Source of the DNA: Octopus vulgaris
Lineage: Eukaryota
DNA length: 64,000 nt
NCBI GenBank assembly: GCA_951406725.2
Contig: OX597816.1
Span: forward strand, 142,538,001 to 142,602,000
Direction: 5' to 3'
The notes below the pieces were generated by a model that was given only the letters and a program-made list of their open reading frames with translations, was not told the DNA's origin and ran no database searches. This document shows, piece after piece, positions 1 through 64,000 of this stretch (positions within the stretch are counted from its first letter, which is position 1; every line of letters begins with the position of its first letter). The position numbers and the translations under genes were made by a program.

Positions 1-166
1 CACCAGCTATAATATAATGTTAAAAAATACAAAAATAACTTGCAAAAAGATTTACCTAGAAATTATAAGACAACAGGTGCAAGAAAAACATATCTGACAA
101 GCACTACTGCTCATAAAGCTTATTGAAAAATGAAGTAAAGAAAATAGGACATCAATGGTATCTTAC

Positions 167-351
167 CATCCCTTCAAGGACTTTACCAAAAACAACATGG
201 CGTCCATCAAGCCACTCAGTTATCTTAGTGGTAATGAAGAACTGTGAACCATTTGTATCTTTGCCAGCATTTGCCATCGACAGCCAGCCAGCTCCATAGT
301 GTTTTAGCTTGAAGTTTTCATCAGAGAATTTCTCACCATATATACTGACAC
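167..351 (-). CDS. PPIB: Cyclophilin B copy L, exon 4 (exon 5 outside window)
   Basis: Matches copy R exon 4 except synonymous AAG>AAA and GAC>GAG (ITDW>ITEW); splice sites intact. Confidence 0.95.
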
Positions 352-2471
352 CTAAGTGGAATCAATGAAAATAGATATTATATAAAGGTAGTAAATCAGA
401 AATAGCAACAATCTAAAAAGAAGGGTGATAGGATAGTGGTGGTTATGGTAAAATAGTGAATCCAGAATAAATTATCCAATTAGAAAAAGATCAAAAATTG
501 ATTAACCATTTTCCCTTTAGCAGTTTTGGCATCAAGGCAGGTTGCATTTAAAAATTCAAATATTTACATGAAAGACATAGCCGTTTTAAATCACAATTTT
601 TAGTGTCTTTATTATTAGATTTCTGGCAAAGTATACTGAGGTTTCCTTATCAAAGGATGTGTATTTGGCTTTTAATTGGATTCAAAAAGGTAAGGCAGTG
701 GTCATGACTTTTACAGGCCTCAACTGACTGGTGACATTGATTCTAAGAAGGACTAAGCAAAGTATTTGGCAAGTATTGAGACAGTAGAGATGACAAGAAG
801 AGAGAACAAAAGCTTGCTAGTTCAGAGGAATAGAAGCCATTATAGTAACAGGAGAGGAGATTTCAGTTACTAGCTCACAGAATGCCTATGAGCATTTGTC
901 AATCAACTGAAAAGGTTTAGAATGTTTACGTAAATTGTAACAGCAGCAATGTCCTGTACAGATAAGGGGTGTTTTAATGTTGGTCACACTTGAGCTTTGT
1001 AGAAGATCAGCCCAAAACAGGGATGCTGTCACAGTGTAATCTGCTACTCTTTTGATAGAAGTATTAACATTCATTTTGACATTAATACAAAAGCCAATGC
1101 TTTTAGGGATAGAAAAACAAGGAGGTATTTAAATTCTATATTTTATTGAGAGACATTAGCCTTGCAAATGAAATTGGCAGTCTCATCATATCCTTTCAGT
1201 GTAGTCTTTTGTACAATACATCTGATTCCTCTTATATTCCATTTTTCTTTTAGATTATTTCCACATACATCAGAACAGACTTGCCTCCATTTCTTTCCAT
1301 CCTTAATACATTTTCTGCATTCAATGTCCATTTTTTACTACCATGTAATATGTACTTTGTAATATCAAGAATCATACAATTTACCATTCACTTGTAGAAA
1401 GAATCCCTTTCTTGCCAAATCTTTTCCACTTTACTTATTCTGGATAGTTTGCTTTTAGAAAAGTCCCTATCGCTACTGATTTGGCCACCTAGGAAACAAG
1501 CTGTCGACTATATTTTGGGAACCTGACTGTCTTTGTAAACCAATTTATGATGTTGTGAACCTGTAGTTTATATGTGGTACACAGTACAGAATTCCTTCTT
1601 ACTCCTACTGAGTGTGGCCACCTCCCAGATTCTAGAGTCAAGTCTTCCATCTGCAATTTTTGTCATTGCTTTCAAGCCACTCAGTTCTAAACTTCCCTTC
1701 CACATATGGAATTTCTCTCATTCTTACATAGATTCAGCTAGAAGATCTAAATAAGTCATCAGTATATGGAAGTTTCCACAATCAGCCAGTCTTAAGCTCC
1801 TCTGCTGTTGTCTGTAAAACTATAATAGACAAGAGTGTGCTGAGAGCTAAGGCCTTTTAACATACAGCTGAACTCTAAATTCCTTCCTGAATTCATGTTA
1901 ATACTCACCTTGTGTACATCATGTCTGTACATGGTTAGAATGGTTCTCAAAAGCAATTCATCTCTTAGCTTCCTTTATGACACAAGAACAAAGAGTACCC
2001 TATGGAAAGCCTTATCCACTTCAGGGAATGGTAGCACTGGTGCTCCATCCTAGTACAAACTCAAACACTCACCTAAACTAAATATCTTAATTCATTGCAT
2101 TTTAACTAAATAGGATGTTCTATTTCACCAGATAATTTTCTTTCCATTGTATAGCCATCAACTGCAGTTGCTGATTGATCCCTATGGAAAGTCTAATTGG
2201 GCTCTCTTCTTTGCACTCTTCATTTCATAACATCCCTCAGTAGCATTAGCATTTTCATGCCTCTTTTTGACATCAGTGAACACCAGTATGCTGCTGTTAC
2301 TACACAACTTCACTCCAAAGCATCCTGATTTATACCAATATACTGCTTAGCAATCCAAAACACATCATGCCTCAGATCATTACAGAACATCAGCAAACTC
2401 TTTAGATTTTCTGTTAGCTACCTGCTTTTTTTTCCAGGTTTTTCTCTAACTGTGCAACAGAAAATACTTAC

Positions 2472-2577
2472 CTCCAGTTCCATCACCTTTGGTGAAATCA
2501 CCACCTTGGATCATAAATGCAGGAATGACACGATGAAAAGAACTTCCCTTATATGTTAATGGTTTATCACCTTTGGT
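2472..2577 (-). CDS. PPIB: Cyclophilin B copy L, exon 3
   Basis: Identical to copy R exon 3; AG/GT sites intact. Confidence 0.95.
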
Positions 2578-3536
2578 CTGAAAAGAAATTAAAAGCATTC
2601 AAGTTAACATATTGCAAAAAGATAGATAACAACCAAGTTAATATCACTCACATCAATTGTTTTACAGCTAAGTAAAAACTTATTGTATCATATTTATAAG
2701 ATTGCCTGGTAAAAGAGCTAAAATATGCTATATAGTAGTATTCTGTTGACATTCCATTTGCATATAAACATACTTTCATTAAGTCTGACTAGATGAAATA
2801 GAAGAATTAGACGCTTCCTTATTCACAGTGCTATACCAATTTTTCAGCATATTGAACCAAAGAGAAAAATGATTTACCAAGCAATATTACTGCTTCATTA
2901 TGTGAGCTAAGAATCAACACTAGTTATATCTCAATTGGTGTTTACTTATCACGTTCAGATTTCCAAATGAGTTAATCCACAATATTCAAATTAAGGTATT
3001 ACACTGACAAATTTCTTTCCAGTTCATTTAATATTCTAGATGTACAACTGTCCACAACAGTTGACATTCTTTCAACAGGACATCAAAGTTGAATGAACAG
3101 AGATAAAGTTGTTCTTAAATACAATTACAAAAGTTACATAAAGGCATCAGCCAGCTCTTAAATATTTTGACAAAAAAAAAAAAAATTTCTATTTCCAACA
3201 CTTCAAAAGTGACTGAAGCAGTTACGAGTCACCTTCTCTAACACCATGAGTCTCTTTCTGCAATCACCACTATATTTTCTGCATAGCCAGATCTACTGTG
3301 ACCTACTTTCCTAAGTCCTCCACTTTCAGAAATGTGGTATAAAAAATGGTATTTTGCATACAATACACCAATCTTCTGGCTAAATCACCTGTCCATCATT
3401 ACTAACTGACTATTCTCTTGGGTTGGCAAGATCAAACTATTTACTAAATAGCAATGTGGATCATGTGTGTATGTGTGGTCTTCAGCATTCAATTTTTTTA
3501 ATTTTTAATGATTAAAATTCAGAAATATAGGATTAC

Positions 3537-3653
3537 CATAGTTCCTTCAGCTAAAGTTTTGAAATTTTTGACGGTTTTAGGAACAGTCTTGCCAAACAGT
3601 CCAATCACAATTCGACCAGCAGGCTTATCACCAATCTTTATGTCAAAAAAGAC
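3537..3653 (-). CDS. PPIB: Cyclophilin B copy L, exon 2
   Basis: Identical to copy R exon 2; AG/GT sites intact. Confidence 0.95.
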
Positions 3654-4379
3654 CTGGTAAAAATAAGAAACAAAAAATGTGTGTATAAACTTATACACAT
3701 AGAAAGTACATGTAATCTCAAAAGTGGCTAGCTTGATATGTAGGAAAGGAGTTGGTAAGAACTTGATATTGTATATTCAGTGGAATATGCCTGCATATGT
3801 ATACCCATGTTTTAACATTGGTAATATACCTGTAGTATAATATGGATACTCTTACCCTTCATAGACTTATTTTAACTCTGATTCAGCTAAATGTTGTATA
3901 TACATATATATACACAATATATATGGATAGCTATATATACACAATATATATGGATAGCTATATAAACACAATATATATGGATATATATATATATATATAC
4001 ACAATATATATGGATTTATACACACAAAATATATAAGTACACACACACATATACATGCATATATACATACACACAGACATACATACATACATGCAAACAG
4101 GCATACATATACACAAACAGACATATATACACACAAACAAGGATATATACACATGCAAATATACACTTACATATATACACATACACACATATATCCATAC
4201 ATATATGCTGTAATTGAGATCTATTGACATGCTGTACTTGAGGAAACCTATTGAATCCAGTAACATCAAAATTAAATCCAATGAAAACTGTACTTGTGGC
4301 CGATGCCAGTGCTGCCTGACTGGCTCCCTCTGCCTGTAGCACATAAAATCCACCATCCTAACTTGGTCGATGCCAGCAA

Positions 4380-5813
4380 CTCCAGCCCCCAACACAACTG
4401 GCTCCTCTGCCGGAAGCACGTAAAAAGCACCATCCAAACATGGGCGATGCCAGTACCATGTGACTGGAACTCATGCCAACTACATGGAGTGGTTGGCGTT
4501 AGGAAGGGCATCCAACTGTAGAAACATTGCCACATCAGATTGGAACCTCGTGCAGTAACCTGGATAGCCAGTCATCATATATATACATACATAGACACAC
4601 ATATATACACCCATATATATATACACACACACATGTGAAATTTACAAAAAAACAAAAGATGAAGACAGGTATATAAACAAATAGGTGTACTAGTTTGATA
4701 CTTGGGAAGGTGAGTAAGTCTTTTATGTTTCAAGCCTATGCTCTTCAATAGAAAGGGACACAAGGAAATAAACAGAGAGATTTAAAAAATCATAGCAACT
4801 GTTTGGAAGAAGGCAGTTAGACAGGAGAGCTAGGAAGAAGGGGAAATAATAAAGTACTGGTGATCCCAAAATGAAGGTGTGCATGCCTGTATGTGAGAGT
4901 GCAATTATGTGCATGTGGAGAGGGCCTAGTGACATTGACGTGTGGGGTGACGTGATGTGGTGGGGGATTGTGAGAATGGCATGTGGGTTTGGGGTGAGGA
5001 TGGGTTGGGGTATGTGGGAGAGGAATATGGATGGAATGGGCATACATACACATGTATATACATATAATAATGATTCTTGATAGAATCAGGTACTTAAGAA
5101 TATGCACTTGGTCGTGTTGGATAAACCTCCAGCCCCCCACACAACTGGCTCCTCTGCCAGAAGCACGTAAAAAGCACCATCCAAACATGGGCAATGCCAG
5201 TACCACGTGACTGGCACTCGTGCCAACTGCATGGAGTGGTTGGCGTTAGGAAGGGCATCCAACTGTAGAAACATTGCCACATCAGATTGGAACCTACTGC
5301 AGTAACCTGGTTACCCAGTCATCATATATATACATACATATACACACATACACACACATGTGAAATTTACAAAAAAACAAAAGATGAAGCAGGTGTATAA
5401 ACAAGTAGGTGTACTAGTTTGATACTTGGGAAGGTGAGTAAGTATTTTATGTTTCAAGCCTATGCTCTTCAATAGAAAGGGACACAGGGAAATAAACAGA
5501 GAGAATTAAAAAACCATAGCAACTGTTTGGAAGAAGGGGAAATAATAAAGTACTGGTGATCCCAAAACGAAGGTGTGCATGCCTGTATGTGAGAGTGTAA
5601 TTATGTGCATGTGGAGAGGGCCTAGTGACGTTGACGTGTGGGGTGATGTGATGTGGTGGGGGATTGTGAGGATGGGTTGGGGTATGTGGGCATGGAATGT
5701 GTGGGAGTGGAATATGGATGGAATGGGTATACATACACATGTAAATACATATAATAATGATTCTTGATAGAATCAGGTACTTAAGAATATGCACTTGGTC
5801 GTGTTGGATAAAC
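4380..5813. repeat. Tandem duplication (~747 + ~687 bp), left arm only
   Basis: 4380-5126 repeated at 5127-5813 (paired ORFs 4272/5094, 4817/5447); single copy at ~20880-21350. Confidence 0.9.
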
Positions 5814-6298
5814 CTGTGATCACCACATACCAGAACGATATTCAGGATGTGTATACAGAGAAAACCACTTCTAAGAGTATTAAGCGTCAAGGGGCTGGCC
5901 CAAAGTACATGGTGTATTGATCATACATTGTTTAGTATACTCCATGGTGTCCAACTTATCATGAATCCCTATGGTGTATTATAAACAAATGAATAATAAC
6001 AGATGATGGATAAATGTCAGTTCATTACAGCCATTTCTTATACGTTTTTTATAGAAGAAATGAGTAAATTACATCACTTCAAAACAAAAGACCATAACCA
6101 TCAGATGAAACAATTTCAAAGCTATAGCGTATCTTGGATATTCTATTGTTTTGAAATTATGTTTTATCTGATGATAATGGACTTTTTCAAGTGATGTAAC
6201 GTACTCATTTTTCTATTACAAATGTGTAAGAAACAGTTGTAATGAGCTGACATTTGTCCATCGTTTGCTATTATTTGCTTATATATTATATATATGTA

Positions 6299-6668
6299 CT
6301 AGCAGTATTGCCCAGCGTTACTCAGGTTTGTAAGGGAAATAACTATAAAGCATTTTTAGAGAGTTATAGCCAAAAAATAGCAAAAAAATGGAGAAAAAAT
6401 GGTAAATTTTTTTTTAAATCGTTGACTCATCATAGACATTTTTAGAGAGTTACTTCCCTTATATAATAGCGAAAAAATGCATTAAAATGGGAACAAAATG
6501 GTAAATTATTTTAAAAACCGTAGACGCGCGCTAATACCCAGAAGGGCTCGATATGAATCACGACTATATGATACTCGGTTTTGGTTAAACTGCACCACAA
6601 AATGTGGGAGTAGTTAGGAATCTAAATCGTAGGAGACAGACACACAACCTCACTTTTATATATGAAGA
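6299..6668 (-). mobile_element. Non-autonomous Helitron (left arm only)
   Basis: 5' TC..TATATAAAA, 3' imperfect GC hairpin then CTAG, inserted between A and T, no TSD; empty site at ~20385. Confidence 0.75.
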
Positions 6669-8115
6669 TATATAATTGGGAATTGAAAAAGAGTAATTTC
6701 CTACATACTTCACTTTAATAAATGTTCTCCAATGTGTACCTGTTGGTGAAATATAAGTTTAGATTTACAAGAAAGTGATTTTTCAATTTTTATATTTGAA
6801 AGGCTCCCCATGTGTAGTTGTGCGTTAATACACTGTTGCTGAGCAACTAGTTCCCATGTGTCACACAATGAAGTTGTTCTTCAAAGTCTATTCATTTGTT
6901 GATGATAAAGCTAAAATTCTGAATGAAATGAAAGTTTTCCCACATACTTCATAGTTAAACAACTTTTTCTCTGGTGTGCATTATATTTTGTTAAAAGATT
7001 GAGGCAAATGATTTCCTACTTGTTTTATGAAAGACAATGTCTACCTTGATGGAATTTGAACTCAGAATGTAAAGAGAGAAGAAATGCTGAAAACAATAAT
7101 AATAGATGGTTGGTGGCTAGCATCACAGAAAAAAAAAGAAACTGAAGAATTGTGATGATAGAATTTATGGAATTAAAACAAAGTAATGGCTAGTAGACAG
7201 CTGATCATCATGTGTAGGAGATTGTGAAACTTGGTTGATAGCGAATATATGATTTGGTGCTAGAAGTCTCCACACATACACAACAGCCTTCTGATACTGT
7301 AAACACACATAGACAATTCCTGAAGCAGGCCATGGAGATACAGTCATAGGTACACAGCGTTTCTAAAATAGTAATAATTATAACCATAGTAATTATAATA
7401 GCTATGAAAATTGCAACAATAAAAGCTGCAAACTATGGCACATAGTGTTTTTTTTGCGGGGTGGGGGGGATCAGTTCAATACTTCAATCCCAGTGATTGA
7501 CTGATACTCATTCCATTAACCTTGAAAGAATGAAGGTATATTTGACCTCCATAGTATTGGAACTCATAATGCAAAGAGCCAGAAAAAAATGTCGCTCAGC
7601 CCCTTTTCTGCCAGTTTGCCACCTTAATATCAATAATATACAACATAAAATAAAAAGGACCCATGTCCTTCAGTTTCTTCTTTCCTTTCTTCTTGTGATG
7701 CTGACCACTAGCTGTCTATTACCATTTTTTCTTAATGTTTTTTTACTACCTTTGTTTCTGGTCTTATTAAATAAAAAAACAACAGCACAGTTAAAACAAT
7801 TGTTATAATCTTTTGGAAAAATGAAAATACAAAGAAAAAAATAGATGTATTAAATCAGTGTACCTTACATCACACTTGGTTTCTTTAGAGGAAAATGAGA
7901 AAAGTAGATTTTTAACAGTACTGCGCAAGAAAGACTGACAGATATACAGGGTGTTTAGGATAAATCTTACAATTATTTTATGTCTCCTTTTTACAGAAAT
8001 AGTTTGATGTATTGAAAGAGTCAATGGCATTAGAAATTATAAAGATAAATGTTGAGGTTGAGAAAAAGTTAGCTGACCTGGAAGATTGGAAACCATCTGA
8101 GTCAATTACTGTGTT

Positions 8116-8290
8116 ATGATATGCACCAGGTATCCAAATGCTGACATCATGATTGCTGCTCAATTATCTATGAACTTTGTAAAGGCTGTAAAATGTGACG
8201 TGGATAGCTGCAACCGAGACTGTGAAGCTGTAGCCAGCATGAAGGGACACAGCAAGTGTTCTGTGTCTGTACACCAGAATTCATCTCCAC
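8116..8290 (+). mobile_element. Tc1/mariner-superfamily transposase N-terminal relic (mirror 18766-18940, minus)
   Basis: MICTRYPNADIMIAAQLSMNFVKAVK..VDSCNRDCEAVAS.K.HS resembles the HTH N-terminus of invertebrate Tc1/maT-type transposases (recognition only). Confidence 0.4.
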
Positions 8291-10393
8291 ATCTTTGAAC
8301 AGGGTCTTAAACTCAATTTAGTTGGCTATGTGAAGCTGCTGGAGCCTATAGTCAATCCCTGACTCGAAAGGATTGCTGCAGGAAGGCTAAATATGTGGCA
8401 GCAGGATTCAGTTCCTTGCCATGCCTCCAGAAAGTGTCAGAAGTGGTAGTCAGAGAATTTCTACGACTTTACCAACCCCAATTTTTGGTCTCTTAATTCT
8501 ACCAATTGTAATCCCATACTATGGGATTACCTGTGAGGGGCGTAGTTGAGAAATGCAACAACTGTTCTACCCGAAACACCAAGAACAAGCTGGTGGCCAA
8601 GATCAAGGGGTTCGAAGATCTTCCCAGAGATACAGAGAGATAGGCATGTGCTAGATTCCAGAGCTGTCTTGAGGCCAGCTACTTTGAGTAAATTATCTCC
8701 CAGCAATAATCTAGTCATTATTTTAAGAATATTTTTTTTTAATACTTTTATTTTTGAATGGGATATTATGTTTTCTGTTCTTTTTATCCAAACTGTTAAA
8801 TTTAGCCTGAACACACTATAGCAGTAAGAATCAGATCGGGCAAGAAGACACGGTAATGAGACTATATGGAGAGGTGAAATTGTTGCAGGTGGATGAAGAA
8901 TGAGGGTATCAGATTATATATAATTATTCACTTCCCGTTTTAAGTTGGTACAATTCCGTACTGTTTCTGAAATTAAAAGTATCACTACTCATAGACGCAC
9001 GATTTTAATTCTTTTGTTCTGGTAAATGAATGCGATCACGCTGGGATTTTATCGTCGTAAAAGGTTTATTTGATCAAATCGACTAAAATAACCAAAGTAA
9101 GGATAAGTTTTTCGCCTACTTTTTATTATTACACCGCCAGTGTTCAGCGGGCTTTTTAATTTTTACCCATATCGTAATTTCGTGTACTTTTTAGATAAGT
9201 TTTACTGTTACACCCGTCACTTTAAAAATAAGTAGTGGGCTCGATTTGAGTGACTAAACCCTTTACGGCAATGCCCCAGTTTGGCCAAGTCAACTACTGA
9301 ATAATGAAATGTGTGTACGTGTGTAAGAAAAGTGACAGTTTCAGAAAGTAAAAATGCACCATCTCAAAGAGGTGGGAAGTATACGTATCTTCTAGAGAAA
9401 ATACTGGGTATCTCAAATAAACCAAAGCTATCTCATAATATACAGGAAACGTGGAGTGACTAGGACACGTCGGTGAAGCCTACATTTAGACTTTTGTCAG
9501 TTTCAACGTACGCCTTTAGTCGGTCCAACGAAAGTCTCTGAATTGTGAGCAAATAATTGGGTCTTTATACCCTTAGCGTAAATTTCAGGTAAACTAACCG
9601 TAAAATAGTTACAACCATTGCTCAAACTGCTCGAAATAGCAGCCGAATTCCCTCCGATACACTATTCTTGATATAGAAATAGGAGAAAAATAACCCATTG
9701 CATACAGATTATTTAATAGAATTTGAAGCTGAGAATTCACTCTGTCGATACTGGAGTTCCTCATTAAGTGCGAACTATCTGCAGATAGCACGTAGCAAGA
9801 AAATGTTGTAGTAGACCGTATCAGAAGTATTGAACGAGTGTGTGCGTTTATACACATACACTATATATACATTACAGTATAGATATATGGTATAGCTGTC
9901 GTCAGACAAATGAAATTCATACGAATTCAATGAAAATAATTAAGCGAATATCTCTTTTCATGCACATCTGTTAAAACAGATGTTGCTTATAAATGAAGTG
10001 CTTGCACACGAATTTAACTTTTGTGGTCGTTAATGATTAATATGAAAAATATTAAATAAAGTGATTGCGTTTGTCTTGCTTTGTCTAAAACGAAGTTACA
10101 GAGCGTTCATCCCAGTAGACTTGTTCATATAAAACAGTGTTTCACAGCAAAGGAATATGAGAATCGGTAGAGCATCGAATCAAATATTTTACAGTATGTA
10201 GTTATATCTTTTTATATTCCCAGTTCAAATCCGACTTAGCCCTAAAACCGGGTGTGCGTATTTTTTTCTTTCGCCAAATACTGAGTTAGAATCAACTGTT
10301 CCCTCCCCCACAAACAGCTTGTGTTTTTATGCTAAAAAAAAAATCAATTATTTATTGTATATGTAATAGCAGTTGCAGAAAAAGTCTACTTAC

Positions 10394-10489
10394 TTTATCA
10401 GTGACTTTAGGTCCTTTAGGTTTGGCTGTAGTAGACAAGAAAGCCGGAATTAGAGAGAGAAACAACACAAACGACAACAACTTCATCAT
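10394..10489 (-). CDS. PPIB: Cyclophilin B copy L, exon 1
   Basis: Reverse complement of 16433-16528; same translation, intact GT donor. Confidence 0.92.
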
Positions 10490-10955
10490 GATGTAGAAAT
10501 ATCGCCGACGCCGGTGTGAAATGTTACAATAGTCAAGCACTCGTTCCATAAATAAGTAGCACCGGTGCTGTATGAATAGCGCGGTAGTCGGATCAAATAA
10601 TCTAAATACTGAATTAGCTGTTATTACATTTTATTTCTCCCTTAGAACGATTAGAGAAAACGGATCAAAAGGAAAAGATCCGTCTTGGCGATTTAATTAT
10701 GAAATAAAAGCCCGGTAAAATTTCGCTTTTTACCGAAACAATTTCAAATACACGCGCCAGCTAAACACTTCATTCAAGAAACGACACGTCACTTTTACTT
10801 CTGACGTTACACCGGTCTATCAATAGCAACGTTGATGGAAACAAGAAAGCTTCTGGGTGGTCATTCGAAATAGCAGCTATATCTCTCTTACGTTGCTTAA
10901 GATATTTCTAGATGCACCATACCTGAAAATAAGACTAGTTGGTCATATTTTTGAT

Positions 10956-11040
10956 GGCGGAAGTAAAGAATACGCACACCACCCGTTTTCGGCCTAACGC
11001 TAACACTAAACACCAGGTGTGCGTATTCTTTACCTTCGCC
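10956..11040. mobile_element. 85-bp MITE with 25-bp TIRs (other copies 11591-11674, partial ~10245-10275; mirrors 15585-15669, 14978-15060, ~16646-16675)
   Basis: GGCGRARGTAAAGAATACGCACACC ... GGTGTGCGTATTCTTTACCTTCGCC. Confidence 0.8.
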
Positions 11041-11844
11041 GAATCTTCTTCCACAGGATAGTTCACTGAACCTGATTTGTCAATTATTTATTTCTTTGGT
11101 CCACAGAGTAAATAGGAGTATAGGGAGGTGAAGTAGGGCAATCGTTTTTGTGTGTAAAATTTCTCCAGCCCTTTTATGACAGTTAATAAGGGAGTGGTTG
11201 AGGCATTAAATGTGCTTCTACCCAGCAAGATCTGAAAATCCTTACCACGTCACTGATGGCTGATACTAAAAAGATAGATGGGGGCAGGGGCTACGTTGAA
11301 AACGTTGGCCGCTACATGTAGCTGATTCAGACCGAGAGAGAGAAAACAATTCAGATGTATTCATAGTACTTTGTCGACCTTTACCTCAGCGAGAGAGAGC
11401 AAAGCATTCTGTCCTACAGTCAATTCACTGCTTTATTATTATTCAATAAAATAACTGCTTGTTCAAATTTTCTTTTTCTCGCAACCACATGGATTACAGT
11501 TTATTAAGAAGGACCTTCAGCTTTCGTATTTTTCCCTTTAAAGTTAATACCTTCCAACGTGTTCTTGTTAGTAAATGTATGATCAAAAGAGCGAAGGTAA
11601 AGAATACGCATACCCGGTGTTTAATGTTAGCGTTAGGCAGGAAACGGGTGGTGTGCGTATTCTTTACCTTCGCCGAAGATCCATTAAAATTATTTCACTA
11701 CTCTATTGGTCGTACTTATTTAATTTACTTGTCTCCATCTTTCTTATACATGGTACAAAAAATTAAGGGTGAGATGATGATGATATGATTATCATGTTCA
11801 TTGAAGTATATTTATTGGAATAGAACATGTATGTATATAATGTT

Positions 11845-14400
11845 AGTTAGTTAATTTTTTTGGCTCAAAAAGCAAGGCCATGTAGGGGGACATGGAGTTA
11901 TGTACAGGGTGGTGTTCATGTAAAGAGTTCAGGCCACTTGAGGTCAAGGGAGACTTTGAACCGAGCGGTCATCGGCATCTTCACCATCTCGTCTGGCAGC
12001 TTATTCCACGGATCCGCAACCCGGACGGAGAAAGCCCCTCTCCTTCGATTGAGATGAAATCGTCGCAGATAGAGCTTTTCGGAATGACCCCGCAGCAGAC
12101 GCTCTGGAGCAGGAGTGAAGAACAGCTCTTTCGAGAGGTTACATTTTCCGCTTATGATGTTGTGAGCAAGAATGAGATCTTCACGGCGTCGTCGTTTTTC
12201 TAGAGAATAAAGGTCGAGCGTCTTCAGCCTTTCTTCATAAGACAAATTATTGAGACCAAGAACCATGCGGGTAGCCAGCTTCTGGACTCTTTCGAGATGC
12301 TGTATGTCTTTGAGGAGATAAGGAGAAGAGGCTTGAATCCCGTACTCCAATATGGGTCTCACCAGCGTGACATAGAGTGGTAGGAATATGGCTGCTGTGA
12401 GCATTCCGAATTACCGTCGAATCAAGAACAGAATTCCGCGTGCTTTGTTGGCAGCATGGACGCACTGGGCCGAAGGCGAAAAGGAGGAATCCATCAAGAT
12501 ACCCAGGTCCTTTACCTGATCGGTCCTCTCCAGCAGCAGACGATCCGGCTCGAAATCAAGTTGAGTTGCAGGAGGAGATCCAACAGGCAGATGACAGCAC
12601 TTTGACACGTTCAGACACAGGTCCCATTCGTTAGACCATCTCCAAATTTGGTGGAGGCATCGACGAAGATCCTCTATATCACCGCGAGGAGCGACCAGTT
12701 TGACATCGTCGGCAAATAGAAAGGTGTGTTGTGTGAGGTCGTCTAGCAAGTCATTTATGAAGACTATGAACAACAAGGGCCCAAGCACTGAACCTTGAGG
12801 CACGCCACTACTCGCACTGGAGACGTCGGACCGTGAACCATTAACTTGGACTTGGAAGGAGCGATCTGAGAGGAATGCACCAACCCATCGTACAATATCC
12901 GGATGGAAACTATATGCTTGAAGCTTGACAAGTAATAGGTGGTGGTTTACCGAGTCAAAAGCTTTGGCAAAGTCCAATAAAATGATGTCAACAGCATCAC
13001 TATCATCGAGGATGCGCGTCACCAATTCTTCCATTACCAGTAAGTTGGTCAAGCATGATCTCTTCGGCACGAAGCCGTGTTGAGAATTAGAGATAGAGGC
13101 TGTGTTTTGGAGCTGGAGCATCATACTTTTCTTAAGGATGGTTTCGAACATCTTTCTTATTATTGATGTAAGGAAACCGGTCGGTAGTTAAGCGGGTCTT
13201 CGCGGCTCCCTTTCTTGAAAATTCGGCAGATTATCGCTGTTCTCCAGTCCGCAGGTATAACACCCGTCGCCAATGACATATTGAATAGACGTGTTAAGGG
13301 CTTGCAGATGACCGGAGCCAACGCTTTGATAACCCGTGGGTGTATGCCGTCAGGGCCGTGACCCTTGTTGACATCGAGGCCTTGAATAACGCGTTCGACT
13401 TCGTCCCGCGTGATGACCAATCGAAGCATTGGAGGTACCAAGATCGTTCAGAATTGTTTGAGCAATGGCATTAATGGGAAGGACAAGTGAGGGAGAATCC
13501 AAACAGATTTTATCGTGAGCAGGTTTCGTAGCTAAATCTGCCCCACTGGAGTTTTGACTACGTTTCTTCTTTTTGGGAGAACAATGGTCTTCAGGTGGGT
13601 TTGAATCTATGCTCCTCAAATTAGGTTGGGGAACCTCCGGGACCGAAAAGGCAGATGAGGAAGAATCCGCACAGGAACGATCATGTGCGGAAACGACCGC
13701 CGGTTCCTTCGCCTTCTTTGGTCGCTTCGATTTTGTTCCCTTCGGTTTGGACGTCTCCAGGGAAGAAATCAAGGGTGGCTCTGCGTCAATAGTAGACTGT
13801 TTATTCAGTAAATGAGCAACAACAGACTTTAGGTGCTCGACCTCTTGTTTGAGCAACAGCAACTGCTCGTTGAGATGACCGTTGGTAGGACCATCATCCT
13901 GATGAGTAACTGACATGATAGATGGTTGACCAAAAACAATCTTCTATGGGCTCTAGGACAAATCTGGGTTAAAGCAGGAACAAAAACAGTTGCAATCCTT
14001 GTAGGAGTAGGCAACAGCAGACAAAATCTGAGAGAGTTTGGGCTGAACCGAATCACAATCCAAGATTGAAAGCAGACGGTGAAACGAGTCAGGAACCCTT
14101 CCTAGTTGTCTGAAGCAGCTTTAGGATAAGGAATAGTAGGTCCAACTTTAGAATGTTGATATGCATGAAAAATGTTTCACACGGTTAAATATCATTTGAC
14201 GTGCCACTTAGTACTTCAATATTTGCGTCTGCGTATGTGTGAATAATGTGTTTATGTGCGAGAAGGCACATGTTTTTGTCTATCGTTAATTTAATTTTTT
14301 TTTTCTCACGTTTTTCCCTTTTAAAATATTTCTTTTTAAAGTAATTTATACGCTGGAGGGAGGGCTGAGTGATTGTTTTTACTGTAAATTCTCTTTTCTC
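11845..14400 (-). mobile_element. CR1-group non-LTR retrotransposon, internally deleted and inactivated (5' boundary uncertain)
   Basis: RT motifs GPDGI, NYRPVSL, LDFAKAFDSV, GVPQGSVLGPLLF, FADD, YEERLK..L..LE.RR; frameshift ~13170; in-frame TAA at 12411-12413; coiled-coil ORF1-like ORF 13916-13440; (TAAC)n 3' tail at 11845-11853; absent from right arm. Confidence 0.9.
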
Positions 14401-14540
14401 TGTTGTGGAAGTTTTAGTAGCTCGAGTAACCGGCTTGTAATCAAACTATGATTCCCCACTTTTTATCCTGTATGTCTGAGATTTCACTAGCCAATGATTC
14501 TTTCGTTTCTTTGATATGATAACGGCATGATTAGATGAAA

Positions 14541-14730
14541 AGGATCTTTTCCTTTTGATGGACGGAATTTTCTAGTTAACTAAACAATTTGAAACTTCGT
14601 ATACTGTTAGAATGTGTCAAAAGAAAACAATATTGTAAACAAAATTGTAATTTGTAAGTTTAACGTAGTTTAATTCTTTCAAATTGTTTAGTTAACTAGA
14701 AAATTCCGTCCATCAAAAGGAAAAGATCCT
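14541..14730. mobile_element. MITE-like fold-back: perfect 54-bp inverted repeat with 82-bp loop, at the palindrome apex
   Basis: 14541-14594 AGGATCTTTTCCTTTTGATGG...TTTGAAA is the exact reverse complement of 14677-14730; terminal GGATCTTTTCCTTTTGAT recurs at ~16243 and ~10664. Confidence 0.7.
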
Positions 14731-15372
14731 AATAGTTTGATCACAAGCCGGTCTGATCAGTGTGGTTACTCGAGCTGCTAAAACTAACAGCTAAATCTTC
14801 CACAACATTAAATACGTACATGTTCTATTCCAATAAATATACTTCAATGAACATGATAATCATATTATACCCATCTCACCCTTAATTTTTTGTACCATGT
14901 ATAAGAAAGATGGAGACAAGTAAATTAAGTAAGTATGACCAATAAATAGAGTAGTGAAATAATTTTAATGGATCTTCGGCGAAGGTAAAGAATACGCACA
15001 CCACCCGTTTTCGGCCTAAAGCTAACATTAAACACCGGGTATGCGTATTCTTTACCTTCGTTCTTTTGATCAAGGTATTAACTTTAAAGGGAAAAATACG
15101 AAAGCTGAAGGTCCTTCTTAATAAACTGTAATCCATGTGGTTGCGAGAAAAAAAAAATTTGAACAAGCAGTTATTTTATTGAATAATAATTAAGCAGTGA
15201 ATTGACTGTAGGACAGAATGCTTTGCTCTCTCTCGCTGAGGTAAAGGTCGACAAAGTACTATGAATACATCTGAATTGTTTTCTCTCTCTCGGTCTGAAT
15301 CAGCTACATGTAGCGGCCAACGTTTTCAACGTAGCCCCTGCCCCCATCTATCTTTTTAGTATCAGCCATCAG

Positions 15373-15380
15373 TGACGTGG
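15373..15380 (+). promoter_or_regulatory. UPRE-like motif TGACGTGG upstream of PPIB copy R (mirror CCACGTCA 11245-11252)
   Basis: Exact match to the XBP1/ATF6 UPRE consensus TGACGTGG/A upstream of an ER foldase; 8-mer only. Confidence 0.35.
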
Positions 15381-16432
15381 TAAGGATTTTCAGATCTTGC
15401 TGGGTAGAAGCACATTTAATGCCTCAACCACTCCCTTATTAACTGTCATAAAAGGGCTGGAGAAATTTTACACACAAAAACGATTGCCCTACTTCACCTC
15501 CCTATACTCCTATTTACTCTGTGGACCAAAGAAATAAATAATTGACAAATCAGGTTCAGTGAACTATCCTGTGGAAGAAGATTCGGCGAAGGTAAAGAAT
15601 ACGCACACCTGGTGTTTAGTGTTAGCGTTAGGCCGAAAACGGGTGGTGTGCGTATTCTTTACTTCCGCCATCAAAAATATGACCAACTAGTCTTATTTTC
15701 AGGTATGGTGCATCTAGAAATGTCTTAAGCAACGTAAGAGAGATATAGCTGCTATTTCGAATGACCACCCAGAAGCTTTCTTGTTTCCATCAACGTTGCT
15801 ATTGATAGACCGGTGTAACGTCAGAAGTAAAAGTGACGTGTCGTTTCTTGACCGGTGTAACGTCAGAAGTAAAAGTGATGTGTCGTTTCTTGAATGAAGT
15901 GTTTAGCTGGCGCGTGTATTTGAAATTGTTTCGGTAAAAAGCGAAATTTTACCGGGCTTTTATTTCATAATGATGTTTCATAATTAAATTTTAATATCTA
16001 AATGCTGCTATTTATAGCAGATATTGACATCGGTGATTATTTGTTAGAGAAATTAAACTTTGAAAAGTGTTGTATAGTAATAAAAGAATTGCGACAATAG
16101 GCGCAAGCGTGGCTGTCTAACAAGAAGCTTGCGTCCCTACCAGATGACTTCGAGTTCGGTCCCAATGCGTGAAACCTTGGGCTGGTATTTTCTACAATAG
16201 ATTCGGGTCGACCAAAGCCTTGTGAGTTGATTTGGGAAAGACGGATCTTTTCCTTTTGATCCGTTTTCTCTAATCGTTCTAAGGGAGATAAAATGTAATA
16301 ACAGCTAATTCAGTATTTAGATTATTTGATCCGACTACCGCGCTATTCATACAGCACCGGTGCTACTTATTTATGGAACGAGTGCTTGACTATTGTAACA
16401 TTTCACACCGGCGTCGGCGATATTTCTACATC

Positions 16433-16528
16433 ATGATGAAGTTGTTGTCGTTTGTGTTGTTTCTCTCTCTAATTCCGGCTTTCTTGTCTACTACAGCCAA
16501 ACCTAAAGGACCTAAAGTCACTGATAAA
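16433..16528 (+). CDS. PPIB: Cyclophilin B copy R, exon 1 (signal peptide + KPKGPKVTDK)
   Basis: ATG ATG at 16433; MMKLLSFVLFLSLIPAFLSTTAKPKGPKVTDK = hydrophobic signal peptide + CypB N-terminal GPKVT.K motif; followed by donor GTAAGT at 16529. Confidence 0.93.
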
Positions 16529-19500
16529 GTAAGTAGACTTTTTCTGCAACTGCTATTACATATACAATAAATAATTGATTTTTTTTTTAGCATAAGCACA
16601 CTAGCTGTTTGTGGGGGAGGGAACAGTTGATTCTAACTCAGTATTTGGCGAAAGAAAAAAATACGCACACCCGGTGTTTAGGGCTAAGTTGGATTTGAAC
16701 TGGAAATATAAAAAGATATAACTACATACTGTAAAATATTTGATTCGATGCTCTACCGATTCTCATATTCCTTTGCTGTGAAACACTGTTTTATATGAAC
16801 AAGTCTACTGGGATGAACGCTCTGTAACTTCGTTTTAGACAAAGCAAGACAAACGCAATCACTTTATTTAATATTTTTCATATTAATCATTAACGACCAC
16901 AATAATTGATAGAAAAAAAATCTTAACCACATTACTTCTACTGGTAAAAGTTAGATTCGTGTGCAAGCACTTCATTTATAAGCAACAAAATTTGTTTTAA
17001 CAGATGTGCATGAAAAGAGATATTCGCTTAATTATTTTCATTGAATTCGTATGAATTTCATTTGTCTGACGACAGCTATACCATATATCTATACTGTAAT
17101 GTATATATAGTGTATGTGTATAAATGCACACACTCGTTCAATACTTCTGATACAGTCTACTACAACATTTTCTTGCTACGTGCTATCTGCAGATAGTTCG
17201 CACTTAATGAGGAACTCCAGTATCGACAGAGTGAATTCTCAGCTTCAAATTCTATTAAATAATCTGTATGCAAAGGGTTATTTTTCTCCTATTTCTATAT
17301 CAAGAATAGTGTATCGGAGGGAATTCGGCTGCTATTTCGGGCAGTTTGAGCAATGGTTGTAACTATTTTACGGTTAGTTTACCTGAAATTTACGCTAAGG
17401 GTATAAAGACCCAATTATTTGCACACAATTCAGAGACTTTCGTTGGACCGACTAAAGGCGTACGTTGAAACTGACAAAAGTCTAAATGTAGACTTGACCG
17501 ACGTGTCCTAGTCACTCCACGTTTCCTGTATATTATGAGATAGCTTTGGTTTATTTGAGATACCCAGTATTTTCTCTAGAAAATACGTATACTTCCCACC
17601 TTTTTGAGATGGTGCATTTTTACTTTCTGAAACTGTCACTTTTCTTACACACGTACACACATTTCATTCTTCAGTAGTTGACTTGGCCAAACTGGGGCAT
17701 TGCCGTAAAGGGTTTAGTCAATCAAATCGACCCCACTACTTATTTTTAAAGTGACGGGTGTAACGGTAAAACTTATCTTAAAAGTACACGAAATTATGAT
17801 ATGGGTAAAAATTAAAATATTTTGAACAAAAAAAAATTTCACAGAAGGAAACCACCACCCTTGCTATTTTCCTTCTCCATGAGGTCACAATAACTATTCC
17901 GAAAGCCCGCTGAACACTGGCGGTGTAATAATAAAAAGTAGGCGAAAAACTTACCCTTACTTTGGTTATTTTAGTCGATTTGATCAAATAAACCTTTTAC
18001 GACGATAAAATCCCAGCGTGGTCGCATTCATTTACCAGAACAAAAGAATTAAAATCGTGCGTCTATGAGTAGTGATACTTTTAATTTCAGAAACAGTACG
18101 GAATTGTACCAACTTAAAACGGGAAGTGAATAATTATATATAATCTGATACCCTCATTCTTCATCCACCTGCAACAATTTCACCTCTCCATATAGTCTCA
18201 TTACCGTGTCTTCTTGCCCGATCTGATTCTTACTGCTATAGTGTGTTAAGGCTAAATTTAACAGTTTGGATAAAAAGAACAGAAAACATAATATCCCATT
18301 CAAAAATAAAAGTATTAAAAAAAATATTCTTAAAATAATGACTAGATTATTGCTGGGAGATAATTTACTCAAAGTAGCTGGCCTCAAGACAGCTCTGGAA
18401 TCTAGCACATGCCTATCTCTCTGTATCTCTGGGAAGATCTTCGAACCTCTTGATCTTGGCCACCAGCTTGTTCTTGGTGTTTCGGGCAGAACAGTTGTTG
18501 CCTTTCTCAACTACGCCCCTCACAGGTAATCCCATAGTATGGGATTACAATTGGTAGAATTAAGAGACCAAAAATTGGGGTTGGTAAAGTCGTAGAAATT
18601 CTCTGACTACCACTTCTGACACTTTCTGGAGGCATGGCAAGGAACTGAATCCTGCTGCCACACATTTGGCCTTCCTGCAGCAATCCTTTCGAGTCAGGGA
18701 TTGACTATAGGCTCCAGCAGCTTCACATAGCCAACTAAATTGAGTTTAAGACCCTGTTCAAAGATGTGGAGATGAATTCTGGTGTACAGACACAGAACAC
18801 TTGCTGTGTCCCTTCATGCTGGCTACAGCTTCACAGTCTCGGTTGCAGCTATCCACGTCACATTTTACAGCCTTTACAAAGTTCATAGAGAATTGAGCAG
18901 CAATCATGATGTCAGCATTTGGATACCTGGTGCATATCATAACACAGTAATTGACTCAGATGGTTTTCAATCTTCCAGGTCAGCTAACTTTTTCTCAACC
19001 TCAACATTTATCTTTATACTTTCTAATGCCATTGACTCTTTCAATACATCAAACTATTTCTGTAAAAAGGAGACATAAAATAATTGTAAGATTTATCCTA
19101 AACACCCTGTATATCTGTCAGTCTTTCTTGCGCAGTACTGTTAAAAATCTACTTTTCTCATTTTCCTCTAAAGAAACCAAGTGTGATGTAAGGTACACTG
19201 ATTTAATACATCTATTTTTTTCTTTGTATTTTCATTTTTCCAAAAGATTATAACAATTGTTTTAACTGTGCTGTTGTTTTTTTATTTAATAAGACCAGAA
19301 ACAAAGGTAGTAAAAAAACATTAAGAAAAAATGGTAATAGACAGCTAGTGGTCAGCATCACAAGAAGAAAGGAAAGAAGAAACTGAAGGACATGGGTCCT
19401 TTTTATTTTATGTTGTATATTATTGATATTAAGGTGGCAAATGGCAGAAAAAGGGCTGAGCGACATTTTTTTCTGGCTCTTTGCATTATGAGTTTCAATA

Positions 19501-20029
19501 CTATGGAGATCAAATATACCTTCATTCTTTCAAGGTTAATGGAATGAGTATCAGTCAATCACTGGGATTGAAGTATTGAACTGATCCCCCCCACCCCGCA
19601 AAAAAAAACACCATGTGCCATAGTTTGCAGCTTTTATTGTTGCAATATTCAAAGCTATTATAATTACTATGGTTATAATTATTACTATTTTAGAAATACT
19701 GTGTACCTTTGACTGTATCTCCATGGCCTGCTTCAGGAATTGTCTATGTGTGTTTACAGTATCAGAAGGCTGTTGTGTATGTGTGGAGACTTCTAGCACC
19801 AAATCATATATTCGCTATCAACCAAGTTTCACAATCTCCTACACATGATGATCAGCTGTCTACTAGCCATTACTTTGTTTTAATTCCATAAATTCTATCA
19901 TCACAATTCTTCAGTTTCTTTTTTTTTCTGTGATGTTAGCCACCAACCATCTATTATTATTGTTTTCAGCATTTCTTCTCTCTTTACATTCTGAGTTCAA
20001 ATTCCATCAAGGTAGACATTGTCTTTCAT

Positions 20030-20380
20030 AAAACAAGTAGGAAATCATTTGCCTCAATCTTTTAACAAAATATAATGCACACCAGAGAAAAGTTGTTTAA
20101 CTATGAAGTATGTGGGAAAACTTTCATTTCATTCAGAATTTTAGCTTTATCATCAACAAATGAATAGACTTTGAAGAACAACTTCATTGTGTGACACATG
20201 GGAACTAGTTGCTCAGCAACAGTGTCTTAACGCACAACTACACATGGGGAGCCTTTCAAATATAAAAATTGAAAAATCACTTTCTTGTAAATCTAAACTT
20301 ATATTTTACCAACAGGTACACAATGGAGAACATTTATTAAGGTGAAGTATGTAGGAAATTACTCTTTTTCAATTCCCAAT
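20030..20380 (+). pseudogene. Decayed C2H2 zinc-finger array in PPIB intron 1 (mirror ~6680-7025, minus)
   Basis: MHTREKLFNYEVCGKTFIS from 20075; LIFYQQVHNGEH..EVCRK near 20300-20360; broken by stops/frameshifts. Confidence 0.55.
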
Positions 20381-21459
20381 TATATATGCATATATATAAT
20401 ATATAAGCAAATAATAGCAAACGATGGACAAATGTCAGCTCATTACAACTGTTTCTTACACATTTTTAATAGAAAAATGAGTACATTACATCACTTGAAA
20501 AGACCATTATCATCAGATAAAACATAATTTCAAAACAATAGAATATCCAGGATACGCTATAGCTTTGAAATTGTTTCATCTGATGGTTATGGTTTTTTTT
20601 TTAAAGTGATGTAATTTACTCATTTCTTCCATAAAAAATGTATAAGAAATGGCTGTAATGAACTGACATTTATTCATCATCTGTTATTATTCATTTGTTT
20701 ATAATACACCATAGGGATTCATGATAAGTTGGACACCATGGAGTATACTAAACAATGTATGATCAATACACCGTGTACTTTGGACCAGCCCCTTGACGCT
20801 TAATACTCATAGAAGTGGTTTTCTCTGTATGCACAACCTGAATATCGTTCTGGATATTTAATTGACCAAAGGTGGTGATCACAGGTTTATCCAACACGAC
20901 CAAGTGCATATTCTTAAGTACCTGATTCTATCAAGAATCATTATATATATATACATGTGTATGTATACCCATTCCATCCATATTCCACTCCCACATACCC
21001 CACTCCCACACATTCCATGCTCACATACCCCCAACCCATCCTCACCCCAAACCCACATGCCATCCTCACAATCCCCCACCACATCACATCACTCCACATG
21101 CACATAATTACACTCTCACATACAGGCATGCACACCTTCGTTTTGGGATCACCAGTACTTTATTATTTCCCCTTCTTCCAAACAGTTTGTATGATTTTTT
21201 AATTCTCTCTGTTTATTTCCCTGTGTCCCTTTCTATTGAAGAGCATAGGCTTGAAACATAAAATACTTACTCAGCTTCCCAAGTATCAAACTAGTACACC
21301 TATCTTCATCTTTTGTTTTTTTGTAAAAATGACTGGGTAACCAGGTTACTGGCATCGGCCACAAGTGCAGTTTTCATTGGATTTAATTTTGATGTTACTA
21401 GATTAAATAGGTTTCCTCAAGAACAGCGTGTCAATAGATCTTCTCAATTACAGCATATA

Positions 21460-21767
21460 TCTCTCTCTATATAAACGGCAGTTTGTCTGTGCGTGTTTCT
21501 GTGTGTCTGTTTTCTCGTACCCTCACCCTGACCACGGCTTTCAACCGATTCTGATGAAACTTGACACACACATAGCCCAATGTCATAATTCAAAACTAAC
21601 GCAGCGAAAATTTTGAAAAGTTCCCCCAGTTCTGAAAAAAATCGATAAATTCGACATGGGGTCCAGAATCAAAAGAAACAAACCACAGACTGTCTAGGGG
21701 ACGCAACTCAACCTTTTTTTACTCTCAAAAAAAATTTACCATCATTTTTTTCCATTTTTTTGCTTTT
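21460..21767 (+). mobile_element. 3'-truncated Helitron-like element (right arm only)
   Basis: 5' TCTCTCTCTATATAAA + GTCT/GT-rich tract; shares AAAATTTACCAT..TTTTTCCATTTTTTTGCT with the 6299-6668 element; flanked by a 58-bp direct repeat. Confidence 0.65.
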
Positions 21768-21995
21768 TTAAATAGGTTTCCTCAAGAACAGCGTGTCAAT
21801 AGATCTTCTCAATTACAGCATATATGTATAAATATATGTGTGTATGTATATATGTAAGTGTATATTTGCATGTGTATATATCCTTGTTTGTGTGTATATA
21901 TGCCTGTTTGTGTATATGTATGCCTGTTTGCATGTATGTATGTATGTGTGTATGTATATATGCATTATATATATGTGTGTGTGTACTTGTGTATA

Positions 21996-22218
21996 CTCTC
22001 TTACTCTTTATTCTCTTACTTGTTTCAGTCATTTGACTGTGGCCATGCTGGAGCATCGCTTTTAATCGAACAGCTTGACCCCAGGACTTATTCTTTTGTA
22101 AGCCCAGTACTTATTCTATCGGTCTCTTTTGCCGAACCGCTAAGTAAAGGGGACACAAACACACCAGCATCGGTTGTCAATCAATGCTAGGGGAACAGAC
22201 ACACAAACACACACACGC

Positions 22219-22249
<31 letters not shown>

Positions 22250-22418
22250 TACGCCGGGCTTCTTTCAGTTTCTGTCTACCAAATCCACTCACAAGGCTTT
22301 GGTCGGCCCAAGGCTATAGTAGAAGACACTTGCCCAAGGTGCCACGCAGTGGGACTGAACCCGGAACCATGTGGTTGGTAAACAAGTTACTTACCACACA
22401 GCCAATCCTGCGCCTATG
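21996..22418 (-). mobile_element. Full-length tRNA-derived SINE (right arm only)
   Basis: Head GGCGCAGGATTGGCTGTGTGG (A box) ..GGTTCAGTCCC (B box); 3' GCATGGCCACAGTCAAATGACTGAAACAAG(TAAGAG)n; absent at ~4035. Confidence 0.85.
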
Positions 22419-22754
22419 TATGTATATATTCTTCATATATTTTGTGTGTATATATCCATATATATTGTGTATATATATATCCATATATATATTGTGTATA
22501 TATATGTATGTATATGTATATACAACATTTAGCTGAATCAGAGTTAAAATAAGTCTGTGAAGGATAAGAGTATCCATATTATACTACAGGTATATTACCA
22601 ATGTTAAAACATGGGTATACATATGCAGGCATATTCCACTGAATATACAATATCAAGTTCTTTCCTACATATCAAGCTAGCCACTTTTGAGATTACATGT
22701 ACTTTCTATGTGTATAAGTTTATACACACATTTTTTGTTTCTTATTTTTACCAG

Positions 22755-22871
22755 GTCTTTTTTGACATAAAGATTGGTGATAAGCCTGCTGGTCGAATTG
22801 TGATTGGACTGTTTGGCAAGACTGTTCCTAAAACCGTCAAAAATTTCAAAACTTTAGCTGAAGGAACTATG
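22755..22871 (+). CDS. PPIB: Cyclophilin B copy R, exon 2
   Basis: ccag|GTC...ATG|gtaat; [39 protein letters not shown]; phase 0/0. Confidence 0.96.
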
Positions 22872-23870
22872 GTAATCTTATATTTCTGAATTTTAATCAT
22901 TAAAAATTTAAAAATTTGAATGCTGAAGACCACACATACACACATGATCCACATTGCTATTTAGTAAATATTTTGATCTTGCCAACCCAAGAGAATAGTC
23001 AGTTAGTAATGATGGACAGGTGATTTAGCCAGAAGATTGGTGTATTGTATGCAAAATACCATTTTTTATACCACATTTCTGAAAGTGGAGGACTTAGGAA
23101 AGTAGGTCACAGTAGATCTGGCTATGCAGAAAATATAGTGGTGATTGCAGAAGGAGACTCATGGTGTTAGAGAAGGTGACTCGTAACTGCTTCAGTCACT
23201 TTTGAAGTGTTGGAAATAGAAATATTTTTTTTTTGTGTCAAAATATTTAAGAGCTGGCTGATGCCTTTATGTAACTTTTGTAATTGTATTTAAGAACAAC
23301 TTTATCTCTGTTCATTCAACTTTGATGTCCTGCTGAGAGAATGTCAACTGTTGTGGACAGTTGTACATCTAGAATATTAAATGAACTGGAAAGAAATTTG
23401 TCAGTGTAATACCTTAATTTGAATATTGTGCATTTGCTGCATTATATGAAATCATGAATAGAAACATTGTGGATCAACTCATTTGGAAATCTGAACGTGA
23501 TAAGTAAACACCAATTGAGATATAACTAGTGTTGATTCTTAGCTCACATAATGAAGCAGTAATATTGCTTGGTAAATCATTTTTCTCTTTGGTTCATTTG
23601 CTGAGAAATTTGTATAGCACTGTGAATAAGGAAGCGTCTAATTCTTCTATTTCATCTAGTCAGACTTAATGAAAGTATGTTTATATGCAAATGGAATGTC
23701 AACAGAATACTACTATATAGCATATTTTAGCTCTTTTACCAGGCAATCTTATAAATATGATACAATAAGTTTTTACTTAGCTGTAAAACAATTGATGTGA
23801 GTGATATTAACTTGGTTGTTATCTATCTTTTTGCAATATGTTAACTTGAATGCTTTTAATTTCTTTTCAG

Positions 23871-23976
23871 ACCAAAGGTGATAAACCATTAACATATAAG
23901 GGAAGTTCTTTTCATCGTGTCATTCCTGCATTTATGATCCAAGGTGGTGATTTCACCAAAGGTGATGGAACTGGAG
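23871..23976 (+). CDS. PPIB: Cyclophilin B copy R, exon 3
   Basis: ttttcag|ACC...GGAG|gtaag; [35 protein letters not shown], containing the catalytic FHRVI/MIQGGD motifs. Confidence 0.97.
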
Positions 23977-24099
23977 GTAAGTATTTTCTGTTGCACAGTT
24001 AGAGAAAAACCTGGAAAAAAAAGCAGGTAGCTAACAGAAAATCTAAAGAGTTTGCTGATGTTCTGTAATGATCTGAGGCATGATGTGTTTTGGATTGCT

Positions 24100-25290
24100 A
24101 AGCAGTATATTGGTATAAATCAGGATGCCTTTGGAGTGAAGTTGTGTAGTAACAGCAGCATACTGGTGTTCACTGATGTCAAAAAGAGGCATGAAAATGC
24201 TAATGCTACTGAGGGATGTTATGAAATGAAGAGTGCAAAGAAGAGAGCCCAATTAGACTTTCCATAGGGATCAATCAGCAACTGCAGTTGATGGCTATAC
24301 AATGGAAAGAAAATTATCTGGTGAAATAGAACATCCTATTTAGTTAAAATGCAATGAATTAAGATATTTAGTTTAGGTGAGTGTTTGAGTTTGTACTAGG
24401 ATGGAGCACCAGTGCTACCATTCCCTGAAGTGGATAAGGCTTTCCATAGGGTACTCTTTGTTCTTGTGTCATAAAGGAAGCTAAGAGATGAATTGCTTTT
24501 GAGAACCATTCTAACCATGTACAGACATGATGTACACAAGGTGAGTATTAACATTAATTCAGGAAGGAATTTAGAGTTCAGCTGTATGTTAAAAGGCCTT
24601 AGCTCTCAGCACACTCTTGTCTATTATAGTTTTACAGACAACAGCAGAGGAGCTTAAGACTGGCTGATTGTGGAAACTTCCATATACTGATGACTTACTT
24701 AGATCTTCTAGCTGAATCTATGTAAGAATGAGAGAAATTCCATATGTGGAGGGGAGGTTTAGAACTGAGTGGCTTGAAAGCAATGACAAAAATTGCAGAT
24801 GGAAGACTTGACTCTAGAATCTGGGAGGTGGCCACACTCAGTAGGAGTAAGAAGGAATTCTGTACTGTGTACCCCATATAAACTACAGGTTCACAACATC
24901 ATAAGTTGGTTTATAAAGACAGTCAGGTTCCCAAAATATAGTCAACAGCTTGTTTCCTAAGTGGCCAAATCAGTAGCGATGGGGACTTTTCTAAAAGCAA
25001 ACTACCCAGAATAAGTAAAGTGGAAAAGATTTGGCAAGAAAGGGATTCTTTCTGCAAGTGAATGGTAAATTGTATGATTCTTGATATTACAAAGTACATA
25101 TTACATGGTAGTAAAAAATGGACATTGAATGCAGAAAATGTATTAAGGATGGAAAGAAATGGAGACAAGTCTGTTCTGATGTATGTGGAAATAATCTAAA
25201 AGAAAAATGGAATATAAGAGGAATCAGATGTATTGTACAAAAGACTACACTGAAAGGATATGATGAGACTGCCAATTTCATTTGCAAGGC
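24100..25290 (+). mobile_element. Highly decayed RTE-clade LINE in PPIB intron 3 (mirror at ~1160-2350, minus)
   Basis: STLLSIIVLQTTAEELKTG*LWKLPYTDDL (~24608-24700) resembles RTE SPLLFIIVL..ITEEFKTG.PWELLYADDL; downstream KG..L.V.GKLYD / LHGSK.W remnants. Confidence 0.65.
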
Positions 25291-25759
25291 TAATGTCTCT
25301 CAATAAAATATAGAATTTAAATACCTCCTTGTTTTTCTATCCCTAAAAGCATTGGCTTTTGTATTAATGTCAAAATGAATGTTAATACTTCTATCAAAAG
25401 AGTAGCAGATTACACTGTGACAGCATCCCTGTTTTGGGCTGATCTTCTACAAAGCTCAAGTGTGACCAACATTAAAACACCCCTTATATGTACAGGACAT
25501 TGCTGCTATTACAATTTACATAAACATTCCAAACCTTTTCAGTTGATTGACAAATGCTCATAGGCATTCTGTGAGCTAGTAACTGAAATCTCCTCTCCTG
25601 TTACTATAATGGCTTCTATTCCTCTGAACTAGCAAGCTTTTGTTCTCTCTTCTTGTCATCTCTACTGTCTCAATACTTGCCAAATACTTTGCTTAGTCCT
25701 TCTTAGAATCAATGTCACCAGTCAGTTGAGGCCTGTAAAAGTCATGACCACTGCCTTTA

Positions 25760-25871
25760 TCGTCGTTTAGCGTCCGTTTTCCATGCTAGCATGGGTTGGA
25801 CGGTTCTACTGGGGTCTGTGAAGCCAGAAGGCTTCATCAGGCCCAGTCAAATCTGGCAGTGTACCTACGGC
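25760..25871 (-). mobile_element. SINE 3' fragment (right arm only)
   Basis: CCAACCCATGCTAGCATGGAAAACGGACGCTAAACGACGAT tail on minus; empty site at ~692. Confidence 0.75.
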
Positions 25872-26212
25872 TACCTTTTTGAATCCAATTAAAAGCCAAA
25901 TACACATCCTTTGATAAGGAAACCTCAGTATACTTTGCCAGAAATCTAATAATAAAGACACTAAAAATCGTGATTTAAAACGGCTATGTCTTTCATGTAA
26001 ATATTTGAATTTTTAAATGCAACCTGCCTTGATGCCAAAACTGCTAAAGGGAAAATGGTTAATCAATTTTTGATCTTTTTCTAATTGGATAATTTATTCT
26101 GGATTCACTATTTTACCATAACCACCACTATCCTATCACCCTTCTTTTTAGATTGTTGCTATTTCTGATTTACTACCTTTATATAATATCTATTTTCATT
26201 GATTCCACTTAG

Positions 26213-26397
26213 GTGTCAGTATATATGGTGAGAAATTCTCTGATGAAAACTTCAAGCTAAAGCACTATGGAGCTGGCTGGCTGTCGATGGCAAATGCTGG
26301 CAAAGATACAAATGGTTCACAGTTCTTCATTACCACTAAGATAACTGACTGGCTTGATGGACGCCATGTTGTTTTTGGTAAAGTCCTTGAAGGGATG
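26213..26397 (+). CDS. PPIB: Cyclophilin B copy R, exon 4
   Basis: cttag|GT...ATG|gtaag; [62 protein letters not shown]; 185 nt restores phase. Confidence 0.97.
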
Positions 26398-26594
26398 GTA
26401 AGATACCATTGATGTCCTATTTTCTTTACTTCATTTTTCAATAAGCTTTATGAGCAGTAGTGCTTGTCAGAAATGTTTTTCTTGCACCTGTTGTCTTATA
26501 ATTTCTAGGTAAATCTTTTTGCAAGTTATTTTTGTATTTTTTAACATTATATTATAGCTGGTGTTACACTAAATTCTTGCTAATGTCTATTTGA

Positions 26595-26790
26595 CCTTTT
26601 AGCATTCAAACTATTCCACCAAATGTAATGTTTATTTACTTACGTTGCTTTGAATTAATCATGCATTATTTCACAGCTTTGAAATTTTGATGATGTGATT
26701 GCGTAATTCTAATATGACATTGTTCAGTAGATGTGAGAGGCCAAATCTGGCCAGTTTGGGCCGGATATAGCTGGTTTAAATGCTAAAGAG
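26595..26790. mobile_element. piggyBac-like MITE in PPIB intron 4
   Basis: TTGA|CCTTTTAGCATT ... AATGCTAAAGAG|TTAA. Confidence 0.6.
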
Positions 26791-27094
26791 TTAAACAAAC
26801 AACACCTTTTAATTATTCTGAGTCACCTATGTGAGAAAGCCTACGAAGATTACCGTGCTGTTCTTGCTTTATGATAGAAGTATGAAAATCAGAGGCTCAC
26901 TTCTCCAGTTTTAATGATAATATCAGAAGCAGATTTATATTCAGCTCCTTCACCTTTTAACTAACTTATAGGAATACAATACACTTTGCTGATTTTTGAG
27001 ATTGAAACCTGTGGTTCCATCACTGGAAGATTTTTGTTAGTAAGTCTCTAATATTGTTTTACAACATTTTAATTAATTTGTCTTTTAATTGCAG

Positions 27095-27229
27095 AAAGTG
27101 GTTCGTGAAATTGAAAATACTAAGACTGGTGAACAAGATCGACCTGTAGTTCCAGTTATCATTGCAGATTGTGGATCACTTCCAGTAGATCAACCATTTG
27201 CTGTTTCAAAAGCGTCAGCTGACAAATAA
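27095..27229 (+). CDS. PPIB: Cyclophilin B copy R, exon 5 (to stop)
   Basis: ttgcag|AAA...; KVVREIENTKTGEQDRPVVPVIIADCGSLPVDQPFAVSKASADK*; CypB-type C-terminal extension after IADCG; total 212 aa. Confidence 0.95.
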   Translation, partial: KVVREIENTKTGEQDRPVVPVIIADCGSLPVDQPFAVSKASADK

Positions 27230-28859
27230 AATTTTTATGCAATATTTCTAATTCAAGTTTTTCTGAGTGTTGTCTTTTTAACAAAGTGAAATGCTTGTTT
27301 TTAATGTGGGAAAAGATGTCTCCTTCCCTACCCCACTTTCTCTCTCAGATATGCCAAAATGTCTTCACTTTGTAAGTGAACATTTTGATTTGGAATTTAG
27401 TTTATTTTTCAAAATATTACGTTGTATTCAAAGTTTATTGTTATAAATAAGTTTGGTAATGAGCAGTGAGGCCAGCCACTTTTGCCCATTTGTTTATTGA
27501 TAGCATATTTAGATGTGGGTGCTTAGTCAAGCATGTGATGTTTTTGTTTTAAGGTTTTTAGTTAAGTGGCTTATGCACATAATCTACATAGGCTTTATGT
27601 ACCTAGTCAGATTGATGTAGTTATATGTAGCTTGAATAGCTTCAAGTTAAATGCCTATAACAAAAATATGGGTTGGAATGGAATTGATGGTGCTAGTGTG
27701 TTGGAGTGAAAAGTGGTATACTTTGCAAAAGAATGAAATTTGTTAGAGGTAACAGCAAATAGGTCATTAATATAAAAGAGGAAAAAAATATTTATTTTTC
27801 TCTCCCTGCATTAGTATGCAGTTTATCTAGAATGGTTAGCTGCTTGAAATTCCCAACAAGGCAAGTTTGATAATACTGCTTCTAATTGTTATGTACAAAC
27901 AGAATCTAAATTGTTTTTGTTTAGTTATACAAAGAAGTGTGTTGATCATTCTCTAAAACAGACTTGAGTTTAGTGATACTTCTATGTATTACTGCTAAAC
28001 ATTTCAGCCATTGGTTCTTGCTGACTGTTGGACAGTATTTTCAGACAAACGTACAGGTTGGGGGGGGGCTATATCCATCAGTATATACAGTTCCTTAGCA
28101 TTCCTCTCTTCCTTTTTCTCTGCAGGTTTCTTCTGAGCAACTGCCTGTACTGAGATTGTGTCCAGTGCCACTTTCTTTTCTGATTTCTATATTGACAACT
28201 TATTGGGTTTATTTCTATTGTTGAAGAAAAGTTCCATACAATGATGGACTTACTTCACATTTGAACTGAAGATGTAGATTTTAGTGTTTTGGAGACGAGT
28301 CTTGATTTCTGGATGTTATTTAAACTGGTGAAACATGACATGCTTTCACAGCAGAATGTTTTTTTTTATGTTAAATCTATTCTTGTTTCAGGCCATGCTG
28401 GGGCACTACCTTGAATTTTTTTAAATTGAATTAATCAACCAATATTTTATATAAATTATGTACACACACAATATATGTGATGGGCTTCTTCCAGTTTCTG
28501 TCTACCTAATCCGTTCACAAGGCTTTGTTTGGCCTGAGGCTACAGTAGAAGACACTTGCCGAAAGTGCCATGCAGCCAGTGAACCCAGAACCATATGGTT
28601 GGGAAGCAAACTTCTTACCACACAGCCACACCTGTGCCTAATCGACTAATTCTGTACTCTCTAAAAATTGTTGCATTATTAAGGAAGTTAAATCACAGTG
28701 GATGGGGGTGATAGATTGTTGTTTTGCCTGAAAATGTGTTGCTGCAATATTTCATAAAAAAATATTACTAATTTTTGAGGAACCAAAATCAGTATTAAAT
28801 TGTACTTGAGATATGTATAACATTTGGTTTGCCAAATATAGGGAGTGGGGTCATTCAGC

Positions 28860-29200
28860 AAATTTAAATTGTCAAATCTTCATCCCTGGCAGCACATGGT
28901 CATTGATTATTGGCAGCAGTGTCCCTGCACTTCGGTCCGGAACAGGAACACACATCTTAGCGTCCCACCATTCCATGAACCCAGTTGCCCAGCTTATAAG
29001 TATCTCTGTGATATTTGCGATGTATAGACTTTGATTCATCTATCTTGATGACATCCTGCCCACCAAGTTGGACAGGATTATCAATGCACCACGTGGCACA
29101 AATGTCCCGAAAGTAGTTATACCAATTGACTATTGCTTCCCATCCGATCCCAACTTCTCTTGGAACTAGATTGCTTACAATCCATTTCAGCCCAGTAATA
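28860..29200 (-). mobile_element. Merlin (IS1595/ISXO2-like) transposase relic
   Basis: Minus strand IKIDESKSIHRKYHR and VPVPDRSAGTLLPIINDHVLPG. Confidence 0.75.
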
Positions 29201-29967
29201 GATTAAAACTAGGAGCCATGCCAGTGATATGCAGGAATCCACAAAAAAAGTCTTTTCTCAAACTTCAATGGTGCCTACAAGTTTGACATCACATTACGCC
29301 TTCAGAAGTTCTTTTCTTTGGTGTAAGGGTCATCAGGTTATCGCAATACTCAACCGAATTTTTTATTAGCCCCACAGAGTCAAGGAATTCGAACTGTTCG
29401 CTATACCCTAAACCTCTCTGAGAATATATTTTTTTTCCCATGTTGGTAAGTTGAAACTGACCAATAAAAGTGACTTGATGCAAAAGAAAAGAACTTGGTC
29501 ACAAGACAATAACTATTGTCTTGGTTAGTTCTGGTGACCAAGTTCTTTTCTTTTGTATTGGGAGGTAAAGTAAACTGGTGCTTGAGGACGTGGCATTATT
29601 AAAAAAATATGTTAGCGATAGTTAAAATGAAAGATTTCCGGTAATGGTTACGAAGAGAAGGAACTATTCAATAATGAAAATACAACGTTAACGTTTTTTT
29701 TTCTACGTTGGTAGAAATAACTAAAAATATACATTTTTTTTCAATCCATAAATGGTTTCAGTGCAGTTTTACAAGAAGGAATTAGATGAAAGTTTTCTGG
29801 TAATTTTCTTTCATGTAAATACATGTTTATGTTAATTTAAAAATTTGCCAGCAAAATCTTATTAAATGACAATGTTCTAAAAGATATACATGTTTATTTG
29901 TTATATATGAACATAAAAATTCGTTTAAAAGAAAATTAGAATTAGGGGTATGTATAATATATGGTGT

Positions 29968-30240
29968 GGAGGCGCAATGGCCCAGTGGTTAGGGCAGCGG
30001 ACTCGCGGTCGTAGGATCGCAGTTTCAATTCCCAGACTGGGCGTTGTGAGTGTTTATGAGCGAAAACACCAAAGAAGCTCCACGAGGCTCCGGCAGCTGG
30101 TGGTGATCCCTGCTGTACTCTTTCTCCCATTCTTTCTTCTGTTGGCCTGCTCGCTTAGCCAGCGGGGTGGCGTCATTCGAAGGCTAAAACAATGCGAACG
30201 CATTGTGATCAGCGATGTGTAACAACAGCTGATGGTCTGG
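29968..30240 (+). mobile_element. tRNA-derived SINE (second family)
   Basis: GGAGGCGCAATGGCCCAGTGGTTAGG A box, GTTTCAATTCC B box, followed by non-tRNA body. Confidence 0.75.
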
Positions 30241-30309
30241 TATTTGGAGAGACCGTATCTTTTTGTTCGACGCTTTTTCCGACTGGAACTCTTATAGATG
30301 ATAACTACA

Positions 30310-30960
30310 GATTTCTCCAAAGCTTTTCACCACGTGTTTCGAAATGGTCATGAAACATTGATTGAAAAGATGTTATCAACATCAAAGGCGAGCTACGAAC
30401 ACACTTTCATATTGTGAACGTCATCGACCTCATCGCCGAAACATCAAATCAGCCGCCAACTGATCACCCATAGTTCAGCTGTAGCGTATAAAAACAAAAA
30501 TGCGTTTCGAAAACGTGGCACCAGTCTGAATAGTGAAGGAAATGATGAAATTTGAGGAGGTGAATGAATGTGTCTACTTGGGACATAGTAAATACATGCC
30601 GAGTCATGAATGTTTAAATCTCGTGCAGTATAAGAGCAGGATTAAAGATGTGCTCGAAGCACAGCCGGTCTAGACCCTGCGTACCAACCTCTTCAATAGT
30701 ACCGTCCTTGCGCTTCTATACGCATGTAAGACATGAGCTACTACGAAGAAGGAATAACATTGACTATTAGATGCATAGGGCCATGCAAAGGATCATATTC
30801 GTAATGATATAATTCAACAATAGAGAGGAGTGAATAATGTGATCGCGGAATACCGAAAACACAAAAACTGCTGAGCCGGACGTGCAGACAAGGGGTGGAC
30901 ACGTGCCCCTTGTCAAGTAGTATCTAAAAGATCGGAAGAGACTACTTGAAAGATCTCCAA
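30310..30960 (+). mobile_element. Decayed RTE-type LINE 3' part
   Basis: EEVNECVYLGH and LRTNLFNSTVL.LLYACKT*ATTKKE remnants. Confidence 0.6.
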
Positions 30961-33849
30961 GACAACAGGAAAGTGACATAATAAAAATATTCGGGTCCAA
31001 ATTGAAGAAAAGTGCAATCAAGGGAAGGATAGAAACGCGTAGTAACCAATAATGTATGAAGACATTTGATAGTCTTGTCGATAGAGCGATAAATATATCG
31101 CATTAAGCCGCATATTAAAATGCAAACAAACCCCCAACATTATAATATTCTTTAAAATTACATATTAGTATATTTGACAGTGCTTCGGTATTAGTAGAGG
31201 ACGTTAGCTATGAGTAAGTGAGTGTGTGCTAGTGTGTCATGTCACACACTAATGACGTTATAGATTTTACCGAAAGATTGCCTTATATTTTATAAAGATG
31301 GAAATGTTAAACGCTAGTAGATTATCTTATTCTACTAAGCAACACTGCATGGTATTACAGGTTTTTAAAATATAATTTAGGCTTTTAAATCGAGATATGT
31401 AATCCACGATATCGGATAATATGGAATTTTACGGTAACCATTTCTATTGGAATCGGCGTTGAAGCCTGTGTATTGTAGAGATACACAGAAGAAAATATAA
31501 CTTCATTTGTGTAGGACGTCCTCTGAAAATTTCTTAAGAGAAAAAAACAGCACTATACAACTGAAGGGAAGTAACTCTGCTGATACTTTCAAATACTGCT
31601 GTGTCTCTGCCTGCCGTGGGCGGTGTTTCGTTTTATGATTCAAAAAGTGAAACTACTGAAGTGGGTCGGAATTTGCTGGAAACTTCGCAGTTTAACGAAA
31701 GTGAAAGAATTGATTTTTTTTTTAAATGAAATAAAAATAATACAAATCTGACGTAATAAAATGTTAATTGCAAAAGCCCGGTTTTCGTAAGAGGCTTTTG
31801 GTATATTTTTATTCGTCATTCCCTCGGTATAGGTACAGAGAGTGTCGGTATGAGGATACGACGTCATTCACCCTCTACTTGAGTTTAGCCTCTAGAGAGG
31901 GAAAGTTGTGTGTGGTTGATGTATACCAATATAGAAGGATTGCATTTATATATTTCTAACAACACCACAAAATTTAGGGAAGGTATTAAATCTATCCAGT
32001 TCTTATTCTATCTACATTGGAATGGTGAGAGTCAAAGTCACCCTCGACAATAAAATAAAAGGGCGTATATGCATTTTTATTTTAGCCAAAAGGCCTGGAC
32101 AAAACCGTGAGATATTTTGTCTCACAGTATAGTTTATTTTACACCGCTCTTTAAATCATGCGTTCTCAACTGCTTTACTGCACAGAAAGAATAAATTTTA
32201 TTTCTGTTTTATTGACTATGGTATTCTGCTGGGTGTTTTTGCATTATATACATGATAATTAAATCGTATATCAAGAATTTACTGTATTTTTTATGTGCGT
32301 GATCCCTCGATCCATGGGAAAATATTTTCGCATGAAACCGGTCCGTGGTGAAAAAAAAAAAAAAAGGTTGGAGATCGCTGCTTTAAATATTAAAATTTCT
32401 TCACCGCAGAAACGAAGATATATATATATATCTAATCTGAATGTTATGTAACAAGGGACGTAACTTACATGGGGTAACTTCCCTTTAGCTGTTAATGAAA
32501 TCGCTCAAGCTTATAATCTTTATAGATTTATCAGATCTTCATAGAGCCTCAATTCAAATAAGAAAATTACAGATTTGGTTTTAATTTAATCTGATCTAAA
32601 TTGAAAAAAAAAAAGTTAAAAAATTTTTTTTTATCTGATACTATGTTTATGATTGAAATTTTATGTTTTATTTGTCATGTTTTTTTATCGTTAAAAGGAG
32701 ATCGTCTGTTCCCGACAAAACAATTTGGTTGTTTTGCTTAGTCTCTGATCAGTTCCGACAGTAGAGTTTGACTTGATGAAAATTGGCTTTCAAACTGGTC
32801 AAATGACTACGAGGAGGACCACGTAAAATTTTATTTTTCTCTTGTTCTAAAAAAAATGGAGACCGTATCCAATAACGTCGGCTCTCTAACTAGTTTATTT
32901 TCGAATATGTACCTGTTTGATAAATAGGACTAAGATTCGGTGTTGGGATTAAAACAGCTCTATTAGCATAGGGTCAATGTAGCTTAAAAACACGTGTTTG
33001 TTTTAGGCAAGATCTCCACCCGTCCCCCCAAACCACCCGTTTAAAAAAAAATTTTTTTTTCGACACAAACCCCACTTTTCGGCTACGGGGAATACGAATC
33101 TGCAAAAAAAAAAAGAAATTGACAAAAATCAGCATTTTAAAATTACCACCCCCACTCCCATTTCCTTCATTTTTTACTTTTTTCAGAAATTTTTTTTCAA
33201 AATATGCTGGAAAATACGGACATTATCATTCTGACAAAAATTTCAAACCATTTCTGTAGTTACGGTTTTTACTGTTAGGGTTAGGGTTGGCGAAAAAAAG
33301 TCCAAATTGAAGAATTGGGGGGGGGGGGGGTTAACAATGCCGATTTTTGGCAATTTTCCGGAACCTCGGTGTCCCAAAACGGGTGTTTTTGGCAAAAAAA
33401 AAAAAAAAAAATTACAAAACTAAACAAATTTGGGAGAAAATGAGGTGGTGGGGGACGGAAGTCTTTCCCTGTTTTATATTTATGTTATGCCATTTATTTA
33501 TATTGTGAGACCATGGCGAATCTGGAAATGGAAAGTCTTGCTTCAGTATCTGCTGGCAGAGCAAGATGCTGTCTTGGTGCTGTTGCTTTCTGTTTTGTAT
33601 GCATGTTAGTTGTTTGTAATTGCTCTTTTCTTTAGCACCAATCCTCATCCACTCCTTTTTTTTTTTTCAACCCTGTTCAGAAATAATAATGAAATTAAAA
33701 TGAATATAAAATTTTAATGGCTAGAATGCTCTATTATAGCACTAACATATTTTATTCACATAGCCACGAAGCCTTAAATATTTCAGGATGGAATAGTTTA
33801 TTATATGAACCCTAAAAGTATTTGACTTGTACTTTATTATATTTTATCT

Positions 33850-34216
33850 TTTACTCGTTTCAGTCATTAGGCTCAGGCCATGCTAGGACACAGCCTTGAA
33901 GAATTTTTACTCAAATGAATCGACCCCAGTACTTTTATTATTTTAAAGTCTTGTACTTATTCTATCAGTCACTTTTGCAGAACTGCTAAGTTACAGGGAC
34001 ATAAACACACCAACTTTAGTTGTCAAGTGCTGGTGGACACACACATACATACAACAGGCTTCTTTCAGTTTCCATCAACCAAATCTACTCTCAAGGCTTT
34101 AGTCAGCCTCAGGCTATAATAGAAGACACTCGTCCAAGGTTCTATGCAGTGGAACTGAACCCAGAACCATGTGCCTGGGAAGCAAACTTCTTACCACACA
34201 GCCATGCCTGTGCCTA
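33850..34216 (-). mobile_element. SINE, same family as 21996-22418 (further copies/fragments at ~28385-28640, 39390-39620, 42675-43015, 47650-48070, 50325-50466)
   Basis: Shared TTTCAGTCATT..GGCCATGCT / CTTCTTTCAGTTTCC / AGAAGACACTTGCCCAAG blocks. Confidence 0.8.
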
Positions 34217-35664
34217 TATATTGTTAGAAATTGTTGCAGTGCTGGACAAAAAGGCCTTACTGTTCAGAGATCAAATTACTAAGAGATCAACTTTGTTTTC
34301 ATTTTTCCCAGGTTGATAAAAGAAAGTACAACTCAGTGACATAATAATCAACTCTCCCTCCCTACCAAAACCATAGTCCTTGTGTTCTATGCCTAAAAAT
34401 GTCAACATTAATAAGAACTATAACAAAACTTAATTGTGCAGGTAGCTTTGAAGTATTGTATATTTTTATTTTATTTTCGCATGTTGTATTCATAATTAAG
34501 GTGGGAAATATCTGGTGGGAAACACTGTTGTGGTGAAGTTAAGTCAATATTTTATTCTATTGTCCATATGTTAAGATATAATTAAAGTGTTACATTTCCC
34601 ATCATTTCTTCTATACTGTCTTTCTTTGACATCAACTCTTATTTAACATTTTTGTTTTTTCTTTGCTTTTTTCTTTCTCTTTCTTTCTACCCCCCCCCCC
34701 CCCACTTATTCTCTCTGTCAAACTTTTTTAACCAATTTCATTTCTTATCTTGAATGTCTTTTTTTTATTTTCCAACCTGCTTCTTCAGATCACTGAGCTT
34801 TTATTCTGTTTTTGCTTACGTTTAATAACTTACTCATACATCCTGTAGAATATATCTACTTATTCAAATATTTTCAAATTTTAGCACAAGGCCAGCACTT
34901 TCAGGGTACTCTAGTGTTCAAATGGTACTTATTTTATTGACCCTGAAAGGATGAAAGGCAAAGTTGAGCTTGGCAGCATCTGAACTCAAAATGTAAAGTT
35001 GGACGAAGTGCCGTTAAGCATTTTGCCTAGCATGTTTATGATTCTGCCAGCTTAGCACCTTTATTTATTCAAATATTAGAATATTAATTTTTTTTACTAA
35101 CCTCAATTTCATTAAATGTTTATATTGTTATCTGTTTTCAAATAAAGACGAAAAATTACTTTAAATAAATGACAAGCCAGAGTAAAAAACTCAAAACCTC
35201 AATTAACTCTAAATATTGAGTGTCCTCTCCTTTCGTTTAGCAGCCATGAGGTTAAGAGCTTACTTCTCAACTAAATGGTTTTGGGTTCTGTCCCATTGTG
35301 TGGCACATTGGGCAAGTGTTTTCTACTGCAGTTCTGAGCTGACCAAAGCCTTGTGAGTGGATTTGAAAAACTGAAACAGAAAGAAGTATATGCTGCTACA
35401 ATGACAACAACAGCAACTACTATTACTATTACTGCCACTACTGCCACCACTCATCATCATCATTGTTGTTGTCGTAGTCATCATTTTATTGCTCTGTTTC
35501 CCATATCTGCAGAGATCAGATGAAATTTGTTTGATTTTCTATGGCCAGATTCCTTCCGGTTGCCAACATTCACTTGTTCCCAAGCAAGATAATATTTTCA
35601 GCATTGAAGATCAGAAACAAACAACATTGCTTGTATTATATATATATATATATTTGTATGTCTG

Positions 35665-35705
<41 letters not shown>

Positions 35706-35707
<2 letters not shown>

Positions 35708-35985
35708 TCATCATCATCATCATCATCATTGTTAATGTCTACTTTCCAAGCTGGCATGGGTTGGACAGTTTGACTGAGGACTGGCAAGCCAAGAGGCTGC
35801 ACCAGGCTCCAGTCTGATCTGGCAAGGTTTCTACAGCTGGATGCCCTTCCTAATGCCAACCACTCTGAGAGTGTAGTGGGTGCTTTTTACATGCCACAAG
35901 CATGGGGGCCAGTCAGGTAGCACTGGCATCGACCACATTCAGATGGTGCTTTTTACATGCCACCGGCATGGGAGCCAGTCAGGCA
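35706..35985 (-). mobile_element. SINE with (GAT)n tail (family also at 4280-4550, 37230-37472, 47390-47635, 51050-51585, 58679-59020)
   Basis: GAGTGGTTGGCRTTAGGAAGGGCATCCAGCTGTAGAAAC core; CCCATGCYAGCATGGAAA..GATGATGAT tail. Confidence 0.8.
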
Positions 35986-37804
35986 GGTAAAAATTAAACC
36001 ATTAGTTGCATGAGAAAGATTTTGTCAAATGAATTGATCCCAGCATATTACTGGTAGCTATTTTATCATCCTTTGATTGATAAAATGCCAAGTTATCCCT
36101 AGAGGGATTTGAACTCAAAATAGATAGAGAAAATGGAGATAAAGCTAAAGATCACTCATTTTGCCTACATAGGAATAAGGATAGTTGTGTGATAAAAAGA
36201 AATTTTGAGTTTGATCTCACTGCATGACACCATTCTTTATGTTAGAGTCAAGTTGATCAATACCTTAGAAGCAGACATTTGGTACACAACAGAAACTGCA
36301 TAAGAAGTCCATCAAACATATTGTAAAGTACAGTCCTTTCATAACTGAGTGTTGCTCATAAAATGTCTCACACAAGTTCAAGAGAATTAATGGCTTGAGA
36401 AAATTCAAGTAAAAAAAATAAAGGTTCAATGACTTATGGAGTTAAATCTATAGTCACATTAAATTGGGGCATAATTAAGAGATTGATTGTTTCTGTTATC
36501 TTCCTTAACTAAATGTCTTCTCCTCTGAACTAGTTACAGCATTCCAACTTCACTCAGACTCATCCAGCTTACCTTTTTCTGTCATAGCTATTGATCCCTA
36601 TTGTACTGCAATCACCCTTCTTGATGTCCCACTAAACTCTCTCCTTTGCAAAATTAAAATCCTCTAACATTTTTTCACTAACTCTGTATGTACAAACTCA
36701 AAATCAACCAAAGTCAATCATATCAGCCTGGAAGGACCGGCAAAGCTCATGGACTCTGTACATCTCCTTTGTGTAAAGTCACCATTTAATGTCTGTTTTC
36801 CATGCTGGCATAGAATGGACAGTTTGACAAGATCTGGAGATCTACAGGGCTGTGCCAAGCATCAGTGTAAGCTTCAGCATGGCTTCTATGGCTGGATTCC
36901 TTTCCTAATACCAACTACTATACAGTGTGTAGTGGATGCTTATATCGTTCCACTTGTACTAGTGGGGTTGCCAAGAAACTTGAAAGACAGAAGAAAAAAA
37001 AGAGTAAAAAAACAAATTCCAATATTGATTGTTATTTATTTACATCTGTTTACTTCCTTCCTATTTGCTTTCATCAAAATCTTAAAACTACTCAACACAG
37101 AAACAAACTGAGAATGTTCTAAGAGTGTTTGTCCTTTCATCTTACATAAAACAACTTAATAAGTTGTTTAACATCCATTTTTCCATCTTTGCTTGAGTTT
37201 GGACAGGAAGTTATTTGAGACTGAATTTTATAGCTGGTGTCACATAAAAAAAAAACCTCATGTTGGTGTCACATATACAGATTCTGTGTTGGTGCCACAT
37301 AAAAAGCACTCAGAACACTCTCTAAAGTGGTTGACATTAGGAAGGGCATTCAGCCATAGAAACCATATCAAAACAGACAAATGGAACCTGGTGCAGTTCT
37401 CCAGTCGGCCACCTCCTGTCAAACCATTCAACCTATGCTAGTATAGAAAATGGATGTTAAATGATGATGATGAGGCTGGATGCTCTTCTGTCAAGCAGTC
37501 ATAATGTTGACAAGAGATGTCAATATTCTCACCACTTCGTTTGAGTGGTGAAAAGTGTGAAATATCAACATTCATGCATGTTCATATGCACAAGCATGTA
37601 CATTCATTCATTTCATCTGTTTTTCTATGCTAGCATGCTTTAAATATGAGGATACTGAGGCAGGAATTTTAGGGACAAATACACTTCCTTACTGGTTTTT
37701 CAAGTACAAAATTTTTATCTCAGAGGAATTTGAAAGCATAGAGCTAACAAACAATTTGTTGATAGTAAATGTGAACAAATGTCACTGGTCGCAGCCTAAC
37801 CAGA

Positions 37805-37860
<56 letters not shown>

Positions 37861-38126
37861 CGGGCTTCTTTCAGTTTCCAGCTACCAAATCTATTCACGT
37901 ATGTGTGCATTCATTTCCGTAAGTGTGTGTTTGTGTCTTCTTGTCTTGACATCATGCAATAATTGTAAATGAGCATCACTGTCATACAAGTGGTTTTGCA
38001 TATTTCCAATCATCCATGGAAACATATCTGGCTGTAAGGAAATATTACCATAAATTTCTGCATCTTTTCACTTCATTAGCTATGATCCAATGACATCATT
38101 TCCAGCCAAAAATGTATCTTCAAATA

Positions 38127-38572
38127 CAGGGCTGGATTAAGACTTGTAGAGGCCCTAAGCACTTAAAAGGTTTGGTGTCCTCAAGTATATGTAAATAGTT
38201 CAAAATGTAAACAAAAATAATTCAAAATGTAAATGATGATAAATTATAAGATAAATTTTTATTTTTCAAAAGGAAACAAAATTTACAAGACGATGGAAAA
38301 TAATGTTTATTTTTGTATGCTTCTACTTTATTTATATTTGAAAAGTTTTCTCCATTTTAAAAAAAATTGTAATGTGTTTGATGATATTAAAATTAATTTT
38401 ATGTAAAATTTCTGCTTCTATACTTAGTAGAGATAAGGCATTATGAATATTATTTTAGCAAGTGTAAGGTGATTTCTTTTGTGCCATAAGCCATTTTCAT
38501 TTCTGTGGTGCCCCTCATTTCTTGATGCCTTAAGCATGTGCTTATTTTGCTTAATGGGTTAATCCAGTGCTG
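38127..38572. mobile_element. hAT-type MITE
   Basis: TIRs CAGGGCTGGATTAA / TTAATCCAGTGCTG; degenerate 8-bp TSD TTCAAATA/TTCACACA. Confidence 0.7.
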
Positions 38573-38744
38573 TTCACACATGTCTAGAGGAGGAATTTTC
38601 TCCTGGGACTATTTTTGCAGTGAAAGGTCTTATCACATGCAAATGCACTGGAATGCTGTTATATATGATTTTACATGAAAATATTTTAATCAAAGCTGAT
38701 TCATGCAATATTATACATATACATATATATAATATGTAGGGTAT

Positions 38745-39107
38745 TGGCTATGCTGACAGTGGATGGAAAACATTTTTGAGTTATAAACTGGTAGATAGGT
38801 CTGGCTAAAGTTCATAACATGAAGTAATACAAGATAGAGAATAAAACATGACAAAGAATCTAAATTAAAAGATAAAATAAAGAATGATAGGTCTACACTT
38901 ATTGACACATATAGACGTACATGTCTTTATATGTGTGTCAACATGTGTAGACCTATCCTTCTTCATTTTATGTATTTATTTGGATCCTTTGTCATATTCT
39001 ATTCTCATATTACTTTGATTTACGTGATGTATCCACTCTAAACTATAGCCAGACCCACCTACTGGTTATAACCTGGAAATGCTTTCCATCCACTGTCAGT
39101 ATAGCTA
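38745..39107. repeat. ~360-bp imperfect fold-back hairpin
   Basis: GCTATGCTGACAGTGGATGGAAA..GATAGGTCTACAC mirrored by GTGTAGACCTATC..TTTCCATCCACTGTCAGTATAGC; apex ~38922. Confidence 0.8.
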
Positions 39108-39619
39108 AACTCAGTATATGTAATGAAGCATCTTATTTAATATGTGATACCTGATGAGATGCACCTTGCTATGATTGATGCAACACAATTAGCTATGCAA
39201 TATCCCACTTGAAGGGAATAGATGCAGGATGCTTCGAAACGATTGTTGTGATGATTAAAGATTCTTGCTAACTCCATATATATATATATATCATTGAAAA
39301 CCAAGAGGAGAGTGGAGGTGTGTTTACATCCAAAACATTTTTATTAAATAGTTTCCTACAATATATATAAGAATTACCATCATTGTATATATCTATGTGT
39401 ATGTGTCTCTGTGTCTGTGTTTGTCCCCCAAACCCATCACCATGTGACAACCGGAAATAGTGTGTTTACATCCGTGTAACTTTGCAGTTTGGCAAAAGAG
39501 ACTGACAGATTAAGCACAAGACTTAAAGAATAAGTCCTTGAGTTGAGTTGCTTGACTAAAACCCTTTGAACCAGTGTTCCAGTATGGCCACAGTCAAATG
39601 ACTGGAATAAATAAAAGAG

Positions 39620-39685
<66 letters not shown>

Positions 39686-41115
39686 CAAATAAGAAAATGG
39701 AGAAACAAATTCATCTCGTTCATCAACTTATGGATATTACAATTTTACATTATTTATTAATTATACAAATGGGAACATCAAAAGCATTTATGTATTAAGA
39801 ATTTGGGTACTTTACCAACAGTATATTGGATAACTGATATCCCATAGTGGGTTACATTCATAACCCCTATCTTACTTTATATATATATATATATATATAT
39901 TACGGAGATGTACTCGCATAGCAAGTGATTTGATCTGAGATCGTGTGCTGAAACGAAAACAATTGCAGCGAGAAACGTACCCAGGATATACCTATTGGAT
40001 GAATTACAGTGGAATGACTCACCATAAGTAATCCTAGGTGCTCCTTACAACTTGATGCTGTTAGCTGGAACCTAGATTATAACTGAGTACTTGTATGGTA
40101 CCCACCTGGATAATTTATCCCTATCTAGTCATCATATATATGTATGTATATATATATATATATATGTATGTATATATATATGTATGTATATATATATATA
40201 TATATGCAGATCGGCATGTTGATTTGCTAGCTTCTGCACACATTTTTTTCTCTCCTTGTTTCTCTCCATGTTTCTTTTCTGTGTATCTTTCTGTTGAAGA
40301 GCGTAGGCTTGAAACGTAAAAGACTTGTTTTATTTATATTCCTGAGCGCCATACTAATACAATTGTTTGTTTGTATTCCACCTGCCTTCATCTTTTGTTT
40401 ATTTTCATAAAGCTTCCCGTTATATATATATATATATAAGTTCAGCAAAATTTAGATTCAAACGAATATGGTACTTAAGTCAGATGCACCAGAATTTTGT
40501 ACGGTGTCATCCATATAAATCCATGGGGTGATTATAATCAAAGTAAGCAACAAGAATAAATGCCCTGATGCAGTACCAGGGAGTGGCTCTCATGGCTTCT
40601 GATCTTAATTGATTGGAAGTGTTATCATGTACATTGGTTTGTCTTGGTATAAAAGGATGGCTACAGCAAATATTCTGCTCAATACCACAGATTTACTTGT
40701 CAGTTGTTTGACCTTAACCAGTTGTCCATGTCCCTTAGTGGCTGACGATATGTGCATCTCTGATCATGAGCAGAAATAGTGGGGAAGTATCATAGCCATG
40801 TGTTGTGAGGGATTCTTTGGGGTTTGAATTATTCACCTCTGGAAACATGGGTGTTTCATTTAACATCCTTAAACAACCCTTATTCAGAGACCTTTTGAGT
40901 GGGATGGGTTACTTGACCAGAACAAAATTCTAACTGGGCCCCACCTGCAAGGTCATGTGCTGTTTATCTTGATATGAGATCACCATGTTGCGAACACATG
41001 GTTGTGATGCATGTGCCTAGTATACCCTTATCACATGGGTAGTCATGATGGGTATACTGAGCTTTGTATATTTTACCTCAGTGTCACTTTGATGGCATGC
41101 ACTGCTCTCTCACTC

Positions 41116-41153
<38 letters not shown>

Positions 41154-41229
41154 TAATAATAATAATATAGGGTAGGACACTATTTACATTGAAAAATTTG
41201 TAAACATTACAAAATCAGCACTCCTGCTT

Positions 41230-41800
41230 ACTGAACATCATCCTGAGCCAGTCATTGAAGGTTAAAATGTCACTATCCTCTGGAATTTTCCAGTCAACAC
41301 TGACAGAATGACCCAGGCTAATTAACCAGACATGATTATAAAAGACAGGGAAGAAAATACTAGTAAACTAATAGATGTAAGTGTTCCTACTGATAAAAAT
41401 ATATCTGTCAAAGAATTTGACAAATTAAGTAAATATAAGGACCTGGAAATTGAAATACAAAAGATGTGGTTTCTTAAAGTAAGAACTGTTCTTGTTATTG
41501 TGGGTGACCTAGGTATGATAAAAAAGGGATGCCAGAAACATTTAAAAAAGGTCCCAGGAGAACCATGTCTCAGAGAAATCCAAAAGATAGTGTTGACAAG
41601 TAGTGCCCACATCTTTGGAAAAATCCTATCCATTTAAATGTCTGTGTTATATTACATGAAGACATTTCGCCACTTCCTCTCCCCAAGCTTTCTGCCATAC
41701 TGTAACATCTCTTATCCTTCACACACCCTAAGATGCTGAGTGTGCCTCAGCAAGTGCTTGTAACAAACATGCAGATTAAAAGTAAAATAATAATAATAAT
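41230..41800 (+). mobile_element. R4/Dong-like LINE 3' fragment (restriction-like endonuclease domain)
   Basis: ILWNFPVNTDR...PDMIIKD...LIDVSVP.D.N...KE.DKLSKY.DL...VIVG.LG; (TAA)n tail ~41787. Confidence 0.85.
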
Positions 41801-42019
41801 GATAAAAATTAAAATGGTTTGTGATTTAGACACAAGACCAGTGATTCTGAGGGGAGGAGGTTAGTCAATTCCATCAGTTGCAGTACTTGACTGGTACTTT
41901 ATTTCATTGTAATGTAACCAGATTGTAACCTTAGCAGGATTTGAACTATGAATGTGGAGAACCAGGATAAATACCACAAGCTATCTTTTCTACCAATTCT
42001 ACCAATTCACTGCCTTATT

Positions 42020-42037
42020 AATAGTTGTAGTAGTTGT

Positions 42038-42078
<41 letters not shown>

Positions 42079-42232
42079 CAGCAGCAGCAGCTGCAGTAGT
42101 AGCAGTAATAGCAGCAGCAGTTGCAGTAGCAGTAATAGCAGTAGTAGTAGTGGTAGTGGTGGTGGGGTATAATTGTAGTAGCAGTAGTATTGGAAGCAGT
42201 GATGATGATGATGATGATGATAATAACAATGG
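42020..42232. repeat. Compound (CAG/TAG/GAT)n microsatellite
   Basis: Direct reading; other microsatellites at 37810-37858 (TA), 41116-41165 and 46790-46838 (TAA), 54295-54374 (GA). Confidence 0.95.
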
Positions 42233-43677
42233 CAGTGATGGCAAGGAGGTGGAGAAACAATTACCTCCGTTGTAATTTTTTTCTGTGTCAACAATCCTGA
42301 AACGCCACTGTCAGGTAAATCTTCAAAGAAATCCGATTGTCAGAGCTTATAATGAGGCATAGCAGCATAAACCAGTGACAGGAGGAGGAAGAAACAGGTT
42401 TAATTCTCAAAGTTGAAGATTAACTCAATTGTCTGGATGTTGATGGGTGGGTGGTTTTGTATTAATTATCTCAATTACACTTCCTCACTGAAGCTGACAA
42501 GAAAACCTATCAAAGACTCAGCAACTGGGACAATGACAGGTTGCTAAGTTTTTTTTTTTTTATGTAAGCTACAGTTTTGTTAAATAAATCTAAATTTATT
42601 AACCTACTTTCAGATAATCTCAAATTTGTTGTGAAATATCCCCAGGTTTTATATATTCCTTTTTATGTTTGTCAGGAGTGCTGTGATGGTTGTATGGTCA
42701 AGAAACTTGTTTTGCAATTATGTTGTTTTGGGCTTAGTCCCACTGCATGGTACCTTGGAAAAGTGTCTTCTACTGTAGCCCTGGCCCAACCAATGTGTGA
42801 GAATTTGGTAGATGGAAACTGTGTGGAAGCTTCTATCCATCCATCCATCCATCTATCTGTGTGTTTGCGTATGTGTATGTCTTTTTGTTTGTGTTTGTTC
42901 CCCATCACACTGCTTGACAGCTGGTATTGGTTTGTTTACATCCCTGAAACTTGCCAGTTCAAACAAAGAGACTGATAGAATAAGTACCAGACTTAAAAAA
43001 TAAGTGCTGGTCTTGATTTCTTTTACTATACACTTCAGCATTTCAGTAGCCCAATGGCTAACACTAGTAAAAGGTATAGAACAAGTGTCAGTGTCAATGA
43101 CCTTTACAGACCCTATCATACTTGTAAAATTTTTGCAAGTGATTGATGTTCAACTTGGGAATCTTCTGTTCAATATCCTCCAGAATAAATGTGGATACAG
43201 GAGGAAACTGGGATCCTAGTTTGAATGCTTATAATAGAATGAGTTCTCCAATAGTGAAGGATAAGATAGTGATATGAAACCATGTGGTATATTGGATCAT
43301 CAAGTAAGATCAAAAGCATTTAAGTCATGTTTAGTTTAATTTTAGTTCTGTCTTGTGACCTTGGACTTATCAAGCCAGTGGCCTGGCATCCATATAATGT
43401 GGAAGGAAGTGTTTTGCTTAAGAACAACACAATGCACTACTCAGTCTGGGAATCAAAACTACAATCTGACAATTGTGCAATTTTCATGCATCTTCATGAA
43501 AATTGCACACTGAAAAGGTCATGCTTCTTCACACTCTAGTCATGGTCTTTTATCATTATTTTTCACAAAATGTATCTGGGTGTATATGATCCAATATATC
43601 TTCCTCCTTAATGTATAGGGTGTGATTTAAGGTAAAGTTAGCTGCTATTTCTAACTGAGAAACTGCTATTTCTAACT

Positions 43678-44761
43678 CAGGGTACAGTACTCGGCCCAAT
43701 CCTGTTTCTCATCCTCATCTCTGACATAGATGAAGATACAACCAGCAACGTCTCATCCTTTGCTGATGACACCAGGGTCATGAGACAAATCAAAAACGAG
43801 GTGGATACAGAGGCCTTACAAAAGGACCTGACCACCATATATAAATGGCAGGAAACAAACAACATGTTGTTCAATGATAAGAAGTTTGAACTAATTCGCT
43901 ACGGAACAGATCAAGATCTGAAAAATACAACAAACTACAGAAACCCATCAGGACAACAAATAATGGAAAAACAGTATGTGAAAGATTTAGGCATCCACAT
44001 GGGAACCAACCTAAAATTCAGAGAACACCTTGACTCAGTCTGTCTTACTGCAAGAAAGTACAGCGGGTGGATCTTGCGCACCTTCAAATCAAGAGATACC
44101 TCAACAATGAAAACCCTCTGGAACAGTATGATACTTCCGAGGATTGACTACTGTTCTCAGTTGTGGTCACCAACAACAAAGGGCCAACTATCTAAGATAG
44201 AATCGCTCCAAAGAAATTTTACCTCATACTTCTCAGAAACGAGGGACCTGGACTATTGGCAAAGACTCAAAACCTTGAGGATGTACTCAATAGAAAGAAG
44301 ATTTGAGCGATACCGAATTATATACATTTGGAAAATGATAGAGCAGAAGGTGCCAAACTTTGGTATCAAAACCTACCACTCACTGCGCCACGGAAGACGC
44401 TGCCAGCTGCCACCAATCAACAAAAAGGCTGGCCAGGCAGCAAAAACCCTGCGAGAATCAAGTCTGTTGGTTCGAGGAGCACAACTGTTCAACTCCATTC
44501 CGGTACATGTCAGAAATCTATCAGGATGCAGTGTGGAATCATTCAAATTGCAACTGGATAGATACTTAAGCACCATTAGAGATGAACCCCATCTCCCAGG
44601 ATATACACAACGAGCACAAACTGACTCAAACTCACTCCTACACATGTCAAAATTAAGCAGAGAATACAACCTGGCAACCACACCAGACTCTGAGGGTGGA
44701 GTCTTCGACTTGGCCTGAGCATGGACTCAAACCCAAATGAAATGAAATGAAATGAAATGAG
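43678..44761 (+). mobile_element. 5'-truncated CR1-group LINE with uninterrupted RT C-terminus
   Basis: Frame open from QGTVLGPILF..SFADDTR to stop at 44718; (GAAAT)n tail 44735-44761. Confidence 0.92.
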
Positions 44762-46789
44762 AACTGACACAATTCACTTATTTGCCAGTGGTTATTCTCA
44801 AATACTAAAGTGATTTAACTAACTAGAGAAATGTCATAAGAAAAACAGATTGTTGTACTTGTAGGCTAACAACAAATCAAACTCTAACTGAAGCCTCTGC
44901 ATGGCTGCTTAACCTGCTAGAAATAGCTGCCAAAACTCTCTCATATTACGACTCACCATCTTAAAAAGGAAGCAACACATTACTCTTTTACTATTTTTCA
45001 GTCATTTGACTGTGGCCATGCTGGAGTACTTCCTTTAAAACATTAGATTATATAATCCTGGATATGCTAGACCTAAGAAAAACAAGACTGGATGATCATA
45101 GCTAGAATGTTATTCATCATAAATCTGCTTGACTGAGACTGACCAAGGACTAAACAATCACAACAGCATATCTCTAATACAGCATACTGTATGGCACCTA
45201 AGGCAGGCTGAAAGAAATGAATAACAGTTACATCACTAACAACAACAACAACACTTCAGCAACAACAACAACCATAAGAAAAGAAAAAGAAAGGAAAGAA
45301 ATTCTCTTAGGTTGTTTATAATAAGGGTTCTTAAAATAAAACGGAAAAGCTGGCACTTGAATTTTAAGAAGATAAGTGGTCATTTCTGGGAAACAAAAAT
45401 ATTGACGAAATCTTTATTCAAACTTGTGTGTGTCTGTTTATGCCTGTGTATGTGCATGTATGTGGGTGTTTGTAGTAAAGGGCTAGTTGAGTGTTTTATT
45501 TTCATTTCAAAAGGTTATATTAATTATTTTTTTAATCTGTTACCCAGTTTAACACCACCACATTTGATTCGTTCAACAGTGTTTACTTTATTGCAAGGAT
45601 TCAGACTGAATCTTCAGTTTGAGGATAAATTTCTCCTTTGCCTCAACAAGTTCTGGAGGCTTTGAAAAAATAAAGTATCATAGACTCTGTTCCTCTATTC
45701 CTGACCAAACAATTCAAAAATACTATTAATAATTTTTTAACATTCATTTTTTATGCTTATATTGGTTGGGGGAAGTTTATTGAGTCAGGATGCCCCTACT
45801 GTTGTCAATTTTTGCTTGTTTCTGAGCAAAGTATTACATCTTTATGGCCAGACATGTTTTTGCAGAGTATTGGAAAGGATTGGCATTTACAACTATCACA
45901 TGATGTCATGACAAAAGGACACAAACATACACACTCACACACACACATTTGTATATTCACAACAAGCTTCTTTCAGTTTCTTATTTCTTTATTGCCCACA
46001 AGGGGCTAAACATAGAGGGGACAAACAATGACAGACAAAGGGATTAAGTCAATTACATCAAACCCAGTGTGTAACTGGTACTTGATTTATCAATCCCGAA
46101 AGGATGAAAGGCAAAGTCGAACTCAGCGGAATTTGAACTCAGAACGTAGCGGCAGACGAAATACCACTAAGCATTTCACCCGGCATGCTAACGTTTCTGC
46201 CAGCTTGCCACCTTTCAGTTTCTGTCAGCTTCTTTCAGTTTCTGTCTCCCAAATTCACTCACAAGGCTTTGGTCAGCCCAGAGCTATAGTAGAAGACACT
46301 TTCCCAAGATGCCATGCTGTAGGACTGAACTTGAAACCATAACGTTGGTTTGTTAGCCACACAGACATGCCTGAGCCTATAATGTTACCATCAATCAGTC
46401 ACTTTTCATATTTTAAGAGAAAGGTTAGCATTTTTTGCTGAAGTTTGTAAATTTGGGTAAGCCTATTATATCATAGAAAGATGAGGATCCTACGATAAGT
46501 AGGTTGGTTGCATTCTTAGCAGAAAATGACATGGTCACTGACACTTAGCACAGGCTATTGCCCAGGAAGGCGATCTTCATACACCTCCTACAACATTATG
46601 ACTCAGTATAGAAACTGCCGTTCAACTGTTGTAATGTGGATGTGATGTATCTTGTTTTCTTTTGTAAAAGTCGTTGATAAATTGGTTATGGAATGATATA
46701 TAGGACTCTTGTGTTAATAGATATAACTATTGATTTCTTTGTTAGACAAAAGACCTATGACCTGTCTATCCAAAGAAAAAGATAAATGG

Positions 46790-46839
<50 letters not shown>

Positions 46840-48995
46840 TTCATTTATTTGCTGCAATGATAAAGGATGAGGAGACAAATAATAATAATAAGAAGAAGGA
46901 GAAAAAGTCCTCTCCCCACTGCTACCACTAATAACTGAGGTTAAGATACTTAAATGTCTTGATCAGGAACTCAGTTATCTGTCTGAAGCAGGATATGAAC
47001 TCACATTTTGGTATGGAAGCAATTTCAATGACATGGCTTGGATAAGACATTTGGAGGCAGTGTTTTATGGTTAGATACCATTCCTAACATCAACCCGTTT
47101 TAGGTGCCTCTTGAGACATGCAGGAACTTGTAAGACCTATCCTAAAACTGTAAAATGCTGAATACAAGGCTGTGTAATTGAAAAGTTTGCTTCTCAACCA
47201 AGTGGTTTCAGGTTCAGTCTCACAGTGTGACACTTCGGACAAGAGCCTCTGGTACAACCAATGCCCTGTGAGTGAATTTTGTAGATGGAAACTTTGTTGA
47301 ATCCTGTTATATATTTTTATGTGTACTTGAGATGTGTCAAGCTAAGTAAAATTACTGGCATTCATACATACAGGCTTGTCTTTTATAGGTACTGGTGTCA
47401 CATAAAATATATTTGTGCCAGTGCTGTGTAAACACACCCATGCCAGTGGTGCGTAAAACACACTCAGCACACTCTGTAAAGTGGTTGGCATAAGGAAGGG
47501 CATCCAGCCAAAGAAACCATGCCATAACAGACAACTGGAGTCTGGACAGCTCCCCTGCTGGCCAGCTCCATGTCAAACTGTCCAACCCATACCAGCATGG
47601 AAAATGGATGTTAAATGATGATGATTGATGATGATGTGTATGTACTCTTTTACTCTCTATTTTTTACTCTTTTACTTGTTTCAGTCATTTGACTGTGGCC
47701 ATGCTGGAGCACCACCTTTAGTCGAGCAAATCGCCCCCAGGACTTATTCTTTCTAAGCCTAGTACTTATTCTATCGGTCTCTTTTGCTGAACCGCTAAGT
47801 TACGGGGACACAAACACACCAGCATCGGTTGTCAAGCGATGTTGAGGGGACAAACACAGACACACAAACATACACACACATATACACATATATATATACA
47901 TATATATAATGGGCTTCTTTCAGTTTCCATCTACCAAATCCACTCACAAGGCTTTGGTTGGCCTGAGGCTAAAGTAGAATACACTTGCCCAAGGTGTCAC
48001 ACAGTGGGACTGAACTTGGAACCATGTGGTTTGTAAGCAAGCTACTTCACACAGCCACTCCTACGTCTATGTGTATATTTTTGCATCTGTGTTTGTTCCC
48101 CAGCTCCCCCACTCGACAATCAGTGTTGGCTTGTTTACATCCCTGTAACTTAGTGGTTCGGCAAAAGGGACTAATAGAGTAAATACAATATATGTAAAAA
48201 GTAGTTATTGGGGTCAATCCATTCAACTAAACCACTTTAAGAGGTTGCCCCAACATAACCACAATCCATTGACTGAAACAAGTTCAAAGATAAGATGCAC
48301 AGGCATAAATTACATAATAAATAACACTGCTGCTCATCTCTTTAGTGAAATGGTTGAGTCAATCATTGAACTTATTGATGACAAGAGGCATCTGAGCAAT
48401 GAAATATCAACTCTACTGACTTATAGCCAAGAGCACTGCAGCATTGTGTCCTATACATGCATGTAGAAGTGCACAATAAGCCCTTCAGCAGAGGTTGAGC
48501 AATAGATGTGTGGGTTACTAGGGCTGTCTTGATAACATTATCAGTCCCTGAGTAAACTAATTCATTAGAACCAATAGTATTTATTCATTCATTGACTAGA
48601 AGCCACAGTAAACTTAGATTAGAATAGGGCTCTTAGACCAATGGGGTCCCAGGTAACTGCCCAGTATGTCCATGCCTTAAGACAGCCCTATGGCTCACAG
48701 CCACTCAGTTATTCAGTCTCCTAGTTTGATTAGAGCTAACATATGACTATATGACAACAACCAGAGGAAACTTCTTCTGGCCACATCCCTTAGGTAGGCA
48801 GTGAAGTCATGAATATAAACCTAATATCTTAAGTCATTGCAAACATTTGTCAATTATTTTCACTACTGTATGGAGAATCATTTATCTCCCACTATGGAAT
48901 TTATTTATTTCATCATTGTTGTTGCCACCACTGCCTCTATTATTGTATCAATGTCTACTTTTCTGTGCTCACATGGACTGGATGGAATTTGTTGA

Positions 48996-49682
48996 CAAGG
49001 CCATCACATGACTTTTAGAGGTCCCCTGCATCATTTTGCTTCAAGGCCTCAACTCTCCAATCAAAATTCATAATCTATGCACCTTTTGTTCGTAGCTATA
49101 TTTTACTTTATTCTATCTGAAGTTCAATATTTCTCGTTATCCTAAAGAACATCTTTAAAAGTACAAGTTAAATTTATTTAGGGCTGGAACTATTGTATAA
49201 TTTCATGTTTAGGAAGGCCAACATTTAATAGGGTTGAATATTTATTCAATGAACTCATAAGTATCAGAAGACAAGCATTTCAAAATAACAACAGTTGCCT
49301 CAGCTTTTATATACAAAGAAGTTTATTCAAGAGCATTAAAATACAAAAACGCTTTCAATCTAAAACAGAAACAAACTATTTTAAATTATATATTTTTGTA
49401 AAATAGACATGAATGTTTTCAAAGGCTTCATAACAGTCAAAAACACCTTTTTTTAATTCTATATTTCACTGTTAGCTGTTGCTATATTTCGATTGGATAA
49501 ACAATTCTACAGTTCAAACTGTAAAGTCAAAATACCAAAGATGCAAAATATAAAGAATTTCTTACCTTCCTCTGAAATCACAAATTCAAGGGAAAAATAG
49601 TACTTTGCAAAATAAAATACGTTGATCACAAACTAGTTACAACTGAAGAATACCTGTGTGTATACATACACACAAACATCTG

Positions 49683-49713
<31 letters not shown>

Positions 49714-50087
49714 GTGTACAAATGAATAGGTATATGTATGCTTGTGTGTGTATGTTTGTATGTATGTATAAGTATACAACTTCCACCTTTCATCACCATT
49801 GCTTCTTTTTCTTGTCTTCTGTTGAAGTTGTTCTTATTTCCATTGTTTGGGATTTCTTTCGTTTTTTCTTTTATCTCCCTAGGGAATTCACTGACAAGCT
49901 TTTTTCATTTATTTTTTTGTTTCTTTAAAATTTATTTACAGTACACACTCGTATTTTTTTCCTCGCCTGGCTTGAAATTTTCAGTTAGCGTTTTAAACAA
50001 AGTAAATAGCTGGCTCATCTATGTACTTGAATCTTAACACGGGGGTCCCTCAACTGCAGAGGTTTCAGGGGCTTAGCAACGGCCCTG
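48996..50087. mobile_element. Non-autonomous hAT element
   Basis: Termini CAAGGCCAT / ACGGCCCTG with perfect 8-bp TSD TTTGTTGA (48988-48995, 50088-50095). Confidence 0.85.
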
Positions 50088-52663
50088 TTTGTTGAGGTGT
50101 ATTTTGCTCTACTGTCATGAACCCTCACCTGTTTCCAAATAAAGTAATATTTCTCCATGACCAGACATATTTTCACATAACATTATAAATGATGAACACT
50201 GCTTGTATGATGGTGACACTCATTTACAACTCTCTTGTGATGTCAAGGCATGAAAACAGTAACACACAAACATGCACACACACACATACACACACACACA
50301 CACACACGCATTTATATACAACAGGCTTCTTTCAGTTTCCATCAATCAAATCCACTCATAAGGCGTTGGTCAACCTGGGGTATTGTAGAAAACACTTGCT
50401 CAAAGTGCCACACAGTGGGACGGAACCCAGAAGCCTGTGGTTGGGAAGCAAATTTCTTACCATACAGACTGGTGAGACTAATGGAGAACTCAGAACTTAC
50501 TGAGGTGCTAAGTGTGGGTTTCTAAAACAATTTTGTTTGAGGGGAAAAAAATTGTCACATTGGAATATATTTTTATTGATTTAATTTCATTTGAAGCTAA
50601 TCTCTTTAACTAATTATGACATTTACAAACACCTGTTTATTTTTCTTTATCAAAATTTATAACTAATTGTTTAAAGTAATTACAATTGTGCTTAAAGCAG
50701 AAAGCCAAAGAAACTACCTAAAAGATATTTTAAAATTTGTTATAGAGGGAGTACTTATTTGGCAACTCTTTCTTTAAATGTTATGTTTCTATAATCTTGT
50801 ACATATTTCAATCATTGGACAGTAGTCATGCCTTGATGGGCTTAGTCAAATGAATTGACTCCAGTACTGATTTTAATTCTAATAGACACTTGTACCAAAC
50901 TGCTAGATTATGATGATATAAACAAAATAAACACTGGCTGTCAAGCAGTGGTGGGGACATACACAATCACAAACAAACATACATGCACACGTGTGCTTGT
51001 GTGTGGTGAGCTTCTCCGCAGTTTTCACTTAATAAATTCCCTCATTGGACACTAAACTCTGCTTGTGAAGACCTGTTGAGGCAAGTGAAATCGAAATCCA
51101 AATTGAAATCAAATTTGTTGACTGGCATCCGTGCTAGTGGAGCGCTCAGAGTACCATCCGAGCGTAATCATTGCCAGAGCAACAAACTGGCTTCTGTGCC
51201 GGTGGCACATAAAAAGCACTATTCAAGCATGATCATAACCTGCATCACCTTACTGGCGCCTGTGCTGGTGGCACGTGAAAAGAACATTCGAGCGAGGTCA
51301 TTGCCAGTGCTGCTGGACTGGCTCCTGTGCAGGTGGCACATAAAAATCACCATTTGAGCGTGGCCATTGCTAGTACTGCCTGACTGGCCCTTGTGCCAGT
51401 GGCACGTAAAAGCACCCACTACACTCTCAGAGTGGTTGGCATTAGGAAGGGCATCCAGCTGTAGAAACTCTGCCAGATCAGATTGGAGCCTGGTGCAGAC
51501 ATCTGGTTTGCCACACCTCAGTCAAATCATCCAACCCATGCTAGCATGGAAAGCAGACGTTAAACGACGATGATGATGATGATGACTCACAAGGCATTGG
51601 TTAGCCTGGTACAATAGGAGACACTGGCTCAAATGCCATACATTGGTACTGAACCAGACACAACATAGTTGCAAAATGAGCTTCTTAACTGCACAATTAT
51701 GCCTAGAATAAATATATTCTATAAATTTATAAGATTTACTCATATAAAAGTAATTTTGAAATGCAGCTTTATCAGATGGGAATTACCTTTATTGTGACCT
51801 TGCAACATACAAAGGCTCCCTAATTCTAACCTCACATAAACAGCTTTAGGTCAATATCCACAGAAAAAATGTGGCTAGGAAAGGATACAAATCCATAATA
51901 CTGCTCTAGATTGAAAAGTGTATGTGTGCGTGCGTGCGTGCGTGCATGTCTGTGAATGTGCATGAGTATGTTTCTGCATGGGTTTGTATGTTTGTGTCTG
52001 TATCTGTGTGTGTGATCTGAATGCTTAAAACAGAATGAAACTAGCAAGACCCACCACCATGCACTCCTACTTATAAGCTAAATGGATTAATCAGTTGAGA
52101 GAGTCCAATGTCTGGTCAATGGACACTGCAATGAAGTACAAACTGCTGACCTCTTGGTTAATAGGCCAAAACTCTACTGACTCAGTCAGCTCAGGCTTCC
52201 ACATCAATATACACTCTATCAATATATATATACAGCATGGTCTAAAAAGGCACACAATAAACACACATATGTATGCAAGCACACACACACATGTATACCA
52301 CATGTATGCACATTCATACACACACTCTCTCTTATATAAAGACACACACATTCACTTAGACATATAAACACACTTACACATACATTCACAGGTTAATATT
52401 TACATTTATTTAATATAAATGTAAATAGTAACATTAGAATTAAAATAAAGTAAATATTGATTTCAAATTTTGGCACAAGGCTCTAACAATTTATTTTGTA
52501 GGGTGGTGGTAAGTCAGTTATACTGACCAGCTGAACACTGGTACATATTTTGACTCTGAAAGGATGAAAAGCAAAATCAAGCTCAGCAGAATAATAAAAG
52601 TAAATAATAACATGTGAATCTATGTGTAAGAGTGTTTAGATATTATGTGTGTTTATATATTAA

Positions 52664-53110
52664 GACAGTGAGCTGGCTGAGTTGTTAGTGTGCTGGGCAA
52701 ATGCTTAGCAGCGTTTCACTTGCTTTATGTTCTGAGTTCAAATTTCACCGAGTTCGACTTTGCCTTTCATTCTTCTGGGAGTCAATAAAATAAGTACCAG
52801 TTAAATACTAGGGTTGAAGTAATCGACTTATCCCCCTCCCCCCAAAACTGCTGGCCTTGTGCCAAAATTTGAAATTAATGTTTTACATTTATTAAGGAAG
52901 CAAGCTGGCAGAATCATTAGCACACTGGACAAAATGCTTAGCTGCATTTCATCGATCTTAATATTCTGAGTTCAAGTTCCACCAAGGCTGACTTTGCCTT
53001 TCATCCTTTTGGGTTCAATAAAATAAGTACCAGTTGAGCACTGGGGTAGATGCGATCAAGTCACCCCCTCCTCTAGAACTTGCTGGCCTTGTGTCAACAT
53101 TCAAAACCAA
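52664..53110 (+). mobile_element. Two tandem copies of a short SINE-like repeat (inverted relative at ~52460-52590)
   Basis: GAGCTGGC.GA..GTTAG / TTCTGAGTTCAA / GACTTTGCCTTTCAT / AATAAAATAAGTACCAG repeated at ~52664-52880 and ~52895-53110. Confidence 0.7.
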
Positions 53111-53309
53111 TATTTACATTTATTGATATCCTTTGTGAGCACTTGATAAATTTTCATAAAGAAGAATCACAGTTGACTATTCAAAGATAGCATATTACTG
53201 GTACCAATAATATCAACCCTCTTGGCTGTAACAAAGGAGCTCAAGACTGACTGTCAACAGAAAACCTTGTATGACATCAATGGTCAAGTTTTCACAGCCA
53301 AATCAGTCA

Positions 53310-54040
53310 AATAATTATTGGAAAAGTTCCAAACATAGAAGTTGAGTTTAGAATCAAGAGGCCTAGAAGTAAACTGAGCAAAGACAAATGTCTTAATTCC
53401 CAAGAACTCTGCTGCCATCGAGGAAGTGACCATTCTTGATATACTGAGGTGTAAGTTGGAATTCTATACTGCACCATAGGGTCAACTATGGGTGCACAAA
53501 ATAGATAATGAGATCATAAGGCCAGGACCATCTTAGAAGCATTATAGGTTCCTGGACAAATCAGTGCTCTGATTTATTTATTAACAGCAAGCCACAGAAT
53601 ACATGGATCAGACCTGGTCCCTAAACTTGTGGTACTCTTAAACCTGTGGCACCCCTAAACCTATGATGCCCCTAGTGTGCCCATGCCTTTAGGCTGCACT
53701 GCATAAGGCAAGCTAGCAGAAAAAAGGAAAAAGTTTGTATGTAGCAGTTGTACAAGAATAATTAGCAATACGAGCAACTAGGAAAAGAAATTCTTTCAAA
53801 TGCTCAGAAGGCTCTTGAGAAGCAGTTGACAACTTCCATTACTTAGGTGATCTAAGCAACTGTGGAGGTGGGTACTTTGAAAGCAAAATATACATAGAAA
53901 TAATAGACTTAAAAAAAATAATTAGAAAGGTATTATCTGTGCTGGTAACAAAGGGATTCTCTCTCCAAGTAATGAGGAGATTGTATAATGCTTATGTGTG
54001 TACAGAGATGATATTGTAAGATACTGAAACATGAGTATTC
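53310..54040 (+). mobile_element. Decayed RTE LINE fragment, interrupted at ~53520-53700
   Basis: LESRGLEVN..KT, VDNFHYLGD, LVTKGFSLQVMRRLYNA remnants. Confidence 0.6.
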
Positions 54041-54290
54041 TTTCTGGAAGAAATTGGTTGTGGTAAGACCTGTAGAGGAATGGGTTTTGTAAGGTCTAAA
54101 AGAAAATATTCGAAACATGCTGTACATTATGATGGCATTCTTAAGTTTCCATCAGACCATGTCATGGTATGGTATTTTTATATCCATTTCATTTCTATGT
54201 TTCCGAGGTTTGGCTGAGTCTGCACATAAAAATATATTTTACAAAATTGTTCATTATTTTTCTATGGCTTGTTTTTGCCTGTAAAAAGGA

Positions 54291-54376
<86 letters not shown>

Positions 54377-54979
54377 CACACACATTAGAATTTTAAGTAA
54401 TGAGATTGAAATTTTCTAGTAAACTTGATATTTTAAACCATTTTTATATTTTAAAATATATATTCTATTAAGTTTACTTATTAAATTTCCTATTTATTGT
54501 TAATCATTAGTTTTACTTAAATCTTATATATGGTTAATCACATCCAATTAATGTGCAACATATTCATGGTCTAATCTAAAAAGAAAAAATTCTTTTATTC
54601 ATATTTATTCTTCTTGATTTCTTTAGATTATTGATACAGATTATCATCATGGTGTTATGTTGATGATGATGATGATGATGACAATGATGGTAACAATGAT
54701 TATGATAGAAATGTAGGTGTTGATGATGTTAGTGTCTGCTTTTCTATGCTGGAATATGGTAGATAGGTACAGCATATTGCTATTCATCACAACCCTTTGC
54801 TGCCAATTCCTCTGTGAGGTTTAACATCTTAAGAACTGATATCACATCTTCCAATATTACTCTTTGCCTTTCTCTGCTAGGAGTACCCCACCCCTATCCC
54901 TGCTAGCATTTTGCACTCTTTGACTTCTTATGTACGATCCATTCATATAACCTGCCCTTACTAATGCAGCACGTACTAA

Positions 54980-55192
54980 CCCTTTCGTTACTGTATTTAT
55001 TTTGAGATGCTCTGTTTCTCTCAATTACTTTAAATATAACCAAGAATTTAGTAAAATAGTTATCATTCAACTAGTGTTTGGAACATAAATTGTGACTAAG
55101 GCTTGGTGGAATATTTTAATTCAAAACTTATGGAAACACGACATTTGTACTCAGAGCCAGAGCTGGTTTCAGCCGGGTTGGTAATGAAAGAG
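54980..55192. mobile_element. piggyBac-like MITE
   Basis: CTAA|CCCTTTCGTTAC ... GTAATGAAAGAG|TTAA. Confidence 0.65.
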
Positions 55193-56834
55193 TTAAGTGA
55201 TATATTTAAAATCCCAGCCACTCACTTAGCCCACTTTCATTCAGTATTTCATACCAGTTAATGCTGAAAATCAACAGGTCATCTTCAGTTTTTCTTTTCT
55301 TCAGTAGATCTTCCACAGTGTCCCTGTTCAAGCAATATAAAATTCTTTACATATGCTTCATACAGTTCATTTCTGCATGTTTTTTTTTTATATGGGAAGC
55401 GCCCATTATGTTTTGTAGGTTCTTCCAAACTGGTGAGATTTATGGTCGAACATCTGTAGGTTAATTTCTAAGGCATTCTACCTGAAAAAGATATATAATT
55501 CATCTGCCTTTCACTATGAAACATGCTTTAACAAACCTGTGCTGGTGGTGAGGAAACATTCCCTACTTATTCTTTCAAGCTAGTGTCTTTTGATTTGATT
55601 TTAAGGGCTGTTAATGTTGTTTAATTTTGGATCAGTTCTGATGGAGTAGATCAACGATGAAAGATATTTCACCTATAATCATACTGTCTGTTATTCAGAT
55701 ACAGAGTCAGTGTCTAAAATCTTGCTGGCTTTCCAAAACAGGTAAAATTTTTATGGCTGATGCCGAATCTAAACATTTGTAAGTTAACATGGATGTCTGA
55801 ATACCTGCAACAGAGTAATCTTTGATAACCAGGATTGAAGGACCAGTTGAAGGTGCTAAACCAAGCAGTGTGTTTGGTTGGGTGAGATAATAAGTCTTTG
55901 AACATTTTAAAGACAGAAATAAAAAATACGAATTTGGGATGATCATACCTTTCCAATCATGCATCATAGTATCTAGTAACTAAAGTTATTGAAATTATTG
56001 ATAACAAGTACCTTCATAAATATTTGTGAAAAAAATAATACACCTGCCTAATTACACTCTTTAGAAGCAAGCCAAGTGCTATAGTCTGTTTTAATGGTGG
56101 CCAATGATTACACATTGACATAGACTATACATTCAATAAGAAGCAAACAATCAATTGTCTCAGCTTGCTTCTACTGGACTGTGATTGTTAAATAAGACAC
56201 GCATAATCAAGTGGTTACAGAAATTCCTCTAACCATTAATTATACATTACCATATGCAATTTATTATTCTATGTATTCTTAACATTTTTTTAACCTTTGT
56301 CTCTCACTTTCTTTTTAATCCTGGAGACATTCATTAATATGGAAATTCTATTCTAATATTATACTTTACAATAGGGTAGTATTGTTGGGTGCAGGAATGG
56401 CTGCTTGGTTAAGACAGTTACTTTGTGACTATGTGGTTTTGAGTTCAAAACTATTGTATGGAACATTAGACAAGTATCTTCTACTACAGCTTCAGGTTAG
56501 TCAAAAGTAATGATGGAATGCACTTTATTGCAAGCATTTGGGTCAGATTTTTAGTCAGAGGATAACCTCCCTCTTTCTTCTTGCAAATCTTGGAAGCCCA
56601 GAAAAAGGGCATAGGCATAGTCCTTTCTCCTTTAACTAATCATTAAAAAAGGGACCAACCTACATGTCTTCAGTATTTGGTTTACACCTCCAAGTTTCAA
56701 GTTCAGTCCCTGCTTGAGTCAGACTTTAACTTTCATTCCTTTTAGATTAATAATATGTTCCAAAAATTACCAGCAATATGCTGGGATGTGGCAGTGGAGT
56801 GATGGAAATGGCAGAGTTCAAATTAACTGTTATA

Positions 56835-57400
56835 TTGGGTTGTCCAGAAAGTTCATGCCGATTTATAGTAGCTTACCTTTCGACTTATTTTAGAACATGG
56901 TTGAGTCCATAAAATAGCATTTGACTACACCTCCATTTAGAGCACAGTTTAAGCTATCTATTCATGGAAGAAGGTTTATGTTCTTATAACCTGTGTTAAT
57001 TCTGAAACCCTTTAAAATGGAAGATAAGAAAGTTCATTTTCGGTACTTGATACTTTGGGAAGCAGACAAAAATTGCTGCAGCTCAGCTGGAATGTGTTAC
57101 CCCACCCTCCATATACACCAGATATCGCTCTTTCGGATTTCCACTTATTCAGGTCTCTGCAGAATAGACTTAATGGTAAAAATTTCAATTCCTTGGATGA
57201 CGTAAAAAGATACTTTGATGAATTCTTTGCCATGAAACCACCTCAATTCTGGGAAGAGGGTATTTTCAAGTTAAAGGAAAGATGGAGATGCATTGTGTAA
57301 CAAAATGGTTCATATTTGGTTGATTAAAAATGTAATGGCAAGTATTTATTGACCTTTTTCTTTCCTTTAAAAACCAGCTTGAACTTTCCAGACAACCCAA
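56835..57400 (+). mobile_element. Internally deleted mariner element
   Basis: TIRs TTGGGTTGTCCAGAAAGTTCA / TGAACTTTCCAGACAACCCAA; N-terminus MEDKKVHFRY joined to C-terminal LPHPPYTPDIALSDFHLF..L.ERW. Confidence 0.9.
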
Positions 57401-58629
57401 CACATTAGTTTAGTCCTACTATGTTTTGTGTTCAAATTCTGTTTGGAGGCTCGACTTCAAATCTTCTATAAAGTGTGTACAAAAGTATCATGCATTGGGA
57501 TCAGAATCAACTAAATATATTTCTGTTCTACAGATTTTTGGTCTCATGCCAATGTGTAGAATCAATAACATATTAATATTTTTCTAGATCACAAAATCCA
57601 TGGTACTAGTGCTTATCCCCAGTTTTTGTTACATTAAGTAGACAAGAGAGAATTTTCCCCAAGATTAGATATCTGTCTATTGCATGTAGCTTTCTCACCA
57701 GCAGAATTGAATTTGAGATGGGAAGCTAAATAATCCTATTGTCAATTCCACATTGCTACCTGCCACTTAGAACTTGATGGGATCAGCAGCTGTGAGTTCA
57801 GTGTTTTGACTATGGACATAAACAGTAACAGTAAGATGAAGTAGTTAGTTTCCCTGCACCCCATTGACTAATCTGTCCATACTTTCTATATTATATTAAA
57901 GTCCATTAAATTCACAATAATTACCCTCCACAGATCACTAGAAAAATTGACCTTTATGCTTATATAAGTTATCAACTTTGAAGTTTCACGAAGAAATTAG
58001 ATCTATTTTCCTCTTCTTCAAGATAAAATGCCCAAGAGAACAAAAATCTTAGAACAATAGTTTTAAATATGTTAATCAAGAAGGAATTAAAACTGAAATG
58101 TAAAGAAAATTATCATACATAATGTATGTGAGAGACAGTAAAAAGAAAATTTATGAATACAGTTTTTTCCCAATGACAATTTCTGTTAAACATTGTTATA
58201 TTCTAGTCCAAGTACATATATAAAAGTAAAAATATTGTTCTCTGAAGATTATTGAGAAATAATTTGATTTCAAACATTACGAAAAAATTTTTTTCTTTTA
58301 AAAAAAAGGTAAGAAATTATGAGTAGGATATAACAGTTTATTAAATCAATTCTTGTATATTTCAAAGAAGAGAAAACTCAGATATTTTGGCATGGTCATT
58401 TTTTGTTTTTGTTTTTGCCAAATGAGCACACACACTGTATATTTGTTCTTCACTCGTTTATTAACTGTTCTTATGTTGTTTTTTTTTATATTTTAATTCA
58501 TGTCCATTGTCTGGAAAAAATGTCACTGAAGAGGTTTCAGATGTGTGACAAAAGATTTCTGGGCAATGGACATGAGTTAAAATAAAAAAAATTAAGAACA
58601 ATAATAAACGAGTGAAGAACAAATATATA

Positions 58630-59377
58630 TTAGGTTGGCAACTAAGTTTTTGCCGTTTTTTAAAATTTTGGAATTTATTCATCATCATCATCATCATCGT
58701 TTAACATCTGCTTTCCATGCTAGCATGGGTTGGATGGTTCAACTGGGGTCTGGGAAGCCAGAAGGCTGTACCAGGCCCTGTCTGATCTGACAGTGTTTCT
58801 ACGGCTGGTTGCCCTTCCTAACGCCAACCACTCTGTGAGTGTAGTGGGTGCTTTTTACATGCCAGGTGAGGTTGGCAATGGCCACGATCGGATGGTGCTT
58901 TTTACGTGCCACTGGCACAGAGGCCAGTCGGGGCAGCGCTGGCAACGGCCACGTTTGGATGGTTCTCTTACGTGCCAATGGCACTGGTATCACAGCTACA
59001 ATTTCCATTGATGTTGGTTGATTTCGATTGTGTTTTTAAATTTTGGCTGGGAAGTGCCGCCACACCCACCATACTCTCCTGATTTGGCACCAATGAATTT
59101 CCACCTCTTTTGATCTCTTTCAAATGCTATGCATGGAGTTTCGTTCAATACTGATGCAAAATTGAGAGCTTGGTTGGATCAATTTTTCAAGTCGAAATCG
59201 GGTGATTTCTACCAACAAGGTATTGAAAATCTTGTTGAATGTTGGGAAGAAGTTGTAAATAATAAGGGTGAATACATTATTGATTAATTAGTTGTTATTT
59301 TTTATGAAACATTTTTATTAAACATTTAAAAAAAATTTTAATTTTAAAAAACGGCGGGAACTTAGTTGCCAACCCAA
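58630..59377 (+). mobile_element. Deleted mariner element (second family) with nested SINE
   Basis: TA|TTAGGTTGGCAACTAAGTT ... AACTTAGTTGCCAACCCAA|TA; GWEVPPHPPYSPDLAP..FHLF. Confidence 0.88.
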
Positions 59378-61123
59378 TAGTATGTGTGTTTATTTGGCAA
59401 AAAAAACAAAGAATAACCATCCTGAAATGCAACAATATCTGCTTCAATACATGGTTTCACATCAGGAATCTTACAATACAAATTTTTTAAAAATCAGATG
59501 TCTTCTTAAATGTGAGTACTTAGTTCTAGATTCAGGGATTAAAGTAGATGAGGACACTAGAATGTTATCAATGATAATTCTATATAATTTGGTAGATATT
59601 CCTGACAGATATCCAAACTAGGCAATATAGACAGTATAAAAACTAGACTAACCAACAATCAAACTCTTATTTTGATTGCTTGATCTGCTAGAAATAACAA
59701 TCAAACCTTCTGCAAATCACACACAATCAGGAAAAAAGACATATTGGATAATGTAGTAATGTAGTTTTGAGACTGTTCCTGAAGTAAAGATGAGATAATG
59801 ATGTCTTTATTATCTTTGATCATAGGTGTGTTTGATCAGAGTAGACATGAGACTAAGAACTAACAGTTACACAAGTTAGAAGAAAGTAAAGCAACCAATA
59901 CTTTGCCACTCAGGTAATTTGCCTCTAACTTTAGTACAATTCTGGTACTCATTTAATCAAACCTGGAATTTTTTTTTTAAAGAAGGAAAATAAAAAAGGG
60001 GAAAAAATGCAAATTTGTCTTTAGAGGATTCTGAACTCAGAATGTGGAAAAATGAAACAAAATACTGAAAGCATTTAGTCTACCATGCTAAATTTTCTGT
60101 CATTCCACTGACCTCTGTTTATTGGAAAAGATATTGATTGAAATACAGAGTATGTAGTAGCAAAAACATTGAAGTTAATATTACAATCAATGCATGCTAC
60201 TTTAGTAATAACTCATCTCAGAAACAGAGACAAGTAGTTGTAAGATGGTAGAAAAACTAGCATTATATATCTGCTTACAAGGAGCTATATAAGACAATGG
60301 AAAACTGACATACATTCAGTTGTTAATTCTGTTGCTTAAGAAAAGAATTAAATCTATTCCTAATCTTCCTTCTTAGTAGTCTGTAAGAAAGGATTAATAT
60401 GTACTATAATATCAGATTATACTCTTTGGTAATTAGATAATATTTGTCGCATCTTTAAATAAGCAACAAAAACAAAAGGCAAACTGCTTTTTTACTTGAT
60501 ATAATCTTTAGAAAAGTCAAAGTTTGGACTTGCATTTTGGTGAGATGGAGTTGTAAAAAAGGAGGTTTAGAGTCACATTCTCTCTCTCTCTCCTCCTCTC
60601 TCTCTTTGTATATCCCTTACTCTCCCTTAGCTCTGATACATGTTTTTTCTTGTTAGCAAATGTCATTTATTAATTTTTATTTTGTGTTAGATGTTAGCAA
60701 TACTATTGTCCACATATTAGGACAATGGATTGGAAGAAGTGGTAGACAAAATACCTTGTGGTATTTTCTTATATCCCTTTGCATTTTCAGTTTAAATTTT
60801 GCTTCAGTTGACTTAGCTTTTCATTCTTGCAGGGTTGAAAAAATAAGTATCTCTGAAATACTCGGGTCAACATAATCGATTGTTTCTGGTCTCATGTCAT
60901 ATAAGATATTATTATTATGGTTTGGCTCAGGTTTGGTCTTATTCTTGGTAGGATTTATATGGGTAGCAGATTATTACCTGTAACCTTCGGTATCCACATG
61001 TTGTCAGCTGTCTTTCAAGTGCTTAAACCCTCCTGATAATCCTTGCTCTCCCTATTATTATTATAATTATCATCATTATTATTATTGTTATTATTATCAT
61101 CATTATTATCATCATTATTATTA

Positions 61124-61370
61124 TTTAATGCCTTGCCAAAACATCTGAAGGATCTCCATGGAGTGGGGTAGATGTTTTCAAGAAACAACTTGACCTCTTG
61201 CTGTCCAAGATCCCAGATGAACCAATTTCAAGACAGGAAACTCAAAAGAGGGCAGCAGTGTTGAACTCCTTTCTTTATCAACAGCAAATCACATAGAATT
61301 GGCCAATTAAAAAGTGATTACACTGGTGGTCTCCCAGCATGGCCATAGCCTTAGGGCTGAAACACATAAC
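61124..61370 (+). mobile_element. CR1-group LINE extreme 3' end
   Basis: FNALPKHLKDLHGVGVDVFKKQLDLLLSKIPDEP aligns with LFNSIP..RNL.GCSVESFK.QLD..LS.I.DEP of the 43678 LINE. Confidence 0.75.
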
Positions 61371-62390
61371 AGAATATATATCTATATAGAGCTTGAAGTG
61401 AAGTACAGATATTTATAGTGAGAGAGAGAGTTTGAAGTGAAGTACAGATATTTATAAATTAAGGAAAGAGAGGTAGTCAGAATTTTGGATAATTATTCAT
61501 TTAGCATATTTAGCTCTTCTAAGAGATACATCATGAATGACTTTTTTTCAGAGAAAGTTTATTCCTTTTATATTTGAGTTACATGAAAAAAATCTGGAAT
61601 AGGAAAGGGGATGTTCTTTCTTATTTTCACTGTGTGTGTGTGTGTGTTTGTGCATACGTGTGTGTGTGTTTGTGCATACGTGTGTGTGTGTGTGTGTGTG
61701 TGTATGTGGTGAATTTTTGGAGGCTTGGTTAGAGGGAGAAAAAAGGAAAAAGGAAAGACAGGAAGAAAGGAAGAAGGACAGGGAGAAAGAAAGAAAGAAA
61801 GTGAGAAAGAAAGAAAGGGGCCTTTTCCTGAAATGCTTGAAATTAATGGCAGTTCAAGAGTTCAATTTTCTTTTAGTCATTGTAATTTTTTTGTCATGTT
61901 ATCCAGCCATAAAACACAGTCTATCAACATCATTTTGGAAGGTTTTTAAATGTGCATGTGTGCATGTGTGCATGTGTGTTTAAGCTTATTTGTGTGGGAG
62001 AGTGTGTGTGTTATGTTGGTTGCTTAAGTGAATTTTTCCAGTTATTTTAGTAACAAGCAACGAGGATATTTTAATAAGGATTTTTTGTGTGTTCATAAAT
62101 GTATTTTTTTCTTTTTTATATGTTTAGTTTAAGTATAAAAACAGAAACAAATGTATTTACAAACATGAAAAATCCTTATTAAAATGTTCTTGCTGTTACT
62201 AAAATAACTGGAAAAATTCACTTAAGCAACTAACACACAACGCATATACTCTCTTTCTCTCATGCACATATGCTTAAACACATGCACACACACACACACA
62301 TGCTTAAAATCCTTCCAACACAGTTTTGGTAAAGTCTATTTTGTATGGCTGAATAACATTGACAAAAAAATACGACTAAAAGAAAATTGA

Positions 62391-63731
62391 GATAAAACTT
62401 ACTTGGAAAAGGATGCGTTGCATTTGATCATATAATAATATAAATAATATATAAATATACACATATATACATATATGTGCATACCTACATATATATGTAT
62501 ATATACATGCATATATGGGTACAGGACATCAAAAAACGTGGACAAAATGAGAAATGAGAACATAAAAAACAAAAATATAGAAAACAAACTTTTTTCGAAC
62601 AATGAAAAAAAACCCCATAGAAATGAGATGTGCAACATAAAGAACATTCCCTTCATCAGTTGTCCCGTTTTATCTACTCCACGTTTCGAAGGTAAAGACA
62701 AGACGTGTCTTCATTAAAACAGTCTTTCCCGCAAAACAAATTAAATAAAATTTGAGATTTTTTGCAGAGGGTGAAAGTGATAACAAAAACAGGACAGTGA
62801 GAACAAAACAGTAAAACAAACGGTGAGGGTTATTAAGCCAAGACGATGTGAAGTGGTGAACACTGGAAAAACAAGCTTTGAGAAGAGACAGATAAAAGCA
62901 CGTCTTGCCTTTATGAAGGAAGTGGAAGAAAGAAAGATGTATAGCCGTTAGTCACGTGAGAGCGAGAGAGTCAAGGAGGAAGAGTGAGAGAGAGAGGGAA
63001 CGGTGAAGGGGAGAGGATAAGAATAGGGAAAGGATGTGAGAGAAAAACAGAAATGAAGAAGAACAAGAGAGGGAGATAGATAGACAGAAAAGAGATCTAT
63101 CTATCTCCCTCTCTTATTCTTCTTCATTTCTTCATTTCTCTCCCATCCTTTTTCTATTCTTCTCCTCTCCCCTTCACTGTTCCCTCTCTCTCGCTCACTC
63201 TTCTTCCTTGACTCTATCACTCACACGTGACTAACGGCCATCCATTTTTCTTTCTTCCACTTCCTTCCTAAAGATAAGATGTGTTTTTATCTGTCTCTTC
63301 TCAAAGCTTGTTTTTCCAGTGTTCACCACTTCACATCGTCTTGACTTAACAGCCCTCACCATTTGTTTTTACTGTTTTGTTCTCACTGTCCTCTTTTTGT
63401 TACCACTTTCACCTTCCGCAAAAAAGCCAAAATTTTATTTAATTTGCTTTGCGGGAAGGACTGTTTTAATGAAGATGCGTCTTGTCCTTCAAAACACGGA
63501 GTAGATAAAACAGGGAACAACTGATGAAGAGAATGTTCTTTATGTTGCATGTCTCATTTCTGTGATATTTCGTTGTTCAAAAAAAATTCGTTTTCAATGT
63601 TTTTGCTTTTTATGTTCTTGTTTCTCATTTTGTCCACATTTTTTGATGTTCTGTACCCATATATGCATGTATATATACATAGATATGTAGGTATGTACAT
63701 ATATGTATGTATATATGCGTACATTTATATG
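62391..63731. mobile_element. 1.34-kb palindromic element with 14-bp TSD
   Basis: Arms ~62450-63084 / 63096-63730, 11-bp loop; TAAAAGAAAATTGA at 62377-62390 and 63732-63745. Confidence 0.8.
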
Positions 63732-64000
63732 TAAAAGAAAATTGACCTCTTGAACTGTCATCGATTTCAACCATTCCAGATAGCATGACAACTGACCCAA
63801 AAATATCATGCAATTTCAACCATCTCAGAAAAAGACCCCTTTCTCTTTCTTTTTTTCCCTACCTCTATGCAAGCTTCCAAAAGTTCACCATACACATATA
63901 CATACACACACATAAATATATACACAGACCTATAGATTTAAAATAACAAAGAACATTCTCTTCCCAATTCAACTCCAGATGTTTTTCAACTAACTCACAT

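Follow-up and report, generated by a model that had tools for sequence, protein, structure and literature searches.

The window, a stretch of 64,000 nucleotides of Octopus vulgaris DNA (contig OX597816.1, positions 142,538,001 to 142,602,000) with zero N, holds most of two complete five-exon cyclophilin B genes, which lie head to head, one in each arm of a palindrome, with start codons 5.9 kb apart. The left copy is on the reverse strand (coding part of exon 1, with a hydrophobic N terminus, 10394–10489; exon 2, 3537–3653; exon 3, 2472–2577; exon 4, 167–351), and its exon 5 was found upstream of position 1, at L001:9335–9469, where the earlier note had advised looking. The right copy is on the forward strand (exon 1, coding part, 16433–16528; exon 2, 22755–22871; exon 3, 23871–23976; exon 4, 26213–26397; exon 5, coding part and stop codon, 27095–27229). 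GT/AG sites are present at exons 1–4 of both copies, and the intact splice sites and 2 differences in 504 shared coding bases reported before were borne out. The complete coding sequences, 639 bases long, differ at 4 positions (codons 123, 152, 183 and 201), of which 3 are non-synonymous and 1 is synonymous, and two differences were noted in the 3′ UTR. One of the residue changes hits an Asp that is common to the five solved cyclophilin B chains compared.

The product contains a cyclophilin-type isomerase domain (PF00160, E = 9.6e-20). The best solved-structure matches of exons 4 and 5 are B-type or ER-type chains, nearer B than A, the C-terminal stretch aligns with solved cyclophilin B chains, and N-terminal hydropathy over the first 20 residues reaches 2.7, as for a signal peptide (calculated with a simple window, not a signal-peptide predictor). 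Judged from these sequence features, both genes are of the cyclophilin B (PPIB) type and are predicted to encode an ER foldase. When genome G000 was searched with exon 4 and with an intron stretch, each gave two matches above 80%, and a third gene copy was not found. A literature search on octopus cyclophilin B found nothing on topic.

In the assembly the palindrome measures 31.5 kb, larger than first noted, and ends 2.6 kb upstream of the window. Self-BLAST gave colinear reverse-complement blocks from 1–692/25872–26563 inward to 11580–11844/14804–15072 at 91%–99.6% identity, which confirms the giant inverted palindrome as a feature of the assembly; the arm alignment comprises 12,937 columns at ~1%–2% difference, so the likeness is far beyond chance. 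The left arm (reverse strand) occupies 1–14541 in the window; rather than being lost at the window edge, as had been feared, it continues for 2,579 bp (L001:7422–10000, containing exon 5) and ends at L001:7422, for a total of 17,120 bp including a LINE. The right arm (14730–28876, forward strand, 14,147 bp) begins directly after the last base of a transposon. Both arms thus exceed 10 kb (14.1 and 17.1 kb). The symmetry axis is not the apparent 3-kb "spacer": 11845–14400 is a left-arm LINE insertion without counterpart in the right arm, so the real axis is the 188-bp element at 14542–14729. The LINE (reverse strand) carries broken reverse-transcriptase frames (RVT_1, E = 3.8e-29) and a 4-bp target duplication, and has its family 5′ end at 14400; all 40 scored LINE copies match this 5′ end. 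Because arm homology resumes past it, the LINE was rejected as seed or centre of the palindrome.

The element at the apex is a non-autonomous DNA transposon: it has the ends GGATCTT, and its inverted arms, perfect over 53 bp, enclose an 82-bp loop. Folded as single-stranded DNA it reaches −61.6 kcal/mol (z = −16 versus 200 shuffles). Merlin elements have terminal inverted repeats of 24–462 bp that start with 5′-GG (PMC8101967), and target-site duplications of 8 or 9 bp are expected of them. The repeats of the apex family fit (53 bp here, ~137 bp in longer copies, GG ends). To sample the family, 34 loci were drawn from among the 40 best-scoring of 2,659 candidates, a choice that biases the sample to close copies; 26 were two-ended and 8 had one end found. 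An 8-bp target-site duplication was kept at 6 or more of 8 positions in 21 of the 26 two-ended copies (12 perfect, 9 with 6–7 of 8). At the apex copy this duplication is lost, the flanks matching at 2 of 8 positions. No DDE_Tnp_IS1595 transposase was found inside the 188-bp copy. G000 does contain elements that combine open IS1595-type frames with the same 7-bp motif at their ends; when two long copies were compared with two transposase loci, they matched no further than simple repeats. Since the transposase loci L026–L031 share only the 7-bp motif with the apex element, it is called Merlin-type rather than a proven Merlin member. Recurrent duplication at this family was rejected: none of the 26 two-ended copies among those best-scoring 40 of 2,659 anchors another inverted duplication on its ends.

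On the left side only, the transposon is flanked by 90 bp of single-copy DNA (14452–14541; one match in G000). The right arm begins immediately past the terminal repeat; 7 of its first 8 bases agree with a site lying 90 bp into the left flank. At its outer end, 28876, the right arm is joined by 2-bp microhomology to a 670-bp direct duplication (28877–29548, forward strand), a same-orientation copy of L001:6205–7046 that is 3.0% diverged and carries a 167-bp deletion. This source, 1.2 kb beyond the left arm, belongs to a broken remnant of a Merlin/IS1595-type transposase. An independent transposon insertion was rejected as the origin of 28877–29548 because its closest match is this local source (96%, versus 65%–83% for other family copies). 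Past the shared gene end, the outer flanks are two different unique DNAs, one of them reached via the direct duplicate. All three junctions were resolved in sequence and are of biological type. The earlier reading, an inverted duplication that doubled the gene, holds for the assembly, where each cyclophilin B copy is complete and the three junctions are resolved; public sequencing data did not confirm that both copies sit on one chromosome.

Substitutions between the arms amount to 1.02% in the interior and to 3.0% and 3.8% at the ends (Fisher test under uniform rates, p = 6e-5 and 2e-4), and at least nine arm-specific indels of 27–370 bp were found in addition to the 2.6-kb LINE. With this much difference, the description of the duplication as "recent" is doubtful.

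Contig depth was taken from four public runs (X1, X4, X7 and X8) and is not a copy number, its sums being rough; the comparison covered arm, repeat and right centre flank depth. The right centre flank was at 0.54 and 0.62 of arm depth in X1 and X4, and at 1.08 and 0.91 in X7 and X8; X7 and X8 would then have either a single gene copy or a pair of arms that stay alike as far as the transposon. The proposed depth check thus gave a half-depth flank in two runs and lacked a clear 2:1 arm dose in the other two. Arm depth tracked repeat depth in all four runs (2.86 versus 3.06; 8.2 versus 9.0; 0.81 versus 0.88), which, on these rough sums, disfavours a duplication limited to organisms A and B. Absolute copy number from summed repeat depth was unusable because overlapping contigs overcount. 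Of the partial depths read by hand, 10 of 11 were at 0.44–0.63 of arm depth, values expected of simple heterozygosity. Sixteen of the 22 arm-variant rows examined showed the assembly's left-arm letter, so the arm differences are variants shared in other animals. X1 contigs mixed left- and right-arm states, and X7 differed from the arm at, for example, 12 of 972 bases. Distinct k-mer totals were 1.40 billion in X7 and 1.08 billion in X8, versus 1.54 and 1.64 billion. No molecule spanning the palindrome centre was seen in the public data. The more diverged ends and the mosaic states in X1 fit arm-to-arm conversion and also fit allelic recombination.

Taken together, the palindrome is probably real, with both gene copies on one chromosome. 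As to its origin, we tentatively favour aberrant transposition followed by a template switch, in which the 31.5-kb duplication may have arisen from a transposon end inserted back-to-front 90 bp away, the mirror chromosome being rescued by the switch. What the sequence itself shows is the mirror geometry with its 90-bp offset and exact-end junction, the loss of the target-site duplication at the apex copy and, at the outer right end, 2-bp microhomology leading into the short direct duplication. A junction at the exact terminal base, an inverted nearby target and an unmatched original target duplication are hallmarks of hybrid-element products, and all three are present. Transposase would have acted by hybrid element insertion or sister-chromatid transposition, joining one transposon end in inverted orientation to a site 90 bp off on the sister or homologous chromosome. 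The mirror chromosome would then have broken 14 kb out; it would have switched to forward template lying 1.2 kb upstream of where the arm ends, and a further jump or deletion would have reached the right flank. Later, the LINE insertion would have widened the centre to ~2.9 kb, and constraint on one cyclophilin B copy would have relaxed.

As described in reports on P element and Ac/Ds hybrid insertion and sister-chromatid transposition (PMC2775673, PMC3239180), those systems yield the same exact-end junction, inverted duplication and loss of the matched target-site duplication. The octopus element differs from them in being single and non-autonomous, with Merlin-type ends, in showing no excision footprint or reciprocal product, and in having its far junction made by a microhomology switch instead of by another transposon end. 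For the second half of the process, a report on inverted triplications (PMC10766186) describes one inverted-repeat junction plus one microhomology junction, which is the layout found here. Aberrant transposition, or hairpin fold-back, with template-switch rescue fits the locus, and both are already known mechanisms.

A possible, though rather unlikely, alternative is that the assembly represents one cyclophilin B locus twice, setting two structurally different haplotypes head to head with the self-complementary transposon as the join. Haplotype false duplication is a known assembly artefact. A transposon-insertion or inversion polymorphism between haplotypes would be an example of such a difference. 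Such a join agrees with a right centre flank that reaches full dose in X7 and X8, with an equal arm dose in all four runs and with partial depths near one half; the left-arm letters and mixed states described above, and a 1% arm divergence that resembles the distance to other animals' contigs, point the same way. The earlier note was right to raise an assembly artefact, and depth also fits allelic haplotypes; the window-edge worry behind part of that concern is gone. Such a join, however, requires a gapless overlap of 53–188 bp, and the two unique outer flanks, one reached through a 3% diverged duplicate, also stand against it. So does the 3:1 ratio of non-synonymous to synonymous coding differences, which has P = 0.014 at omega 0.1 and 0.08 at omega 0.2 and makes alleles under strong constraint unlikely. 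The X7 and X8 k-mer totals lie nearer the half-arm-depth expectation, slight evidence against the join that differing species and libraries confound. An artefact from a single fold-back read was rejected. Fold-back artefacts (PMC12870357) show the same mirror turn within 200 bp, and haplotype false duplications share the allelic-level divergence; fold-back arms are copies of one molecule, which leaves no room for a one-arm LINE, whereas the octopus arms carry different insertions with their own target duplications and the right arm exits through a resolved junction.

It is unlikely that the duplication is real and arose instead without transposase, from a fork or resected break folded on the 53-bp hairpin (ODIRA or microhomology-mediated break-induced replication). 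The stability of the element's fold would favour this origin, the interruptions of ODIRA junctions measure 40–80 bp (PMC10766186), near the 82-bp loop, and an eroded triplication would fit the direct duplication. Erosion of the symmetry would account for the LINE and two small deletions close to the centre. DUP-TRP/INV-DUP and ODIRA cases, as presented there, share the inverted-repeat junction, the 2-bp microhomology junction, the flanking direct duplication and a secondarily widened centre; the octopus locus differs in lacking a third copy and in having a transposon hairpin with a 90-bp offset as its centre. With ends 3%–4% diverged, it is not a de novo event, unlike those comparison cases. 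Fold-back alone predicts symmetry through the 90-bp flank, so an extra event ending exactly at the terminal repeat is needed, and G000 lacks the third gene copy. On this view fold-back gave an inverted triplication, from which the third copy and 90 bp next to the centre would later have been lost. Since an identical product results when fold-back is followed by a deletion stopping at the transposon end, this counts against the transposase reading, as does the lack of an end-anchored inverted duplication among the 26 other copies sampled.

A selected, sex-chromosome-like palindrome kept for dosage or germ-line function is highly improbable: its arms of more than 14 kb, a complete gene in each and an interior more alike than the ends would suit it, but primate X palindromes diverge by <0.2% (PMC8327919), while here large indels come on top of a 1% arm divergence, and the gene is a general ER foldase with a conserved Asp changed in one copy. 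The likeness to mammalian sex-chromosome palindromes drawn in the earlier note is structural only. The mammalian palindromes (PMC8327919; 10.1101/800185) share arms of >10 kb, a gene per arm and an unstable centre; the octopus differs in its ~99.0% arm identity, many indels, housekeeping gene and 182-Mb chromosome. Arm identity of >99% characterizes the sex-chromosome type (<0.2% divergence in primates), whereas the best part here differs by 1.02% and contains large indels.

Returning to transposition by a Merlin-type end, a broader history is quite doubtful: such an end might have catalysed this inverted duplication of a housekeeping gene before several octopus lineages split, with conversion keeping the arms alike and the centre eroding differently in each lineage. 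No Merlin-induced inverted duplication was found in a literature search for comparable aberrant transposition by the superfamily.

Either way, the mechanisms are of known kinds and the locus shows no new function. If it is an artefact, users of the reference annotation should be aware that a conserved gene has been falsely duplicated in the assembly. If real, it would be a base-resolved natural case of a DNA-transposon end making a complete head-to-head gene duplicate, with a Merlin-type element as the maker rather than P or Ac/Ds, and a test case for conversion-maintained palindromes outside mammalian sex chromosomes. In that case, though none of the 26 sampled copies repeats the event, thousands of such elements may offer the octopus a possible route of gene duplication.

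Self-comparison of the window, which contains no N letters, returned reverse-complement colinear blocks running from 1-692/25872-26563 to 11580-11844/14804-15072 at 91-99.6% identity, bearing out the colinear inverted arms claimed in an earlier note. The left arm, said there to run off the window edge, does reach position 1 but ends 2,579 bp upstream, at L001:7422 in the adjoining upstream DNA (L001:7422-10000; counterpart, 26564-28876). The total structure spans 31,455 bp, with arms of 17,120 bp (left) and 14,147 bp (right) on either side of a 188-bp centre; in the 2.8-Gb assembly (G000), the window is C3:142538001-142602000. Arm mismatches numbered 252 in 12,937 aligned columns for the whole alignment, and 113 in 11,117 (1.02%) without the centre-adjoining bin and the five 500-bp bins at 4000-6499, a stretch whose alignment is confounded by tandem and SINE differences; outside this stretch, nine indels of 27-370 bp are arm-specific. 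Mismatches in the centre-adjoining bin were 12/318 (3.8%, Fisher p 2e-4) and in the outer direct duplicate 20/669 (3.0%, Fisher p 6e-5), in a test that takes no account of natural divergence variation along the chromosome.

Each arm, upstream DNA included, contains five exons with intact GT/AG sites and a single open 212-residue frame. Their assignment to cyclophilin B was upheld by a PF00160 match for exon 4 and by cyclophilin B-type chains as the best solved-structure matches for exons 4 and 5. Exon 4 has two near-identical matches in the assembly, both at the palindrome, and 12 others at 44-74%. The copies differ at 4/639 coding bases (right to left: codon 123 silent, D152E, D183N and Q201E) and at two further positions in the first 688 bases of 3′ flank; residue 183 is Asp in 5/5 solved-chain alignments among those listed. 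The gene has 146 synonymous and 490 non-synonymous sites, for which the observed 3:1 is the neutral expectation; were the copies alleles under strong constraint, the probability of at least three replacements would be 0.014 at omega 0.1 and 0.08 at omega 0.2, on tiny counts. The sole ATTAAA/AATAAA signal within 27231-28900 (28794-28799) is 80 bp short of the outer arm end, a position from which the duplicated unit may end just beyond a long 3′ UTR. Small hairpin elements and GGATCTT-type ends cluster round the gene's 5′ region (10956-11040, 11591-11682, 14970-15062, 15586-15669, 10244-10279, 16643-16686, 10664-10681, 16243-16260), with one some 190 bp 5′ of each start codon. Elsewhere in the assembly, two other cyclophilin-type matches, at G000:C6:41485799 (+) and C6:41510534 (-), lie in opposite orientation, 25 kb apart.

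The apparent 3-kb spacer is mostly a LINE (RVT_1 match; family 5′ end at 14400) that inserted into the left arm, where a 4-bp target duplication flanks it, and arm homology picks up again past it (14401-14451 vs 14730-14803, with two small deletions). The centre is instead a 188-bp transposon (14542-14729; 53-bp perfect inverted ends, 82-bp loop; fold, -61.6 kcal/mol, z -16), separated from the resumed homology by 90 bp of single-copy DNA on the left side only. The right arm's first base directly follows the terminal repeat, and its first 8 bases agree at 7/8 positions with a site lying 90 bp into the left flank. The element's family has 2,659 candidates in the assembly, long copies being about 1.1-1.2 kb with 137-bp repeats. 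Target duplications were surveyed at 34 loci from the best-scoring 40 candidates; in the 26 copies with both ends, the 8-bp duplication was perfect in 12, 7/8 in 7, 6/8 in 2 and at most 4/8 in 5, and none of the 26 anchored an inverted duplication on its ends. The apex copy's flanks match at 2/8 positions. Merlin elements are defined, in an excerpt of PMC8101967, by GG ends and 8-bp duplications. At least 150 IS1595-type transposase matches were scored in the assembly; the family's 7-bp end motif recurs at 6/6 transposase loci read (four with common flanks, counted as one insertion). Apart from this motif, these six loci and the family have nothing longer in common, two long copies having matched two transposase loci only in simple repeats. 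The 308-residue open IS1595-type frames of four loci (L028-L031) on different chromosomes probably ride inside a larger repeat, because their flanking DNA is the same.

At the outer right junction, the arm end (28876) is joined via 2-bp microhomology to 28877-29548, a same-orientation copy of L001:6205-7046. This source belongs to a broken IS1595-type transposase remnant that lies 1.2 kb beyond the end of the left arm. Judged by its identity (96% to this local source vs 65-83% to other family copies), 28877-29548 is copied locally; it terminates in a small hairpin, eroded differently in the two copies.

As described in portions of PMC2775673 and PMC3239180, hybrid element insertion or sister-chromatid transposition joins an exact transposon end back-to-front to a nearby target, with loss of the target duplication; the palindrome shares the exact-end inverted junction to a nearby target and the lost duplication. 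A transposon end inserted in this way would create a mirror chromosome needing rescue afterwards, and a switch to the forward template 1.2 kb upstream would leave the direct duplicate at the outer junction. Inverted triplications, in an excerpt of PMC10766186, combine one inverted-repeat junction with one microhomology junction; the palindrome shares both types but lacks the third copy. The same layout would also result from fold-back at the 53-bp hairpin, provided that a later deletion took out 90 bp as far as the transposon end.

Other repeats were observed nearby. In the left flank, two related elements of 400 bp, each with a perfect 8-bp target duplication, lie at L001:5111-5520 and L005:1922-2318, an about 390-bp tandem duplication (identity 99.7%) at L001:3303-4088, and inverted pairs at L004:588-1226/1911-2531 (95% over 639 bp) and L002:6717-8295 (83-88% over about 415 bp). 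Older nested inverted repeats near the window's right end (62449-63730, 61862-62390, 61828-61875/63732-63779; L007:3-119) have self-complementarities of 87% and 76%. By its motifs, a 358-residue frame at 43642-44718 (+) resembles a LINE reverse-transcriptase end, and a fragment at 57028-57300 (+) resembles a mariner transposase.

Public runs covering part of 22700-29700 numbered 20 among those listed (11 studies, four organism labels), all short-read contigs. Four runs (X1, X4, X7 and X8; four labels, four studies) were compared over 10000-20300. Contig 14704-15004, passing from the terminal-repeat interior into the right arm, was present in 4/4 runs, with only 26-27 letters in the terminal repeat, short of the 31 letters required for bridging. 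As a ratio to arm-contig depth, this contig stood at 0.54 (X1), 0.62 (X4), 1.08 (X7) and 0.91 (X8). From run to run, arm depth tracks repeat depth (X1/X7, 2.86 vs 3.06; X4/X7, 8.2 vs 9.0; X8/X7, 0.81 vs 0.88), repeat depth being taken from 23 repeat-rich bins of 30 and contig depth being no copy number; the arm dose is therefore equal in all four, whether one or two per haploid genome. Hand-read partial depths lay at 0.44-0.63 of arm depth in 10/11. Distinct k-mer totals (1.54, 1.64, 1.40 and 1.08 billion for X1, X4, X7 and X8) are a weak hint that, in X7 and X8, arm depth exceeds genome-wide depth. The assembly's left-arm letter appeared in 16 of the 22 right-arm-contig variant rows used among 40 listed (set aside: 16 LINE rows, one repeat row and one given in left-arm coordinates; 169 further rows exist). 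Left and right states are mixed in X1, which, like the assembly, is dimorphic at the centre flank and at the 86-bp indel; because of its private differences, it is probably from another animal.

These run data can be accounted for in three ways: by alleles of a single locus; by a duplication with sequence exchange between its arms and, in two lineages, symmetry up to the transposon; or by a duplication found only in the assembled lineage. Two points speak against an assembly artefact: fold-back reads are copies of one molecule, as described in part of PMC12870357, and two haplotypes joined head to head would require a gapless merge on <190 bp and two different unique flanks. We consider the palindrome likely to be real.

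No report of cyclophilin B duplication in octopus, or of Merlin-induced inverted duplication, was found in the open-access literature, judged by listings, supplements aside. Compared with primate X palindromes, for which an excerpt of PMC8327919 gives arm divergence <0.2% and unstable centres, the octopus palindrome is looser, with a housekeeping gene in each arm. It is probably a real, well-resolved inverted gene duplication with a transposon at its centre; the kind is known, the trigger unusual.

Follow-up and report, generated by a model that had tools for sequence, protein, structure and literature searches.

A natural palindromic duplication of cyclophilin B in Octopus vulgaris centred on a fold-back transposon

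The apex described here is a real and well-preserved natural case of a palindromic gene duplication centred on a transposon, and the transposon likely caused the duplication; the mechanisms themselves are already known. The window (the whole 64-kb stretch of Octopus vulgaris DNA that was analysed) contains a palindrome of more than 26 kb, identified by self-comparison, with a cyclophilin B gene in each arm. The coordinates of the arms, the apex and the genes are given in Table 1. That the element is the cause is held to be highly probable when transposase joining, fold-back priming and exchange between alleles are taken jointly; an even chance is given to the particular reading in which a transposase joined the far end of the element to a site 90 bp upstream, inverted, on the sister copy.

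Table 1. Position of the arms, apex and genes of the palindrome in the window
Feature	Position	Strand	Remarks
Left arm	1..11844		Continues past the left end of the window; self-comparison
Left cyclophilin B copy, exons 1-4	166..10489 (10489-10394, 3653-3537, 2579-2472, 350-166)	-	Matches O. vulgaris CAI9720101.1 and O. sinensis XP_029633390.1 (E173)
20-bp stub of apex element end	10662..10681	-	Mirror of 16243-16262
LINE insertion, left arm only	11845..14400	-	RVT_1 at 12414-13187, frames broken
Innermost left arm	14401..14451		Mirrors 14731-14807; 14- and 13-bp deletions; block alignment
Ancestral flank of 90 bp, left only	14452..14541		Colinear in organism C up to 14541
Element left end, left half of perfect inverted repeat	14542..14594	+
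Loop, internal family sequence	14595..14676	+
Putative template-switch point	14677..14685		Family continuation pairs 8/9 with 14586-14594
Right half of inverted repeat	14677..14729	-	Putative self-copy of the left 53 bp of the element
Novel junction and innermost right arm	14730..14807		Element end abuts mirror of about 14451
Right arm	14731..26563		Mirror verifiable up to 26563; self-comparison
20-bp stub of apex element end	16243..16262	+	Closes as small hairpin
Right cyclophilin B copy, five exons	16433..27226 (16433-16528, 22755-22871, 23869-23976, 26214-26398, about 27095-27226)	+	Matches O. vulgaris CAI9720103.1 (D173, D203)

The outer arms were paired by self-comparison as 1-11844 with 14804-26563, the mirror being traced to 26563, and the distal end of the right arm was not found in the 64-kb window. 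Their divergence is 84 of 8,589 aligned bases (0.98%), taken from eight chosen non-repeat blocks and leaving out a misaligned first 500-bp bin and the bins of 20700-22700. An earlier sequence-only reading of the same DNA had the left arm breaking after 11844 and resuming at 14401, and a 2,556-bp insert indeed lies between these positions. The same reading matched the sequence from 14401 to the reverse complement of 14733-14807 with small deletions and saw about 90 extra bp on the left at 14449-14540. Block alignment pairs 14401-14451 with the reverse complement of 14731-14807 (3 mismatches over 50 bases, gaps of 14 and 13 bp), and the extra sequence is best placed at 14452-14541, exactly 90 bp. 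The segment 14760-14805 is a piece of a dispersed repeat. Later insertions in the arms comprise the 2,556-bp LINE and others of 257, 86, 370 and 115 bp. The arms are structurally unlike in intron 1 (4380-5815 versus 20883-22415), the left having a 750-bp tandem duplication and the right another arrangement.

The insert that hides the apex is a LINE with a reverse transcriptase domain identified by Pfam (RVT_1, E 3.8e-29). TGTT flanks both of its ends, a single TGTT is present in the right arm and contigs of the LINE family stop at 14393-14400. The LINE entered the left arm after the palindrome had formed. Its upstream frame runs into the reverse transcriptase, and it is multi-copy in organisms A and B. 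No endonuclease domain was detected in it by Pfam, nor any family in 11916-12407 and 13353-13943, and it may represent an internally deleted family. Another LINE fragment, at 43642-44718, retains part of a reverse transcriptase domain. The raw-read run X22 gave 10 reads, all less than 90% alike and all on an A/T-rich part of the LINE, with none on the element or the arm, and was uninformative.

The two cyclophilin B copies stand head to head with their start codons separated by 5,944 bp. Between the arms there are no differences in the 321 bases of exons 1-3 and two in the 185 of exon 4; no family was identified by Pfam in exon 1. The O. vulgaris records carry E173 and N203 (CAI9720101.1) and D173 and D203 (CAI9720103.1). 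Both pairs were also identified in O. sinensis on the same chromosome (XP_029633390/1 with E173 and N203, XP_029633393/4 with D173 and D203), where the pairing rests on shared chromosome length and neighbouring accessions, not on orientation or adjacency. The only O. bimaculoides record among those listed carries D at both positions. The separation of O. vulgaris from O. sinensis is dated at 2.5 million years ago, and the split from O. bimaculoides dates to about 34 million years (PMC10700109). Since the gene pair is common to the first two species the duplication is older than about 2.5 million years, and it is younger than about 34 million years if O. bimaculoides is single-copy.

An assembly artefact, with two haplotypes joined head to head through the inverted repeat, would agree with an arm divergence close to the 1.22% heterozygosity of O. 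vulgaris (PMC10700109) and with two sequencing runs (X2 and X3, below) in which the inner left arm is missing and the depth is not doubled. It is nevertheless extremely unlikely, because two species each show two loci with the same diagnostic residue pairs; moreover the window contains no N and the turning point coincides with a microhomology within an element of the family.

The O. vulgaris record of the left copy, CAI9720101.1, is annotated as fused to dicer 2-1, a DEAD/Helicase_C protein. Because no DEAD/Helicase_C exon was found within the 64-kb window, the duplication may stop short of the dicer 2-1 gene; no further host gene was recognised in 27200-64000. The upstream region of the right copy only contains a 257-bp insertion with a dispersed repeat (15972-16237) and a 42-bp tandem duplication (15807-15890), which could make the two cyclophilin B promoters differ.

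At the apex the inverted-repeat search located a perfect repeat of 54 bp (14541-14594 and 14677-14730) around a loop of 82 bp (14595-14676), in agreement with the earlier description of a hidden apex. Its fold has a z-score of -15.4 and none of 200 shuffles was equally stable. The element is taken to start at 14542 and not at 14541, because organism C still matches the latter base; the element proper is a fold-back of 188 bp (14542-14729) with a 53-bp repeat. It is short and non-coding, with no open frame of 100 codons, and several of its features are those expected of a small DNA transposon of the MITE or non-autonomous TIR type. The window contains 13 perfect inverted repeats of at least 20 bp, one of them of 59 bp, so it is the position of the apex repeat and not its size that is special. 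The probability of finding no difference in the 53-bp repeat at the measured arm rates is 0.06-0.59, and the perfect repeat therefore needs no special upkeep.

Elsewhere in the window the apex element is represented only by the two 20-bp stubs, whose hairpin reaches a few bases into the flank in both arms; they may represent a small fold-back, or else a family copy that has lost internal sequence. An 85-bp hairpin element is repeated at 14978-15060, 15587-15669 and about 16647, with mirrors at 10956-11039 and 11591-11674, upstream of and within the cyclophilin gene. Alignment of those at 14978 and 15587 with the apex family gives only short likeness. Other fold-backs are located at 62449-63730 (1.3 kb, 87% self-complementary, with a perfect stretch of 59 bp), 61862-62390, 58438-58627, 38744-39108 and 29478-29558.

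The family of the apex element was identified in other sequencing runs, four of 24 being aligned to 14050-14968 (X2 from organism A and X3 from organism B). Position 14607 is covered by 113 contigs in X2, 116 in X3 and 35 in X14. Summed depth over 14546-14669 in X2 and X3 is 1e5-3e6, a depth and not a copy number, against 17.6 and 57.8 on the unique arm. These counts support the view that the fold-back is the left end of a pre-existing high-copy family, a membership that the sequence-only reading had made a condition of its proposal. Gap-free family pieces with 92-94% identity point to a subfamily with the same end form. No transposase or superfamily was identified for the apex element in the scans of genome_contigs, viral_contigs and metagenome: a 23-base internal pattern gave no match in genome_contigs or viral_contigs, and a 20-base terminal pattern gave 19 metagenome loci, none extending beyond 21 bases of the element, as expected by chance.

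As a family with terminal inverted repeats the earlier proposal holds in part: the high-copy family stands, but the 54-bp repeat is probably not its native terminal repeat. Loop-bearing members continue differently from the apex, 27 organism B contigs leaving it after 14675 and one organism A contig after 14685. In other members with two ends the right end is resumed at 14704, 14708, 14713 and, in one case, 14680; it matches over only 17-26 bp in three of these four, and the native terminal repeat would be roughly 20-25 bp. The next nine bases of the family continuation pair at eight positions with 14586-14594, the inner end of the perfect repeat. At a fixed junction the chance of such a match is 4.3e-4; no other site within the element pairs better, and at the mismatch the base agrees with the proximal copy. 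This pairing leads us to read the right 53 bp as copied from the element's own left end, at a 9-bp imperfect repeat. Long native terminal repeats, with deletions ending inside them, may instead account for the same structure. Among the 23 pieces listed from the organism runs (a further 3,602 lie outside that list) none spans 14676-14704. Another member shows a different fold-back-like join, from 14584 to 14680, and self-copying may be a local habit of the family. Run X3 also contains a join from 14634 back to 14542 at a depth of 3,669, which may be a tandem array of the first 94 bp of the element in organism B.

The ancestral site is represented in organism C, which is about 7-8% diverged. One contig of 911 nt (depth 12.3) follows the arm and then 14440-14541, and past 14541 its remaining 581 nt are unlike the window stretch. 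The site is empty in organism C, with the family still present there, because the contig matches to 14541 and then passes into unlike sequence; in this one contig colinearity ends at the first base of the element. The 90 bp are thus ancestral sequence, and 14401-14448 is not an independent dispersed copy, since the contig joins the arm through 14440-14541. The left arm also matches organism C at five listed states (14811, 14816, 14866, 14869 and 14871) where the right arm is derived.

The right arm begins no more than 1 base from the element end and 90 bp short of the left arm, and its first bases are TAA. This novel junction is also present in organisms A and B, whose contigs span it (14704-14968). 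The left flank ends in AAA, the right flank begins with TAA and the mirror of the right flank in the left arm has TCA, so the flanks do not carry the same bases; no target-site duplication was established at the apex element, and a TA or TAA target would need two substitutions. In one other X2 contig the element end is followed by TAAT. Loss of the target duplication is expected after rearrangement. The junction of the 90-bp loss has at most 1-2 bases of microhomology, and by a rough estimate a random deletion would start at the element end a few times in 100.

The same junction bears on the possibility that the palindrome arose by another route with a 90-bp spacer and that the element was inserted later. 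The arms did take several later insertions (2,556, 257, 86, 370 and 115 bp) and a single substitution turns the left flank into TA, but such an insertion must fall within 1-2 bases of the junction, its flanks show no duplication and colinearity with organism C ends exactly at the element, which makes this a very unlikely origin.

In runs X2 and X3 the depth is 0 at 14422-14514 and no separate left-arm contig was identified. Arm depth is near that of unrelated long contigs (17.6 versus 16.9 in X2, 57.8 versus 49.5 in X3) and not doubled. This gap is not proof of absence; the segment sits between two high-copy repeats, and the gap may come from removal of the short link between them. The inner left arm may also be lost or polymorphic in the animals behind these runs. 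In one X3 contig, states derived in the left arm (14936 and a gap of 4 bp at 14941) occur together with states derived in the right, which suggests that left-type sequence is present, now or earlier, in organism B; the mix may also come from bubble collapse during contig building. Three small runs, X18-X20, also from organism B, contain 0.37-0.42 of the words of the intergenic segment 14100-15700.

An inverted exchange between two alleles through the repeats of the element, one allele already being without the 90 bp, is consistent with inner arms that differ by 4-5%, with the five states shared by the left arm and organism C, and with the presence of only the right junction in X2 and X3. Against it, the X3 mix at 14936 and 14941 fits both arms being present or converted, and a single-copy allele with the right junction and a distal flank was not seen. 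Such an exchange is considered unlikely.

Fold-back priming at short inverted repeats is known from Tetrahymena rDNA and mammalian amplicons. For the apex it would start with a break in the element or beyond it; the resulting single strand would fold back at the 9-bp repeat or at an existing 53-bp repeat and be extended, the hairpin-capped chromosome would then be replicated, and the 90 bp of the right arm would be lost later. A single event would cover both the long repeat and the palindrome, the 8/9 match marks the inner end of the perfect repeat with the mismatched base following the proximal copy, and no sequence distal to the repeat is present at the apex. This agrees with yeast, where inverted duplications are primed at repeats of 5 and 11 bp and mismatch correction favours the proximal copy (PMC10622511): both have a short imperfect repeat at the centre, the mismatch resolved to the proximal copy and the distal sequence lost. 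Fold-back priming, however, predicts arms symmetric outward from the repeat. At the apex the arms are shifted by 90 bp relative to each other, precisely where the element ends, and the loss, which starts within 1 base of this point, needs a second and end-precise event. Furthermore, when 14542-14685 is folded its 3' end pairs with a repeat at about 14648-14654 and not with 14586-14594 (48 of 200 shuffles as good). Unlike the yeast cases, the palindrome is germline and old rather than selected in culture. This route is the main rival and is regarded as possible, though on the doubtful side.

In hybrid element insertion the end of an element is joined to a site in the same flank on the sister copy; this reaction was reportedly described for the Drosophila P element by Gray, Tanaka and Sved in 1996 (cited in PMC3744419 and PMC3239180). 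The apex is alike in that a precise element end is joined to a nearby site of the same flank, inverted, and the ancestral sequence is met by the two ends at different positions. It differs in being a natural animal duplication found in two species and not a laboratory recombinant, in having no target duplication shown, and in a right end that looks self-copied. Transposase joining of this type is favoured because a single step accounts for the loss of the distal flank, for the offset and for flanks that do not match; the self-copied end may then be due to a local repair event of its own.

The earlier proposal had also drawn on maize Ac/Ds. In maize and rice, transposition between sister chromatids leaves transposon ends at the junction of an inverted duplication (PMC3239180, PMC3744419), as at the apex. 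That reaction depends on 5' and 3' ends in direct orientation, supplied by two linked elements, and it produces 8-bp target duplications as well as footprints (PMC3239180, PMC3744419); at the apex there is a single 188-bp element, and an 8-bp duplication is absent. With one element seen where Ac/Ds requires two, hybrid element insertion comes closer as a model. The central inference of the sequence-only reading, that a MITE seeded the gene duplication, is supported in part: the element at the apex and the empty site in organism C agree with it. Of the two mechanisms that it named, without deciding between them, fold-back alone does not give the 90-bp offset and Ac/Ds lacks its second element.

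The transposase reading would comprise the following order of events. The ancestral locus, as shown by the organism C contig, consisted of the arm, the 90 bp and further sequence without the element; a member of the high-copy family now starts at 14542. A template switch at the 9-bp imperfect repeat would have swapped the right part of the element for a copy of its left 53 bp, before or after a reaction of the hybrid-insertion type in which the right end would have become attached to the mirror of about 14451. A second break and a far-away junction would have rescued the product with two centromeres or none; no such distal junction was found within the 64-kb window, and fold-back priming and allele exchange would need one as well. 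The LINE entered the left arm later, and gene conversion would account for the roughly 99% similarity of the outer arms. The inner arms have 11 differing bases in 213 (8 events), compared with 84 in 8,589 for the outer blocks (Fisher p 1.7e-5 or 1.7e-3). This excess, together with I170 being present in both window copies yet in only one O. sinensis copy, suggests possible conversion between the outer arms.

Gene-converted chromosome palindromes have gene-bearing arms about 99% alike with signs of arm-to-arm exchange (PMC3403216, PMC6790999); the octopus palindrome is much smaller, with arms likewise about 99% alike. In the Drosophila repleta group the non-coding TIR element BuT5 lies at the breakpoint of fixed rearrangements (PMC3698922), and it resembles the apex as a MITE at a breakpoint, although BuT5 is associated with inversions and the apex with a gene-bearing inverted duplication. 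Literature searches, mostly outside subscription papers, gave no paper on this locus, and the words palindrome, inverted repeat and foldback were absent from the main text of the O. vulgaris repeat paper as far as that text was available (PMC13282606); the repeat library of that paper may include a name for the family.

In experiments with flies, plants and yeast, inverted duplications are known to arise from transposon ends and from short inverted repeats. In nature, germline examples that preserve a readable apex together with an empty site in an outgroup appear to be uncommon; a search of the maize genome identified 3 small direct duplications among 7,611 hAT insertions (PMC3744419). That an abundant, fold-back-prone family recurrently makes palindromic gene duplications is a speculative extension and rather improbable. 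If true, the tiny hairpin stubs, the hairpin MITEs and a gene-bearing palindrome fixed for more than 2.5 million years would all come from element ends turning back on their flank, and a measurable share of octopus head-to-head gene pairs would be centred on the apex element. The locus keeps the original flank, the new junction and the gene pair, and it offers a concrete case in which to test whether DNA transposons of octopus give rise to duplicated genes, as well as a small model for arm-to-arm gene conversion.
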